Source: Pelomyxa schiedti
Lineage: Eukaryota > Protista > Evosea
Reading direction: 5' to 3'
Length of the DNA stretch: 64,000 bases
Assembly (NCBI GenBank): GCA_020536535.1
Contig: JAHLWZ010000824.1
Coordinates: 1-64,000, forward strand
A program made the translations under genes and the position numbers. How positions within the stretch are numbered: the first letter of the stretch is position 1; every line of letters begins with the position of its first letter. This document shows, piece by piece, positions 1-64,000 of the stretch. The notes beneath the pieces were generated by a model. It was not told the origin of the DNA and did not search any database. It worked only from the letters and a program-made list of their open reading frames with translations.

Positions 1-181
1 TTGGTTGATGTTTTGTGCGAGACACTCCTTCACTTGTGTGTGAAAACGTTCCATGTCCGCGCTGTTGTGGCTGTTACGTCCGTAATCGATTCGATCACCT
101 CTTATTCTTTGAATTCGATGTACACCGATCTAATCGAATCTGTTGTGATTAGCAACAAAACCTAAACTTTAGAAACGCGAT

Positions 182-206
182 GGTCTGGTGTTTTTTTTAT
201 TTACCC
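182..206. repeat. Solo right arm of the 88-bp inverted-repeat element (family A)
   Basis: GGTCTGGTGTTTTTTTTATTTACCC matches the right arm of the copies at 5846-5933 and 40018-40105. It lies 12 nt upstream of the ATG at 219. Confidence 0.75.
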
Positions 207-218
207 ATATTCTTGTAA

Positions 219-3200
219 ATGCAGGCGTCTCCAACAGGCAGGGGTAAGCGTGGGAGAGGGGGCGGGCGAGGAAGGGGAACGGCAGTGGCGTCTGCTGCTG
301 CAGCTGGGCCCGATGCCCCGACGCAGCGGGGACGAGGAGGCAGGGGCCGCGGGTCGCGGGGCGGCGGCGCAGGGTCCGCCGGGAAGAAAAAGCCGCCGCA
401 GCCAAAGAAGCCCAGGAAGAAGAAGGCCAAGGGAAGCGACGACGAGGACGAGGGCCCGCAGGGGGAAGAAGGAGTGGATTGGGCGTGGGCCACCGACGAG
501 GACGACGACGACTACGACCCCTACGAGGCCGCTGCCCTCGAGGCAGCCGCGGCGTCAGCGTCCGGGGGCGGCCGAGGCTCGTACAGCGGGGGCTCCAGCG
601 ACGAAACATCCGAGGACGAGTTCCACCCGCCAAAGAAGTCCCACAATCAGAAAGGCCACGGTGCCAAATTCCACGATGACGACGAGGAGGAGGACGAGGA
701 CATGAAAAGGGCGCTTGCTGAGAGCATGCGAACTGCTGGTGCAGGGGCAAGTGGCGGCACTGGCCATGTTGGCAATTATGGGAGTGACCGTGGGGGTGGT
801 GATAGCAGCGATGGGGGACGAGACGATGACGATGTTTCTATTCCTGATTATGAGTGTGTTTGTTTCCTGGAAATAGCTCATTCTTTCATTTATATCGTTT
901 TTTGTTGTTGTGGTTGTTTGAGCCAAACAAAATACCACCTTCTTTTTGTTGATTATATGGACATAGGGAAGGAACGGAGTTCCATGAAGGAATCCCAGTT
1001 TGCAAGCATGGTGCCAATTGCTATCGTACCAGCGAGGAACATCGCATGTACTTTGCTTCCTCCACCATAGATTCGCCCTCACCCGAACAAGGCAATTCTA
1101 TCATCCTCCACCGAAGGAGTCATTACCTGTTGTCAAGTCCAGTGTCTCAGCAGAAGGAAATGAAGTAAATGCCCAGGTTGACCAAAAGCTTTCTTCACCA
1201 GCTGCACGTCGAACGTCACAGTTATTCAAAACTAGCAGCTCATCATCGTCCATTGAAATTAATGCAACTCCCGATTCACCTTCACAGCCACAAGAAAACC
1301 AGCAAACTCAACCAGTAGTGCAGCATCTTCAAACACCTCAAGCCCAAGGTTCTGTGGGAAACTTGAAAGAAAAAGACTCTTTTGAAGCACCAATAATTCC
1401 AGACCCAAAACGTTACAGATCTTCTGCAACAGCTGCCGCAATACTAACACAAAAAATATCTTCGCCCACTGCTGCATGCATTGACCCAAAACCTGTTGTT
1501 CCTGATTTACTTCCTGTGCCTCTTCATTCTCTGCAATGCGTGGAGGCCGATTTTGAGCTTCCAGGGAGTTACAATGATATTTGGGACTGTACGTTATTGT
1601 TGACTTGTTGCTTGATCATTGGATTGCTTACATGTTTGCAGCAGAGCATGTGCAAATGCCTTGTTCCAAGAAGAGCACATATATGAAGAGAGATTATACT
1701 GGTGCTGTTGAGCATGCTCTGTGGCGCTGGTATTTAATTCAGGCAGTGTACCGTTGGGGTCCTATTGAATCCCTGAGCCAATTTCAGGCACACCAACCCT
1801 TGAATGAAGGAAATTATAATTTATTCCTCGTACTACTAGGATGCAATTTCCTCCTACTTTCCAGAAGCATTGCATTTCCCCTTCTTGAAAATTTTCTTCC
1901 AAAAGAGGGCCACACCTCAGGAAACAATAACCTTCTTCCAGTAAGTACACAAAGTTAATAATGAAACAACATATGAAGCTAGTCCAGACTTTTTTTTTAA
2001 AAGAGCACTCTAGTTCCACTCTCTCTGGCATTATTGCGTTGGCACTTGAACTTCCCCGCATCTTTCAGTGCCCTCTTCCACTTCTTTCTAAATTGGTATT
2101 CATATTCGAATCAAAATTTCCTGCTTAAAAAACTGACCATCATTTAGGGTGGCACCAAAACTGCAACACTGACACGAAAACAAATTGCATCTTTACTTGC
2201 AAATTCTTTTCTTTGCACCTTTCCTCAAGGTAGTAGTGGAGGTAGGTGGTGGAGCACCTGCATTTTTTTTTTTCACAAGTCTCAACCCTGTGAACAGAGA
2301 GCAGCCTCAAAAACAATTTCAACTGGTTTTACAATTCATTTGGATTGGTGAATGCAGATTCCTGTGAAGGGCAGTTTCGGTGTCTGCTTTCCTACTTCGA
2401 GTCAATCAAATCGGCCAGCACTGGTATGTGCAAGAAACATATTTTCTCTCACTAAGTTGGTGGAAATCCAAAGAATTCCTCTCTGAAACGGTTACATTCA
2501 CCTTGCATTCATCAGAACCGACAGACTGGGCAAAAAGTGTCAAAACTTTTGCACCTGTTCACATTCGTGAAGATACCCCCTTGGACCAATCTGTGGAGTC
2601 GTCGATCATTGCACACTTCTCGACAGCAGGTTAAACTTTCGTACATGGCACCAAGAAACCTAAAACTAGTTAACCCCAGAGTCCAAGGAGGACCTTCCTC
2701 AGGTTCTTTTTCTTTTCTCTTCATTATTGATGCATTAATACCCAGCTAGATTTCTTGTGGCAGTTTATTCTTTGCAATGCCCGAGCTCTTTCTTCTACCT
2801 TTGCTAAGTAGGTGCACTTCGACACTTGACTGCGTTTTTGTTGAAGGGGGTAGGAGATGGTGCAACTGCAAAATCGAACAAAACCACATTGTATTTGTTG
2901 AAGGATGCTCAAGTTACCCCAAACTGTACTGTATTCCCCGAATCTCTTTGGAAGGAGGCTTTAACATCTATTTTCTCATGCAGAGATGTAGTGGCAATTC
3001 CCGCTGTACGTTTTACAGATACTTCGGGAACAAATCAATATCAACATGAGCGATTGCTTCACAACCTGAACATGTTATACAGTGCATTCAGTGCTTCAGC
3101 CAAAAAGCATTTGCCAGTGCACACCGGGTTTATTCCTCATTCATTAATTAACTTTCTGACAACAGCAACAACTTTGAATGGCTCACACAAAAAACCAGAA

Positions 3201-3644
3201 ATTGTAAGTGTCTCTTCTCTCCCAGTGTGGCATTACCAGATTATTAACTTACTTCTAGGGGAATGTGGAACATCCAAAAGTAGCATGGAATACATGGATT
3301 TGAAAGCTGTTCTTCAACTAATGGCTGCCGCTCAGGCTGAAAGGAGACTCAGGTCTTTTTTGTCTTCTGTTAGAAATATGTATTTTCATCCCACACCCAA
3401 CAAGTTACCACACTGGGCAAATACCAGGACTGGGCCAGATGTTGGACGAATTGGCCTCCATTTTACACTCAAAACATGTTACAGTTGGTCTGTTCAACAC
3501 ACTACATAATGTTTTTGAATGTCGTTGGATTAACTCCTCTCAAAAGGTCAAGTTTGGAGTCAATTGGCCGACATTGAACACAACAACCCAGACCCCACAT
3601 CCCCTCCTCAACTTTTCACTGTTCTTGCTGATCTCTTTGAGTAA
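219..3644 (+). CDS. Multi-exon poly(ADP-ribose) glycohydrolase (PARG)-like protein with acidic/RGG N-terminus, UIM-like motif and PBZ zinc finger
   Basis: Spliced PBZ CKHGANCYRTSEEHRMQFYHP (~1000-1110) and UIM-like EDEDMKRALAESMR. PARG-like blocks: IIALALELPRIFQCPLPLL, FFAMPELFLLPLL, DVVAIPAVRF..QYQHERLLHNLNMLYSAF, PVHTG, LQLMAAAQAERRL, LHSKHVTVG. Stop TAA at 3642-3644. Confidence 0.8.
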
Positions 3645-4541
3645 AATAAAGCCATTTTTAAACCGCCGTCACATCTACACAAGTTATCTGCAGGACTTGG
3701 ACAAGCACCAAACAAGATAGACAGCTAACACCATCGATGCAAAAGAACCACTACATCTCGTTTGCCACCGCCGCCGATGCCGCGGCAGCCGCAGCGGCTC
3801 GCCTCTCACACCCCGTCAAGAACAGCCTGGCATCGGCGGTGGCAAACGAGATGCAGTGGTCCTTTACATCGATGGTGTTTCCCTGTCTATCTCGTTTGGT
3901 GCTTAGCCTGTTGCAACCAGCCTGCCACTACCTCAAGGCCATGGGCGGCCAGGGGGCCCTGCCGCCCCGCCAGGAGCCCACAAGAGCATGAGCGTCTACC
4001 CTCCTCCCCCTCCTCCACCTCCGCCCCTTCCCCTCCCGCGTGGCCCTGTGCACCGTCTTCCCCCTGGTCCCCCGGTTGCGCTTCGTCGTCCTCCTCGTTG
4101 CGCCCTTGCTCCTCCGCCTCCATCGGCTCCTCCTGCCACGAATGTCCCCCTCTCCTCCCTCTACATACACCCCCATTGTACATTCAACAGACACGATTGA
4201 TGTCCGCCATCCTCACACTCACAACCACAACCAGGACAAACAGGATGCTGCAGCACACCACATCATGGACCAGCACCAAATCGTAATAAGCAGCTACAAC
4301 AACAGGAACAACAACCCACAACGGTGTGTATTTCCACCTCATTTTTTAAAAAACTTCCACAGTGGGGTGGCCTAATTAATAATTAAATGCAGGGCAAAAG
4401 AGGCCTCCGCAGCAGAATTCGGCAGCGCAGCTAGGCTACCCAGAACCCCCAGGTTGTCACTCGCCTCCTCTTTTCATATTCCGACTGACAATATATTTGT
4501 TTTCCAAACAGCTCCGAAGAAGCCCTCAACAGTTCATTCTT

Positions 4542-4591
4542 CAGCAGCTGTTCAAGGTGATCCCTCAGCAGATGTTCCAGGTGATCCCTCA
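4542..4591 (+). repeat. 24-bp tandem repeat, about two copies
   Basis: CAGCAGCTGTTCAAGGTGATCCCT followed by CAGCAGATGTTCCAGGTGATCCCT. Confidence 0.75.
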
Positions 4592-4599
4592 GTCCAACC

Positions 4600-5573
4600 A
4601 ACCCACAAATTTTTCCATTATCCAAGAATTAACAATCAAAAAAAGGATTCGTTTTGCTGATGGGAAACATCGATGCCTTCAGTGGTACAAATAATGAATA
4701 TATTGCCGATAAGGAGGAACTGTTTGAATTCCATGTGTACTGGCTACAAAGGGAAAAAAACACCAAGGGCTACTGGACTTACACCAATTGTCTCCCACTG
4801 ATAGTTTTTTCTCCTTAAACAGGGGAAACCATGAGTGCACTGCACAAAGCCGAAGAGGTGGACATCTTGAATGTCTGGAACTTCTGTTTGGGAAAGAAAA
4901 AGGGAATACACTGATGGAAATTTGTGAGGCACTGTTCCGCCAACTACCACTAGCCACGCTGGTGAAGTTCCCTGCGTCGAACGACAATAAACCTATATTC
5001 GTAGTGCATGGGGTATTTCTGCAGGGACAACTTTGGAAGAGATACCACGGCAGATACGGCAATTCTTGTGAGTTACATACAAATTCAAAAACAAACTACT
5101 CTCTCCTCATTTCTAAAACTTATCTATATACACAGATGAAACCGACCTCTTGCGATCCCTTCTATAGAGCAGCCCCGGCACACTCTGGAATGCACCAATC
5201 TACCGAGCGCCAGGGCGTGGACTTATTCGGACCGGATGTCACGCAGAATTTCTTTGAGAGAACTGGGTGCTCGCACAGAATCCGCAGTCACGATGTTACC
5301 GTGCACCCCTGTGACTATCACCATGGCGGGAAGGTAATTACGATTTTCAGTTCTGGTGAACAGAGCAGTAAGCCTCATTTTCTGACCATCACGGGTGACA
5401 AGATTATGACCCCAGTTCCAATTCCCGGTGCCAACAAAACGGAGAACCTGTGGCGAGCAATCAAGGAGAGACGGGACTGTGGTAATAACCTTCCATCACC
5501 TCAACAACCTCAACAACCGCAACAGCCACAACAACTCAGTGTTCAGCAGCACAACAAAAACAAAGCTGAATAA
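4600..5573 (+). pseudogene. Degenerate PPP-family Ser/Thr phosphatase (PP5/PP7-like), probably a pseudogene or pseudophosphatase
   Basis: LNRGNHE, LPLATLV, IFVVHG, FGPDVTQNFFERTG..IRSHD and HGGKVITIFS are present. No intact GDxHG or GDxVDRG could be read upstream, and SAPNY is lost. The 5' end is unclear. Confidence 0.65.
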
Positions 5574-5845
5574 AACCCTGACCCCCAAACAAACGAATCA
5601 AGCCCAAAAAAACAACCCCACACCAATAACCATTGCTTCTCTCTCCTTGAGAGGGATGGAAGTTTGATCACCAACAGCACCAACAGCAACCTTGGACTGC
5701 CAGCACTCAATTCCTAATCGCAGTTGACACCTCCGGCATTGTGTTGGGCCAGACACCCACCTCCAGCAACATTGAAGGCCCGGCACCTCCCCCTGTGCCT
5801 TCGAAGGTTACTATTCTCACAAAACATATTGGGGTTTTCCGATTT

Positions 5846-5933
5846 GGGTGAATAAAATAATCAACAGACCGAACGCTGTCCTTTTCCTTATCGTCGCTCA
5901 GGATCGGCTGTCTGGTGTTTTTTTTATTCACCC
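5846..5933. repeat. 88-bp inverted-repeat (MITE-like or hairpin) element, family A
   Basis: Arms GGGTGAATAAAATAATCAACAGAC ... GTCTGGTGTTTTTTTTATTCACCC, flanked on both sides by ATTT. Homologous to 40018-40105. Confidence 0.85.
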
Positions 5934-6084
5934 ATTTGATGATGTTTGCGGCATTGTACGTTTCAGTCGTGTGGTGTTTCGTGAATGGAGGGTAGCCTTG
6001 TTTTTGCTTTTTTGCACAGCAAGTTTCATAGAAACAACATGGTGTTCACAGTGAGCCAAATGCGTTGTCATTTGCGCGGCGCAC

Positions 6085-8581
6085 CTAGCACCAGGCACCT
6101 TGAGGAGGAAGAACAATTTTCTTCCCATGTAGGCCACCCATTGAGCCTGTTTTCGAGTCAGTTATGTGGGAGAAGAGAGGTGACAATAATACCGGTGTTG
6201 TCGTTCATCATGGAATAGACAGGGTGTGGTGTTGTTACGGTGGTGCGGGTTGTCCTAGCAGCTGGTAGTGTCCTCTGACCGTAGTACGAAGCGGGAGGCG
6301 GTGAGAACACTTCGGAAACTCGGTGTGAGGTGACTTCAGAGCCCTCACGGATTTCCATCTGCACTCTTTAAGTTAGAGCAACAAAAAGTGTATGAGTTGT
6401 CTCCATACAGTTTTGGATAAGGAAATCCCGTTTTGGGTAACTGCTGATACAGCTGTTGGCTTGACAGTAGAATACACCATGCGTAGTCTAGGTGGAGATT
6501 TGTCGGGACAACAATAAATGAACACTAGATAGAAACAGTTATTATGAAAGCTTTCGTGTATAAGGAGATGTACAGTTTTGGATTACTCCACCAGACTGAT
6601 TATGCTTAAATAGGTAAAATCGGGGTTCCTGTTGGCTGATTCGTTGAGGTAACTCGGTGAAAGTGCATGTGGAAGTGTTGCTTGCCTCAATAACTTCAGA
6701 GGGCTGGGTCAATATCCTCTCATAAGCGTTAGACTTACTACCTCAGACAATTCAAAAAAAGACTTACTAGTTCGATAAAGTTAATGGATCCTTCCTGGTA
6801 CATAGAAAATGCTTGTGTGACATTCGGTGCAATGGGTAATTTAACTGCATGGTATCCACCTATTCCATCTACTTTTATATGTTCATCCTGCCGTCTCTCA
6901 GGGGTAGACAGGCCATGCGTTTGTGAAGATGCAGGACCAAGATTTCTGCTTTGGTTTGTTGATTCCACAGCTTTTCACAATGTCAAGGTCGTGGAATTTT
7001 GGGACTACTACCATTTGGCGATCCCGACTCAAATGAAGCACAGAGACTGCTGACACTTGAGGCATTGGATCTGTTGTAGTTCTGTTTCACCCCCGTTGCT
7101 GCGACGCTGTCAACACAACTTCAAGAATGTAAATAGAGAAATTTACTTGGGGAGAAAGAGGGTCCTGTTCCTAATTTGCCAGTTGGAGTTGGCCGTATTA
7201 TGGTGGAGGTTGACTTCGTTGCAGAAGGTTTGACAGTTACTTTTGTGGTTGAAGGTGAAGTTGAGGTTGACGGTGAAGGTGAAGGTGAAGGTGAAGGCGA
7301 ATGTGCAGGTGAATGTGCAGTTGGAGTTGACGATGAAGAGTTAGTGGTAATGGTCTCTGTGCTGTGATTTGTGGTAATATCAGGCTCAGTTTGGGCGTTA
7401 AATTGTTCTTCCGATTGAGTGGCTGTTGTCACTGGGGTGGACTCTATAATTGACGTTTGGGGGCTTTCTGATGAAACAGCAGCTTCGGGTTTTTCTGTCG
7501 GCAAAGGTTCTGTTGGTGTAGAAGAGGTTATCGTTGAGGATGGTGTGGTGGTATCTGTCAATGTGGAGGGGGATGCGTTAGCCGTGGGTCGAGTGGATGC
7601 TGGAGAGGTTGATGCTGTTGAAGAGGGAGAGGTTCGGGAAACTGGTGAAGATTTATTTGGAATGGAGGGGAGGGCGCGAGCGCGAGAAACGGTCTCTGGA
7701 CAATTTATTTATGAACAGTGTCCAATAGGAAGAGACATACCTCTGTGAGCTTCTTCTTGCTCATTCCTTGCAGTCTCTTCCATTTTATCCTGGCTACATG
7801 TAAGAATAATTTCTGAAAGAAAGGCAGAAACAAGTTCCATCAGATGCTTCTCCCTTTTGCTGAAACATTTTTGTTGCTGTTTTGCTGCTGTATGTGACGC
7901 CCAGTTAAAATCCTTTGTAAAATGAATATGAATGAGGGATGAGAAATGTTACCTGCGGTTGACCAAAATGCAGTTCCTCGGTGAAATTTGTTGCTCCAAG
8001 CTGTGACTTGAGTGGGGCAACAGTAGCGGCATATACCAGTTTTTCTTGTGTCTGAGGAACTTTGTTGAGTGCAGAACGTCAGTAAGGCAACATACTCGAG
8101 CACCTTCAGGAACATATAATACGAATATCCAACTGGTACTTGTTTTTTTGAAAAGTACGTAACAAGGTGCTGTGCCAGATACAACCCCACTCAATTTATT
8201 GAAATCTATTGGACAAAGAGATTGGCGGGCTTTTTTTGAGAATTTTTAAAATTGACCTGTTTCTATGGAACTAGACTGTTCCAATGTGGAACCAAGCACA
8301 AGTACTTCTAGTAGTTAGTGAGCTTACACAGCAAAACAAATGGATTACAACACCGTTCTGAATAACGACCTTGATAGCCCTGATTTGGGTACTTGGCACA
8401 TTCATCAACTGCGTCTGTTCTCTCCATACAGATCGCACCTGATCCGACACTACAGCAATAAGAAAAGCCAAACAATAGTATTCAAGAACACAACATCCAC
8501 GTGGATCTCCGCAATACTACGACGCCCCCACAACAACAACTACATCAACTCACCGGGTATACGGGTGGCTGTAGAGGACAT
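6085..8581 (-). CDS. Twinfilin-like protein: two ADF-H domains with a long Ser/Thr/Pro linker
   Basis: ADF-H1: VSDQVRSVWREQ..IRAIKVVIQN and WIFVLYVPEGARV. ADF-H2: VKLPIAPNVTQAFSMYQEGSINFIEL, FTELPQRISQQEPRFY and LVFIYCCPDKSPPRLRMVYSTVK. Last exon KKIVLPPQGAWC*. ATG at 8581 is followed by a GTGAGT intron. Confidence 0.8.
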
Positions 8582-8695
8582 TCGTTTATTTGTTTGTATT
8601 TTTTTTTCCAGATTTTGAAGCGAAAGGGTTCATCAAATTTAGGCGAAGGCCAGAGCAGATCGATTGGCGATCTGTGGACTGGGACGCCCGAAGTA

Positions 8696-11600
8696 TCAGA
8701 GGGAGCAATTCGACCGAATGAAGGCGGAGCCAGCAGATTCCCACTTTGTGAGTTTCTCGCCCAGTTGGCACAATTGCTCCTCGGCCCATGATTCTGCTTT
8801 GCCACTCAGCATCTGCCACTCAGCCTCAAGATCGCTCAGATATTCCTGAAGGAACGCTGCATGTGGTGTGGCACAAATGTTAGCGAGATAGTCTAAAAAG
8901 GCTATGAATGAACCAAACTAACCTATAACAAGCAAGGTTGCCCAGATTTCCTCTACGCGGGGCTTGGACTTGTCACCAGTTGGAACAGCACCGGAAACTT
9001 TGGATTTGGTAGTTCCAAGCAAAGTGCACACCTCTTCAGATGAATCCCATGATCCATCCGCACGCTGAAGCAGCACAATCCTTTGCATTGTGGTCCGCTT
9101 GTCACGCGGAGGCTTTGGTGCAACAGGTTGCAGCTGCTCCTGCTGTAATTGTGGTTGTGATTGTGATTGTGGCTGCAGTGTTGATAAGTCATTTGCTTCT
9201 CCATCCAGTTCTGGTTGTTCCATCTTGCACCTTGCGGGAACGGCCACCTCGAACTTAGCACAGCATCTTGCTGATTCTGTACAAGAGGCAGCAACTGGAG
9301 CTGGGGGCGGCATGGCTTGCCGTCTCAATTCTGGACTAGCAGAGCAACTGGAGAGAGAAGCTGTGGAGCTTACATGGGCAGCAGTATGGGGTTTACTGGA
9401 TGAGCTAGGTGATGACATGGCACTAGAGAGCGTGCTTGAAATCTTGTCGAATATAGAACCAAAGAATGAAGGACCGGAATTGCGCCTGAGGTTGGCGGCT
9501 GATTTTTTAAATGCTATAGAGTTATTTTGAAGCTCTTCCGTCTCTACCAGGAGGTCCAGCTTTTCGCCCCTTGAGAGCATCGAGTCAATGTTATCCGCCA
9601 TAATGCTCTTCACTTCTTCAAGATCAGCTTGAATCTCCCTTATTCTGCCGGAGATAAATGATAGGTATTTTATATTTTATCTCACCGTTCACTGTCGTCT
9701 CGCGATTTCGAAGCTGTGTGGGGGGATAATGATCTGTATCTTTCAGATGAACTGGAATACGAAGAGGTCGGGGATCTCGGAGAGGAAGAAAATTGTGCTA
9801 GCGGCGGCACAAAGGCAGAGTACAAAGGAGAATTTAAGTCAACTTGCACCATTGTGGTATCTACAGCTTGGCTGCGCTTCTCTATGCATATAAAAGATGT
9901 CAGACTACTCATCACACCATATTTGCATGACAAATCGATAATTTGTTGCTTTTTCTCCTGAGTAGTGCCTGTTTGCCCTGGACTGTGCTCAAGTTCTTTA
10001 ATTCCCTCCCTTTTTGGTTGTTAGACCAGAAGTGGAAGTTCAAGCCACCAACCTAGCTCCCAGACAATGCAATTTGTCACCTTCCGATATTTGAATCGTG
10101 TTGAGATCCACTGAGAATGAAAAAGGCTCTCCATTTAGATCCCCTGATAGGGATAAAGATTCTCCAGATAAATCATGCCTATTTTGTGTCAAATAAGGAG
10201 AGGAGCCAAGGTTGATACCTGCTCTTAGTGAACGCATAAAGCATTGATGTCTCTCTGTTGTGCAAAACAGGAGCCCCGGGGTACTGGGTGAATACAGGAA
10301 TGTTCCCCCATTTGATCTGTACATCTGTCATCCGCCCTTCCATAATTCCTCTCAGTAGTCCCATCACCTTAGTCTCAATTCTTTCTCCTCCAAAAACAAA
10401 ATCAGAAATCCCACCACCATTCTTCGCTAAGCCATTCACCAAAGATTGGGAGCAATCACTCCCAATTCCAAGGGAGAATACAGTACTTCTTTCGGAATTT
10501 TCGCGTCCTGAAACTACTCTCAGAACAGAGTCTGTATCTGAAACTTCTCCATCAGTAATTACAATGACCTTTCTGAACCAAGGTATCAGTAACTTCAAAA
10601 GATGTTGGACAAAGACCGAGTGTGTGTCTCAGGAAGTGGAATAGAAAGAGTTTCAATGAGTGGGGCCAGTAGCTCTGTTCCGCCCAAGTCTGCATCCATT
10701 CTTTCCACTTGACTTGTCGCGTCAGTCAACATCTCTTGGGAATAAGTTTGAGCTGCTGGAAACATGCATTCATGTGTGGACCCAAATCTATAGAAAGAAT
10801 AAGCGAAAATATTGAACAAATGGAATATTGGAAAAAGATTGTAATCACCCAATAATATTCACTAGAGTTCCAAGCTACAAAAGCTCTTATAAGATGCAAA
10901 AGTAGTACTAGGAAGAAACAAACTGGAATAGAACGAAGGAACAATTGCAAGGCAGCTTTGGCTTGGGTAATCTTTGAACCACCCATGGAGCCACTTCTAT
11001 CAACAAGAAAGATCTATTGTAGTACTTTCAGTCCTATTGGGAAAATGTGGAAAAAAAACCAGTTCCGTTTCACTAGGTTGATTCGTTTTAGTGGAGATAT
11101 CTGGGCTAATTACAGCAGCCAGGCACATAGTGTCATGACGAGGACTGTATTCACCATAGGCACTAATTGCGGCACTCCCAACTACGTTAAGAACCAAGGC
11201 GAATTCGGCTGAGGTGGATCCCGAGTATGTAATAATAGCATACCCTGGCTTGCTTCCCCGTGATATCTGAATGAACTGTTAGAATTTTATGGTTGATTGA
11301 AAAAGAACTTCAATATCTGGATGTGTTGTAGACTCTATTTCCATAGATGCACACTCAATATCTTTATAAAGTGGAAAATGAAAATAGCTGTTAGTCTCGA
11401 TTGGATGTGCTTATTTTTACCAGTCTCGAAATTGATAGACAGAGAACCGCAAGACGAGCCATCAAAAGATCCAGGCACTACTTAGTTTTAGCGGCGTTGG
11501 AAGAGGTCAGTGTGACAAATACTTGACTTGGCTGGGATAGAAAAGCGGCGTGTTTGACATGATTTAAGATTCTTCAATTGCAGTTGCTGTAAGCAAGAAA

Positions 11601-12618
11601 GTTCGATAGAGACATTGGACCCAGGTGAAACGCAACCAAGGGAAAGCTTGAGAATATCTTCTTTATCCTCCTCTAAAAGATAGGCTCCGTTTCCAGAAGC
11701 TATTGCATCATCATACCTAATTTCTACAATGAGTTGAGGACGCATTGATTGAGGAAATACTCACTTTGCCGCTGCTTTCGCCTTCTCCTGGCACGTGCCA
11801 ACGATGGTTTTTCCGTCAATAGTGGCAGATAGCCCACATATGGTTGCCTGATCACTCACAGGAAAGGCAAAAACAACTTCCAGGTAGTCCTTAGATGTGT
11901 TCGCAAAGGTATATGTTATTGTATATGTTGTGACAAGGCCAACTATCTTTCCTTTTATGGCAGTTGTCTGTACAGGGAGGATAATTTGGGAGCCAATTGT
12001 CTCCCAGTCTTCCTCATCACTAACTGGCGATGTCTCTGTTGTGCTGATAGAAGGAACAGATTCCAGAGCGCCTCCTGGTGCAGTTGTAGTTGCAGTTTCA
12101 AGTGACGTGGATGCCGCAGTTGCACGTTTTGTCGCCCTGGAGCGAGGAATGACTTCACCCCTCAAACCTATCCAACGCGGGATAGCTGACAAAATCTGAA
12201 CCAGAGGGGAGACCGGCGGCAGTGCCAGCGTCGCACTAGCACTTGCAACTGGACTTGGAGCAGATTTAGCGGAATCGGAGGAATCAGGTTGGGCTGCGCC
12301 ATTGAGAACCCCGTCGATGAAAGCGAACGCGGACTGGGGAGTAGGTCCTCCGCACTGACGGACGGCACATGCGCAACCGAATTGGCCTCTCCTCTCGAAG
12401 TGTATAACAGATAGTAACTTGTCACTGGGAATAGAGTATGTAAATTTGCCTTGTTGTTTGGTCTTGGCAGCGATTGTGCGGCTCGTTTCTGATAAAGAGG
12501 TGGACCCGGTTTGCTTCACTATTGTTACAGTTTCGCTGTGTTGTTTTTCTGTCGAGGATGCACTACCCGGTTTTGGTGTGTAAGCAAAGTGCCCCCAATA
12601 CAATACACCGTAAGACAT
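8696..12618 (-). CDS. VIT-vWA (VWA5A/PARP4-like) protein with an N-terminal longin-like segment and an internal R-SNARE motif
   Basis: VIT: YTFANTSKDYLEVVFAFPVSDQATICGLSATIDGKTIVGTCQEKAKA. vWA MIDAS elements: FLVDRSGSMGGSKITQAKAALQLFLRSIP, ADLGGTEL, VITDGEV, FSLGIG. SNARE: RIREIQADLEEVKSIMADNIDSMLSRGEKLDLL. VWA5-type tail: LLQRADGSW..WATLLVI. Confidence 0.88.
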
Positions 12619-12882
12619 TCTTTTGTATTATCGAGTACGTTGTATCGGGTGCCGGCGTATTTAACGGTTGGCCAACGAATGGTTTCTCGATGGATACTAA
12701 GAATTGAACAAAAAGGGGGTGGCACCGAGAACCCTCTCCTACAATCAACTGTCCCACTTCGGTAAAACGCAGTACGCTTAGTACAACACAGTAAGAAAAC
12801 GGATGGTGCATCGATGAGCCTGGTCCCGGGAATTGGTCCTTTGAGAGTCTAGGATCTTGAAAAAAAAACAAAAAAGCCGAAA

Positions 12883-13772
12883 ATGAAACGTCGGTTGGTA
12901 ACGGGCTTTTTGCTGGTGTGTCTGTGGGTGGGAATAAGCGAGTGTGTCACAGGGGTGGACATCTCCCTCTACGCGGAAGTTCAACCAAGCGATTGGGAGT
13001 GCTTGTACAAAAACGGGTTCCGATTCGCCACTGTTCAGTGCTGGAACTGCGGGTACTATTTCGGAGAGGACACCGCGTACGCCGTTCAGACCGCGTGGGA
13101 CGCCGGATTCGAGGCTGTGGATGTTTACGTGTTCATGGCTCCAAAGTGCATCCACAATTCAAATGCAACTTTGGTGAGTTTAAAAGTCCACTCTGGGGTG
13201 GAAACACTTACGGAAAAGATATCTAATACTTGGCTCAGGTGGTGGACTGGATATATGGAAATCTTACTGCTCAGGCAATAAATTACGGAAAGATCTGGTT
13301 TGATATTGAAGAGTGCCCTTCAGTAAGTTATTATGTATCTTACTATTTTTCCAACACTCCTTTTTTCCCTAGTCATCTTGCTGGCAATCAACTTCCGCAA
13401 ATGCTCAGTACATGCACGAGGCTGCAAAACGAGCCGATTCTCTAGGAATGACAGTTGGATTCTACTCTTCCGTGTACGAATGGGGAGTGGTGATGGGTAG
13501 TGACGCCTCTTTTTCAAGTTATCTTCAGTGGTATGTAAACTCTGTTTTCTTTTGCACATTTTCACATATGTTCAGGTATGCTCACTGGGATGAGGTAGAA
13601 TTCCACGACAATGGATAAAACTGCTAATTTTGTTTCCTAGAACCCAAGCTTTTCTGACACACCAAAATACAATAACTACGGTGGGTGGGTAACACCTTAC
13701 ATGAAGCAATACTGGGATGCAGGACCCTGTTCTGGCATAGACACTGATGTGAACTATCGTGACAATATTTGA
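12883..13772 (+). CDS. Secreted GH25-type lysozyme (Entamoeba/nematode lys-like)
   Basis: Signal peptide, then GVDIS..DWECL..GFRFATVQCW, TAWDAGFEAVDVYVFM, KIWFDIEE, GFYSSVYEW, WYAHWD and MKQYWDAGPCSGIDTDVNY. Confidence 0.88.
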
Positions 13773-13824
13773 AGTAAAAAACTTTTTCCGTTCTTCCTTA
13801 TCCATCAAAGTTTTGTCTGGGTGA

Positions 13825-15240
13825 TTAATCGCCAAGGAGAAAGGAGTAACAGCTCGCAATGAAATTCATAGAAGATAGAAGCTTGAAGGTGACAATGTGA
13901 AAACCAGATTCCTCGTCAGTAACGTGAATTGCGTTGAGTCCCTCGTTCACCTGGAACAGCAGGCCACCCTCAGTGAAGGTACTACTGCACAGGCAATAGG
14001 AGGAGAGGTACTTTGTTGTCTTGAGGGGGTGTTCTATGTCTTTGAAATCCCACACGTCATAACAGGCACTGTGTCCACCAAGTTCAAAAGAACAGAAGCG
14101 CGACTCGTCCAGCTGTGCTAGTTCGATGTTATTATCCAGAAAATGTTGCTTGCCGGTCCCCTCCTCTATTGCAGCAAAGGTATCACCAAGGCACAGAACC
14201 AGTGAATGAGCTCCGCCTTGTCTGGTCAATCTGCCAACAAATCTGATAAGAGGCCCTGTTTGTACTGTTTGGGGAACAGTTGAGCTCACCACGACCAATT
14301 CACTTGACGAAAAGGTTTGTGCAAGGTCGACCAAAACAAGTAAATTTGTTTTCAAAGGGTCGTCAGAGAATAGAAGTAAGACACAGTCTTCACAGTGGCT
14401 CCCAAACTGAGGACGGCACTGCTTCCATCTCCTCCCTTTGATAACATCAAGTGAAACAACGATCCTGTTGTGGCTTGGTGGGGCCGTTGAAGTCACTGGG
14501 TTCCTTGGGATTTTGACAATTACAATTTCCCTTGGAACCCAGCTACACCACACCAACCATTTGCCATTGAAACGAGGCCACCTTGGCAGTTCCATATTCG
14601 ACGCCCACAGCGATATCTTGGCGCCCGTCACAATGTCCTGCAAGACCGGGATCCACTTCAGCCTCCTACCGAAAGTCTTGAGCCTCATGCACACCAAGTA
14701 GCTGTGACTTGCGCCAAGAACGGACAGGGGCCTAATCGGCGGGATGTGGAGCACGTCGACCCACCACTTCATATCGTGCGTCACTGTCAGCAGCACAAGT
14801 GACACCCCAAACGTGATGACCGTGGTGCCGCGACTACCATCCAGGGTGACACAGAAGAACCTCACCCTGTTCATCAGCCAGTCCCACAGCAGCCTCAACA
14901 CAAGGGTGCCGCCGCCGATCCCGTAATACTCTCTGGACAGCTGCAGCAGCGGGCATCTGGCACCGCAGCGAGGGTGTGTGCCCGCCGCCAGCCCCATCGC
15001 CTGGCACTTTGCTGTGACTCCCTTGTCTGTTGCCTTCCCTGGTGTTTCTAAGGCAAGGGCAAGTGTATCCGAGGCGCGAGGCAACTTGGCGACCACAAGT
15101 CTGCCCAGGCGCCGCCTCCTCGCCGTCGCCTGTGGGTTGCACGCAACAGTGGGAGCCGTGACCGTTGTTGGTGCGTGGGAGTCGACGTTTTGACCACCGG
15201 TATCGCCGTACCCCCTTTTGTGTTGGAGCTGGTCTGTCAT
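13825..15240 (-). CDS. Single-exon uncharacterised protein, 'HPRCG-motif' family member 1
   Basis: 471-aa uninterrupted ORF with QAMGLAAGTHPRCGARCP, NGKW, VDLAQTFSSSEL, VWDF...PL, GLLF and IHVTDEESG. Confidence 0.8.
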   Translation of the reverse strand: MTDQLQHKRGYGDTGGQNVDSHAPTTVTAPTVACNPQATARRRRLGRLVVAKLPRASDTLALALETPGKATDKGVTAKCQAMGLAAGTHPRCGARCPLLQLSREYYGIGGGTLVLRLLWDWLMNRVRFFCVTLDGSRGTTVITFGVSLVLLTVTHDMKWWVDVLHIPPIRPLSVLGASHSYLVCMRLKTFGRRLKWIPVLQDIVTGAKISLWASNMELPRWPRFNGKWLVWCSWVPREIVIVKIPRNPVTSTAPPSHNRIVVSLDVIKGRRWKQCRPQFGSHCEDCVLLLFSDDPLKTNLLVLVDLAQTFSSSELVVVSSTVPQTVQTGPLIRFVGRLTRQGGAHSLVLCLGDTFAAIEEGTGKQHFLDNNIELAQLDESRFCSFELGGHSACYDVWDFKDIEHPLKTTKYLSSYCLCSSTFTEGGLLFQVNEGLNAIHVTDEESGFHIVTFKLLSSMNFIASCYSFLLGD

Positions 15241-15267
15241 TACGCCGGACGGGGTGTAACGCGAATT

Positions 15268-15319
15268 GGCTGAATATCAACAGACACCGTTGCGGTCTGT
15301 TGATTATTTTATTCCGCCC
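15268..15319. repeat. Internally deleted variant of inverted-repeat family A
   Basis: GGCTGAATATCAACAGAC-accgttgc-GGTCTGTTGATTATTTTATTCCGCCC, in the short divergent gap between 15240(-) and ~15350(+). Confidence 0.7.
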
Positions 15320-15349
15320 ATTAGAGATGATGCTGCAACGAAAAGCGAA

Positions 15350-16653
15350 ATGCCGTCCCAACAACAAAATAAACCCCAGGTCGTTGCAGATCTATTGTTG
15401 GGTTTGATTCGTCAACATAGATATCTATGCAGGACACATACAGAGACCGGTAACAAACGTGGTAGGAACGATGACGAGCAAATCAGCAGCGGAGACAATA
15501 CTAGTAGTAACTGCGAATCATGCTCAAAGAAACCGCGTGTGGACTTACCTTGTGTTCGCAAACATGACGCGATGGCCCAGGCAACTGTATCGCTTGCCTT
15601 TGCTTACTTGGACAGTTTGGCATTCAAAGCGGAGCAGGTATTTTGAATACTGTTGGAAATAATTCATAACTTAGGTTCACTGTCAAAGAACACGAAGGTG
15701 GTTACAAGCGAAATCGAGCAATTGACGGAACTGGAAGGCTATGTGACAAAAAAGATCAAAGACAAGATAGCCGAATTGAAGGAGCAAGCACAGAGAAATC
15801 TAACGGTAGTTCCAATTTAGGCTTTGTTTGTAACACTCAGCTTTTTCTCAGAACTCACTCGAGAAGCTCCTAACCCTCAACGGCACTCAGTTTTCTGAAA
15901 AACAGACAGTAATTCATTCTAACTCCTTTGATGCCCTCATAACTCACTTCCTTGAAGCTCTTGTACCCTAGAGGCTGGATCCTGGAGGAGTTAGATCGTA
16001 CCTTGGAAAACACACTCAGTAACATTTCCATTGTCTCTGGTACGAGTGCCAAGCAAACCCTTTCTCAATTAACACAAATAGGAACACGCATTTTAGACCT
16101 TCCCCACCATATTTTGGTGCATATTGTGGAGTACTTACCCCCCAAATCTGTTCTGGCTGCTCGCTTGGTGTGCCTTGACTTCTGGACTGCTGTATGTGAA
16201 GGTTTGGGTTCCTTTAATGTCACTGAACAATTTAACCGTTCTTAAACAGCCACAAGAACTGAATGTACATTGGAAACGTTGGTTGAGAGATATGGGGAAG
16301 TTTGGCAGCTCATGGATTGCTGCACTGTTAGTACCCCCACGGCAGACTTCTGGTTCCAGGTTACAGTGCAGTCAACCGGCTTCACTGTTAAGTATTGGGC
16401 TGAGGAAATGAAGCTCTATGCACAAGCCAAGCACTTCGCAATAGAGATAACGGACTCACGTCACAAGAAGACTCTGGCACAACAGGAGTTTGTGGCACCA
16501 GCCTCTGAGCAGGCGGAAACAGGCCACGGCACAGTAGATATGATACCCCTGAGTCTGGAGTCCTGGTGCAGCAAAGTACCCAGCAAGTTCCATCTCAGAA
16601 TCGATGTTACAGACCACTTTGCTGAAAACTCCCGCCTCAGACCCCTTGATTGA
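15350..16653 (+). CDS. F-box protein, tandem copy 1
   Basis: F-box ILDLPHHILVHIVEYLPPKSVLAARLVCLDFWTAV. It has an N-terminal coiled region and a C-terminal beta-rich domain ending FHLRIDVTDHFAENSRLRPLD. Confidence 0.75.
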
Positions 16654-16860
16654 TTGATCGGTGGGAAAACACAAAACGGGAAAAACGAAAGATTGGAAGA
16701 AAGAACATTCTGGCAAAAACTGAAAACTGTCACCAGTTCCCAGCAAACTTACAAGTTGTAGTGAAGTGACCTGAATTTTGGATAGATTCTAATCACGCCG
16801 GAGTGTCACAAAAGTGGTATATTTTTTTGGCATTTAGTCATTCTGTAAGCAGCGAGATCT

Positions 16861-17878
16861 ATGCGGGCCTCCAGAGCCAACACAGATCCTTTGCATACAA
16901 ACCAAGCTGGAAACGACAATGAACAAGACAGCAGCCGCATAGTCACTACTACTAACAACAATCCCCCACGATGGCTCCTGAACAGGCCCGTGAGCCGTGC
17001 CCCAAGAAACCACGTGAGGAAGTATCCTTCATTCACTGCCATGATGACGTGGCCAAGTCAACTGTATCACGTGCCTTTGCTTACTTGGATAAACTTGCCT
17101 TTGAGGCCGAAACGGTTAATGGTCAACCTTGTAATTAAATCTAACATGACTTCTCACTTTTCAGAGCACAAGGAGGTTACTAGCGAAATTGAGGAGTTAC
17201 AGGAACTTAAATCACACGTGAATGAAGCTATAGACGTGAAGATAGCTGAATTGAAAAGTAAAGCACAAGGAAATCTCCAGGTATCATCAGAACTGGTTTT
17301 GTTTGGTTAACTCATGAGAAATAGAACTCACTTGAGAAACTCAGGAACCTCAATGGTGTGTTTTCTGAAAAGCAAACAGTAATTCAACTTTATCGTATTT
17401 TTTGCACTGAAGGGATTTTATCCGAAGCTCTTTTACCATAAAGACTGGATACTTAATCAGCTACATCAAGCCTTGAAAAACACCCTCAGTCACATTTTCA
17501 TTGTCAGTGGTATGTGCTCAACAACCCTTTTGAAGTTAACAGAAAATAGGAACTCACATTTTGTCCCTTCCCCACCTCGTTTTGGTGCAAATTGTTGGGT
17601 ATTTACCCCGAGAGTCAATATTGGCTGTCCGCTCCGTGTGCTTTGACTTTTGGAAGGCTGTCTGTGAAGGTTTTTACCCTATTAATTAACAACTGTGACT
17701 GTTAACTTGGTCACAAACAGCGACAAGACATGCCGTTACATTGTGTACTTCTGTTGCAAGGCAGGACAACTCTTGGCTGCTCATTGATTACAACGGTGCA
17801 TGTACTCCAACAGCTGACTTTGTATTCAGTATTAGTGCGGAAACCAAAAATGTTGCGACCCTAAAAAAAGTGCACTGA
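16861..17878 (+). pseudogene. F-box protein, tandem copy 2, 5' part (interrupted)
   Basis: Colinear with copy 1, with equivalent introns (KKPR..RAFAYLDKLAFEAE; ILSLPHLVLVQIVGYLPRESILAVRSVCFDFWKAV; TPTADF). It ends abruptly at ...KK GTG CAC TGA. Confidence 0.75.
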
Positions 17879-17995
17879 CGATTTGTTCCCTGGTGGCGAC
17901 CCCGAACACGACACATTGGACGGAGTAATGGACGCACTCCACAGACAACGAATTGACTACTACTTGAGATACGCCAATGTACGAGAACAATGACA

Positions 17996-19840
17996 TCAAT
18001 TTAAGCGGGATACTTTTACAAGGGCCCCAAATATATCCTCAGGTGTATCTCCACCCCTGTCGGCAGATATTGGAGCAATAAAATTGCTTAAATCTGTTGT
18101 TATCCACAAGATGGAGGGAAAAAAAAATATCTCGAGGAAGGTACCAGTTACACTCTCTGTAAAATCCAGAGTTTGGAATCTGTTCGTGTCAGTAATATCA
18201 CGGTATCCCACAAAGGCGAATCTCTTTGTAGAATTCGGTAGCCGAGCAGATATCTCTGTGGCCAAAGAGTTTACAATAGCTTTGGTGTTGTTCAGCCAGT
18301 GGCTCTTTGAGCCGGTGGCGTTATGAAAAGATAAATTTTGGCATTAGTAACTTACCATGGCAAAAGCAATATCTACTGAGCTGGAGTTGGGAGAAAAAAT
18401 TTGGGCCACAGGCCTGTGACCTGAAAGTGATAAAATGAGAAAAATGGGAAGTATTGAAAGGAATCACTTGGAGAGAAATATATCTGAGTGGGAAAACGAG
18501 CTTCACGACAACACACAAAAACTACTGCAGCTGTCCCACCGTAATTTGATATCCCTAAAAATGCATTACTTAATTGGAGAGTTTCTTGGATGTACCTGAA
18601 GAAACACATTGGGGGAATCAGTGAAGCTCACATCACGACTTTCAGACCACAAAATGGGGATTTGGGCAGTCTCTTGTGTACTTGAAATTGGCTTTGAGAC
18701 TGACCCTATTTTTTTATGATACAGTGGTCAAAGTTTAGTGCATCTCCTGCTCTTATCAGAGTATCAAAAACATTGTCACAGAACTCAACACCTCCAATAA
18801 CGATCTGCTGAAGCCTCCAACAAGAAAAATTCTAGACAGTCCCACAAGCACTGGTGGTAATAACAACTCCCGAGGTGCCATGACTTTTTCAAAGCATGCA
18901 GTAATGAGACTAAGTACTAATGAACCCTGACCCTGGTCGAAGTCTAGCCCTGTATTGGACTGTGTGTTGTAGTGCTGAATCAGATCCAAAATGGGAGTTT
19001 GTGTAGGCCCCCTCCTGTATAGATATCCCGCAATATTAATCGTTACAGACTGCACTGTTTCATTTGGCTTTCTGTTGGCTTTTATCCTCTTTTTCTGGTA
19101 AGTTTCTATCAAGTTGAATTGAGTTACCTCGATTGCCTGCATTATCTCACAAAGAACGTTGGAGGATTGCAGTTGAGTTATTTCATTGGCCCCAAAAAGC
19201 TGTGTGAATTGGATAAATGTTCCAGTTTGAAAAAGGTGCACATACATTCTTGAAAATAGAAGGTTTTATCAGTTCCTTTACTCCATTGGTACCCACAATT
19301 TGATGTACTATTATATCCACAGTACCTCCTCCAGTGTCAATAACCATATCTGGAAACAAGGTAATGCCATCTTAGCCTTACCAAATACATCTTGGGAACC
19401 ATTCCTGTGTTAGTAGTGTAACCTACTTGGAAATCTATGTAGAGGCAAAAAAAATGCTTGAGCTGTTGTTGGGCAACTTTGGGGGTCAAACCAACTCTCT
19501 ACCCAAAAAACACAAGAAAATTCTGGATCTGGTCTGGATGGTGTCAAAATCGTGTCGAATGAGAAGGTAGTACAGAGCTGTGAGCAGTGTTTCCCTTGGT
19601 TCCCAGTGAAAAAGGAGGCTGGGACTGAGGAAACCCAAAAGTGGTGGTAACTGGACGGGTGCCAGAAAAAAAAAGTACAATTTTCTGGCACCCAGACCAG
19701 ATTGTATCATTCTCCTAAATTGATTACAAAAAACCTGTTGGGGTATGTGGTAGTGCATAAGAAGTTGTGGCATGATAGTTTCGAGGTCTAACACATCCAC
19801 AGTCACCATTGTCCCAAAATATAACATTGGCTCCACATTT
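17996..19840 (-). pseudogene. Degraded HSPA12-like (atypical Hsp70) + vWA fusion gene
   Basis: Hsp70 motifs MVIDTGGGTVDIIVHQI (~19270-19350) and IFLVGGFSRS. vWA (vwkA-like) motifs RFAFVGYRD..F..LDFT and GGDTPEDIFGAL. Frames are broken and the gene is truncated at ~17996. Confidence 0.7.
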
Positions 19841-19936
19841 CAACACCCCAAATCCTCTTCCACCAAAGCTTTCTTCTGAAAATTAGAATTCCACAAGGGG
19901 TAATCTCTTCTCTGGTGAAGTAAGACCATACATTTT

Positions 19937-20490
19937 ATGCAACAACTCAGAAAGAGAAGATTGAAGACTGTGCACAAATTGACTGAAGGTGTGCTCAGGG
20001 CAGCTGCTCATTGGTCATATGACCAGCTGAAAGCAGCTGAAAAAAACTGTTATTTCATTCGAGTGTCACTGAGGAGCAGAGTTTATTTTCTGAGTTGTTA
20101 CACAACTTCAGTGCCAAAACCACCAAAAAAGGGTACAACAGTTTTTTTTTTGTTTTAACTGTTTATAGCTATCTGGGGATTTCTCATTTCTCTTCTAAAT
20201 TGCTGGTGACATTACAAGCTGCACTGCATCTCACTGACACAGACCTACAGCTTGCAGGAAAGTCATCTGCAAATGCACAAAAGAAAGCCATCTCTGACTG
20301 GGCTGCAAAAACTGGAAACATGGAAACAACAAAAACAGCAGTGGCTTCTATCAAAGAAAAGCAAGCACAAGCTGTTCCTCAGCACCAGCCACACAAACAC
20401 AGACCTTCAGCTTCACAAGTGGCACCCATTCCCAAGGAGACTGCCACAGCACCTCAGCCAAAACGACCCCGAAAGCGGACCACATGTTAG
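19937..20490 (+). other. Unidentified coding fragment with a basic C-terminal tail
   Basis: Open frames with an intron-like interruption, ending PQPKRPRKRTTC*. No recognisable domain or start. Confidence 0.3.
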
Positions 20491-20671
20491 TAACTGATTT
20501 CGCAGAATGGTACAATCTACAGCGTGGTGTCAAAAACCAAGAAATTGGAGTTATTTGACCCCCAAACTTGAGCAACCCAGGTACGATGCAAAGGAGTTGT
20601 ATGTAGTCAATATTATTTTTTGCACCTATTTTTTTAAAAAAAACCGTTTAATCGTCCTTACTGTCCTGTAG

Positions 20672-23521
20672 GCTTTAGTACCTCACAACGATTTGATGAT
20701 AGTGACGAAGAAGTTCGCGACCAACGTTGACCCGAGACATGGACTATAATACCACCAGATAGACCCAAACCAACACCAGCAGCAGTACCATGTGGTGTTG
20801 TTTTCTCATGGGGTGCTGGTTCTCACGGCCAACTCGGTCACGGTGACTCGGTAGAGAGGCATGTATAGGCTCCTCTTTTGTTAGTATTCTTTATTTTTTA
20901 TTTTTAATTTTTTTTTGGTTGTGGGTGATAGGTACCGGTGTATTGAATCTTTTTTTTTTTTTTTTTTGCTATTTATTTGTATTTTCTCATTTTTTTATGT
21001 ACAGGCAGTGCCCAGCACTTGTTTCTACGTTATTTTCATCTAGGACACCCGCACAAGCTGTATCATGTGGGGGTGCTGTTACTTTGATTTTATCTGCTGC
21101 GGGTGAGGTTTTTTCTTGTGGCGGAGGTGGCAGCAGCGGACCATCACCTACTCCCACTTTCACACCAACTCCTACCCCTTCTGCAACTAAATCCACACCC
21201 CCTACAAAATCCACTCCTGCAACAAAATCGGCACCTAAGAGTGCATCTTCTGCTCAGGCAAACGCTGCAACACCTTGGGCTTGCCAAGAGAAGCCCATCC
21301 CCTGGCCTGTAGTGGGGTATGGTATTACCCCTTGCTTTTGTTGTGCTAATTTCCAATTAGTTTATATGGTCATGTAATAGCTGAAATTGCATGCGGAGGT
21401 ATGCACTGCCTTGCAATTGAGGCATCCCCTGTGAATGATGTGTGGATGTGGGGTGAAATTTGCGGCAAGCCAGTTGCTCCTACTGTTGTTCAATCACTGC
21501 ATCCATCACCAGAAACACTGTCACGTCCTGCCCACATCAGTGCTGGTGGAGCTTTTTCTGTAGTTGTTTGCTCTGATGACAGTGCATTTTCATGGGGCAC
21601 AAATTCCAAAGGGCAATTAGGATTGGGTGACACTAAAGTGCGCTCCTTCTTTTCAGAAACCGAGGATCCAGTCTCAACAATAATAGGATAGAGAAACTCC
21701 TCAGCAAGTAAGGCTTGCCCAGCCAATTAGGAAAGCATCGTGTGGTGGGCAACACGTGGCATATTTGACTGAAATTGGGGCCGTTTTTACTTGTGGTTCA
21801 AATAGGTATATGAGTAAGTGTAATTGGGCGACCGAAGATAACAAATAGGTTCGGACAGCTTGGACTTGGTGATGTGATTGACAGAACAACTCCTCAGCCA
21901 GTTACCTTGACCCCAGGAACCCCTGCCATAGAAATTATTGCTTGTGGTGATAATCACACTCTTCTTGCCACTGTGCCAACCTCCAACGCAATGGGACTCT
22001 ATAACATGGTACTAGCAATGGGAAGAAGAGGGCAGTGCGGCATCAATGTTGACCAAAATATCCTCATTCCAACATGTGTTATTGCAGTACTACTTAGTGG
22101 AATGATAGTTAATGCAGACCACTTGAGACTTTCAATACTGAGTTGTGTGCAAATGCTGACCGGGTTGTATCAATGGCAGGCAATGGAGCATTTAGTGCAG
22201 CACACAGTGCGATAGTTACAGATGCAGGAAGACTGTTACCCTGTGCCTGTTTTGAATTTTAAATTTGACCTATCACAGGTACACTTTTGGATCCAGTAAA
22301 AATGGGCAATGCGGCCAGTTTTTGAAACAAGATTATTCCGTTCCAACCCTTGTTGAGGCGTTTGAAAGGGCTCACACCAACATTAAATCTGTACACCAAT
22401 TCTCAGCAATTCAGCTCACCAAAGTTGTAGGTATCCTGTGGATGGATGCATGCCGCAGCAGTGTCAGGTGGCTCTAGTTCAATGACTAGGATCTCTCATC
22501 AGCAGCAGTTGATTTTTGGAGACTTTTTGCATCCCTGTCGAAGTTATTCGAGATACTTTAGCTTACCTGTGTGCCAAAGCTTGTTCTATTCTAAGTAAAG
22601 GAAAGAAGTAACATTGCACAGGATCTTATTTCCCTTGGTCGAACAAGCAGTGCGTTCAGAGTACTAGCTTCTTCTAACGAACTTTGGAAGAGGCTTTTCC
22701 TCAAGTTCTTCTTTTTTATCTCTCCTTTGTGTGAGTTACTCTTGTAGAGATATTAGATTTCCGCCCAACCTGGAATGGGAAACCAGAGAACTTTCCTCTC
22801 CAAATAGACGGATCTGCAAAATTGCACAAGAATTGATTCCAGAAAACCTGTACTTCACAATTATTGAATAATCTTTTCATTCAAAGCAAATAAGGGCTTC
22901 CGGGTCAAGTTCACTAAAAGACCAAGAGATATGGAAGCTGAGATACCTGATGAACCACCCATCAACTAACCCTTACTATGAGAGGTTGACATCACATCAG
23001 GTCTAGTGACAATTTTAATCAATTTAGATTGAGGAACAGAGATGATGATGAGGCTCGGAGGCCGTCTCTCCTTTCACGAGCTGCGTCGGCCACTGCATCA
23101 ACTATGAAAGCATTTTTACCAAGAAATAAAGAGTATCGTGCTTTAATGGTTGGTGTGTAGTTCCATATCACCATTTTAAACTTTTGACGATTCAAGGTTT
23201 GGATGCTGCTGGAAAAACCACTATTTTGTACAAAGTGAGTATTCTTCCCCATTACAACTGCCAACTGGCAATGATCTAATTTTAATGTTTCAGCTCAAAT
23301 TGGGAGAAGTTGTCACCACAAGTACAGCCCAGCTTCTACCAGACTTACCACAAATAACATCACTTAAGTTCCAACCATTGGGTTTAATGTGGAGACAGTT
23401 ACATACAAAAACGTCAACTTCACAGTTTGGGACACTGGTGGAGGTATTTCCCATTCTTTCTGTTATTGGACATGGAGTAATATGGAAATCAGAGGACAAG
23501 ATACGACCTCTGTGGAGACAT
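20672..23521 (+). pseudogene. RCC1-repeat + F-box + Arf GTPase fusion, disrupted and 3'-truncated
   Basis: RCC1: VFSWGAGSHGQLGHGD, FSWGTNSKGQLGLGD, TFGSSKNGQCG. F-box: IPVEVIRDTLAYL..FRVLASSNELWKRLF. Arf: [58 protein letters not shown], with nothing further. In-frame TGA at ~20728 and an apparent frameshift at ~22525. Confidence 0.8.
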
Positions 23522-23751
23522 GTGCACCCTCATCCAACCTAACAACATTTTGTAACTCTTTGATACCCAACAACAAAAAACCACCACCCACCAAGAACAA
23601 CAAATTCATAATACCACACAAGACCCATTTGAAGTGTGATGCACTGTGGTCAATGACCAATTGTGAAATTAATGATGGACTTTCTTCATTTTATTTTTGT
23701 TCAACCTTGTTATCCATAAACAGTTAGCCACACTAAAACTATGGAGTATTT

Positions 23752-26269
23752 TCAAGAATGGTTTTGTTGGTTGGGCCTGTTGCTAAGCACATCCAAGGCA
23801 GATAGCCTCTGGGTGTGGTCTGGGTGAAGCATGCCCTGCAATATGGCAATGGTTTGAGGTCGGTAGCTGATCACATCAGGCCGAAGGGGTGGTAACATGG
23901 ACAGTGTGAAATCAGATTGGCTTCTATTGATAAGTGCCTGTGGGTTGGTGCATAGCAACTTCCAGAACACCATTGCAACTGCAAAAGAGTCAGCATTCTG
24001 GTATGGCACAACTGTGAGCCTGCTTGCTCCCGTGTCCCTTTGAGTTAGAGCATTGAGGTTTGCATCTTCAACCAGCCTGGATATATCAGGTGGTAAGGTG
24101 AATGGGTTACCCCATGCTTCCTCCCTTGTGAGGTCGATGCTCACTGTCATCTGTTGGTTATGTTCGGTAACAACAGAGAGGCCAAAGTCAATGAGGGAGA
24201 GGTTAAGTTGGTTTGTGCCACCCGTTGTTGTGCTCACCCTGACCAGAATGTTATCACCCTGAGGTTTTCATTACCTTCATTTGTTACAGTAAATTGAGGT
24301 AGAACAAACTTTAATGTCTCTGTGGACAGTGAAATTCTTTGTCAGGTGAGCAACTGCCAATAGGGCTTGTTTCAACAGAGAAATGACTTCACTAATGGGT
24401 GTGCTTGGGTTTTCTGCAAGGAACTTATCAAGTGTAGTCCCTGTAAGAAAAATGAACACTTGGCATTGCAATGATTTTAATAAAAAAAACTTACCACCAT
24501 GTGGCATCAATATAACCAGTGAACGTTGCTGAGACCACTCAGCGTAAACTGGGTATTCTGTTTATGGTAAACTGTGCTGGAAAAAGATAGTCACTTACTA
24601 ATCTTGATTTGTTGAATCCATGATTCAGGAAGAGTTGCAAAGAAAGTACATATTGGGTGTAGAATATTTTTGTGGCTGGGTAGGAAAGATAGGCTTCTAA
24701 CTTCACTTCGGTATCTATAAAAATTAACGTCAGTAGGACGGCAAAATTGAGGTGCTTACTTGTTTCGTATTACTGTTGGAGATGGATTTTGAGTAGCTGA
24801 CATGTCCATCATGAATTTGAGGCAAACTTGAAATGGAATTTTTGGATGCTTTGCTGAGAAAACTGCTCCATATGACCCACAGGATAACAATTGAACGGAG
24901 TTAAATTGTTGGATTTCTAACATCAGGCATGCTCGGGAGAGTACTTCAAATTTTGAGCATTCTTCAAATTTCCTTGTTGCAAACACATTTGAAAGAAAAA
25001 CGCAAAACCTTCACTAAGACAATTTAATCTCACTTTAATTTCGGCATTTTCTTGGCTAACTTGTTGATATGAATGAGACTTCATTTTTATAAACACAAAG
25101 GTACCTTCTTCGAGATCATTCAATCTTTGGGCTAGGTCATTGATTTCTGGAGAAAGAGTTAAGCTTGTGGTAAGGGCGATATCTTATATAGCAAAAATTA
25201 ACAAGTGCGAATGTAGGAGGAGACTTCTGGTGAAAGAGATTAAATCTCTATCATCTCTTTATTTATTATACTATACATACTACAATAAAGTAACCTCTGG
25301 TACGAGTCTGAAGGAGTTTTTTCAATTCAGCATTTTCTTGTTTCGTTCAAAACAATAAATTGCAGAAAGAGAGGAAACCTTGTCTAAGTTCGGCATTTTC
25401 TTGTTCAATTGCATGGAATGTAGGGAGTTTATCCACATTTGATTCCGCTTCAATCTAGTTTTCAGTTAGTGGGTCACAAACCCAACCCTGTTTCATGGTC
25501 ACACCTCTACTTGGGGTGTGACTGGTACCTCTGGTGCCAGTGGTTTTGTTGCAGATGTTTTTATTGCTTCGTCTAGGTTGTCATGCACCCACTGCAGGAA
25601 GTTGGCACGCCCGCCCATTGCCTTATATACCTCTTCCTCACTTTCCTTATTTACTTTTCCACCATGCCGAAGTATAAGCTGTGCACTCTTCATGTGCCCA
25701 ACGAGTAGTGCCTTGGCCAGTGGTGTTGTAATTGCTGGGTGGGTTAAATTTTCATATCCCAGCCTGTTTACATCAGTTCCTGGGTGTGACAGCATCACCT
25801 CCACCATTCCTGCCCTTTCTTTACAAGTTCCACCACTGTGCATCGCAGCATGAAGTGGACTGTATGACCCCAGTGCACCACGCGCCCCTTTGTTTGGGTC
25901 AATTCCAGGACATGCAAGTAACTGAACAGCAACACCAGGCACGTCGAACATGCAGGCACGCCAAAGTGGTGTATCACCCCCAGCATCAGCCTGATTAATG
26001 TTTGTTGCCGTGAGTGGCTTATGTGGATGTGGAGGATGAAGTAAAACCATTGCAACAGAACCACTCCCAGCCTCGTGCAACAATGAACTGTAGTAATAAC
26101 TATTACTTTCCCATCTGTACATTGAGTGTATGTCAATGTTGGGGTTATCCTCAAGTAACCGTGTGACCAACTGTGCATCCCCGTTCTTTACTGCTTCCTT
26201 GAGTGACAATAAATTGTCCCTCAGTGCGGGCGCCAAGTCAGACATTTCGACTGACGGCTGTTGTCCCAT
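23752..26269 (-). CDS. Ankyrin-repeat + coiled-coil + protein kinase
   Basis: Ankyrin repeats GDTPLWRAC, YSPLHAAM and TTPLAKAL. Repeated QENAE(L/I) coil. Kinase motifs LSCGSYGAVF, VCLKFM, HRDIK/GDNILV, LIDFG, DSFAVAMVFW and ML.PD..QRLSA. The N-terminal MGQQPS may be myristoylated. Confidence 0.85.
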
Positions 26270-26402
26270 TGTGGTAGTGGAGGTTAATTACACTACGGGG
26301 GTGTATCACCAAGAAGTGGGGAGGCCAACGGGGGCTCAACCAGGTTGGATCTGTTCAGATCTGTTCAACAGGTTTTGAAAACTAAGTTGATGAGGGGCTC
26401 AT

Positions 26403-26661
26403 GTGCACCAACGTCCAAATTGGGCCCTCTATGCACAAGCCAAGATTTTCGCAATCGAGATCACTGATTCACACAACTTTCTGTTGGCTCACGCAGAGTA
26501 TGTGATACCAAGTACACACCAGGCAGAGCTGGCCCTCAACGCAAGAAGTGAGTGCATACATCTAAAATGTCAACACACCCAATATGCCATTGAACAACTT
26601 CTTCACCCTCCGCATCGAGGTCACTGACTACTTTGACGCACACTCACCCTATGCCCTCTGA
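26403..26661 (+). pseudogene. F-box copy 2, displaced 3' part
   Basis: LYAQAKIFAIEITDSH..LAHAEYVIP and (after a frameshift) FTLRIEVTDYF align with copy 1 LYAQAKHFAIEITDSR..LAQQEFVAP..FHLRIDVTDHF. Confidence 0.8.
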
Positions 26662-26779
26662 CTTGCGTAAAAATACTCCTTGAACCCACAAACAATGATA
26701 GGATAACTGGCTTGTTTTTTCTTCCCCTGGTTCCAACAGCTAAATACAAAAAAACCAAAGGAAACAAAAAATTCTTCAT

Positions 26780-28474
26780 TTATTTGATCAAACTGGAGTG
26801 TATACATATGGCACAGTGATGTATGTTTCCACAATCAGCAGCGTGAGTGTAACCAAACACCAAGGAATCTGACAAGAGATACTTCGACAAGTTGCTTGAG
26901 GGAATCAGCAGGTCCCAGTTCGGGTTGTTGTTGCTCATTTTCCTTATGAACAACATACCAGCCGGCCCTTTCATGTCTTCTCCCTGGTTTATACGCAACA
27001 ACGCCTGTGCAATTGTGAGATTGGGAATAAACTATGATACGAATGTGGCATACCTTTGCAGTCCATCCAGGTTCCCACTTCACTAGGCCATCTCCGGCAT
27101 AGTCTCAAATGGAAAACGCCCTTTGGTGAGTGTAAGAAAATTGGGAAAAGTAAAGTTTAGAAATACCAGGCCAGTGTTAATCGAGGCAGCACACAGACCA
27201 TCTGACGAATCACAGAATCTAATAAGCATTCCTTTTGTAGGTTTTTCAAGCAGAAGTGCTTCAGCCTCCTTTCTCCCAAGGAAACCAAAGTTCGATCCTC
27301 TTTTGCGTTCGTAAGATTGGAAAGAAAATAAAATGAACACATACAATGAAGCCAACTCATCAATGGCCTGTTGCCCAATCTGGAATTCTTCAATCGGTGA
27401 AGAGAGTAAGGCACAAATTTGCATCCAACGTTTTTGTGAGATACAATCTCCATAATCACAAGCTGAGAATCATTAATAAACTACAACATTATTGGTTGAT
27501 TAGTACCATTGAGGTTCCCCCAGGAAGATAGATCAGCGTGGAATACTCCTTTTACATTCTGGATGACACTGATCCACGCTATTTTGGACGCGGTTCCCTG
27601 TGACATAGCAGCCCAAAAAGTTTCCGGTGTGAAGAAGAGGCCTGAAAGGATCGGCGAGGCAGCAGGAATGGCGACAGGGCACGGCGATTGCATCTTTGGA
27701 ACCCCTTTGATAAGGACAGTGAGATAACGAATAAATACGTGCTGGAGTGATACTATAAACGATGCCAAAGTGAGCAAAGCAGTGTTGAACAGCGGACCAC
27801 TCATACAACATGAAGGAGTACCACTCCTTTTCCGGTGTTTGGGTAAGAGAGAGTAGCACCAGCCTGATGTATAGTGGTTGTTCTCCACCTAAAAAATATT
27901 TAAGTTCCTTGTGTGCTATAATAAAATTAATAAAAATTTTCCGCAATAATCCCAAATAATAAACAAATTACATTCATTAATGCACAAATAAATTCTTGAA
28001 TGGGATATGTAACATACTTGCGATATTTGTTCTTGGTTTTGCAACAAGGTATTGGCCGCCGCAGAGGGCAACTCTACCGGCTGTCCCATAATCCGCAGAT
28101 GCCTCGGCGCTCTCCCTGAATATGCCCCACAGAGCTGGATCGATTGACGGTGCCCAGTACGTGTCACAGGGCATTCCTCGCTCGCCATTGTACCTCACGG
28201 TCTCGAATAGAGCTCCCAGGCAAGCTTCCACGCCCATAATCACCTCTTCACTGTAGTTGTAGATGTAGTTAAACACCACGGTATCGTCACCCTGAGGATG
28301 ATTTCCATTTTGTTGAGCCTGGCTGTGGTGCTGTTGATCGCCAATTGTGGGAAGCGTTGGTGTCGTAGACATCGGCATTTTAAACGATGAGACCAGAGAC
28401 ATCGTGAGGGTGTTGGTCAGGTGCTGCCGTGCTGCAGTGGCAGTTATGGGATAACCCATTTGTGCTGTTGTCAT
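26780..28474 (-). CDS. SH2-domain-containing protein
   Basis: NFGFLGRKEAEALLLEKPTKGMLIRFCDSSDGLCAA is a STAT-type SH2 core. Multi-exon; the N-terminal domain is unidentified. Confidence 0.7.
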
Positions 28475-28564
28475 TTTCAGTGTGGTGACAGAGAATGGAG
28501 AATGGTGTCGCTTTTAAGAGAAACTGGACAACCTGGTCGCTTGATACCTGGCTTTTTTTTTTTG

Positions 28565-29860
28565 ATGCTTTCGGTTGTAAAGTTCATTGATGCAGGGCAT
28601 CAATTTGTGGCGCTTGGGTGTGGCGTACTGCCTCGGTGTGGCACGTCCAGCGCGGCCAACGCGCTGTCGGCCACACTTCTGCGCCACATCGGCAGCCTGT
28701 GGGTCGTCAGCGAGTCCCGCATCGTGACGTTCTGCGCCCACCGCGGGCCCTGCGACCCCGTCGACCGCGCCCTGCACACGTTTGTGTTCTCCACCTCGCC
28801 GACGCTGGGGCTGGTCCGCGGCCTGCTCGACGTCCACTCCTCGCCGGAGCACTTTGGGTGCGCCTGGCTGCCGTCCCACGGTCCCCACAGCGACCGCTTG
28901 CACTCTCTCATACTCAAGAGCGTGAACCCAGAGGGCGGGGTTCGGGTATCCACTAGCTTAGAGCCCTGTATTGTTCTTCGCCGGCTAAACTTTAAGGGGC
29001 CCCTGGCAGGCACCGTGGTGGACTACTACAACTATGCAGGGGGCTCCACGGTGCTCCACGCCCGGTTAAATGACAAGTGGGCCGTGGTCATCGGCGCCAC
29101 GGGAAACAGCCGGGACGGCTACCGAGACCTGGCCCTGTGCATCCACATCTGGCCCGCACCGGACTTCCTCCAGGGCCACGCCGTCGAGGTCCCCCTGGTT
29201 GGAGACGGCGCCGACGACTGCCCAGTGGCCGCGGACTTCACCTGCTCCCTCTCCAGCGAGTGCGGGACCGCCGCCACCGACGAGTTCACCGTCGTGTTCT
29301 CGTTCTGGCTCATCGTCACCATAGACCTCGCCGCGTCCTACAGCACCGGCGCCCTCGTGACCACGCGCTCCAAGGAAGGACACTACGGCACGCCTGCGCG
29401 GTGCCACCTGATCGACGGGCGGTTCCTCCACACCCCCAGGGGGCCCGCCGTCGTCCTGTGCAGCAAGTTCGCCTCGCCCGACGCCCGGTGCTACATCATG
29501 TACCTCGCCACGGGGCGCCTGGACCGGGCTGCGGCATTCCCCTTTGGCCAAGTGGAAGGCTGCACTGTGGCTGCATTCCGCGACGACACCGGCGTCTGTG
29601 TTGTGTACGACGCCCGCAGGACTCTCCCTGGGCCGGTGTGCGTGCACAAGCGCGGGGAAGCTGGGTCCTCGGTGAAGGTGGTGCGGCCCGGGATGGTTGT
29701 CCACGTGCACAATCACATCGAGCTCTGCAAGTACCCTTTCATGCCGCTCACAGTCACAACCTTGGAGTTTGTGGAGGCTACTTCGGGCATGCATGTCCTC
29801 ACACTGTCTTCTGATGAGGGAAAGACCCCTCTGGAGGTCACCTCCTATTGCTTGTTTTGA
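28565..29860 (+). CDS. Single-exon uncharacterised protein, 'HPRCG-motif' family member 2
   Basis: HQFVALGCGVLPRCGTSSAANALSATLLRHIG, FSTSPTLGLV, NDKW, IDLAASYSTGAL and LEFVEATSGMHVLTL. Likely ATG at 28565. Confidence 0.8.
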   Translation: MLSVVKFIDAGHQFVALGCGVLPRCGTSSAANALSATLLRHIGSLWVVSESRIVTFCAHRGPCDPVDRALHTFVFSTSPTLGLVRGLLDVHSSPEHFGCAWLPSHGPHSDRLHSLILKSVNPEGGVRVSTSLEPCIVLRRLNFKGPLAGTVVDYYNYAGGSTVLHARLNDKWAVVIGATGNSRDGYRDLALCIHIWPAPDFLQGHAVEVPLVGDGADDCPVAADFTCSLSSECGTAATDEFTVVFSFWLIVTIDLAASYSTGALVTTRSKEGHYGTPARCHLIDGRFLHTPRGPAVVLCSKFASPDARCYIMYLATGRLDRAAAFPFGQVEGCTVAAFRDDTGVCVVYDARRTLPGPVCVHKRGEAGSSVKVVRPGMVVHVHNHIELCKYPFMPLTVTTLEFVEATSGMHVLTLSSDEGKTPLEVTSYCLF

Positions 29861-29992
29861 TGACAGACAGTAGGAATAAATTCAGAAAGTTCCAGAATAG
29901 TGGCCATTCAGTGGTTTTTTCTACAACCCACATCTACTACCTTCGCATAATCAGCCGGTGATTTGCGTCGCCAGAGACGCTTGATCGGTTAA

Positions 29993-31807
29993 ATGTACTC
30001 GGCCGACGACGAGAGCGTAGCGAGCGACACAGAGGTGCAGCTCAGCGCTCCCGAGGACGGGGAGGAGTCACCAGGGGAGGAGGACCCGTGCGACGACGGT
30101 CGCTCCCCCACAACACAGTCGCTGTCGATTGGCGCCGTGGGGGTCGCGGGCCTGCCTCTGCGAACGGGGCACGTGAGGAGCCACAGGAACCCCTACTGCG
30201 TCGTGGAGCTACGCACCAGGTCCGTCTCTGACGACCCGGCCCTGCGGGGCCGCAACTTGAAGTCCACCTCGATAAAGGTAATTATGGGTTGCTCCGGTGT
30301 GCTTGTGGGGGGTTGGAGTATGTTGCCACTGTTTGGAAATTAAATTTGGCCATCAAACCATGCAATACGAAATTCAAGACGCCAAAAGTCAAGAATCGGT
30401 TTTCAGCCCAGTGGGATAATATTGGAACCCTAGTTTGTAAGTGGGATCTACATCCAAAGGTAATTTTCTTCATTCAGTGGGTTTTTCTACCCACCAACTG
30501 ACTTTTATAAGGATATGATTGTTGTGCGAGTTTATGACGAGCATGTTCTCGCTAATATAGAATTGATCACAATGGCGGAGTTCCCGCTATTCTTGTTCAT
30601 TACGGACGACCACACACAGCCCAAAACTGTTACATTACCGCTTCATATCTCCCCATCACTGGATTCCTCCATCACAGTACAAGCAACACTTCCGCATCCT
30701 TATCCACCGAAGTTTTCTTTGCTTCTGAGGCAACGCCAAGTATTTGCTTTTACCTGTGCACTACATGCCAGGGTTGGTGCAGCAAGTGTCGCTCGTATCC
30801 TGCCGTCACAGATAGTCTCATACATATGCACACTCATCAGAGGGGAGAGTCCACACACACTTCAAGGGGTACTTTCTCGTACCTTGGATTACCTGTCAAT
30901 TGTGCATCACTATTCACCTCCACAATGGATAGAAAGTAGCTATATGCGGTTGTTCAAGTATCTCAAAGAGTCCTCTGGAAACATGTGCACAAGTCAAGAA
31001 GGGCAAGCCACGGTCAGTGCCAACGTTGTTATAGAAACCAACGCCTTTTCTGTCAGACTGGAAGTGCCTTGCACTCCTACCGTAGTGCACCATACCCAAC
31101 TGAAGAAGTTGGTGGAAACTGCAAAGAATACTGTCATGGAGCCCCATTGCTTTGAGACACTTTCTTTTGGTGGAACGTCCTATCCAACACACCTCTGCAC
31201 TCAACCGAGTATCTCCTACACTATTTCCACCCTTCATCCCTCCATGATGCTAAGTTTTGGAGCGTTCAGTCATGTAATTGCCTCTCTGAAAGCAGTTCTT
31301 CCCCTTACAGATGGAATGAGTGGTGTGGGTATACATGCTGTCCATGGAACCAAAGTATTTGCTGCCTGCTTTAAAGTAGGAACAGAAAATCTGAATGAAC
31401 TGCTTCATATCCTACACAGAGGCCCTGCAGTTCCAGACCGCAAAGAGAAGTCTCCACCTTTCTTCCCTTCGTCAATATCCAAGCAACACCGGGTAGTCAG
31501 CGTTTCTGCATTTTCAGGCAAGCACACCTTCGAATTCTTCATTGTGTCATTCCCCCTACGTGATTCAGACTGGTCTCCACCATTTCCACAAAGAACAGCC
31601 CCAGCCCCTGAGAGTATATTGAAAATATTAAGCAATGTGGTGGAAGGAGGACAGTTCCTCACATTGTCTCATCTACACACATCAGAGGCAGGTCTGGTGA
31701 TGAATGGTCGACTGCCTTCTGCTGTTGAAGTGGAGATTAATAACACATATGGAAGTGCTTGCTTTACTCCAAGGTGGGTATGGCAATTCCCCAATTTGTG
31801 TGGGTAA
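29993..31807 (+). CDS. C2-domain protein carrying an internal HxRxG motif and an unknown C-terminal domain
   Basis: C2-like NPYCVVEL, FKTPKVKNRFSAQW and IVVRVYDEHVL. Motif RQVFAFTCALHARVGAASVARILPSQIVSYIC. Confidence 0.65.
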
Positions 31808-31929
31808 GCACAAAACAGGCCAAAAAAAAAAAGTTTTTTTCCAAATAAACAAGTTTGTACAATTTCTCCTTTCCTCCCCAGAAAAAAAGAAATGCGTTCT
31901 GGTATTACAAAGAAATAGATGCCGCCTTG

Positions 31930-32850
31930 TCAGAAGTAAACATGCAATGTAGACTCTATCTCTGTTCTGCAGTTTGGACATATTTTCATTCCAACAGCGC
32001 AATCATGACAGCACAGAATGTGGCAGCAAGGTTGAAAAACGACCTTACGCTGCCTCTCCATGCACACTATGCAATCCAAGTCTGCAATAGAATATGACCT
32101 GGCTATTGATCTAATAGATGAAGACAAATTTGATACTGGCAGTAGTGACGGATTGGGGTTCAGGACATTAGGTGGTGCTGTTGGTGAGCTGATGCTTATC
32201 GATGGTGGTGTTGGTGTTTCCGGATTCAAAGTAGTAGTATTAGAGTGAGGAACCTCGGGATTGAGAAATGGTTGTGGGGAAGGCAGCACCGGCGGAGCAA
32301 GTGACCGGCGTGACTGCGTAGGGCTGTTGTATTGAGGTGGGTTTTGAAACATAGATATGAGTGACCGGAGTGGCCTAGCGGCTCCTGTGGCAATGGGGTT
32401 TGCCGTTGGGCTACTCGAGATAGGAAGAGTAGCGGCGGTATCGGCAGTTCCATCGGGAATCCCCAGAGGATAGGTTGGAGTTGTAGTGTTCGAAGTGAGT
32501 TGGATTCCACCATCACTATCACGAGCACCACTATCATTAATACCACCGCGGCTAATAGCAGTTGCGTTTGTGGCCGGTTCGTTGGCACTAGTGCCAATTG
32601 ATGCTGATGAACTTGGAGGTGGCTGGTTGTGGCTCCCCGTGATGCTGCTTCGTACACCAGAGTCACTTATGGAGGCAGTGTTGGCGAGTGTGGTTTCTCT
32701 GGGAGTAGTGTCTGTGAGGCTACTGTTGATAGTATTAGAAGCAACACTGGGAGCAGCAGTGGTAGTTCTGGAAGCGGCGTTGCTGCTTCTGTACGGGGAC
32801 CTACCGTCCGTGGTGTTTCTTCTCGTAGGGTAAACAACTCTGTATATCAT
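31930..32850 (-). CDS. C-terminal RING-HC (IAP/MGRN-type) E3 ubiquitin ligase-like protein
   Basis: CIVCMERQRKVVFQPCCHILCCHDCAVGMKICPNCRTEIESTLHVYF after a Ser/Thr/Pro-rich region. Confidence 0.85.
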   Translation of the reverse strand: MIYRVVYPTRRNTTDGRSPYRSSNAASRTTTAAPSVASNTINSSLTDTTPRETTLANTASISDSGVRSSITGSHNQPPPSSSASIGTSANEPATNATAISRGGINDSGARDSDGGIQLTSNTTTPTYPLGIPDGTADTAATLPISSSPTANPIATGAARPLRSLISMFQNPPQYNSPTQSRRSLAPPVLPSPQPFLNPEVPHSNTTTLNPETPTPPSISISSPTAPPNVLNPNPSLLPVSNLSSSIRSIARSYSIADLDCIVCMERQRKVVFQPCCHILCCHDCAVGMKICPNCRTEIESTLHVYF

Positions 32851-33158
32851 CTTTCAGTACAACTGTGGGGTTATATTATACTTTGCTTCGGTTTTTTTTT
32901 GCGAAACCCCGACGCGTCCCACCGTCGTTTTCCAAGAAGACAAAAGAAATCAACCCAGAATTAGCCCTCTTCAACTTGGACTTGGAGGGATTCCTTGTTC
33001 CTTCAGGAGCAGAAGCGTAACACTATAAACAAGATAAAGGAGCACACTCCTCCAGAACTGGAAAGGGAGATCACCTGGTCTCATCCCTTCACTGGAAGGA
33101 CCAACGTTGGGTTGAGAAATGCGGCCGAACAGCGAGCATTTTTGATTTCCTTATTCCA

Positions 33159-34892
33159 ATGTCGACGGTTGGGCCTGGGACTGGTAGCCCTGCTCACTGC
33201 GGGTGGGTCACTGTGCTGCAGATTCGTCCTTCGGGCGACAACGCCTCCGCCGCGGCGCTGCTCAGCAAGTCCCTCGAGGAGCAGGCACGCACCAAAGGGG
33301 GCCTGAGCCCCCAGTTCGCCGTCTTCCCGGAGGAGTTTGTCGACGGCTCCCCGCTGCTGCGCCTGACCCTCCCCGCCGACTCCCCCGGGTGCCTGGGCAG
33401 CCCCGCGGACCGCCGCTGGTGGGCCCCCTTCGCCGACTCGGCGAGATCCTCGCGCTGCTGCCTCGTCCTTGGGTCCGTTGCAGAGCAAGTCCAGTCTGCC
33501 TCCACTGCCACTGCCACTGGTGCCTCTACGACTGTGAGCGAGAGCGAGGGCGCGAGTGCGAGCGGGAGCGGGAGTTGCGGGGGGGAACACAATGACGGGA
33601 CAGCGCTGTGCTACAACACCAGCGTGGTGCTTGGCGACGACGGGGAGCCTGTGATGAGGTACAGGAAGAGACACCTGGTCGCCGGGGAGGAGATGATGAC
33701 GAGGACTCCTGGCAACAGCCTTGGCCTGGCTTGGGCAAAGGGCCGGCCGATATCTGTAATGATATGCCACGACCTGGACAACCCGGAGCTCAGAAACGAG
33801 TGCTTTACCGCTGTTGCTAATGTATGTTTGTGCGCCAACAGCTAAAGTCGACTTCAACTAATTGGATTAATGGGTGTTGGACATGGAGTTACAAAGTACT
33901 AACTAAGTCTGATAAATTAGTTACCACCACCTGGTTCCATGGAAGAACCTAGAGGAAGACCGCTGGTATTCAACCCTAATGCTGTGGGCCCAGCATCAAT
34001 GCAAGCCCAAACGCTTCAAATGATTGAAAACGGTAGCTGGGTAACATCACTTGATGCCCTCAGACTTAGACTTGAACGAGAAGTACGTGCAAGTGGCGTT
34101 TCCATTGTGCGAGTCGGCACACCATTTGTACCCCCACCATATGAGAGCGAATCTCCAACTGTAGGAATTGGCTCCAGGTTGCTTATTGGTTGCATAAATG
34201 AGACGTATTAACCTTTTGCAATAGTATTATGATAACACCCAATGGAACTTATTTCCCGCCAACTTGCAAGCAAGCCGTTTTTGACTTTCCTCTTGATGCA
34301 TCAGCTGACTTATCAGCAATATACTCCAGTTTTCCTCTTCCCCCTCGCTCTCGGGAGCTAGATGAATCTGGTCTCAGGTTCACTGTTAAGTATGAGTCGA
34401 TTACAAAACCAAGCCATAATCTTACCCGTTTCCCTAAGATACACACGTTGGACCCCACAGCAGAGAGCAATCCTAGAATCAGTTGGAACTCCGCAATCTC
34501 CACTCCTTCACATAACCGACAAACACATAGCCCTAATTCTCAGCCCTGATCCCTCACACAACTGCATATGGGACACACCAACGCTCATAGCTTCCAAAGC
34601 ACCCCCGCCCCCTCAGACACTCCCAACACCTGACCCCAGTGCACTACCCCCAAATTGCACATGCCCATGTGGATGCACTACCATACCACAGTTAACCAAT
34701 GACAACTGGAGAGTGTGTGCTGACCCCATGTGGTGGGAATTTGGCCAACCACTGAGAGCAGCTGCAACAAATTCCAGAGAGCTTGTTGTGCTATTGGGCA
34801 ATTGTGATGTTGCAGTAGTCACGTTCACTGCCAACAACACCCCACTCAAAATATCAGACCTTCTGAAATTAGGTGTCAGCAAAAACACCTGA
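33159..34892 (+). CDS. Carbon-nitrogen hydrolase (nitrilase superfamily) with a C-terminal extension
   Basis: Catalytic triad contexts VFPEE (Glu), YRKRHL (Lys) and VMICHDL (Cys), plus YNTSVVL. Downstream exons continue to the stop at 34892. Confidence 0.8.
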
Positions 34893-34975
34893 TTTTGTTC
34901 CAGGAATGGTATTTGACTCTCTTGTTCTGAACATAATAAGCTATTTCATGGAATTCCACTATTTTTACCCGCACG

Positions 34976-36454
34976 ATGTGTGGCCTTGCGTCGTCAACAA
35001 CAACAGTACCAGCAACCAACGCCAGCGGCCCAGTAGCAGTGACCACACCGGTGCGTGTGTGGGCGCACCAACAAATGGCAGCCTTAGCCGCCGGGACACA
35101 CCCGCGCTGCGGCGCCCGCAGCCCCGCGCGGTGCCTCGGCCCGCCCTGCCTCGCGGCCCTGTGCCGCTCGTGGCGCCGCGGCCCCGCTGTGGCCGTGGTG
35201 GCTCTGGGCGTGGACGCCAGGGCGCTGGCGGCGGTGGGGGGCTCGCTCTGGGCCGCCGAGGCAGACGGCGCGGGCGCGGGCGCCGTAGTCCCAACCGACC
35301 TGCTGTGCGTCGCCGTGTGCGTCCCTCTGCTCGCCGTCATTAGCGTGAAGAAGCTGGACCACAAGAAGGCCATTTGCAGTGGTGTGAAGAGTACTGATGG
35401 ATGTGCCGCAAGGACAGAGAGGGGCTGCCAGAGGTGGCAGCTGGTTGGTCCGCATGGAGAATGTGTGGTGAAGAGGCTCAATTCCCGTGGTGAATCAAGA
35501 GGCACCTTCTTCTTTATTCCTGCTCCTCATTGTAAGGAAGAATCCCCTTTCGCATTGCGTGAAGGGGGAGGAGGGGACGTTGGCGGGGATGAGGGTCCCA
35601 TGTTTTTATTTGAAGAGAGCCACGGCGTAGCCTGTGATGTGTGGTGCCACACAGGAAACACTAGGTGGTGGGCCTGGTGTGATGGTCGGGCTCTGTATTT
35701 GGTTGATATCGCGAGCATGCGGAATGGTGATGATTCTGAGGTAAATGAAATGAACCAACAAGCATTGGATGTTACTGGGGGAGAGCAGGAAGGTTGTTGG
35801 GCAGTAAGCTTGCCACTAGTTCCACATCCCTTGGGTGTTGACGACTCTGTTGAACATCTCTTTGTCAATGAGGTGAATTCCAATGAACTGGTCATGGTGT
35901 CTATTTCTTTGGACACACTGTTCCTTGTTTTTGATGTCAAGTGCACTCTCAAAACAGGGAGCCTGAAACTGGTGAGTGCAACGACCTGTACTGTTACCCG
36001 TGACACAGCGGGCGCCGTCTATGTGTCAGGATTCATGTGCAGGAAGCAGTCTGGCCAGAGGGTGTTCCTTGTTCAATTCCACAGCCCAACACTTGAAGTG
36101 GAACAGTGTGTTGTAATTCAGCTGAATGAGAAGTCAGGTGCAACGAAGGTAATATCCACTGGTGTTGTGAAGCTATGCCAGTTGACAGGGTCACTGTTTT
36201 GCACATGTTCATCACTACGGCACAACTTTCACTATCAAATTTGGGACTGCAACCACACAGCCAAGCCTCTGCAGGAAATAGGCCCACTGGAAGGCTGCCT
36301 GAGTGTTTCCGGCACTTGTGGCCTCTTGTTTTTGTGCTACAGTTACCAAATCAAGGTAATTGATGCACTATCTGGTGTTTCACTTCTCACTGTCGATGTT
36401 CCTTCAACTCCGTCAACCTTCCCCGTCGCCCTCAGACAAGTCCTGGGTTCGTAG
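34976..36454 (+). CDS. Single-exon uncharacterised protein, 'HPRCG-motif' family member 3
   Basis: 492-aa ORF with HQQMAALAAGTHPRCGARSPARCL, NTRW, FDVKCTLKTGSL, YQIWDCNHTAKPL, GLLF and IKVIDALSGVSLLTV. Confidence 0.82.
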   Translation: MCGLASSTTTVPATNASGPVAVTTPVRVWAHQQMAALAAGTHPRCGARSPARCLGPPCLAALCRSWRRGPAVAVVALGVDARALAAVGGSLWAAEADGAGAGAVVPTDLLCVAVCVPLLAVISVKKLDHKKAICSGVKSTDGCAARTERGCQRWQLVGPHGECVVKRLNSRGESRGTFFFIPAPHCKEESPFALREGGGGDVGGDEGPMFLFEESHGVACDVWCHTGNTRWWAWCDGRALYLVDIASMRNGDDSEVNEMNQQALDVTGGEQEGCWAVSLPLVPHPLGVDDSVEHLFVNEVNSNELVMVSISLDTLFLVFDVKCTLKTGSLKLVSATTCTVTRDTAGAVYVSGFMCRKQSGQRVFLVQFHSPTLEVEQCVVIQLNEKSGATKVISTGVVKLCQLTGSLFCTCSSLRHNFHYQIWDCNHTAKPLQEIGPLEGCLSVSGTCGLLFLCYSYQIKVIDALSGVSLLTVDVPSTPSTFPVALRQVLGS

Positions 36455-36512
36455 TTTTTCAGATAAAGAAAAACCCATAAACTGTAAAAGATGTGTCACT
36501 GCCCTTTTACTA

Positions 36513-39500
36513 TCAGTCAGTTTTAGGTGGGTCACATGGTTCTGATTGTTCTTTGGTGTCGGTGACGGGATGTTGTTCTACAGGGTTTGTTTGTGGGTTT
36601 AGTTCGATTCCCTCTGTGTCAGGTGCATTATCTTCACTTGGAGGCGGTGGAGTGGTGTTGGGTTGTGGTTCTTCTGGGTTGTGCTCTTTGAAAGGTGAAG
36701 GAATTGGTGGTAGTGTCAGTGTAGTGGTAATTTGTAGGGAACATGTGGGGGCGGAAATTGTGGGCTCTGGGGAAGAAGTTGGGGAGGTGGTAGTGGCACT
36801 CAGCGGGGATGGTGATGGTGCTGTGGGAGTTGCGGCCGGTGTAGTGGACTGGGAAGAGGGAGGCGTATTTACATTTCCTTTGGGAGCAGTTGCCGTGACG
36901 GGAATTGGGGTGGAGAGCTTCTTGGGGATGGAGCACAGTGTTACCACTCGGCGAAACGGGTTCTCGCTTCCCGCAACGTTTAGAACGGAAACCATGGTAA
37001 CGGCACTTCCTTTGTGCAGAACTTTGCCAATCTAATGGTGATAAAATGAGTGGAGTGAAACATGAGTGGATGATACCTTGCGCCTGCTGAGTGCAAAGAC
37101 AACTGGTACTTTGTGGGACCTAGCATCTGCAATGATCTTGGACACAAATTGATGAAGTGCAGTCGCTTGTTCCATATTTGGCGCCACAATTACACATTTT
37201 GAAAGCCCTCGTTCTACAGAGCGTCCAACCTTGGGTTATTTGTTCATTCTGGGGGCAAAAAAAAAGGGATTACTTCATGCATTCCGACTACATAACGTTT
37301 CTTCATTTGAACCTGTGCCGATTAGTGGATTTCAATAAAGTGAGTTGGGAAGAAGCCTTCATTTTTGACTGAGTGGTAACAAGTCTTTCTTGGCTATGCA
37401 CCAAAGTCGTCAGGAACTTTGACACAGCATTGTCTAGTGCGGGGGTCAAATCATGAAGGCATTGAGAGCTGGACTCACAGTGAGAAAAGGTAGTATATGA
37501 AGACCACTGACTTGACAAGGTCCGTAGTTACTGGAGCTCTAGGAGCTTTTAAAAGCTGGCGCATATACTCAGGAGTCCAAATCTGTGATGGTGGTCTGCA
37601 GGATTTGAGGAGTTAAAGTGGGAGGAAGTCATTACGGTTTGGCCGGCACAACATGCCGCTGCATGTGTTTCATCAAAAACTTCTTCTTTCCAAAGGGCCT
37701 ATCACGAGTACAACCATCCCATTTGCATGCAAAAGGGGACTTTATCCTGAAAGGTTTAGACACAGTAGTTTTGAGAAGAGGTACTTGTCGAGATAAACAT
37801 GAGTTTTCTTGATGTGCCGTAGCATAAAGATTTTCCTCGGAAAAACTAAATTACACCCTTGCCATAAGCAAACACGGGCAATACTCTGTTGTGCTGCTAA
37901 AAAAACAATGAGGAAAAAAAAGAAATAATCTCGGTCTGCAACCTTTGACTGCAGTGGTCACTATTGAGTGTGCTGCAGATATTTGATCAGTCTCTTTGAG
38001 AGTTTGCTTGTATCTTGGAAAGTGTGGGAATTTGTGAGTACAAGGAAAATAGGTACTTGTTAAGCCTTTCCACAAGAACGCGTTTTTTTAATCCAGATAT
38101 TTCTTTTGGATTTGTTTTAGGAGGCGGCTTCCTTTTGTGTACCTTCTCTTTAAGGAGTTAGCTTGAAAACAAGGGGAAATCACACTTGTAATTTTTTTGG
38201 GTTTTATTTTCTTCGCCGCGGCTTTCTCAATAACTTCTTTTCTCATTTTTGATAAATTATTCTCGAGAATTGCAGCTATAGTTGTTTGCTAAAATAAAGT
38301 GAGGTACAATCCACAAGAATGAATGCTTACGGTTGGTTTTGGCTTGCGCGAAACAGGTTGCAAAGGCGGCCCTGTTGTCTTTATCTTTTTCTGTCTCCGC
38401 TTTTTTTTATCCAGAACCGGTTTGGCTGTAATCTTTGTAAGTTGGAGTGCTTTAGAGCCAATCATAGCTGTGGAAATTTGTTGAGGTGAAGCCTAGATCT
38501 GATTAATGTTGTGCCTGGTTTTTGGAAAACTAGGTTACCATACTGGAGTTGGGTGAAGTTTTCAAACCGTTAGGCTTTTCATTGCGTAAAACGGCAGCTG
38601 TAGTGCCCCAAGCGGACAGTTGCGTTGGAGAGCTCGATGCTGAAAACTGTGAAGTTGGGTGACCCAATTGCTGTGTCACTGGTGCCGTTTGCAAGTTACT
38701 TGGTGCAAGTGGAATTGGTGACGTCTGAGTGTTTGGCTGACCTGAGAACGGGTGTGATGACGCCCAGACAGTGCCACTGAACTGAGGATCCCGTTGTCTC
38801 ATAGAGCTGGTTGTGTAAACGCCACCAATTCTTGAAGGGTTCTGAGAGTATGGGTTCAAGCGAGGTTGTGCCATCTGCGAATCAGGAAACCCTCTACCCC
38901 TGCCAAGAGTATCCACGCGAGAATGGTGTGTAGTATTACTGCGCTCTGCATTCCTTGTGCTATAGTTGGTTCCCTCCTGTTGCTGTACATTATAGGTTGG
39001 TGCAGTTGCAAAATTGTTTTGGGAGCTGGGTTCCCCTTGGTATCTCCTAAATCCGTCGCCACGCCCACCCCGGAAATTCCCACCCCCACCTCTCCCATAA
39101 TTACTAGCCCAATCCACGTTCAACCGCCTGGGCGCTCCCCTCTGCGGCGACTGTGATTGTGTCGGTGGGTGAGTACCACAAGAAGCCGAGTGCGTGGGCG
39201 TGGGCGATACGTACGACGACGACGGGGGCGGAGGCGGGGGCGAGGTGGGTGTGGACGTGGACGTGGACGCGGAGGCGGAGGCGGCCGACGACGACGATGA
39301 CGACGACGGCAGCGGGGAGCGCGGGGGGTCGGTGCTCCTCCTGGCTCCCAGGATGGTCACGCTCACGGGCTTGCTTAGCACACTGCCCAGCTTGGGTGCT
39401 GCTGCCTGCACCTGCGGTTGATGCTGCTGCTGCTGCTTGGGCTTGGCATTGCTCGGCCGACCGCGGCCGCCACCTTTCTTTGCTTGCGGAGGAGGGGCGC

Positions 39501-39786
39501 CGGGGCTGCTGGGGGAAGTGGACGGTGATGTCTGCGGGGGCGGGGCACTGGGCTGCAGGGAGGCCTTACTAGAGGGAGGGGCCTGGTGCCGCTGCGGCTG
39601 TGGTTGTGGCGCCGACGCGGGGTGCTGCGGGGGAGTCTGTTGTTGCGGCTGTCTCCTTGTGATTATCAACTTTAGAGGTGGTTGCGTTGTGTTGTTACTC
39701 GTTGACGCCATCTCGGCGCCCGAATGTTTTTTTTTTTCTGAAAAGGTGAACAATAAAAAGCCTGGAAGAGGGATCATGTGCAGCAC
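36513..39786 (-). CDS. Large multi-exon protein with a Gln/Pro-rich N-terminus and a C2H2 zinc finger
   Basis: FACKWDGCTRDRPFGKKKFLMKHMQRH (~37650-37740), a Cys-rich exon near 37120-37200, and low-complexity termini. The start may be the Met of MASTSNN (~39710). Confidence 0.55.
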
Positions 39787-40017
39787 ACAGTGACGCGGGT
39801 TTGGTGGATATCCAGGTTGATGTCTGCCCCTACCTCTCGGAGATCAGGCTCATTACGCCCCTTTCCCACGAAGGTGGGGCTCTGTACCGGTTCCGTTTTG
39901 CAATGTGACTGTTGTTGTGATCTCCACGGTTGCTTCATGTCCCTCACTAATATGGACCATTGACGTTCTGAAAGCCCCTCAGGGCGATTTTACCCCTTTT
40001 TCCCTCTTATCCCATTT

Positions 40018-40105
40018 GGCTGAATAAAATAATCAACAGACCGGAACGCTGTCGTCTTCGTGTCATCGCCCAGTCTCGGCGGTCTGGTGTTTTTTTTATT
40101 CAGCC
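40018..40105. repeat. 88-bp inverted-repeat element, family A
   Basis: GGCTGAATAAAATAATCAACAGACC ... GGTCTGGTGTTTTTTTTATTCAGCC, flanked by ATTT on both sides. Confidence 0.85.
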
Positions 40106-40423
40106 ATTTAGAGACATTAAACCGCAACATAATGATCCATGTCAGAGAACAAGTTCCAAGAATCATCGGGAAACTTAGTTCTGGACAGAGCCGGCCATTC
40201 ACAGGAACGGCCGGAGTGTTCATTCTAATGGCCTTTCCTTGAATCCCCCGCCGTACGTAGTATATTAATGACCACTGGCAATTCTGCCATCAGAAGGACC
40301 CAACTTGGCGCATGTGCGGGTGGTTAGTCGTGCGTTAACACAAATGTTGTTGTGGGGCACAGAATCCACGAAATTGAAAACACATTTTTTGTGTTGCTAT
40401 TTTGCAATATCAAAACTCTTAAA

Positions 40424-41439
40424 TTAGAGGCGCTTTGGTGGGAGTGGTGCACATGTTCCCGCAGCGTAGAGGGAGTCAGTGTAGTCATTGGTTTGAATCT
40501 GGAGTTCCTTAGGGCCTACCTTGAGGAGGGTGTTGTTGATCCAGAAATCAGCAACAAGGGCTTGGCAGTTCAGTTGCATTTTGAGCTGTTCCTCACATTG
40601 GGTCCAATCAGCAGGGTGGTATGGGTCGGAGGCAACGAGTATATTCTGGTAACTGGTTGTGGGTCAGTTTTGGTCAGCAAGAGTAATAACAAGTAAGTAC
40701 TTACTCCGTGTTGTTGATCACGGTGACTAAGAACGAGGCGGAGTACTTGTCATACAGATTGCATGCCATCTTCACTTCCGAAGCTGTTACGGTAGCAGTG
40801 CCGGGGTGGGACTGTGCGTACCACTCTGTAGACTGGTAGGAGGAATATAATTAGAACAAGTATTACAAGCATCAGGCGAAAGGCTCACCTTGGAGAAAAA
40901 GTCGGCAATTTGGGTAACGTATGGTGAATAGTATCTGTACTCAAGCTGAGGAGTATTTATATACTGATAAGTATCCGTAGATACGAAGATATTATTAAAG
41001 TTGGAATCCCTGAGCCAGCTGAAACACCGAGTCAGCTTCCATTAAATTCATATCAACAAACACACCCGCCAGGATGGAATCCTACTACATCATTAGCCAG
41101 ATGAGCTCCGTATCCCATGGACCAAGTAATTGGGTCGAAATCGGGATCGGTGCTATTGTACACTTCGGTAGCGAACTTGAGCTGGTACCCGGCGTATTCT
41201 ATAGGGAAAAAACCGGTAAAAAACTGCATTCAAAAGTAAGGGAAAACTGAACCAAGGTTGTGCCAGGCAAAAGAGAAGGAAGTGAAAGCATCAGGAGAAT
41301 AAGTTCCCAACTGGAAAGAATACTCGTTCAGGAACTCGTACTCTCCCTCAGAAAAAGTGAGGGACTGGTGAGTGACTGGGCCCCAGGCATCAACAGATGC
41401 AACAGCAACCAGCAAGAGCAATGGCAATGTGGCCCACAT
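40424..41439 (-). CDS. Secreted zinc-dependent phospholipase C / S1-P1 nuclease superfamily protein
   Basis: Signal peptide followed by mature N-terminus WGPVTH, then GTYSPDAF, WH and GYGAHLANDVVGFH (Zn ligands). Confidence 0.75.
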
Positions 41440-41468
41440 GGAAAGTGTTGTTTTAATTTTGTGCCTAA

Positions 41469-42918
41469 ATGGCTTTGGTTTTTTGCAAAAAGGTCCGGGA
41501 ACTTTTGGGGACGACGCATACTTGGGTCTTTGTAGCTAAGAATCGGAACGAAAAATCTAAGACACAAATTGTGATCAAGCGTTACCGTAAGGTTATTCAT
41601 CAGATTATACCACCGGCCCAAAATATCCAAGTGGAAGTGCTCTGTCTCCTACAACAGCTGTCAAGTATAGAGGCAAAGCACTGTTTGGTGTTGAGAACCA
41701 CATTGCACTTGGCCCGACCTGAATCCTGAGCCCTGACTCTTTGGGTTGTCTCAGCTTTCACAGAAACGAGTTTGTGATGTTGCCACCACCCGAGGACGAC
41801 AATGAGGGGGGAGGAACGCTGTTTCCCAACGTGTTGCGACGCCGTCGTGCGAAGCAGTCCGCAAAGTCCCTCGCCGCCATGTCTTCGACTCCTTCATTGA
41901 CGCCAGAGATTCAAACGGAACCTGTACGACTGAGTCCGACTTCTCGCTTCTTTCTTGCTTGATGTTGTTTATTGGCACTGCATTCCAGCAAACTTTTCGT
42001 TGTGTCACTGGTTGCCTGCGCAATACCAATTTTTCAAACTGCAAATTACAGGGTGGAAAGCCAAAGTCTGGATGGAATGATGCCACTACTACAAAGTTGG
42101 CTTATTGTAGAGCTTAAAAAAACAAAAAACAAAAAAAAAAAACCCAGAAATAATGAGGCAGTGTGAATTTATGTGATATTTTTGAGAATGTGCCTTACCA
42201 AATGTGCATGTGACTAACTGACAATACAGTGCTGTGGAGTTGGCAAATATTCCCGACTTCCACTTTGAGGTTACTGAAGACACAAATGGTTTATAATCCC
42301 TATTCCTTCATGTTTAATTCCCTTTGCGTGTTCTTTCCAGTAAAAATGGGCCAGCAGGAAGATGATACCCTGCCACAAATTGCAATTGCCCCAAAGTTGG
42401 CAGCGCCAGTTGTTCCCACCATAAAAGACTTAGAGAAAGACCTAAGACATGCAATACCACATAATGTACTGCTTTATGATGCATTCCTAGCAACACTAAA
42501 CCGTTTCTAGGATACTGGTATTGATCTCTCCCTTCTTATATCTGTCCTGTCTCCTCCTGCATCTGTGATAGAACCGGACCACCTTCAGGACTTTGATTCA
42601 CTCCTCAATAAAGTAGCATTAGAGATACAACAGGAACAAGAAAACAACCCCACACCTGCCTCTTCCTCAATCCCAACCATCCATAACAGTCCTCCCAAAA
42701 TCACACACGCACCTCCCCCCTCATCCACCTCCTCCTCATCAGCTTCTGCATCTGCATCAGCCTCAGCCTCAGCATCCGCATCCGCCAGTTCCACTCCACT
42801 ACGCACTTCAACAACCACAGCAGCACCAAATAGCAGCACTCGACCCAGAGTGCGGCCTGATGGTTCTGTGCCTTCCTCAAAATCAAAACGGCCACCACAC
42901 ACAAACCAAGGCTTCTGA
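41469..42918 (+). CDS. Hypothetical multi-exon protein with an (SA)n-rich C-terminus
   Basis: Chain of short ORFs separated by intron-like segments. No domain confidently recognised; start uncertain. Confidence 0.4.
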
Positions 42919-43004
42919 TGTACAATATGGAATTTGAAAAAAGACCAGAGAAGTTTTTGTTTAAAAACGGAGAATATTTGGGCAGACTCGGTTCTGGAAA
43001 GAAA

Positions 43005-45679
43005 TTAGACTAGAAGAAAGACGGCAGCCAATAGGATAAGAGAACCAGCTCCTGATGCAAGATAAGGTTCCATAAAGAAGGAGCGCGACTACTAACCTTT
43101 CTGGGATGCAGCACTGATACTGGTACTTGTCTGAGTGGAATCTTCCTCTGAGCTGGTAGCAGCAGACCCTGATTCTGTGTCCGAGTCTGATTTTAATGAT
43201 TCCGATTCAGAGCCGGAGTCAGATTCTGATGCTGACAGTTCCTCTGACCCAGAATCTGAATCCGAACCTGAATCCGAGCCCGACTCAGATTGAGACTGGG
43301 AGTGTAAGTGGGAGTTCGAGTGAGAGTGAGAGAGAGACTGTGACTGTGACCCAGGATGTGACTCTGATTGTGATTCTGATTCAGAGTTTGACGTTGAGGC
43401 AGACCGGCCTGTGGAGTGAGAAGTTGATTGAGAATTCGATTTCGAACTGGAATGGGAGGTTGTGGCCGATGTTGACAGATGGGAGGAAGAAAAAGATGTA
43501 GTGGTAGAAGTAGAAGTGAGTACAGAGGTGGAAACGGAATCACTGTTTAAATCTGAGCCCTGAGAGGATGATGTTTGTGTGGAACCGGAGCCTGAAAAAG
43601 TGTGTGACGATTGCACTGATGTGGAGTGGGATTGCAAATCAGAGACCGAATCAGATGTTGATGTGGAGTCTGATACAGAAAGACCAGAGTTCGAGATGGA
43701 ATCTGATGTGGAGGTTGAAGTGGACTTAGATGTTGAAGTTGAATCAGATGTGGATGTAAGGGAATTAGAAGTGGAAGCAATTCCTTCCTAATTGTCAGTG
43801 ACTACAAATTATACTGTCCGCAAGAGTAGAGCATACTGCAACAGGGTCAGAACAGTCAGCAAGACTAGGCCTTGTTGGAGATATAATCAACTTAATATCT
43901 GCAGATGTCATTAGGAGAAGTTTTTTCCAAAAAGAATACAGACCATCCAACCAATACAGTACGTCGTTGGGGCCGTTCTGTCATTATAATAAATAGTTTA
44001 GTAGATGAAAGAATTTTCCCATACCTGAAAATAGACTGCATTTATTAGATCCGGGCATGCAATTTCTGTCAGGTTTACAGTGAAGAGTTGCCATGTACTT
44101 GTTACTCCTGTCAATGTGGCTGTTGTACTGGAGAGAGTGTTCAGGGTGTCCTTCAGTGTGACCAGCAGCTTTACAAAGGTGCCGGTCATCCGAGCCCAAA
44201 ATTGAAGTGAATCGAACTGGCTCCTGCATTTATTGGGCTATTGAGTTTTGATTTTTATACCCCTGTGGTGTATAGTACCTCGTGGCTGGAATGTTCGATC
44301 CAATGTTAACGCCACCCCAACCAGTAAAATTCAGAAACAATGAAGAAGTTCCCGCATACTTGACGGCATTATCAATTGACCCTACAGTTCCCCACTTTTC
44401 CCAAGGACCTACGGCTGATTTACATTGACGCAAAAAGGGATTTTTCAAGGTACCTTCAAAGTCGTCATCAAATAGAATCCCGAAGTCGTTGGGAGGTTCA
44501 CAACATTCCGGGGAGCTCCCTCCGTATCCATAAGGCACCTGGTCAAATTGGCTTGGGCCGTCAACAACAGCTCCGCCAACGATGGAATTTACTATAACAG
44601 TGATTTTCTGCCCAGTGAGTGAAGTGACACGAACGTGAAGAGGAAGGGTTTTATCAAAGCCATCTCCTGAATGAAAAGTTAAAGATAGATCACTGGGGTT
44701 TTCAGAAACCGTTTGGAGAAACTTCAAACTCATTCCACGTCTTGATGAATTAGTGACCAGTAGACAGATTGAAAATTACCTGGCGTGGAATTGTTTCCCA
44801 AGGGTCCGTTCCATTGTGTTGAGAGACCTCCAGAGACAGTATCCCAACGCGGTGGTTTACAACTGTAAAAGCAGTATAGTACTGTGAAGAACCCTACATT
44901 TCTTTGCTGTTGGGAATAAAATGAAACATGGAAAAACTCACAGATTTTGTCAATAGTTTAAATGGGCCTTCTACGTCACAGGAAATCATCCTGTAAGTCA
45001 CGTTTTCGCTTCCCATTCCTGTTCGGGAATCCTAAGCATCCATGTTAGTCGTTGTGGTAAGTATATTTTATTACCATTAGTGCATCAAAGGCCTGAGGAC
45101 TCAAATCAAAATGGGCATATGGCTCTGTACAATCTGGGCAGCTATCAGCTATCTTTTGCAGAGATAAGTCACATCAGTAAAATCTAGTGACGAGAAGGCA
45201 ACCATAATTCGGATAGCACCAAATGGACTAACCAATTCATAACAAATGCCACAAGAAATAACATCCTATGCAAACGAGTGTTACAAAGTACACTAAGGAA
45301 AATGACATACAGCTCCATACGCAGGCATGAAGTATGTCACATTACTTGGTGCTGCAGTGTAATTATAACCAGGACCAGATGGTCCCTGAGTAGGTCCAAA
45401 CTAACAGAATGTTAGTGATTTTCGTCAAATTACAAACACAAGGGTAAAAAGCAGCACCTGGCATTTTCCAGAGGTCTTTGTTAAATCCACACTTATAATT
45501 TGAGGGAGGAAAGTGGTGTCATCCCATGTGACATTCCCATAAAGTTTTTAAAAAAGCATGAGTACGTACTCGTAGTGCGTGATCATGCCCTCCTGGCACG
45601 ACTCCATTGGTCGTGATGGGTCTCGTGTCCCTTCGACAACCGCCCACACTACAACAAACAAAAGGAAACAACCGCGCAT
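43005..45679 (-). CDS. Expansin-like protein with an extra carbohydrate-binding-like domain, Ser-rich stalk and GPI-type C-terminus
   Basis: Signal MRGCFLLFVVVWAVVEG. DPBB motifs ITHY, CGICYEL, DSCPDC..HFDLSPQAFDAL and YRMISCDVEG. CBM63-like VVNHRVGILSLEV..WETIPR and LPLHVRVTSLTGQ. Ser stalk, then hydrophobic tail GSLILLAAVFLLV*. Confidence 0.85.
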
Positions 45680-45804
45680 CGACGACGTTTCGGTTTTCTT
45701 TGTAAATCTGCAAAACTCTGATGAATTCGGCCTTCGAAGAAGCTTCAAGTTTCAGATAAAAAAGATACACAGACAGCACCATCGTGGTCGTCGGTTTTTT
45801 TGGC

Positions 45805-46430
45805 GATGGCGGCAACGCACGCACCTGGAGCACCTCCGTCGTACGACGATTCAATGGCCCCAACACTGTTGTCTAATTTCAGTTGCACGGCTGATGAGTT
45901 TTGCAAAGTCCGAAGGAAGATCCTCCACAAGCTCAAGGACCCTGAATGGTTTATTTTGTGCCGGTTGGACCCACAATTTTTTTACATGGACGCAGCGTCA
46001 TTACGCCGCACTTGGTAGCTATCGGCGGCAGGCACGAGCACAGAAAGCTGTTCTCACCAAAAGAGTTATATTTCTGTGGTGTGATCTTTGAGAGGGACGG
46101 CAGCCACTACGAATTATTCTCCCCTCTCATTGCCTTGGAAAGATCCTTTCAATGGTTATGTACCATCCTACGTGCTGATAGAGAGTAGTATCTTCTGAAT
46201 GTTGCTTCTCCCAACAACCTTCTAGGAGAGGCATTTGGCACTGGGATAAGTTCAATTCGAAAATAATTAACGGACCAACACGAGAACTACAGTGGAAGTG
46301 GGATGTATGCCAGCCCAACAATTTTGAAGAGGTAAAAGTGGCTGTAAAATACCCCTCTAAGTGTTATGTTGAGTTCTTGGAATTTGCAGAAGACCCCTAT
46401 GGCAAAGAGCGATTCCGTATGTTAACTTAA
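45805..46430 (+). CDS. Hypothetical small protein, with an apparent frameshift in a T-run near 45980
   Basis: Two overlapping frames (45800 and 45946 ORFs) join at a homopolymer. One intron; ends KERFRMLT*. Confidence 0.4.
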
Positions 46431-46463
46431 AGCAGCCTGACTATAAGATAAATGTTGTTTTAT

Positions 46464-48171
46464 TCAACTCCTTCTTGGTCTGGAAAATATAGGCCTTTGG
46501 CCAGGGGTTTCAGGGGGTGGGACTACTTCAGGCTCTGGTCTCTCAGGTATCTTTCCACCCCGGGCCTGGAAGCTTGCTGCCATTTCTCTGAGTGCCTGCA
46601 CATGAGCTAGTTCCTTCCTAGTTGGAGTGTAAGGAGGTATAGTCAATCTGGCGGGCTTACTTTCGTGCGTTTTCAGACTTTTCCATCTTCTCCTTATCGA
46701 ATCTGGCTTGGTGCATTTGTTGGGATCTCTTCATGGCAGCAAATTGTGCCTCTGCGGAACTTCGTGGATCCAAGCTGTCGTCGTACACAGCCTGAAAGTG
46801 GTTAAAGGAAGTCAGTAGCGGAAAATAACTTACCATGTCGGGACTGTCATCACGAGCCCTCCTCTCTTCCCTTCGAGCAATTTTCTTAGCTACGATTGCT
46901 TGGTGTCCTGTTTCTTTTGGTGCTAATTCATCCAGGACGACAGCATCAGTTGAGCGTTTTTGCTTGGTTGCTCTCTGTCTTTCATATCTTAGTGCCTCTT
47001 GACGACTCTCCCACTCAGCTTGATCAACTGGAGAATGGTGATAAACTAAAAAAAACCAGGAAAGGGAAGAAGAGAACCTATTTCCGGGGGTACAGGGGGT
47101 CTCTCCGGCAGTTGAGGTCTTGCTTCTGGTTGAGGCACTGGCCTGGCAGGTCTGGCTGAGGTTTCTACATCATCAGTGGCCTTGGCAACAGACGTTTTTA
47201 CTGTGTTCATGTTAAGAGCAAGCAAAAGTGGCAAGGAAAGTACTTTCACCGAGTGTATCGTTATCAAGATCTTTAAATTTCCATTGGTAACTGGTTCGGC
47301 GGGAGTTGGTATTTCGGAACAGAACGTCATTGTAGAAATCCTCTGAATAAGGGGGGAAAAAATATATGTTTGGAGTTTTGGGAATGAAGAGGGGGAGAGG
47401 CTTGCTTGGTTAGTTTCAGCTTCTAATTAAAGATGGCGAAAGAAACGAAAAAAGAGTTCAGAATGGGACTGTAGGTACCAGGCAGTGAGCCACTGTTCCA
47501 TTGCTCAACAAAAGTGGAAAATAACTTCTTCGACTCGTCACCAGTTAGTTGGTCAATGTATATGTTGCGTTTGAGCAGTAGCCATTCTCTAAATTCAGCT
47601 TGATGATGAGAATCATAAAAATCTTCATCTGACAAAAGAGAGATTTGGGCATTTCGTTCTATGTAAAGATAAGTCCGAGAAGAAATAAAATACATAAGGT
47701 GAACTTACTTGACAGATATGCAAGGGCTTTTTGCGCAAGAGGGTCAGAGGTGTTTATAGGAGGTGCAGCACTGGCACTAGCACCAGCCCTTACAGCCCCT
47801 GTTGTAGTACTTTGAATCCGTGGTTTCTTGTGATCACCTTTTCAGTAGACCATACATAAATAAAGTATGTGAATAAGAGAGATGAAAGAACCAGGAGACT
47901 TCGAACGAGAAGACGACGACGAAGGGGAAGAACGAGATCCAGATTTGTGCTTGTGGTGCTTGTGGCCATGCTTGTGGTGATGGCGGCCGCGCTTTTCCTC
48001 GCTGTGGTGATGCTTTTTTTCGTGATGGTGGCCGTGGTTTTTTCTCTTCTGGGGGAGTTCACTGGGCACAGAAGGCCTCCCGCCGGTACTACTCCTAGTA
48101 CTAGTAGTCTCAACCGCAGCTGACTTAGTATCGGAAGGCTTCGGATCTTCCCTGCCGCTACGATCACCCAT
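46464..48171 (-). CDS. SCI1 (style cell-cycle inhibitor)-like nuclear protein
   Basis: His/Lys/Ser-rich N-terminus, then DFY..HQAEFREWL..YIDQLTGDESKKLFSTFVEQWNSGSLP, FY..RTSYQWKFK and LDELAPKETG. Confidence 0.65.
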
Positions 48172-48260
48172 TTGTTTTTTTTTTCTCTCGCGGAAGAAAA
48201 AAAACGAAAATTCCTCTCAGACTCTGTTCCTCTTCTTTGCCGGACACGGCGTCTTTGCTC

Positions 48261-50471
48261 ATGAACTCGGAGCAGGGCATTGGGTGTTGTCTTGGAGTTT
48301 GGTACTCAGTCGATCATTTGGTGACCTGATCAAACAAATCCAAATCGATACGCCGCCGGCCTTTCGTTTGAATACTTTTGTCTAGCGGGATGTTGGAAGA
48401 CGTGGGTATCCTCGAGTTCACTGTGGACGTGCCTATGATGGACTTGTTACTCAACTGGTCTGATCAATTGGAGCGTGGTGCCCGAACCGTCTGCGCCGCC
48501 ACCAATTGCCCCAATTGTGCCCCGTGCCCCTCGACCCACCGCGGAATTGGACAATTGGAAAAAGTAGATGGGGGGAGGCAAATGAAGGAGCTTTTTGGGA
48601 GAGAGGAAATAAAAAGGAAGGAACAAGAGACCACAGAACAAAAAGAAATAGGAGAGAGGGAAGCTGAGAAACAAGGACCAAGTAAAACACCCCAAAGGGA
48701 GAGTGTGACCCAAGAAACCAAGATAAACAACGAGGCTGAGAAATCACAGAATTTAAACGTCACTGCAACTGCTTCCCTGGTAGGAGATAAAGGGAGCCAC
48801 CAAGAGGGAGGTTTGAAAGGAGAGCAAGAAAATCTGTTCTCTCGGAAAGAAGAGAATATTGGGGATATTCCATGTAATAACTCAAGTGTTGCCCCATGTG
48901 TATCAGCAGAGTTATCTGAATCTCCAAGAACAAAAGATGTTGAGCAACGTACATCAGAAGAAAAGGCTCTTGCTGCGTCTCATGAAGTACAATCACCTGG
49001 AGAAGGCTCTACAAGTGAAATAAGGACAACTGTTTTTTGTGAGTTCTATCGACTACAGTTCAAAGGTGAAACTCTCACCTATTTACCAAACAAACAACAA
49101 AGCACGATTCCCTGACAGGCAAAGGGCAAAGCTCTCTCATGTGCATGTGCTTTCATTCCAATTGTTTCTCATTCTCTTTAGCTTACTTCAAGTCGCCCGT
49201 CTGCCCCCAAAGATAGAAAACATATTTCAGACTTCAGAAGCTTGAAGGTTCCAAACCCAGATACAATCACAGCCAAAGTATCCTTCTGTTCTGGCATCTT
49301 TTTTCTTGTACTTATAACATAAATATAGACTTATAAAGTGATTGTGGTTGAGGATGATGAGTCAGATCGCCACAGACCCCCTAGGGGAGGTTCTTTCGTC
49401 TTCTTTTAGTGATGGGACTCCTAACCTATTGAGTATAACAGTGGGTGTTCCAATGGGAATGTGTATGCTCCCTGTGGACAGCAAGACAAGTCTGAAGTGC
49501 ATTGCCCGAACTAGTCCTTCTGCAGACCCACGAAAGGCACCCAGTGGTGGTATGTGATGCCACTACATTTCCATTCTTTCTCAAAGCAAATTTTCCACAG
49601 GTGATAATTTTGCATCATTGGGTAATCCTTTCTAACTCGCCTTTTTCTTCATTATCTAATGCCATTTAAAGCAAGTGTAGTGTTAAAGCCAAGACCCGGC
49701 AGTCAACCGTTCTTGAAACCTGACTCCAGCTCTGCGGCACCTTCCCCTGAACCCCAAACAAAACCAGTTAAGCCAACATTTGCTTTGCCCAAGCCAAAAG
49801 AAAAAGGTATTACTTGCAATCCTTTCATGACTCATTGCAACACAAGGTGAAAAACCCGGAACACCTGTTTTCCAGCTCTCAAAGAAAGTACTCCCTCCTC
49901 CGGCTGTCGTAGCCTCCACACCTACAACAGCATTGGATGGAACTCCAGAACCCACACCAGCAACTCCGCCATCCCAAGAATCAACTGTGGAGCCTCCAAA
50001 TAAAGAAGAGAGCCCACCCAATGCAACAGTCACAGAATCCGCTGCAGCAGCAAAGACAGTCACTTCACCACCTCTGCGTCCCACACCACTCACCCCCACC
50101 AGAAAGCAAATATCCATAGAAAAGCTTATGCAACCAGCTCAGTATGTGCCCATGCCGCCAGCATCAACGGTTGTTCTCAAACCAGCTTCTTCCCGCACAC
50201 CACTACCAAAGGCTACCGTGGTTTCTTCTCCTGAACCCCCCAGCCCTTCTAGCAGTATGTATAACAATCAAGCTGTATCCTTAAATTCACTTTCTCCAAG
50301 ACAACATGGGACCCACTGTTACTGTTCATCATGGTCCCCAAGCAACCATTGGCCCTGCCACTGAGAAAACCCTGGGTAATTCAATCCTTTACTTCAAACC
50401 AAAAGTGATTAACTTCTGACATAGGCTCTGGTCAACTAGATTACCGCAGTGTTTTAAGGAAGAAGCAATGA
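48261..50471 (+). CDS. Hypothetical Glu/Pro-rich protein ending in a DFRxxL-like motif
   Basis: Multi-exon, with a Pro/Thr-rich C-terminal half. Last exon GQLDYRSVLRKKQ*. Confidence 0.5.
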
Positions 50472-50676
50472 GTCAAATCACCCCTATGTATTTATCTGTA
50501 AGTCAACGAGAAGGAAGGAAGTTTTCTCAACAAGTTGTTAGAGCACTCGCACCAAAACCCACCAGGGTTCTCTTAAAGAGGTTGTCAGGGGCCTCAATCA
50601 ATATATATATATATATCAATCAAGATCCGAGTTCCACGAATACGTTGTTAAACAAAGGTTAAAAAAAGTCGTTGAC

Positions 50677-52614
50677 ATGTCAGTTATGAAAGTGGTGTGG
50701 GTGTTGGCACTCGTGGGGTTTGTGTTGGGTGACAGTGGGTATTTTATGAGCAAGCAGGGCGATTCGTGCGCCCACACTTGTCACACTCTTGGTCTCAATT
50801 GCAATCCTGTGCGTGGTTTTTTTTTTTTTTTTTTTTTGAAACTCAAAATCATGAAAACAATATCCCCCCGCGGGGGACTTCTTCCTTGGCATTTATATGT
50901 AATGCAAAATGGTGCCTCTCGAATTCTCACTGACAATGATGCCATTCTCTGGCACAGCATATTGTGACAAACAACTCCACTGCATTGTTTCAGCAGCTTG
51001 GTGTATCGTGCAAGGCAGACAGCAGGCCTTGGTGGGCACACGATCAGCCCAATTACGTTGTGGAGCCAACAGATCCTAACTATCAAGACTGCCTTGGTAT
51101 TTCTCAAAGCTCTCACTTTTGTTGCTTGGCATTTTTCCCCCAACTTAAATGGCGAATTAGGTTACACTGCTGTTCCTGGTGGTGTACTATGCGGTGCCTC
51201 TCACCCCGCTGTGCAGCGCCTGTGCCGTTGTGATGACCCTTCACCATCTGAGCAAACTTTTGGCTTTGGTCTTTCAAGTGGCTCTGTAACGTAGCTTATT
51301 CTCTCTCTGTTGTTGCCAACAACTTACTCATCCCCAAGGACAACCGAGACAATTGTTTTTCAGCACTGGCTTGCGGAAGGGGATACAGTAACCAAGAAAC
51401 CTGTATCGATCATTTTGTCTGACTTATTGTAGGGCGCTATGACTCATTTTTGGATGACAATTCCAAATGGGTATGAGAACGGACTACTTGTGCGCTACTA
51501 TGTCGATGGGGAGCTTGATGCTTCCATAGAGTTTGAACCTCCTTTGGCTTGTGGTGTAGGTTTTGGAGATTCGGTGTGTATTCCATTCTGCATGACATTA
51601 TTGTGACTCTGATTTGTTAAGCAAGCTCCTTGGGGCATTCATTGGTTTGGAAAGGGTGCAAACTCAGGAAGTTGGTTCAATAACTTCATTATTCCTTTCA
51701 AAAGCAGCATTGTTGTTACTGTGCAGCACACTGTGGCCGATTATGTGCTTTTTTTTTCGGTTTTTGCCTCAGGCACTTAATTCCTTTTTTAGGGTGGATT
51801 CTACATGATTGTACGTGGTGCTACAAGTATTTCTTTTTTTTATCTTAGCAATGGCCACTTTGACCCCTTTCTCAGATGTCCCAATTCGCATTGGAAATTT
51901 GGTCCTCCCTTCCAGTTCCAAGTTGACTCTGCACAAATTCTCAGGTTTAGACCACTACTGCCACTCGGATGGTAACGTCAATTTACAGCTGATGTGGCTC
52001 CTGTGACCTATGTTGACTTTGTGAACATTGCCTCAGGCTCTGGTCTCCTATTCCTTCATACGATACAAGTTGACTCAGCTAACCTCAATTTTCTTGAGGG
52101 GTGCTACCACATGTACACTGGTGAGCAAGAGTTTCCAGGTATGCATCTCTCTGCCCCTACTGCTATTCTTTCTGAAACCAGACAGGTACCGTACTCTCCA
52201 CTGGCACTGAGGACTACTACGGTACGCATCTTAGAATTTTAGCAAGCCCGACCGATTCCATAACTAACTCCACCCAGATAGCGGTTGGTACTTTGATGCG
52301 GGCGAATTCCACATGCCTGTGTCTGGCTACACGCATTATAGCAACAATGACAACCGCATACAATGGTCCGCTTACAGGTTAGGAACCCCGAATCAAATCA
52401 AATCATTTTCTAATCCAAGAGTTCAATTTCTACCTTGAACAGGCTCCATGAGATGGATCCACTGCAATTCGACGATGGGATGAGGTTCTCCTGGCGCAAC
52501 GGAGATACTGTTGACGCTGCTGGCATCAAATGCATGATGGAAGAAGGTGGAACCATCATCGGAACACCTTCCACGTCTTCTATTGAAGCGTATACGTGGG
52601 TTTACACCTGGTAA
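50677..52614 (+). CDS. Secreted DUF2961 (GH172-like) glycoside hydrolase with a Cys-rich N-terminal module
   Basis: Signal peptide, then AMTHFWMT, VRYYVDGE..ASIEF, FNNFIIPFKSSIVVT, FLEGC, TGTEDYYDSGWYF and SAYRLHEMDPLQFDDG. Confidence 0.85.
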
Positions 52615-52968
52615 GATGAATAAACATTTCTAAACTTAGTCTTTCCTCTTTCGTCGAACAAGGTGCCAGTTCTCTCTGCTGTGGTAACCGTCGCGATCCG
52701 TTTGTTGAGCGGCAACAAACAGTGACGAGTTTGGCTGTCACACGGCCGAATGATGGGAAAAACGCCACCAGCACTGACAATTCGAAACTGAAGGGTGGAC
52801 AACAGTCAAGCAATTGTTCCAACACCAAACCAACAAATCCCAAAACACCAATCAAAAGGTACAACCAACACAGAGCAAAGAAATAATTCGTTGCTTGTCA
52901 TTAAACACTATTCTGTGCCAGTAAAACCAAGGTGGATAGAGGTAGGCATAAGAGTACTCTGTGTGGCG

Positions 52969-53126
52969 GCTGTGGTTCTTCTGCTGGCTGGTGGGTTGCC
53001 TATTAATCGCGGTTAGAACTACATCATAATGAGAATGCATATCTTGGATTCTCACGTGGGTCTGGTCTTTCTCTGCTGTGGTTCTTCTGCTGGCTGGTGG
53101 GTTGCCTATTAATCGTGGTTAGAACT
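52969..53126 (+). repeat. 52-bp direct repeat, two copies, 54-bp spacer
   Basis: GCTGTGGTTCTTCTGCTGGCTGGTGGGTTGCCTATTAATCG(C/T)GGTTAGAACT at 52969-53020 and 53075-53126. Confidence 0.9.
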
Positions 53127-53463
53127 GCGTACTCAAAAGTTGGAAAACGAGCTGGGTGTGTGGTACAGAAAAACAACAATAAAAAGAGGTGTGCCTGTGT
53201 GCTGAAACAACAATAAAAACCTAACACCTGTTACGGGTGTGTAGGGTGTGTATTTGTAGATCTCGGTTATTGGGCATAACTTGGTACGTGTTCCTAGTTT
53301 TTTTTATGTTTTGACTGCTGTGTGGGTTTTTTGTAATTGGGAAGATCCCAGAGATCCCAGATCCCAGAGAAAATGGTGACGGTACATAATGGTGACGGTA
53401 CTCTGTGGCGTTGCTCGACTATGCAATGGGCTGACCAACATACCCTAGGAGGGTGTATGAGGT

Positions 53464-54966
53464 TCAAATCTGGCCTCGAATTTCTTTTTTTGTTTGATTT
53501 GTTCTTTTCGGAATGCCGGAATTGAGTTGTTTATGTGGTCTTGACAGTTTTAAGTTGGTTCTTGTCTCAACTACTTCAGGAAAAAATTCTACACAATTCC
53601 GTGGGTCTTTGGCGGGTCGATCAAGTGGCTGCGTGGTGTTTTCTGGTAGTGTTAGTGGCTGGTTGTGTGGTTGCAATTGATGATGGTGAGGGTGATGACT
53701 CGTGATTTGGAAGAGGGAACCCATCAAGAAATCAGAACACAACTTGAAGCCGCCGAGTTCTCCCTTTTTGGGGTCTACAAACCAAGTCTCCCACTCTTCC
53801 CTCTCCTGCCTGTCACCTTCATCATCATAGTATCCAACGGTTTTGGCTGCATCAATCACGAAAAATCCATTGCAAAAGAAGGAGACCTTCATCGGAGACG
53901 TTGATGCTTGGAGGGGCAGAGTGTATGCTATTACAAGCGTCTGGCTTGAGTATGATTTGACTGTGTCTATTACCATCAAGTCCACTGTGGTCTCATCAAA
54001 CGCTGAAACATATAAAATAATCTGATTTTGGTCTGGAGCATTGAAAAATGGACTCCACACTTGGTGGGTATGTGCAGAGTAGGGGAGGCTGATAAGACTG
54101 AGGTGTGCATCAGCACTTCTAGGCTGCAAGAACATCACAAATGGCTCATTGTAATCAGTTGCAACAGACAGAAAGCCCGCAAACCACTCCTTATTTACAC
54201 ACCAACCATAGCATCGGAACCGCATATTAGACACAGCTTCTACTGGCCATATCTTCCTCTCTTGTGATACAGCGTGGCTCTGCCACAATTGCCACTCTCT
54301 CGCTGTGGTTTTTTCATAGACATAGCTCAGTTCATCTGCCCAGACGCCATCCTGGTGTTGTATTTGTATTGTTGGTGCAGTGATAGTTCCGTTTGTCTGT
54401 GGCGATACTGAAAATGAGACCCATATGTTTTCGTCTGGGTTGCAGAGTAAGGTTGAATTCGTGGACTGCAGCTGGAACTTTACTACTTGTACGTCAATGA
54501 GGTAATCATGCAGTAAACGGATAATGATTGGGGCGTGAGGTGCCAGCCACGAGTGGCGTCCAAGAGATGTCAAGGCCTTTAGTTGGTTCTGCAAAGTGAG
54601 CAATACTTGGGGGTTATTGGCCAAGTCCATATACTCCGGTTCTGCTACTCGATATTTCCCGAACTGGGCATATGGGTCCTGGGATATTTGGTATTCCTTG
54701 TAAGCCTGTTCTGCACCCAGCCTAAGCATGGAGCAATTGTATGCAGCCCATTCTTCAGGGGATTGGGGGTACCGTAGTTGCGGTTCGTCTTGCTGTTGTT
54801 GTTGCTGTTGCTGTTGTTGTTGTTGTTGTGGAGGTGGCGGCGGCGGGGGCGCCGCTTGCTCTGCGTGTGGCTGAGCTTGTGCCTGGGGTTGGGCGTTTGC
54901 ACCCTCATCACCCCCAACATTGGCATCTGTCATATTGCGGTCAGGCTGTGGGTCGGTGCCGTCCAC
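53464..54966 (-). CDS. Single-exon uncharacterised protein, divergent 'HPRCG-motif' family member 4
   Basis: 500-aa ORF with a polyQ N-terminus, QNQLKALTSL..IIRLLHDYL, VSFSVSP, NKEW and VIDTVKSYSSQTL. The HPRCG core and the last blocks are degenerate. Confidence 0.7.
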   Translation of the reverse strand: MDGTDPQPDRNMTDANVGGDEGANAQPQAQAQPHAEQAAPPPPPPPQQQQQQQQQQQQQDEPQLRYPQSPEEWAAYNCSMLRLGAEQAYKEYQISQDPYAQFGKYRVAEPEYMDLANNPQVLLTLQNQLKALTSLGRHSWLAPHAPIIIRLLHDYLIDVQVVKFQLQSTNSTLLCNPDENIWVSFSVSPQTNGTITAPTIQIQHQDGVWADELSYVYEKTTAREWQLWQSHAVSQERKIWPVEAVSNMRFRCYGWCVNKEWFAGFLSVATDYNEPFVMFLQPRSADAHLSLISLPYSAHTHQVWSPFFNAPDQNQIILYVSAFDETTVDLMVIDTVKSYSSQTLVIAYTLPLQASTSPMKVSFFCNGFFVIDAAKTVGYYDDEGDRQEREEWETWFVDPKKGELGGFKLCSDFLMGSLFQITSHHPHHHQLQPHNQPLTLPENTTQPLDRPAKDPRNCVEFFPEVVETRTNLKLSRPHKQLNSGIPKRTNQTKKEIRGQI

Positions 54967-55446
54967 GACATTGTGCGCTGCGGGGCGGGGAGCGGCGGGG
55001 ATGTTGCTGGCTCTGTCGCGGGGCAGACGCGGGGGCGGCGCCGGGCAGGGCCCAGGGCGGCCGGGGGAGGCTCGGGGCGGCGCCGCGGGGGGGGGGTGTA
55101 GCCACGGCGGCGTGTGTGGGCGGTCGGGGAGGGGTCTCGGTGGCGTGGGGCTTGGTCCCGCAGGTGCCTGCTCCGTGCAAGGGCTGCAGGGGTGGGGCGG
55201 AGGAGCACCCTGACGCCCCGGCCGATGTTGACGACGCCGATTTGTTCGAGGGCGTAGAAAGCCTCTTCGCTCGTGTTGAATCGCAACTTACAGTAGAATT
55301 GACCAGGAAAGGCTGGGGTCGGTCTAGGCTCGCTCACTGTGGCATGGATTCCCGCACGACCCAAATTCGACTCGATCTCGGCCGCTGAGATCCTGATGTG
55401 CCCCCTGATATAAAGCTCATTGCCGAGGTGCGCCGGTGACTGGAAA

Positions 55447-55611
55447 GGTATTGGACGTTTCAGTCAAAAAACGGCATAATGAATGAAAAATAAAAACAAC
55501 CAACAAAAAACAAGTTTATCCACTGGGCGCACCAGTGCATTTCGTTTGATTTTGATGATAGTTCTCGTTTTTTGTTTGTGTGGCGGGTTTTTGACTGAAA
55601 CGTCCAATACC
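55447..55611. mobile_element. 165-bp MITE-like element with perfect 24-bp terminal inverted repeats (family B)
   Basis: GGTATTGGACGTTTCAGTCAAAAA (55447-55470) and TTTTTGACTGAAACGTCCAATACC (55588-55611). Non-coding AT-rich interior; no TSD seen. Confidence 0.75.
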
Positions 55612-55846
55612 CTCGTCGCCCCACAATCCAGACCTTCCTTGCGTGAAAACATGGCAATAATGATTTCACCCGGGTCACCAGATCTGTCAATGCAGGCAGA
55701 AAAATGGAATGGCGGAAAAACTGGCAGATGGAAATGAAGAAAAATTGTAGCTTTTTTTGTTAACTGCGTTCTTTTCTTTAGTTTGGCTTGTTGTATACAT
55801 GGAGAAGTTTATGATTTTGGGTTGGGCTAGATAGATAAGAGGTTCT

Positions 55847-58800
55847 TTAGGTGTGTTTGGTTGTGTTTTTCTTGACGAGTGCAATCCTCTTGCACTTGGG
55901 GCAGGTTACTGGTGTGAAGTTGTTTTTTTGTGCACAGGCGTTGTGGAAGAGAGTTCGGCACCGAGGACAACGCGTTGTTATTGACGTCTGAAAGGAGAAA
56001 ATGGGGTCCCGGCTGTTGCAATACTCACACAAGAAGCCTTTCCCTTGGCATGTCTGGGTTTGGGGGTGAGTGAGGTTGATAATTCATTGGTAAAAAAAGG
56101 AGGTAGTAAGCAGACCTCACAGTCGGTTGTTATGTGGGCCAAAATCCGCTGTGATACTTTAAATAATAACGGGAGTAAAGTCCTTTGTGTGGCAGCTATC
56201 AGGTCGTTGAGAGAGTACATCGTTTTATTCTCGAGGAAGTGAATGTTTCCTTGGACAAATTCCAGTAGAATGTCTCTAGATGACCGTGAAATCATATCGT
56301 GTTGCAAAGAAATTCCTACCTGCTCTTGCAAGTGAAAACAAATTCACCCAACAGAACGAGCTGACTTCGGAGTTCCTGTATGATATTAGGTTTTTTCTGG
56401 GAATTGTAAAAATGTAGGGATACAATGATTTGATCTATGTCAGCAATTGTTGTGAGAAGTTGTGGGTTGAGTGTGGCCACATCGAATATGGCGCTTTTTG
56501 CGTGAGTTGCAATGTGGTTCCTTGCAGTGGTGCTTACAGGATACCTATAATTATAATGGTGTTAGTGTTATTTGGAGTAAAGAGGCATACTGGGCACCAT
56601 CCCACATATAAATTATGCGTGCTGGAATGACACTCCGCTCGTTTGTGTGACATTTATTGCAAAAATACTTGCCTGTATAGTAACAATACCGAGAAAAGCT
56701 GAAAAATCCTAATGAGGCTGGTGGATATGAAAATTTTTGAATAAGAAATGAACCAGCAGACACTTTGGTCTGGCAACCAGGGCAGATGATGGTGGGGTCA
56801 GTGTTGGAAGCTTTATTATGAACGATTAGGCTATATGGAAGACCATGAGTTTCAGCTTGTGTTTCCTGAGTTCAAGGGTAAAATAACACTGTCTCAGAAT
56901 TAAAAACGGGCACATACCTCACTCTTCATTTTTGGGTTGATTGGTGTTGGTGTAGGAATGGCCGCCGATGAAGTAGTTGTCACGGATTCGGAGGTATTCA
57001 TTGGATGTATTTCACCGTAGGGAGTAGTATTGGATGGTGGGGGTTGATAGTCGCTGAACACCATATACGGGAGTACAGGGGAGACTTTCACGTCACCTCT
57101 GTGATTTTTTTTTGTGGGAAAGTAAATTATCTGGAAATAGACAAAAGTGGCATTACATAATAGTTGCCGATGCTAGCACAAGTGTTGGAGGGGGTGCTGG
57201 TGCGGGTACGTCCTATGGCGAAATAAAACAATACTTATGATATGCTCACAAACCTTGAGGGATATCGTGCGTTTCGGTGTGGCAATTTGTGCTTTGGTAG
57301 GAGTGGTAGTATTGGAAGTGTTTGCAGGAGGTTGAGTACGGAACAAAGACTGATCTTGAGTCTTTGAGTTGCCCTAGTGGATATTAAGTGCAAAATTTTA
57401 AAATGGAAAGTACCCAAGTTCCTCTTGTACTGAAAATCACTGTTCCAGAGTTGGCACCTGGAGATAATGGTCCAGGTGACAAACTTCGATTAATATGCGG
57501 TTTGGTTTGCTGTGCTACGGCTGTTGTGGATACAGATTTTTTTAATTGTGTATGCGTTTGAGGTGGTGAAGTAGGATGAAGGGGTGGAGGTGTTTCTGTG
57601 GGTTCAGTTGGTTCTGGAGGTGGAGGGGTTGCAGGAGGAGTCGGTGCTTCATCTTGAATCTGGGGTATGGGTTCCCCTTCCGCAGAAGAGATGGACTTTG
57701 TCTCAGTTGAGTCAACTGAGGGTTGGGTCTGTATTTCGGTGTTTAGTGGAATTGGTGGTCTTTCCCCTTCATTTCCATTAGTTGTGGATGTGGTGTTGGT
57801 AGCTGATTGCTCTGCCTGAGCTTCAATTTCGGATATTTCAATGAACGGCACTGGAGAACATAGTGTTGGCAGAGGTTCCGATACTTGACCCGGGAGTGCG
57901 GGATCTAGAGGTTCTGTCTGGGGTTGCTGAACTGGTAGAAGAGATTTTGGGGGAGAGATGATAGGTGGGGATGGAGCTTTTTGTGAAGAGTCTTCTGCGT
58001 ATCCGTAAAGGGGCTCTGAGCTTATCTCGACAACTCTCGTTTTTCCTGGTTTTCGAACTTTGTGTGAAGCTGCAATAGGCTGTGGCTTAAGAGGTGTAGG
58101 GGGAATATATTTCAGTTGCTCTACACTGATAAAAATGTTGGAGGAGAAATGGTATTTTAACTTTACATTCGTTGGCTAAGAGGCCCAATGCTCAGATTGA
58201 ACTCTAAAGATTCAAGGCTCAATAGGAGTTGCAAAAAACTAAATACATTTTCTTCATTACGAAGGAAAGCGTAATCATAATACAGGCCACTGAGAGATAT
58301 TAGAGTAATTTGACAATAAAATATGTAACTGTAAATGGTCTTTATCTTGAATCAACAGTCTTATACACCCCGCAAGAGTGCGAGTATTAAGACCCTGCTT
58401 GACAAATAGAAAGGCTCGGTCAACGTCATTTAAATCGGCGGCACGAATGTCGTACATCATCCTGTGGAGGGGTGATGGAATTGGCGTGGGGGGAATCAGG
58501 CGCTCGACTTTCTTGAGAAAATCCCATGGCACAGCTATACCTAGTGAAGATCAGATGACTGCTGAAAGAAAACGCGTTCTTGTATAGATAATAATGAAGC
58601 AAGTACTTTTGAGACCATGTGTCAAAATTGCGTCTATACTAGACAACAAAAGGGTTGTTGAAGGGTGAGTCTCGTCAATTGGTGTAACTTCAGCCTGCTG
58701 TATATGAAAGGATTAAACCTTCTGCGATATATTGTGTGCTGTACCGCTGTCGCAATTTCGATTGCAGATGAAAGGTTATCAATCAACTGTGTGTATTGTG

Positions 58801-60430
58801 AAACAGCTTGTGATGCAACTGTTAAAAGTTATGCAAAAAAGAACAAATAGTAAAACATGCCTCCAACAACTGTTGCCAGATTGGATTTGGCAGAGGCTAT
58901 GACTCCATCACTTTTATCTACAGCGATCTGAAGCACTTTATTGATCTCTTCGTCTGTTGGCAGTTCCAGCATTGGAGACTCACACAACATGTGGTGTCTT
59001 GGAAGTGTTGGCAAAGGCTCCAGTGACTGCGAGAATGGAGTGGTTCCCATCCAGTTGGTTGTTTGGCTCACTTTTTTTTTTGGAGTGTTGATGGGATGCG
59101 AAGTCTCATTGGAAGGTGTAACAAGTGGCTCCTGATCTCTGCCTTCGTCATTCCCACTGTGGTCTCCATGTTCAAATGTAACAGTGGAATTTACCTCCGT
59201 GACATCTGATCCCTCTACAGCACATTCCTCCCCATCCACCATCACAAAACCAGTGTTTGCAACAGTTGGACTGTGATTTGGAGACTGCATCAGATATGCA
59301 TTTGCGTCCACAATAGCAGCCGTGATTTCATTTTCCTCTTGCTGGATCGGGTCGGAGTTCGTATTGGGTGGTGGTGGTGGCGGCGGTGGTAACTGCTCAA
59401 CTTGCGTGATGGTTGGGCTGGTTGAAGGTTGTGGCAGCACTTTTGGCTTAGGTTGGATGATTGGTATATAAAGACGTCAAGGAAAGGTAGTAATTACAGT
59501 AAAGTAATGGGGTGAAAAATTATTAAGAGACACTGGTTTTTGTGGATACATTGTTGCGACTTCTACAGTTTCCCAGTAGTTTGCTTTATCTAAAGCAGGG
59601 TCCACAAGCGGAAGCTTAAATTGAGTTGTTTTCAGACTAGCTAAAAGATCCAGAACGATCGTGCAGTTTTCTTCAGATCTAAGATAATAAAGGGGAGGGA
59701 AAAAATCGCTTGTGTAACAAGAAACCTTAAAAGAGCTTGATCCGTGTAGAATTGCCTGAGTGCATTTCAGTCAAGAGGAAAGAAAGACAATGACCAACTT
59801 TGTTTGTTGGGCCCACACAAGAGCTTCAAGATTGTCCGATAGGTTCCCTTCATTTAAGGAAGCGCGCAGGAATAGTCTTAGTCTTCCTAACAGTTGTGTC
59901 CGTAAAAAGTGATAGATGGATGAACTATTGACCCTGAGGTGTCTTTGCAGTTGCCTTGATTTCAGTCATCATTTTGGCACAACCAGGAGCACAGTCTGTG
60001 ATACGCTCCACAAAATCAAATGGCGTGACTTTGAAGAAGTTTGTTCGTTCTGGAGAAGAATAAGGGGGCAAGGATTTATATTGTAATTTAACCTTTCAAT
60101 CCATGAGAAATGACACATTCCAAGGTATTTAGTAAAGTATTTAGTGGAGGAGACAAGTCAGTGACAACAGCTATTCCCCCATTTGATTGATTGTCAGCGT
60201 GCCTCAAAAATATGCTCACGTGCTCCTTCACAGCAACAACTAACTCCGAAACGGCTTTATTGTTGATTGTTGTTTGAATTGAGGTGAGAACCAACACACA
60301 CAGGGAAAAAAGTCAAAGTGGGGTACGCCGTGGGTGCTTATTTATGCACGAATGGTTTGGTTTTAATTCGATAAGATCTTGTTTGTTCTTGTTCGTGGAG
60401 GCAGGGAAGTACTGCTGTTCGCCGTGATCA
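55847..60430 (-). CDS. Tandem RUN-RUN + Rubicon-homology (zf-RING_9) protein, PLEKHM1/DEF8/Rubicon-like
   Basis: RUN1: LECVISHGLK..PFDFVE..LRLFLRASLNEG. RUN2: IDAILTHGLK..PWDFLKKV..RAFLFVKQGLN. RH domain: RYCYYTGKYFCNKCH..VIPARIIYMWD and HITTDCEVCQGKGFLCEYC..IFSFQ..RCPRCRTLFHNAC..CPKC. Start approximate. Confidence 0.85.
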
Positions 60431-60576
60431 TCGTCCTCGTGGTTTTTTTTTCCTTCTTTTTCCTTGCTGTTGTTCTTCCAAAAGGGTTTTCAGATCCCAC
60501 CCTTCTGAGAAGGTGACCCGCAAAACGCACACAAACGGAACACCAAACCAACAAACAAAAAAACTGATCAAAAGTG

Positions 60577-62790
60577 ATGGGAGACACAGGCTCGTCTTCG
60601 TCTTCATCTTCAACTTCGACTGCTGCGGCGTCGGTCCCTGCGACGCCTGCGACGTCCTCGTCGGTGGCCGACGTGTTGGAGTCGGCGCGGAGGGGGTTCA
60701 ACCCGAGGTCGGCGTTCGCGAATATTCCCAAGAGGGCCGTGATGGTGCCCCCGGTGCCAAAGGGCGTGAAGCAGATCAAGAAATGCATGTCGAATGATGT
60801 TGTAGTTTTATCTGACTGCGATGGCGCCCAATTCCACATTATGCACAATCAGGTTTTTTTTTTTTTCCCCTCTCCCTTCTTCATCTTCTACCTGGGCTCC
60901 TTTCTATTGTGGGATGGAACCTTATATTGCAGAGGTTATCTATGATCATGTGCTGTGGATTGAGGAACTGCAAAGTTGTGGTTCTTGATAGCGCCGTCGT
61001 GGCATCGAGAACTTGTAGAATTGTAATGTGTGACAACTGCGAATTTGTATTTGAGGATGTGGATGTGAGAAAGGTTGTGCTTCTCTCACCCTTCTCCAAG
61101 TCACTATTTTGTAGGTAGAATGTTTTAAAACAACAAATTGTCGCGTTGTTTTCATTGGTGATGAAGCTGTGCTTGAAAATGCACGTGTACTATGGCGCGA
61201 AGCTTGCACAGGAAACACGGTGACTCGTGGAGAAATTGTAAATGATGAAGGATCCCCATACCTCGAGGTACAGTCACAATACACAAGCACTTATCATAAC
61301 TTCCATTCTACTACCCTAGTATCGACCTCTCTACTCCGTTCCTGCCACTGATACTTCTGCTACAAAACATTACTGTACTACCCTGAACCCAGTCCAGTTC
61401 TTCCACAATGTAAAGACAGCAGCCATTTTGCCAGGTATTTTACAACTACCAATATATGTTCAAACACAAAGGGAGGTTCCGAGTCACTTCAAGTTACAAC
61501 TGATGGCGTCTCTATTTGTACTGCATTATTTCCCTTCACACTACCTACACTCCCTGGCGACGAATTACTTAATTCTGCAAAATCAATCCCCAGTTCCACT
61601 GATGTTATGTCTGTACGCTTCACACAACACAACATACGATAATTAATAGGCAAGTAAAAAGGCTCTTGCAGCTCTTCAGGGCACACCTTTTCCTCTGTCT
61701 GAGGCTGATCTCACTGCTGCTTACGATCTTGAAAGAGTGGAATATGAAGATCCTGAGCCAGTTCTTATCGAAAAGGCATCATTTCTCCATTTGATTCCTC
61801 ATGGTCACACTCTTTAGGTTAAGGAAATTGCTGCTATTATCAAGACAGCCAAGCATGTGGTAGTATATACTGGTGCAGGAATCAGTACCTCGAGTGGGAT
61901 ACCAGACTTCCGCGGACCTCAAGTCAGTAGATGTACGTGCTCATTCCCCGCACCTATTTGGTAAATTAGGGTTGCTGGACAATGCGCGATAAAGGCAAGC
62001 GCGCTGGTGGAAAGAGTTTGACTGGCGCGACTCCTACACTAGCTCATTATGCCTTGACGGAACTTGCGCGCCGCTTGATGGTTCATTTTATTGTAACGAC
62101 CAACATGGATGGTAGGCACCCACCACTAAAATGGGATGTTTAACGCTGCGCAGCCCTCCACCTACGGAGTGGATTTCCTCCCAATCTGTTAGTTGAGATG
62201 CATGGTTGTTCTCACAAGGAGTTTTGTGAAGGGTGCCACCAATTTTACATGCGTTCGTTCAATGTAAACTCCCACAGGATGGACCACATAACTGGTTTCC
62301 TTGTCATCTCTATTATTTATTTTAACATTATGTGGAATGCAGAACGGAAATGCAAATTCTGTGGAAGCAACTTACTGGACACAATAGTCAATTTTTCGTA
62401 AACCGCTATCCATACAATCAATATGCAAACAAATGAAAAAGAGACACCTACCGTACGCCCCTCGATCCCATCACAGCATTGCTTCACGCCAGGAAAGCTG
62501 ACGTGGCAATTGTAATGGGCACATCAATGAATGTACAAGGAGCAGCCAGTTACCCTGACAAAGCTCTGCAAAAAACGAATGGAAAGCTTATAATTATCAA
62601 CCTTCAGGTTACTCCTCACCCACACACAATCACACCAGAATCTCACTTCACACAGAATACACCCTATGACCACGTGGCTTCTGTCCGTGTATTTGCTCGT
62701 ACGGACCGCTTCATGCAGTACCTCATGTCGCAACTGGGAATCACTGAATTTGATATGACCACTGATGTTGTATCTACTTGGTCTCACTAA
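60577..62790 (+). CDS. Class IV sirtuin (SIRT6/SIRT7-like) with an N-terminal beta-helix-like extension
   Basis: [81 protein letters not shown] and IINLQ.TPYD. Confidence 0.92.
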
Positions 62791-62883
62791 AGTGGCCATC
62801 CGATCTCTCTTATCCCGATTTTTAAAATCATGTGAATTCCTTTTTGAATATTTTTTTCGGCTTTCGTAAATTGATGAGCCGGA

Positions 62884-63438
62884 GTGTGGACGTTCCCGTT
62901 TGCACGCTCAAAGAAATCCCGCGTTGGATTGTGGCCAACAAGCCCGTCACTTTTTCACTCCAAGTACTGCTGCGTTGTTGCCTATCAATCATTTTGTTCT
63001 AAACCAGCCATCTCCCACAAGTTGAGAGATTCCGCCGGCGAGCCTGTCTACGTGGACACCGGCACTCTCAGCGACTCCGCCGCCCCCGTGGCCAACGCAA
63101 TCCGCTGGCGCATCCAAGTTGGACTCGGCCCCGACGAAGCGGCGTACCAGCTCGAATCTGGCCAGAATCCAAACGCCAATAGATCAAAGCCCAGTCCTTT
63201 GAAAGTCAGATGTGAATGGATTGGGAATGGCGGCAAAACCAACACGATGAGGCTGCAGTTGCAGCACAACAGCCACGTCACTAGAGTAGTGAGAGTGTCA
63301 ATTCAGGGATGTGTGGAATCGAGCATGTTCAATCGTTGGCATAATATCCGGGGTTCTCCTTTTACGGTAACTTTGATTCAAAGGCAGTCTTTGGTGAGCT
63401 CTTGTGGATGGCACCACGTTGCACAAAATGGTACGTGA
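62884..63438 (+). other. Possible filamin/Ig-like coding segment, perhaps a 5' part of the downstream RCC1 gene
   Basis: Long open frame containing HNIRGSPFTVTL, resembling the filamin HIxGSPFxV motif. No ATG start. Confidence 0.35.
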
Positions 63439-63582
63439 CTAATATCTGCCATAACTGGGTGTAGATAGAAATACATTTATGAATTGTTATTATTTAGAAA
63501 CCTGAACCTAATTCACATTTATATGGGATACTACTGACTTCGTAGAAAGTGTGTATGGAATCCATGTAATTTTATTTGGGCA

Positions 63583-64000
63583 GACTTTGGGGAACTAATA
63601 GCATGGGGGAGCAATGCACATGCGCAACTTGGCTTGGGCGATTGCCGTGACAGGCGCACCCCGGCGGTGATTCCATCCTTGAGCAAAATGAATGTAACTT
63701 CCCTCAGCTGTGGCTATGAACACACCGTGGCAGTCTTGGGTATGTTGGCAACACCCGCTATTTTGGCTCATACCTTCCTTTCAAGACACTGGTTGCATTT
63801 TTTCTTGGGGATCCAACCTTAGTGGTCAGTTGGGAGTTGGTGCACACACTAAGAGGGAGCAAGTCCCCACAGAGATTACTGATTTAAAACCTAAGCATAT
63901 TGTCAGTGCTTCCTGTGGCGCATATCACACTGTTGCATTATCAGGTACTAACACATCATGGCCAATCCCCTTTTTTTCCCACTTGATTTACAGAGTCCGG
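63583..64000 (+). CDS. RCC1-repeat protein (partial, runs off the window)
   Basis: AWGSNAHAQLGLGD..TP..LSCGYEHTVAV and FSWGSNLSGQLGVG..ASCGAYHTVAL. Confidence 0.85.

Follow-up and report, generated by a model that had tools for sequence, protein, structure and literature searches.

A very large family of intron-free genes for predicted beta-propeller proteins with a shared HPRCG box in Pelomyxa schiedti

The stretch of DNA analysed here (the window; 64,000 nucleotides of contig JAHLWZ010000824.1 of Pelomyxa schiedti) carries four members of a very large protein family, whose size is estimated at ~550–750 copies, about 3% of the genes of this species. In the explanation that accounts best for the findings as a whole, and to which we give a probability of about one half, these ORFs would be working genes of a functional adaptor family with a shared docking box and a variable propeller. 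Each protein would comprise a variable disordered N-terminus, the HPRCG box, and a seven-bladed propeller devoid of detectable WD40 repeats. The conserved box would dock all paralogues onto one common partner or complex, and the fast-diverging propeller would bind a different target in each of them; the result would be a repertoire of adaptors or substrate receptors that follows the principle of the F-box, SOCS-box, and DCAF families. Neither a signal peptide nor a membrane segment is visible in the family proteins, which are therefore taken as cytosolic. Most of the growth of the family would be due to tandem duplication of DNA, accompanied by a degree of gene conversion. What was computed here covers membership, copy number, fold, box modularity, relaxed purifying selection, and RNA support in part; what we infer is the docking itself, which partner it involves, and a link to ubiquitin, if there is one.

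The family profile is an HMM built from 26 paralogues on other P. schiedti contigs. All four intronless ORFs of the preliminary description were located at the positions it had given and match this profile (Table 1); in BLASTP between the window members, only members 1 and 3 recognise each other significantly (2e-6). The ordered blocks said to be shared by the four agree with the family consensus, which reads Q..AL...HPRCGA.SPAR, FGVS..LG, N.KW, DV..T...L.V.S, LWDCNNT..PL, GFLF, and I.V.EALSG..V.T. The window ORFs as spurious frames were rejected by profile matches, intact frames, and dN/dS below 1.

Table 1. Family members and related features in the window; the domain layout of member 1 is predicted and given in residues
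Feature	Position	Strand	Match and remarks
Member 1, 471-aa intron-free ORF	13825..15240	-	family HMM 5.3e-45
Member 1, disordered N-terminus	aa 1-70	
Member 1, HPRCG box	aa ~76-123	
Member 1, seven-bladed beta-propeller	aa ~125-467	
HPRCG box of member 1 (helix, HPRCGA loop, two helices)	14872..15033	-	motif profile 9.3e-16
Member 2, divergent	28565..29860	+	family HMM 4.2e-11; open frame from GTG at 28421
Member 2 box, LPRCG replacing HPRCG	28571-28720	+	motif profile 6.3e-15
Fifth box-bearing intron-free ORF, 430 aa	30515..31807	+	motif HMM E 0.0026
Member 3, 492-aa intron-free ORF	34976..36454	+	family HMM 4.7e-120; box at 35039-35194
Member 4, distant relative	53464..54966	-	family HMM 3.6e-8, profile positions 80-270 only
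RRM-like segment upstream of member 4	55125..55451	-	tblastn 2.8e-15 and 2.6e-10

Several counts bear on the size of the family. The P. schiedti genome yields at least 94 full-length family matches (689 first-look candidates), while HPRCG-box matches were obtained for 150 of 150 scored (1442 first-look candidates), and open frames of 400–520 aa free of stops are found in nearly all scored copies. Exact HPRCGA codon patterns occur 203 times in the genome versus once in a reversed control; since the exact motif is present in 28% of box domains, this corresponds to ~725 copies. An exhaustive HMM search gave 576 clusters (50% identity) at E ≤ 1e-3 and 422 at E ≤ 1e-10; the best 150 of the 576 were inspected, so that weak relatives outside Pelomyxa could lie beyond these. 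All 20 sampled proteins from this search belong to P. schiedti, 19 of them being named “hypothetical”. So far, the family is thus confined to P. schiedti as far as sampled, and the earlier suggestion of a very large, lineage-specific family is borne out. Pfam gives no relevant match in the six largest window ORFs, in 28 members, or in 19 isolated boxes, a word-index protein search with the family alignment returned one Pelomyxa protein and nothing else, and a literature search on the motif strings and on Pelomyxa with propeller found nothing relevant. The HPRCG-box propeller family is previously undescribed, and databases list its proteins only as hypothetical.

Member 1 agrees with GenBank model P0040 apart from an 18-aa predicted intron, and member 2 shares 96% identity with GenBank protein P0062 (KAH3756418.1). 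Short in-frame introns are predicted in two window members, and the one checked at the DNA level removes conserved residues. Member 3, the nearest to the family consensus among the window members, carries inserts in its N-terminal blades.

Member 4, whose open frame extends up to 55287, retains the Q..AL helix along with some of the propeller and has neither the HPRCG loop nor the C-terminal blades. Its closest paralogues (on C1406, C180, C238, C5254, and C992) run ~90–130 residues further C-terminally, and that part finds no match in the window, in line with the last blocks having been noted as missing. Member 4 is a truncated member of a separate divergent subfamily of about six copies, RRM-linked and devoid of the HPRCG loop. 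The segment upstream of it matches the N-terminal RNA-recognition-motif region of the subfamily paralogues L126 and L129, in which RRM-like sequence was recognised by eye, and probably belongs to the member 4 gene. In this subfamily the helices are kept and the loop is gone, an observation that counts against the docking reading.

The C-terminal ~350 residues are modelled in members 1 and 3 as a seven-bladed beta-propeller (a fold of seven four-stranded antiparallel sheets placed around an axis), preceded in both AlphaFold models by a three-helix N-terminal module. The AF2 model of member 1 (pLDDT 80.4, pTM 0.79) has 28 strands, and its nearest structures are seven-bladed propellers (VIA Z 14–16 over 275–320 residues; Foldseek E 3e-9), the best matches being the prolyl oligopeptidase propeller, the methylamine dehydrogenase heavy chain, PROPPINs, and integrin alpha. 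Identity to these non-WD40 propellers is 5–11% and the family has no catalytic partner domain; the match concerns the generic fold only. The model of member 3 has a pLDDT of 67.6, rising above 90 in the C-terminal half, and likewise gives propeller matches; the models favour the beta-propeller-like domain proposed earlier. The WD40 model of Pfam (PF00400; repeat units of the form GH...WD) found no match in 28 members at E ≤ 0.1, and the family profile matches weakly WD40 chains deposited in the PDB, namely those of beta-TrCP and FBXW11 (E 0.075–0.17). An ESM Atlas search with the complete member 3 yielded weak leads (DCAF17, WD40, and the At2g24240 propeller) with a score of ~0.9 and recognition below a useful level.

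The HPRCG box spans ~48 residues and consists of a helix (QFxAL), a loop (HPRCGAxSPAR), and helices ending in LWxDFV. It is the best conserved part of the protein, with a mean column identity of 43% versus 12–21% for the whole protein. The Arg, Cys, and Gly of the loop are invariant in an alignment of 19 boxes, and, in member 1 numbering, conservation reaches 90% or more across 83 sequences at Q79, R90, C91, and G92. In the AF2 model of member 1, the box helices (76–86, 96–102, and 109–123; pLDDT 80–90) lie directly against the first blade, and with such confidence beside the propeller the box could partly be a structural cap in the family proteins. An ESM Atlas search with the box alone gave no usable match. 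As for selection, the box has a pooled dN/dS of 0.34, as against 0.45 in the remainder; so small a difference in constraint counts against the docking reading.

The box is also found outside the propeller family. In the more general form HxR(L/C/V)G...LP..V...I, it is present on nine Pelomyxa loci, where the downstream regions include one WD40-like, one actin-like, and others of no recognised type. The alignment of this general box comprises nine sequences, among them the fifth window ORF (Table 1), which ranks fourth among window ORFs with the motif HMM, after members 1–3. It bears a HARVG variant at about 30731–30823 followed by an unrelated C-terminal region, and is a singleton, a genome search giving only the self-match. 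Moreover, ankyrin repeats with an HPR(C/Y)G box behind them, ~50 residues from the C-terminus, are encoded on two AT-rich metagenome contigs, L099 and L123. Profile–profile comparison by hhalign connects the general box with the family motif (97.5%, E 8e-12) and with the ankyrin tails (97.5%, E 7e-12), and the tails with the family motif (96.4%, E 1e-9). By these comparisons, the HPRCG box appears to be a subtype of a wider, undescribed HxR(L/C/V)G...LPxxVxxxI module, and the box is modular: separable and attached to several protein types, as a docking box would be.

The ankyrin link consists of two short contigs of one metagenome sample, the first of which was found with a DNA pattern derived from the motif itself. 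In the L099 and L123 proteins, Pfam recognises ankyrin repeats and has no match for the tail, and a word-index protein search with the tail returned only itself and one relative. The HPRCGAxSPAR DNA pattern gave 56 loci in metagenomes (all but L099 being chance matches in GC-rich bacteria), 50 in bacterial and archaeal genomes (all chance), and one chance match in viral contigs, where the general-box pattern gave two, also by chance. In layout, a repeat domain with a terminal box, these proteins resemble ASB proteins with their SOCS box and the PRANC/F-box ankyrin proteins of poxviruses and Orientia; by sequence, however, their tail is neither a SOCS box nor a PRANC.

A different reading of the box, possible but rather unlikely, is that it serves as an oligomerisation, metal-binding, or redox element or as a structural cap, the family having some other lineage-specific role, for instance as cytoskeletal scaffolds or in the recognition or handling of the many prokaryotes that live in the amoeba or are its prey. 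The almost unvarying H-x-R-C-G, which places Cys three residues after His, would suit such chemistry, and the conserved loop and the packing of the box on the first blade would suit it as well. So would the biology of P. schiedti, which lives with several endosymbionts (PMC10579272). On the AT-rich contigs, the ankyrin-box genes overlap and lie close together, each with a signal-peptide-like start, which fits secreted copies of a host module in an intracellular bacterium. However, the general box has Leu, Val, Ala, or Tyr in place of Cys, so that cysteine chemistry cannot have been the ancestral function, and a structural cap would be unexpected at ankyrin C-termini or ahead of unrelated domains.

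As regards docking, the known boxes are the natural comparison. F-boxes (PF00646 and PF12937) follow the profile LPxEIL...VCKxW over about 45 aa and form three helices; SOCS/BC boxes (PF07525) comprise a (S/T/P)LxxxCxxxΦ BC box followed by a Cul box; DCAF/DWD receptors carry WDxR motifs on the bottom face of the propeller and a DDB1-binding H-box helix. It is quite improbable that the HPRCG box represents an F-box diverged almost beyond recognition and that its bearers form a set of SCF (Skp1–cullin–F-box) substrate receptors. A small N-terminal helical module before a seven- or eight-bladed propeller is indeed the FBXW architecture (beta-TrCP, Cdc4/Fbw7), and FBXW proteins likewise form large, fast-evolving families with a conserved box beside a variable binding domain. 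The latter half of the general box (S.vr.LP..vi..I..Ll) can be aligned with the LPxE(I/L)LxxI start of 29 Pelomyxa F-boxes (hhalign E 0.0039 over 18 columns, limited to the LPxxVxxxI helix), the weak beta-TrCP match (E 0.075) points the same way, and Pelomyxa carries Skp1 genes, split over at least four exons. Nevertheless, the hhalign probability is 8.6% for the general box and 0.75% for the family motif, F-box models match none of 28 members (E ≤ 0.1) and none of 19 isolated boxes (E ≤ 10), and none of the at least 147 canonical F-box matches in Pelomyxa falls within the HPRCG-box family, which, unlike FBXW proteins, has no recognisable WD40 repeats. The conserved HxR(C/L)G loop has no counterpart in F-boxes. 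A co-fold of member 1 (aa 66–470) with Skp1 from Physarum (P0216) scored 0.00, a result that speaks neither for nor against binding.

For the SOCS box, there is no Pfam match and the BC-box pattern is absent from the box consensus. The box is thus neither an F-box nor a SOCS box by Pfam, nor, for the F-box, by profile–profile comparison. Of the earlier proposal of a docking-box-like N-terminal motif, then, the separable module found on other domains stands and the kinship with these two boxes (no Pfam match at E ≤ 10) does not. The DCAF/DWD receptors of CUL4–DDB1 (DDB2, DCAF17) are alike in having an N-terminal helix-loop-helix directly before a seven-bladed propeller. DDB2 and COP1 complexes are among the many propeller matches to the models, and a DCAF17 cluster appeared in the language-model search with a score of 0.90, although shuffled proteins can score as high. 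In contrast to these receptors, the Pelomyxa family shows no detected sequence similarity and its consensus has no WDxR motif, the sole conserved W-D continuing as C-N-N-T.

The window members are 20–30% identical to one another, and family copies 20–70%. Whole-gene dN/dS is 0.46–0.70 (pairs with dS < 0.6) and below 1 in every pair, indicating genes that are constrained yet fast-evolving, as had been expected of the binding domain. On contigs C649, C594, C560, C400, C683, and C691, several HPRCGA sites each lie 1.3–4 kb apart, and because many copies stand in such tandem arrays, the retroposition earlier thought possible is disfavoured as the main route of spread; its traces are not expected to survive in the flanks, as the copies are too diverged. 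Transposable-element or retrogene families are marked by a transposase, reverse transcriptase, or integrase domain, by terminal repeats, and by near-identical copies. Here, paralogous loci resemble one another mostly within the ORFs, the flanks being mostly unrelated, and Pfam finds none of the three domains in the six largest window ORFs or 28 members; a protein encoded by a transposable element was rejected on both grounds.

An intron-dense neighbourhood had been described around the ORFs, and RNA contigs indeed reveal five introns of 44–99 nt in two genes flanking member 3; the P. schiedti genome has 7.43 introns per gene (PMC8887013). One RNA contig (35857–36482) covers the 3′ end of member 3 colinearly with the DNA; as this one contig is unspliced, stems from a single-cell library, and lies over an intron-free gene, it may reflect carried-over DNA. 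In the same library, neighbouring genes appear spliced and nearby intergenic DNA is uncovered. That the copies are mostly decaying or selfish (retrogenes or mobile-element cargo) with no cellular function is highly improbable: their lack of introns in so intron-rich a genome, their very high number, their fairly high dN/dS, and the existence of truncated or box-less copies would fit it, but frames remain intact in nearly all copies despite such divergence, dN/dS is clearly below 1, mobile-element domains are absent, similarity is mostly ORF-limited, and member 3 has its RNA contig.

A bolder form of the docking reading, which we consider unlikely, is that the box would be an autonomous docking domain of a new eukaryotic type, on a par with the F-box or SOCS box, which Pelomyxa would have coupled to some 600 fast-evolving propellers as a recognition repertoire and which intracellular bacteria would have copied onto secreted ankyrin effectors. 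If so, the repertoire might serve, for example, in sorting, tolerating, or destroying the many intracellular prokaryotes of Pelomyxa, and the effectors would plug into the same host machinery.

The family is a clear case of intron-free gene expansion within a very intron-rich genome, and its description is also of value for annotation, as GenBank models fuse adjacent copies. A single family of hypothetical proteins thus accounts for about 3% of the genes of a giant amoeba that is free-living and bears endosymbionts; these proteins are laid out like the large eukaryotic adaptor families, with a conserved handle and a variable binder, and the handle is absent from Pfam. If a partner of the box is found, the box would become established as a new docking domain, perhaps with a new branch of regulated protein recognition behind it, and the presence of the same handle on bacterial-looking ankyrin proteins would be explained.

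The four intron-free open frames of the window lie exactly where the preliminary description had placed them, and its observation that they form one family is confirmed by profile comparison. In pairwise BLASTP, only members 1 and 3 are linked (2e-6, with a second HSP across the LAAGTHPRCGAR motif), while the similarity of members 2 and 4 is marginal. A search of the 52.4-Mb assembly, which includes the window contig C824, with member 3 gave 94 matches among 689 first-look candidates, nearly all of them stop-free open frames of 400-520 aa. Twenty-six paralogues from this search, with member 3 as the sole window sequence, served to build a family profile, which was scored against the six-frame ORFs of the window. 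All four members are recovered, and no further window ORF matches at E<=1. Every conserved block listed in the preliminary description is present in the family consensus, and no member matches any Pfam family.

Features of the window and loci bearing the box (E-values are for the family profile unless stated)
Feature	Location	Strand	Remarks
Member 1	13825-15240	-	5.3e-45
Member 2	28565-29860	+	4.2e-11
Fifth box ORF	30515-31807	+	430 aa, intron-free, between members 2 and 3
HARVG box variant in fifth box ORF	~30731-30823	+	
Spliced neighbour gene	33706-34951	+	RNA contigs; GT..AG introns of 99, 47 and 49 nt
Member 3	34976-36454	+	4.7e-120
Spliced neighbour gene	36724-37318	-	RNA contigs; introns of 45 and 44 nt
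Member 4	53464-54966	-	3.6e-8, profile positions 80-270 only
RRM-like segment matching member 4 paralogues	55125-55451	-	
L099 (metagenome locus)	L099:15-1512		sample 3300011118, contig Ga0114922_10241852, 36-37% GC
L123 (metagenome locus)	L123:1-2991		sample 3300011118, contig Ga0114922_10071684, 36-37% GC
L185 (Pelomyxa locus)			box ahead of WD40-like region; weak WD40 and EML propeller matches
L191 (Pelomyxa locus)	L191:1162-1686 (G000:C794:41243-41374 region)		box ahead of actin-like start
L192 (Pelomyxa locus)			box ahead of beta-rich region of 450 residues

The expectation of a very large family is borne out by several counts. Searched exhaustively with HMMER, 1.84 billion cluster representatives contain 576 matching proteins at E<=1e-3, a number that falls to 422 at E<=1e-10 and to 213 at E<=1e-30. 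GenBank proteins with full or near identity to window ORFs come from P. schiedti, as do all 20 family matches sampled, of which 19 carry the title "hypothetical protein Pelo_*"; this species sampling rests on the best 150 of the 576 matches, and weak relatives elsewhere are possible. The N-terminal motif, as an alignment of 54 columns, matches all 150 scored candidates, drawn from 1442 first-look candidates, at E<=2.5e-12. The HPRCGA codon pattern occurs at 203 genomic sites versus one for the reversed control, and the exact string is present in 28% of 151 box domains of retrieved proteins, which together put the estimated number of box copies near 700 (range 550-750). The genome contains 149,016 introns at 7.43 per gene according to the genome paper's text as searched (PMC8887013), that is, approximately 20,000 genes, so the family makes up roughly 3% of the gene set. 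The propeller fold and the logic of a conserved box joined to a variable repeat domain are already known. What appears to be new are the box, the family and the extent of the family, none of which is described in Pfam, in the searched text of the genome paper or in the papers covered by the literature search.

Among the GenBank models retrieved as P0002-P0150, many of those of 800-1800 aa hold two family copies, and in others a copy is joined to a domain of the kinase, Roc, Sel1, ankyrin or phosphodiesterase type; among these long models, KAH3761836.1 carries the name "protein-ADP-ribose hydrolase". These long models are most likely merged neighbouring genes and not true fusions. The models of members 1 (P0040) and 2 (P0062) equal the ORFs minus 18 and ~17 aa, respectively. 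The gap in member 1 is a 54-nt in-frame GT..AG segment (14506-14559, minus strand), and since its removal deletes the family-conserved KW-LVWC block, this intron call is probably a gene-prediction artefact.

RNA contigs from two single-cell libraries, produced in a study of the same genome, include a 627-nt contig colinear with 35857-36482, which covers the 3' third of member 3 and 28 nt past its stop. For the two genes that closely flank member 3, these libraries yield spliced contigs. Several intergenic bins have no coverage. The gene upstream has its own stop near 34890 and is therefore separate from member 3; its transcript ends ~25 nt before the member 3 ATG. The single contig gives partial support for transcription of member 3; such contigs carry no strand or level, and an unspliced one could also be DNA carry-over. 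Elsewhere in the window (38530-39786, minus strand), a 418-aa open frame is nearly all Pro/Gln/Ser-rich low complexity and has no Pfam match.

The family genes are constrained yet fast-evolving, the latter as had been proposed for the binding domain: Nei-Gojobori dN/dS is 0.46-0.70 for pairs of paralogues whose dS is unsaturated (0.32-0.59) and 0.26-0.62 for more distant pairs, and pooling over 16 pairs gives 0.34 for the box and 0.45 for the rest. The loci L014 and L020 (G000:C1021 and C505) are paralogous tandem pairs, and in one L014/L020 pair dS is 0.03 in the box region versus 0.38 across the remainder, a contrast suggestive of gene conversion or of mosaic duplication at the 5' end. Many HPRCGA sites lie 1.3-4 kb apart on one contig (for example, C649 has seven, C594 five, and C560, C400 and C683 three each), and this spacing indicates that tandem DNA duplication accounts for much of the expansion. 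Retroposition, which had been raised as a possible route of spread, is not supported as the main one. A founder gene that was retroposed, or that lacked introns for another reason, would suit the intron-free state of the copies in this intron-rich genome, and the tandem arrays speak for duplication of DNA in the later expansion. Paralogous loci resemble each other largely within the ORFs, and poly-A tracts or target-site duplications would not have persisted through the divergence of the copies.

Member 4 stands apart. Only five other loci are close to it (E 8e-88 to 2e-26), and the main family follows at E 1e-5 to 1e-3. This subfamily keeps the Q..AL and LL.D.L helices and lacks the HPRCG loop. 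Two of the paralogues begin with a sequence that, judged by eye, resembles an RNA-recognition motif, followed by long Pro/Gln/Arg-Ser-rich linkers. The match of member 4 to its paralogues ends ~90-130 residues short of their ends, and the DNA downstream of member 4 has no match to these remaining C-terminal residues. Member 4 is a distant and probably truncated relative.

The beta-propeller predicted in the preliminary description is supported by the structural models of members 1 and 3. The member 3 model, built with 28 sequences, has a mean pLDDT of 67.6, rising above 90 in the C-terminal half, and its Foldseek matches are exclusively beta-propellers. For member 1 (83 sequences; pLDDT 80.4, pTM 0.79), residues 1-70 are disordered in the model and are followed by helices at 76-86, 96-102 and 109-123 (pLDDT 80-90) and then by 27 strands, which with one N-terminal strand add up to 28, four for each of seven blades. 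In an all-against-all structural search, this model aligns with seven-bladed propellers at Z 14-16 (275-320 residues, 5-11% identity), and Foldseek concurs; the propellers that it resembles include those of prolyl oligopeptidase, methylamine dehydrogenase, IFT-A, integrin alpha and PROPPINs. Two window members share one predicted fold, so the outcome named beforehand as refuting the proposal, mutually unrelated folds, did not occur. The propeller fold is generic and uninformative on function.

The N-terminal box has the family consensus (a/r)RxQFxALxxSSHPRCGAxSPARx(6-8)LxxxLWxDFV, with a mean column identity of 43% versus 12-21% for full-length alignments. Three independent lines of evidence show that it is modular. 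A DNA pattern for HPRCGAxSPAR found 56 metagenome loci; all except L099 were rejected as chance matches in GC-rich bacteria. L099 (37% GC) comprises two tandem ankyrin-repeat genes ending in ...ILAFCMAQHPRCGAESPARTL... or ...LAAFCCAQNTRCGQNSPARVL..., ~50 residues ahead of the stop, and the related contig L123 from the same sample bears a row of ankyrin-repeat genes with the tail box, in one case HPRYG. The encoded proteins begin with a signal-peptide-like sequence and continue with ankyrin repeats, the HPR(C/Y)G box and a QQQNNS(R/W)CSIQ tail that is conserved; Pfam finds only the ankyrin repeats in them. The source looks prokaryotic because the L123 genes are tightly packed and overlap in part. 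In hhalign, four ankyrin tails match the family motif at 96.4% (E 1.1e-9), a value biased by ascertainment because one tail was found via the motif pattern. Similar HxRLGxxS motifs adjoin ankyrin repeats in other protists.

The fifth box ORF of the window carries QRQVFAFTCALHARVGAASVARILPSQIVSY and is the fourth-ranked motif match there (E 0.0026). Over the C-terminal 330 residues it shows no relation to the propeller family, and it has neither a second copy in the genome nor a Pfam match. A genome search with its box segment led to loci with the general form (L/F)xFxCxxHxR(L/C/A)GxxSxxxxLPxxVxxxIxxLL, among which L186 is an ordinary propeller-family member and others, including L185, L191 and L192, place the box ahead of different regions. 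In L191, a HARLG box is followed in frame by a weak match to the actin N-terminus (Pfam E 0.0035), and this locus may encode a box fused to an actin-related protein. An alignment of the nine general boxes borne by non-members of the propeller family agrees with the family motif at 97.5% (E 8e-12, 35 columns) and the ankyrin tails also at 97.5% (E 7e-12, 38 columns), the latter free of pattern-ascertainment bias. The HPRCG box is therefore one subtype of a broader module, which has no Pfam entry and did not surface in the literature search.

In an alignment of 19 family boxes, R, C and G are invariant. That the loop serves metal binding or oligomerisation, or that the box is purely structural, is an unlikely though serious alternative, and cysteine chemistry is disfavoured as the original function because the wider box has Leu, Val, Ala or Tyr in place of Cys. 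That the box is an F-box, akin to the F-box-like motif first proposed, is improbable: the general box matches a Pelomyxa F-box profile at 8.6% (E 0.0039) via the LPxxVxxxIxxL helix alone, and the family motif scores a probability of 0.75% in hhalign against 29 canonical Pelomyxa F-box segments. Pfam yields nothing for the box, even with a cut-off of E<=10, and none of the at least 147 PF12937 matches in the genome falls within the propeller family. The Pelomyxa Skp1 gene is spread over at least four exons, and a co-fold of member 1 (residues 66-470) with Physarum Skp1 (score 0.00) speaks neither for nor against Skp1 binding.

A conserved and transferable helical box sits on hundreds of diverging propellers. 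This is most simply read as an adaptor repertoire, a reading to which we assign a probability of about 0.5 and whose tie to ubiquitin ligases is only an analogy: the box would bind a partner common to all paralogues, and each propeller would bind a different target.

Follow-up and report, generated by a model that had tools for sequence, protein, structure and literature searches.

A multi-gene insertion in an F-box exon of Pelomyxa schiedti: structural variation of a known type that includes a nested hAT-like element

Introduction

Templated insertions at DNA breaks can be complex, and in RPA-defective yeast two inverted pieces of one locus, 30-119 bp apart, are common among them (PMC11724301). 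In grasses, filler-DNA repair is cited among the ways in which genes move (PMC3445842). Among transposons, Pack elements are defined by the TIR-element sequence that flanks them (PMC8277862; PMC6446971), and hAT5 elements are defined by target-site duplications (TSDs) of 5 bp (PMC12730594).

The locus described here is an F-box gene of Pelomyxa schiedti whose coding sequence is interrupted by a block of intron-containing DNA from several other genes. The block is real and is a single structural variant; its kind is known, and a hAT-like element is nested in it. Copies of this locus in P. schiedti thus differ by multi-gene presence/absence blocks.

Materials and methods

The window is the whole stretch of DNA that was analysed, 64,000 nucleotides of P. 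schiedti (C824:1-64000), and it contains no Ns. Genome searches covered the assembly of 52,367,397 bases in 5,337 contigs, and the proteins matched in searches bear Pelo_ names. The P. schiedti genome was obtained from seven single cells by phi29 whole-genome amplification and co-assembled with SPAdes (PMC8887013). For the read test, contigs from two DNA runs were placed on window positions 20900-26850. Since both runs are filed under one sample, their origin from separate cells is likely rather than certain. The depth of a read contig is not a copy number, and amplification is uneven; depths are therefore read only as indicating that the insertion is a minority form.

The interrupted gene and its empty site

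Two F-box genes lie in tandem on the forward strand, and the second of them holds the insert:

15515-16653 (approximate limits), + strand: F-box copy 1, the tandem paralogue (self-BLAST; Pfam F-box)
16971-17846, + strand: 5' half of F-box copy 2; 17846 is the final base common to the empty-site contigs
17847-26430, no strand: insert in the F-box exon, 8,584 bp, replacing 42 bp, with no TSD, TIR or Helitron ends
26431-26661, + strand: 3' half of F-box copy 2, continuous with the 5' half in the empty-site contigs

The two copies are about 69% identical by self-BLAST. The initial annotation had proposed that copy 2 is split, with its C-terminal half returning about 8.6 kb downstream, and the genome search bears this out, because uninterrupted forms of the gene are found on two other contigs, C1368 and C2285. 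Identity between C1368 and the window is 97% over 15379-17846 and then 94% over 26431-26715, and that of C2285 is 91% on the left side and 93% on the right. Both contigs run from the 5' half directly into 26431-26661, which assigns this C-terminal part to copy 2 and rules out the candidate reading of 26403-26661 as a third paralogue. The same two contigs fix the junctions: homology to the empty site stops at 17846 and restarts at 26431 (or at 26427, with the copy-1 sequence as the ancestral form), and 42 bp of F-box exon present in the empty site are missing at the insertion.

The junctions decide the fate of the hexamer GTGCAC, which had been proposed as the TSD of the block and as a site used repeatedly. 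It is indeed present at 17870, 23522 and 26403, as annotated, but the junctions placed there lie instead at 17846 and 26431. Since the insert is 17847-26430 with 42 bp replaced, both outer hexamers lie within it, each more than 20 bp from its end, and GTGCAC is absent from the empty site on C1368 and C2285. An in-frame join at the hexamer, giving 24 residues, had been taken as restoring the gene; it is made of insert DNA and its frame is due to chance, the empty site encoding 21 residues between DF and L(Y/H), as copy 1 does. The gene sequence of the cargo itself accounts for two of the three hexamers, and the claim of a reused site is not supported. Positions 17870-17875 are native vWA codons (x-C-T), with the hexamer at the homologous place in the paralogue C1069, and the copy at 23522 is the end of the Arf WRH exon plus the intron GT, all Arf paralogues reading TGGAGACAT immediately before that GT. 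Two random 40-bp windows have a 6-mer in common in 24% of cases. The GTGCAC-TSD model for the outer block is thus refuted by the empty site. Restriction-site or library artefact at the palindromic hexamer was also considered and is ruled out, the junctions not being at the hexamer.

The 5' half of copy 2 differs from C1368 by 2.7% in substitutions over 17170-17847, and the flanks of the empty form differ from the window by 2.6-4%. C1368 and C2215 align with the window over about 15330-28482 and not beyond; the empty form may therefore be either an allele or a segmental duplicate.

Several further observations concern this region. Upstream of about 15330-15379 the empty-form contigs no longer follow the window, and at 28482 they stop. 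On C1368 the upstream part (C1368:1-4411) is 4.4 kb of unrelated DNA beginning in a repeat. The divergence may reflect a second rearrangement, or else a segmental duplication that includes the F-box pair. Window positions 15941-17170 (about 1.2 kb) show zero differences to C1368 while both sides differ by 2.7-4%, which may be a collapsed assembly or gene conversion. A hairpin-like small repeat family, about 100 bp long and 86% alike, occurs at 5835-5937, 40007-40109 and 15283-15318; the last is a partial copy that lies shortly before F-box copy 1, near the point where C1368 diverges. The public gene model Pelo_11756 (KAH3756414.1, 701 aa) spans 16971-21845 and joins the F-box 5' half, the vWA piece, antisense HSPA12 DNA, a transposon ORF and RCC1 exons; it is probably a prediction artefact.

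Contents of the insert

From left to right, the insert contains the following features:

17847-17856, no strand: filler of about 10 bp at the left junction, which may be eroded intron of the vWA gene
17857-17995, + strand: vWA exon piece, 139 bp, inverted relative to the rest of its own gene (alignment to the paralogue C1069)
17997-19355, - strand: remnant of an HSPA12/Hsp70-like + vWA gene, 5'-truncated (alignment to C1069, 77-88%)
19480-20564, + strand: non-autonomous TIR transposon, 1,085 bp, with the 11-bp TIR TGGGGGTCAAA; a deletion derivative of a 4.0-kb hAT-like element
20696-23521, + strand: RCC1 + F-box-like + Arf gene (RCC1 by Pfam, Arf by motifs and paralogue alignment)
23752-26269, - strand: ankyrin-repeat + protein kinase gene, apparently intact (Pfam Ank, kinase weakly)

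The order and identities of the cargo genes given in the initial annotation stand, with Ank and RCC1 recognized by Pfam, the kinase weakly so, and HSPA12, vWA and Arf identified from motifs and from alignments to paralogues. What had been listed as an unknown fragment is the transposon derivative. Pfam returned no match for the HSPA12 and vWA pieces, which are named from motifs.

About 100 bp of the HSPA12-vWA gene are missing between the inverted piece and the remainder. The remnant carries at least five internal deletions (10-266 bp) as well as frameshifts, and its weak homology may extend to 19479. Its divergence from C1069 (dS 0.27, dN 0.09) is far above that of the flanks, so the remnant is not a fresh copy of C1069. 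The RCC1-F-box-Arf gene has lost 1 bp from exon 1 and breaks off after the WRH exon, without the C-terminal half of Arf. It shares intron positions with the paralogue C843 at a dS of about 1.8 and a dN of about 0.2, which together indicate long evolution as a separate functional gene, and its GT-AG splicing is seen in RNA contigs. The ankyrin-kinase gene has the catalytic motifs and an open exon path, and its 3' part is GT-AG spliced in RNA contigs.

As a side observation, the C843 paralogue (C843:22276-24495) appears complete, with RCC1 repeats, an F-box-like motif and an Arf GTPase in an intron-rich gene. RCC1, F-box-like and Arf in one gene is an unusual domain combination.

A donor for these pieces had been expected elsewhere in the genome. 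The piece-by-piece search of the assembly yielded no intact donor locus and no near-identical sequence, only old paralogues at 69-88% DNA identity, and no gene order is common to the block and the fetched paralogue neighbourhoods. A gap in the assembly may hide such a donor. With none present there, copy-paste and cut-paste movement fit alike.

The nested transposon

The element at 19480-20564 is flanked by the 5-bp TSD AACTT (19475-19479 and 20565-20569) and is about 95% identical to most of its sibling copies. Its end matches number 54 in the genome versus 3 in the control, and nine of the ten full-length copies of the family have a 5-bp TSD. The family is characterized by TG..CA ends, 11-bp TIRs, 5-bp A/T-rich TSDs and copies of 0.47-4.0 kb. 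The longest, on the minus strand of C791:157113-161112, contains broken ORF pieces with FDES, GDN, CxxH and TRW motifs that are hAT-like. Pfam is blank on these transposase pieces; their Atlas neighbours are FAM200/ZBED5, DUF4371 and Dimer_Tnp_hAT at 0.82-0.86, below 0.9. The transposase-like protein has only 7 matches among 1.8 billion representatives, the nameable ones being Pelomyxa proteins, and the searches returned no relatives outside Pelomyxa.

Short TIRs, the 5-bp TSD and the hAT-like motifs of the 4-kb copy are all features in common with hAT5. The element differs from hAT5 in its TG..CA ends and in a transposase without a Pfam match, whose placement among hAT elements is by motifs and Atlas scores below 0.9. 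Judged from these sequence features, the family may represent an independent hAT5-like lineage in Archamoebae.

The possibility that this transposon interrupts the first RCC1 exon is ruled out, since the ATG is at 20696, downstream of the transposon. Elsewhere in the window there is a palindromic MITE of 161 bp (55449-55609), of which a second copy, 98% identical, lies 12.6 kb further downstream on this contig (L038:4008-4169).

Ends of the insert and read contigs

The outer ends of the insert show no inverted repeat when the outer 150 bp are compared (local score 17), and neither a Helitron 5' TC nor a 3' CTRR is found at them in either orientation. There is no trace of a repeat family at these ends, and the terminal sequences are single-copy in the genome. 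The initial view of a DNA-level insertion of intron-containing host DNA that lacks its own transposase and terminal repeats is supported.

In each DNA run a single unbranched 5.9-kb contig with zero differences covers about 20540-26460, at depths of 20 and 26, and no branching of read contigs occurs over 20540-26430 in both runs. The contig crosses both the Arf/kinase junction and the right junction, which gives read support to the contiguity of the annotated block at these two places. For the left junction and the inversion at 17996 support is indirect and comes from the outer flanks being halves of a single exon and from the matching TSD copies on either side of the nested transposon. The empty form merges with the insert form at 26431, where depth reaches 77-78.

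Origin of the insert

The insert is probably 8.6 kb of ordinary chromosomal DNA that was inserted at a double-strand break in F-box copy 2 by repair, and not by a transposase acting at the ends of the block. The loss of target sequence, the filler, the lack of a TSD or TIR, the single-copy ends and the inverted end piece from the same gene all argue for capture during double-strand-break repair. Under this scenario, a double-strand break would have formed in F-box copy 2 on one haplotype, or in one segmental copy, and end-joining or template-switching repair would have pasted in the 8.6-kb stretch, with the break ends losing 42 bp and a filler of about 10 bp being added. At its left end, the incoming DNA would have been left with the 139-bp inverted piece and about 100 bp missing, as after a template switch. 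The captured stretch would comprise the decayed HSPA12-vWA gene, most of the RCC1-F-box-Arf gene and the ankyrin-kinase gene, and the hAT-like element may have jumped into it before or after the move. We infer the repair pathway, the number of events and the origin of the inversion during capture.

One feature counts against a single capture event, which leaves it unexplained, namely a direct repeat around the kinase gene:

23519-23528, + strand: left copy of the 10-bp direct repeat CATGTGCACC, equal to the Arf His codon plus the intron GT donor
26400-26409, + strand: right copy of the same repeat, 21 bp within the right end of the insert

There is also a weak inverted match of 14-15 bp between 23527-23541 and 26383-26396, just inside the repeat copies. 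These features raise the possibility of two steps: repair brought in the outer block, and the cassette at 23529-26399 entered the Arf intron in a nested insertion of its own. The cassette would then be a Pack-MULE-like element with short TIRs and a 10-bp TSD, or would have integrated at 10 bp of microhomology, for example from a circle. This history is rather unlikely, and it complements repair capture more than it excludes it. The length of the repeat fits MULE TSDs, which measure 8-11 bp (PMC6446971). Near two breakpoints that were defined independently of each other, a perfect repeat of 10 bp is expected by chance in 1% (240 x 40-bp windows) or 0.1% (40 x 40) of cases, and 0.25% of random pairs reach the inverted match inside both repeat copies; both chance tests, however, were picked after the repeat was seen, 63 10-mers are repeated within 8.7 kb, and the inverted match overlaps the 10-bp repeat and owes part of its score to a local hairpin. 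Genome-wide, moreover, the end motif is found at this locus only, the right end has no second copy, and the flanks of eight kinase/ankyrin paralogue loci have no sequence in common beyond the level of shuffled sequence. Nor does either side of the repeat match the intron of the paralogue, continuation of the Arf intron on either side being not significant, and no form that skips the cassette appears in the read contigs of the two DNA runs over 20900-26850.

In its strongest version, the nested-insertion reading makes the cassette an element without a transposase, with degenerate TIRs of very short length and a TSD of 10 bp, which brought a complete kinase gene, still transcribed today, into the Arf intron; this version is improbable. 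A transposon family behind the cassette is also a long shot, less likely than a nested insertion as such. If the strongest version holds, the cassette would represent Pack-MULE-like capture of a gene in Archamoebae, and it could be among the drivers of the expansion of the Pelomyxa ankyrin-kinase family. Across the genome CATGTGCACC has 139 sites against 102 for its reversed control, which is near background. As a separate observation, among the first 100 sites listed there are three more same-strand pairs within 3 kb (C77:12392/12613, C109:1652/3877 and C533:18618/21127), where 0.56 pairs would be expected under a uniform distribution; the three pairs may be tandem paralogues.

It is unlikely that a known TIR transposon moved the whole block and that small deletions, among them the 42-bp loss, afterwards stripped away its ends and TSD. 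The genome does contain hAT-like elements with intact TIRs and TSDs, and the HSPA12 remnant shows that deletions have accumulated here, which implies a multi-step history of the block in which later deletions could have erased transposon ends. Yet neither outer end retains any repeat-family sequence, both ends would have been trimmed while the flanks drifted by only about 2.6%, and the sole transposon present is internal with its own TSD intact.

Amplification chimera or mis-assembly is very unlikely, though less settled for the left end. The genome comes from whole-genome-amplified cells (PMC8887013), 85% of amplification chimeras are inversions with a deletion (PMC1855051), which is the pattern at 17996, and both DNA runs belong to one sample. 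Against this, the right and Arf/kinase junctions lie inside the zero-difference contig of both runs at the depths given above, the outer flanks, 42 bp from each other, are halves of a single exon, the internal transposon has matching TSD copies on its two sides, the window is free of Ns, and the cargo has no second location that could have supplied a chimera.

The initial proposal of nested transduplication, in which an unknown machinery would create a GTGCAC TSD and use it again, drew on the three hexamers near breakpoints and the in-frame join; it is scarcely credible, given an empty site without the hexamer, hexamers more than 20 bp inside the insert, a left copy that is conserved vWA coding sequence, a middle copy at an exon/intron border, a 10-mer near background, single-copy ends and no donors.

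Comparison with known systems

The composite of host fragments without a TSD resembles Helitron capture, but the block has no 5' TC or 3' CTRR end. Helitrons insert between A and T without deleting target DNA, whereas 42 bp of target were lost here. Similarity to Pack-MULE and Pack-TIR elements lies in the host gene fragments with introns, the lack of a transposase, the partial transcription and the 10-bp direct repeat of the inner cassette. The block differs from them in having no repeat-family TIRs, no TSD around the whole, a single copy and no parental gene.

With respect to gene content, the block carries genes that are absent elsewhere in the assembly of this strain, one of them apparently intact and transcribed. 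The locus is therefore useful for the study of gene-family turnover and of annotation errors in the P. schiedti genome. It would gain greater importance only if the kinase cassette proves to be a member of a mobile, gene-carrying element family.

The block differs from the templated insertions of yeast in being standing variation in an amoeba and in having no donor left in the assembly, which makes copying only putative. At 8.6 kb it is also larger than most experimental yeast templated insertions. The repair-capture reading nevertheless places it closest to templated or complex break insertions, that is, filler-DNA capture by NHEJ, alt-EJ or MMBIR/SDSA, with which it shares a target deletion without a TSD, a short filler, several gene pieces, an inverted pair from the same locus and retained introns (PMC11724301; PMC3445842). 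As such, it is mostly ordinary structural variation by a mechanism already known from yeast, plants and humans.
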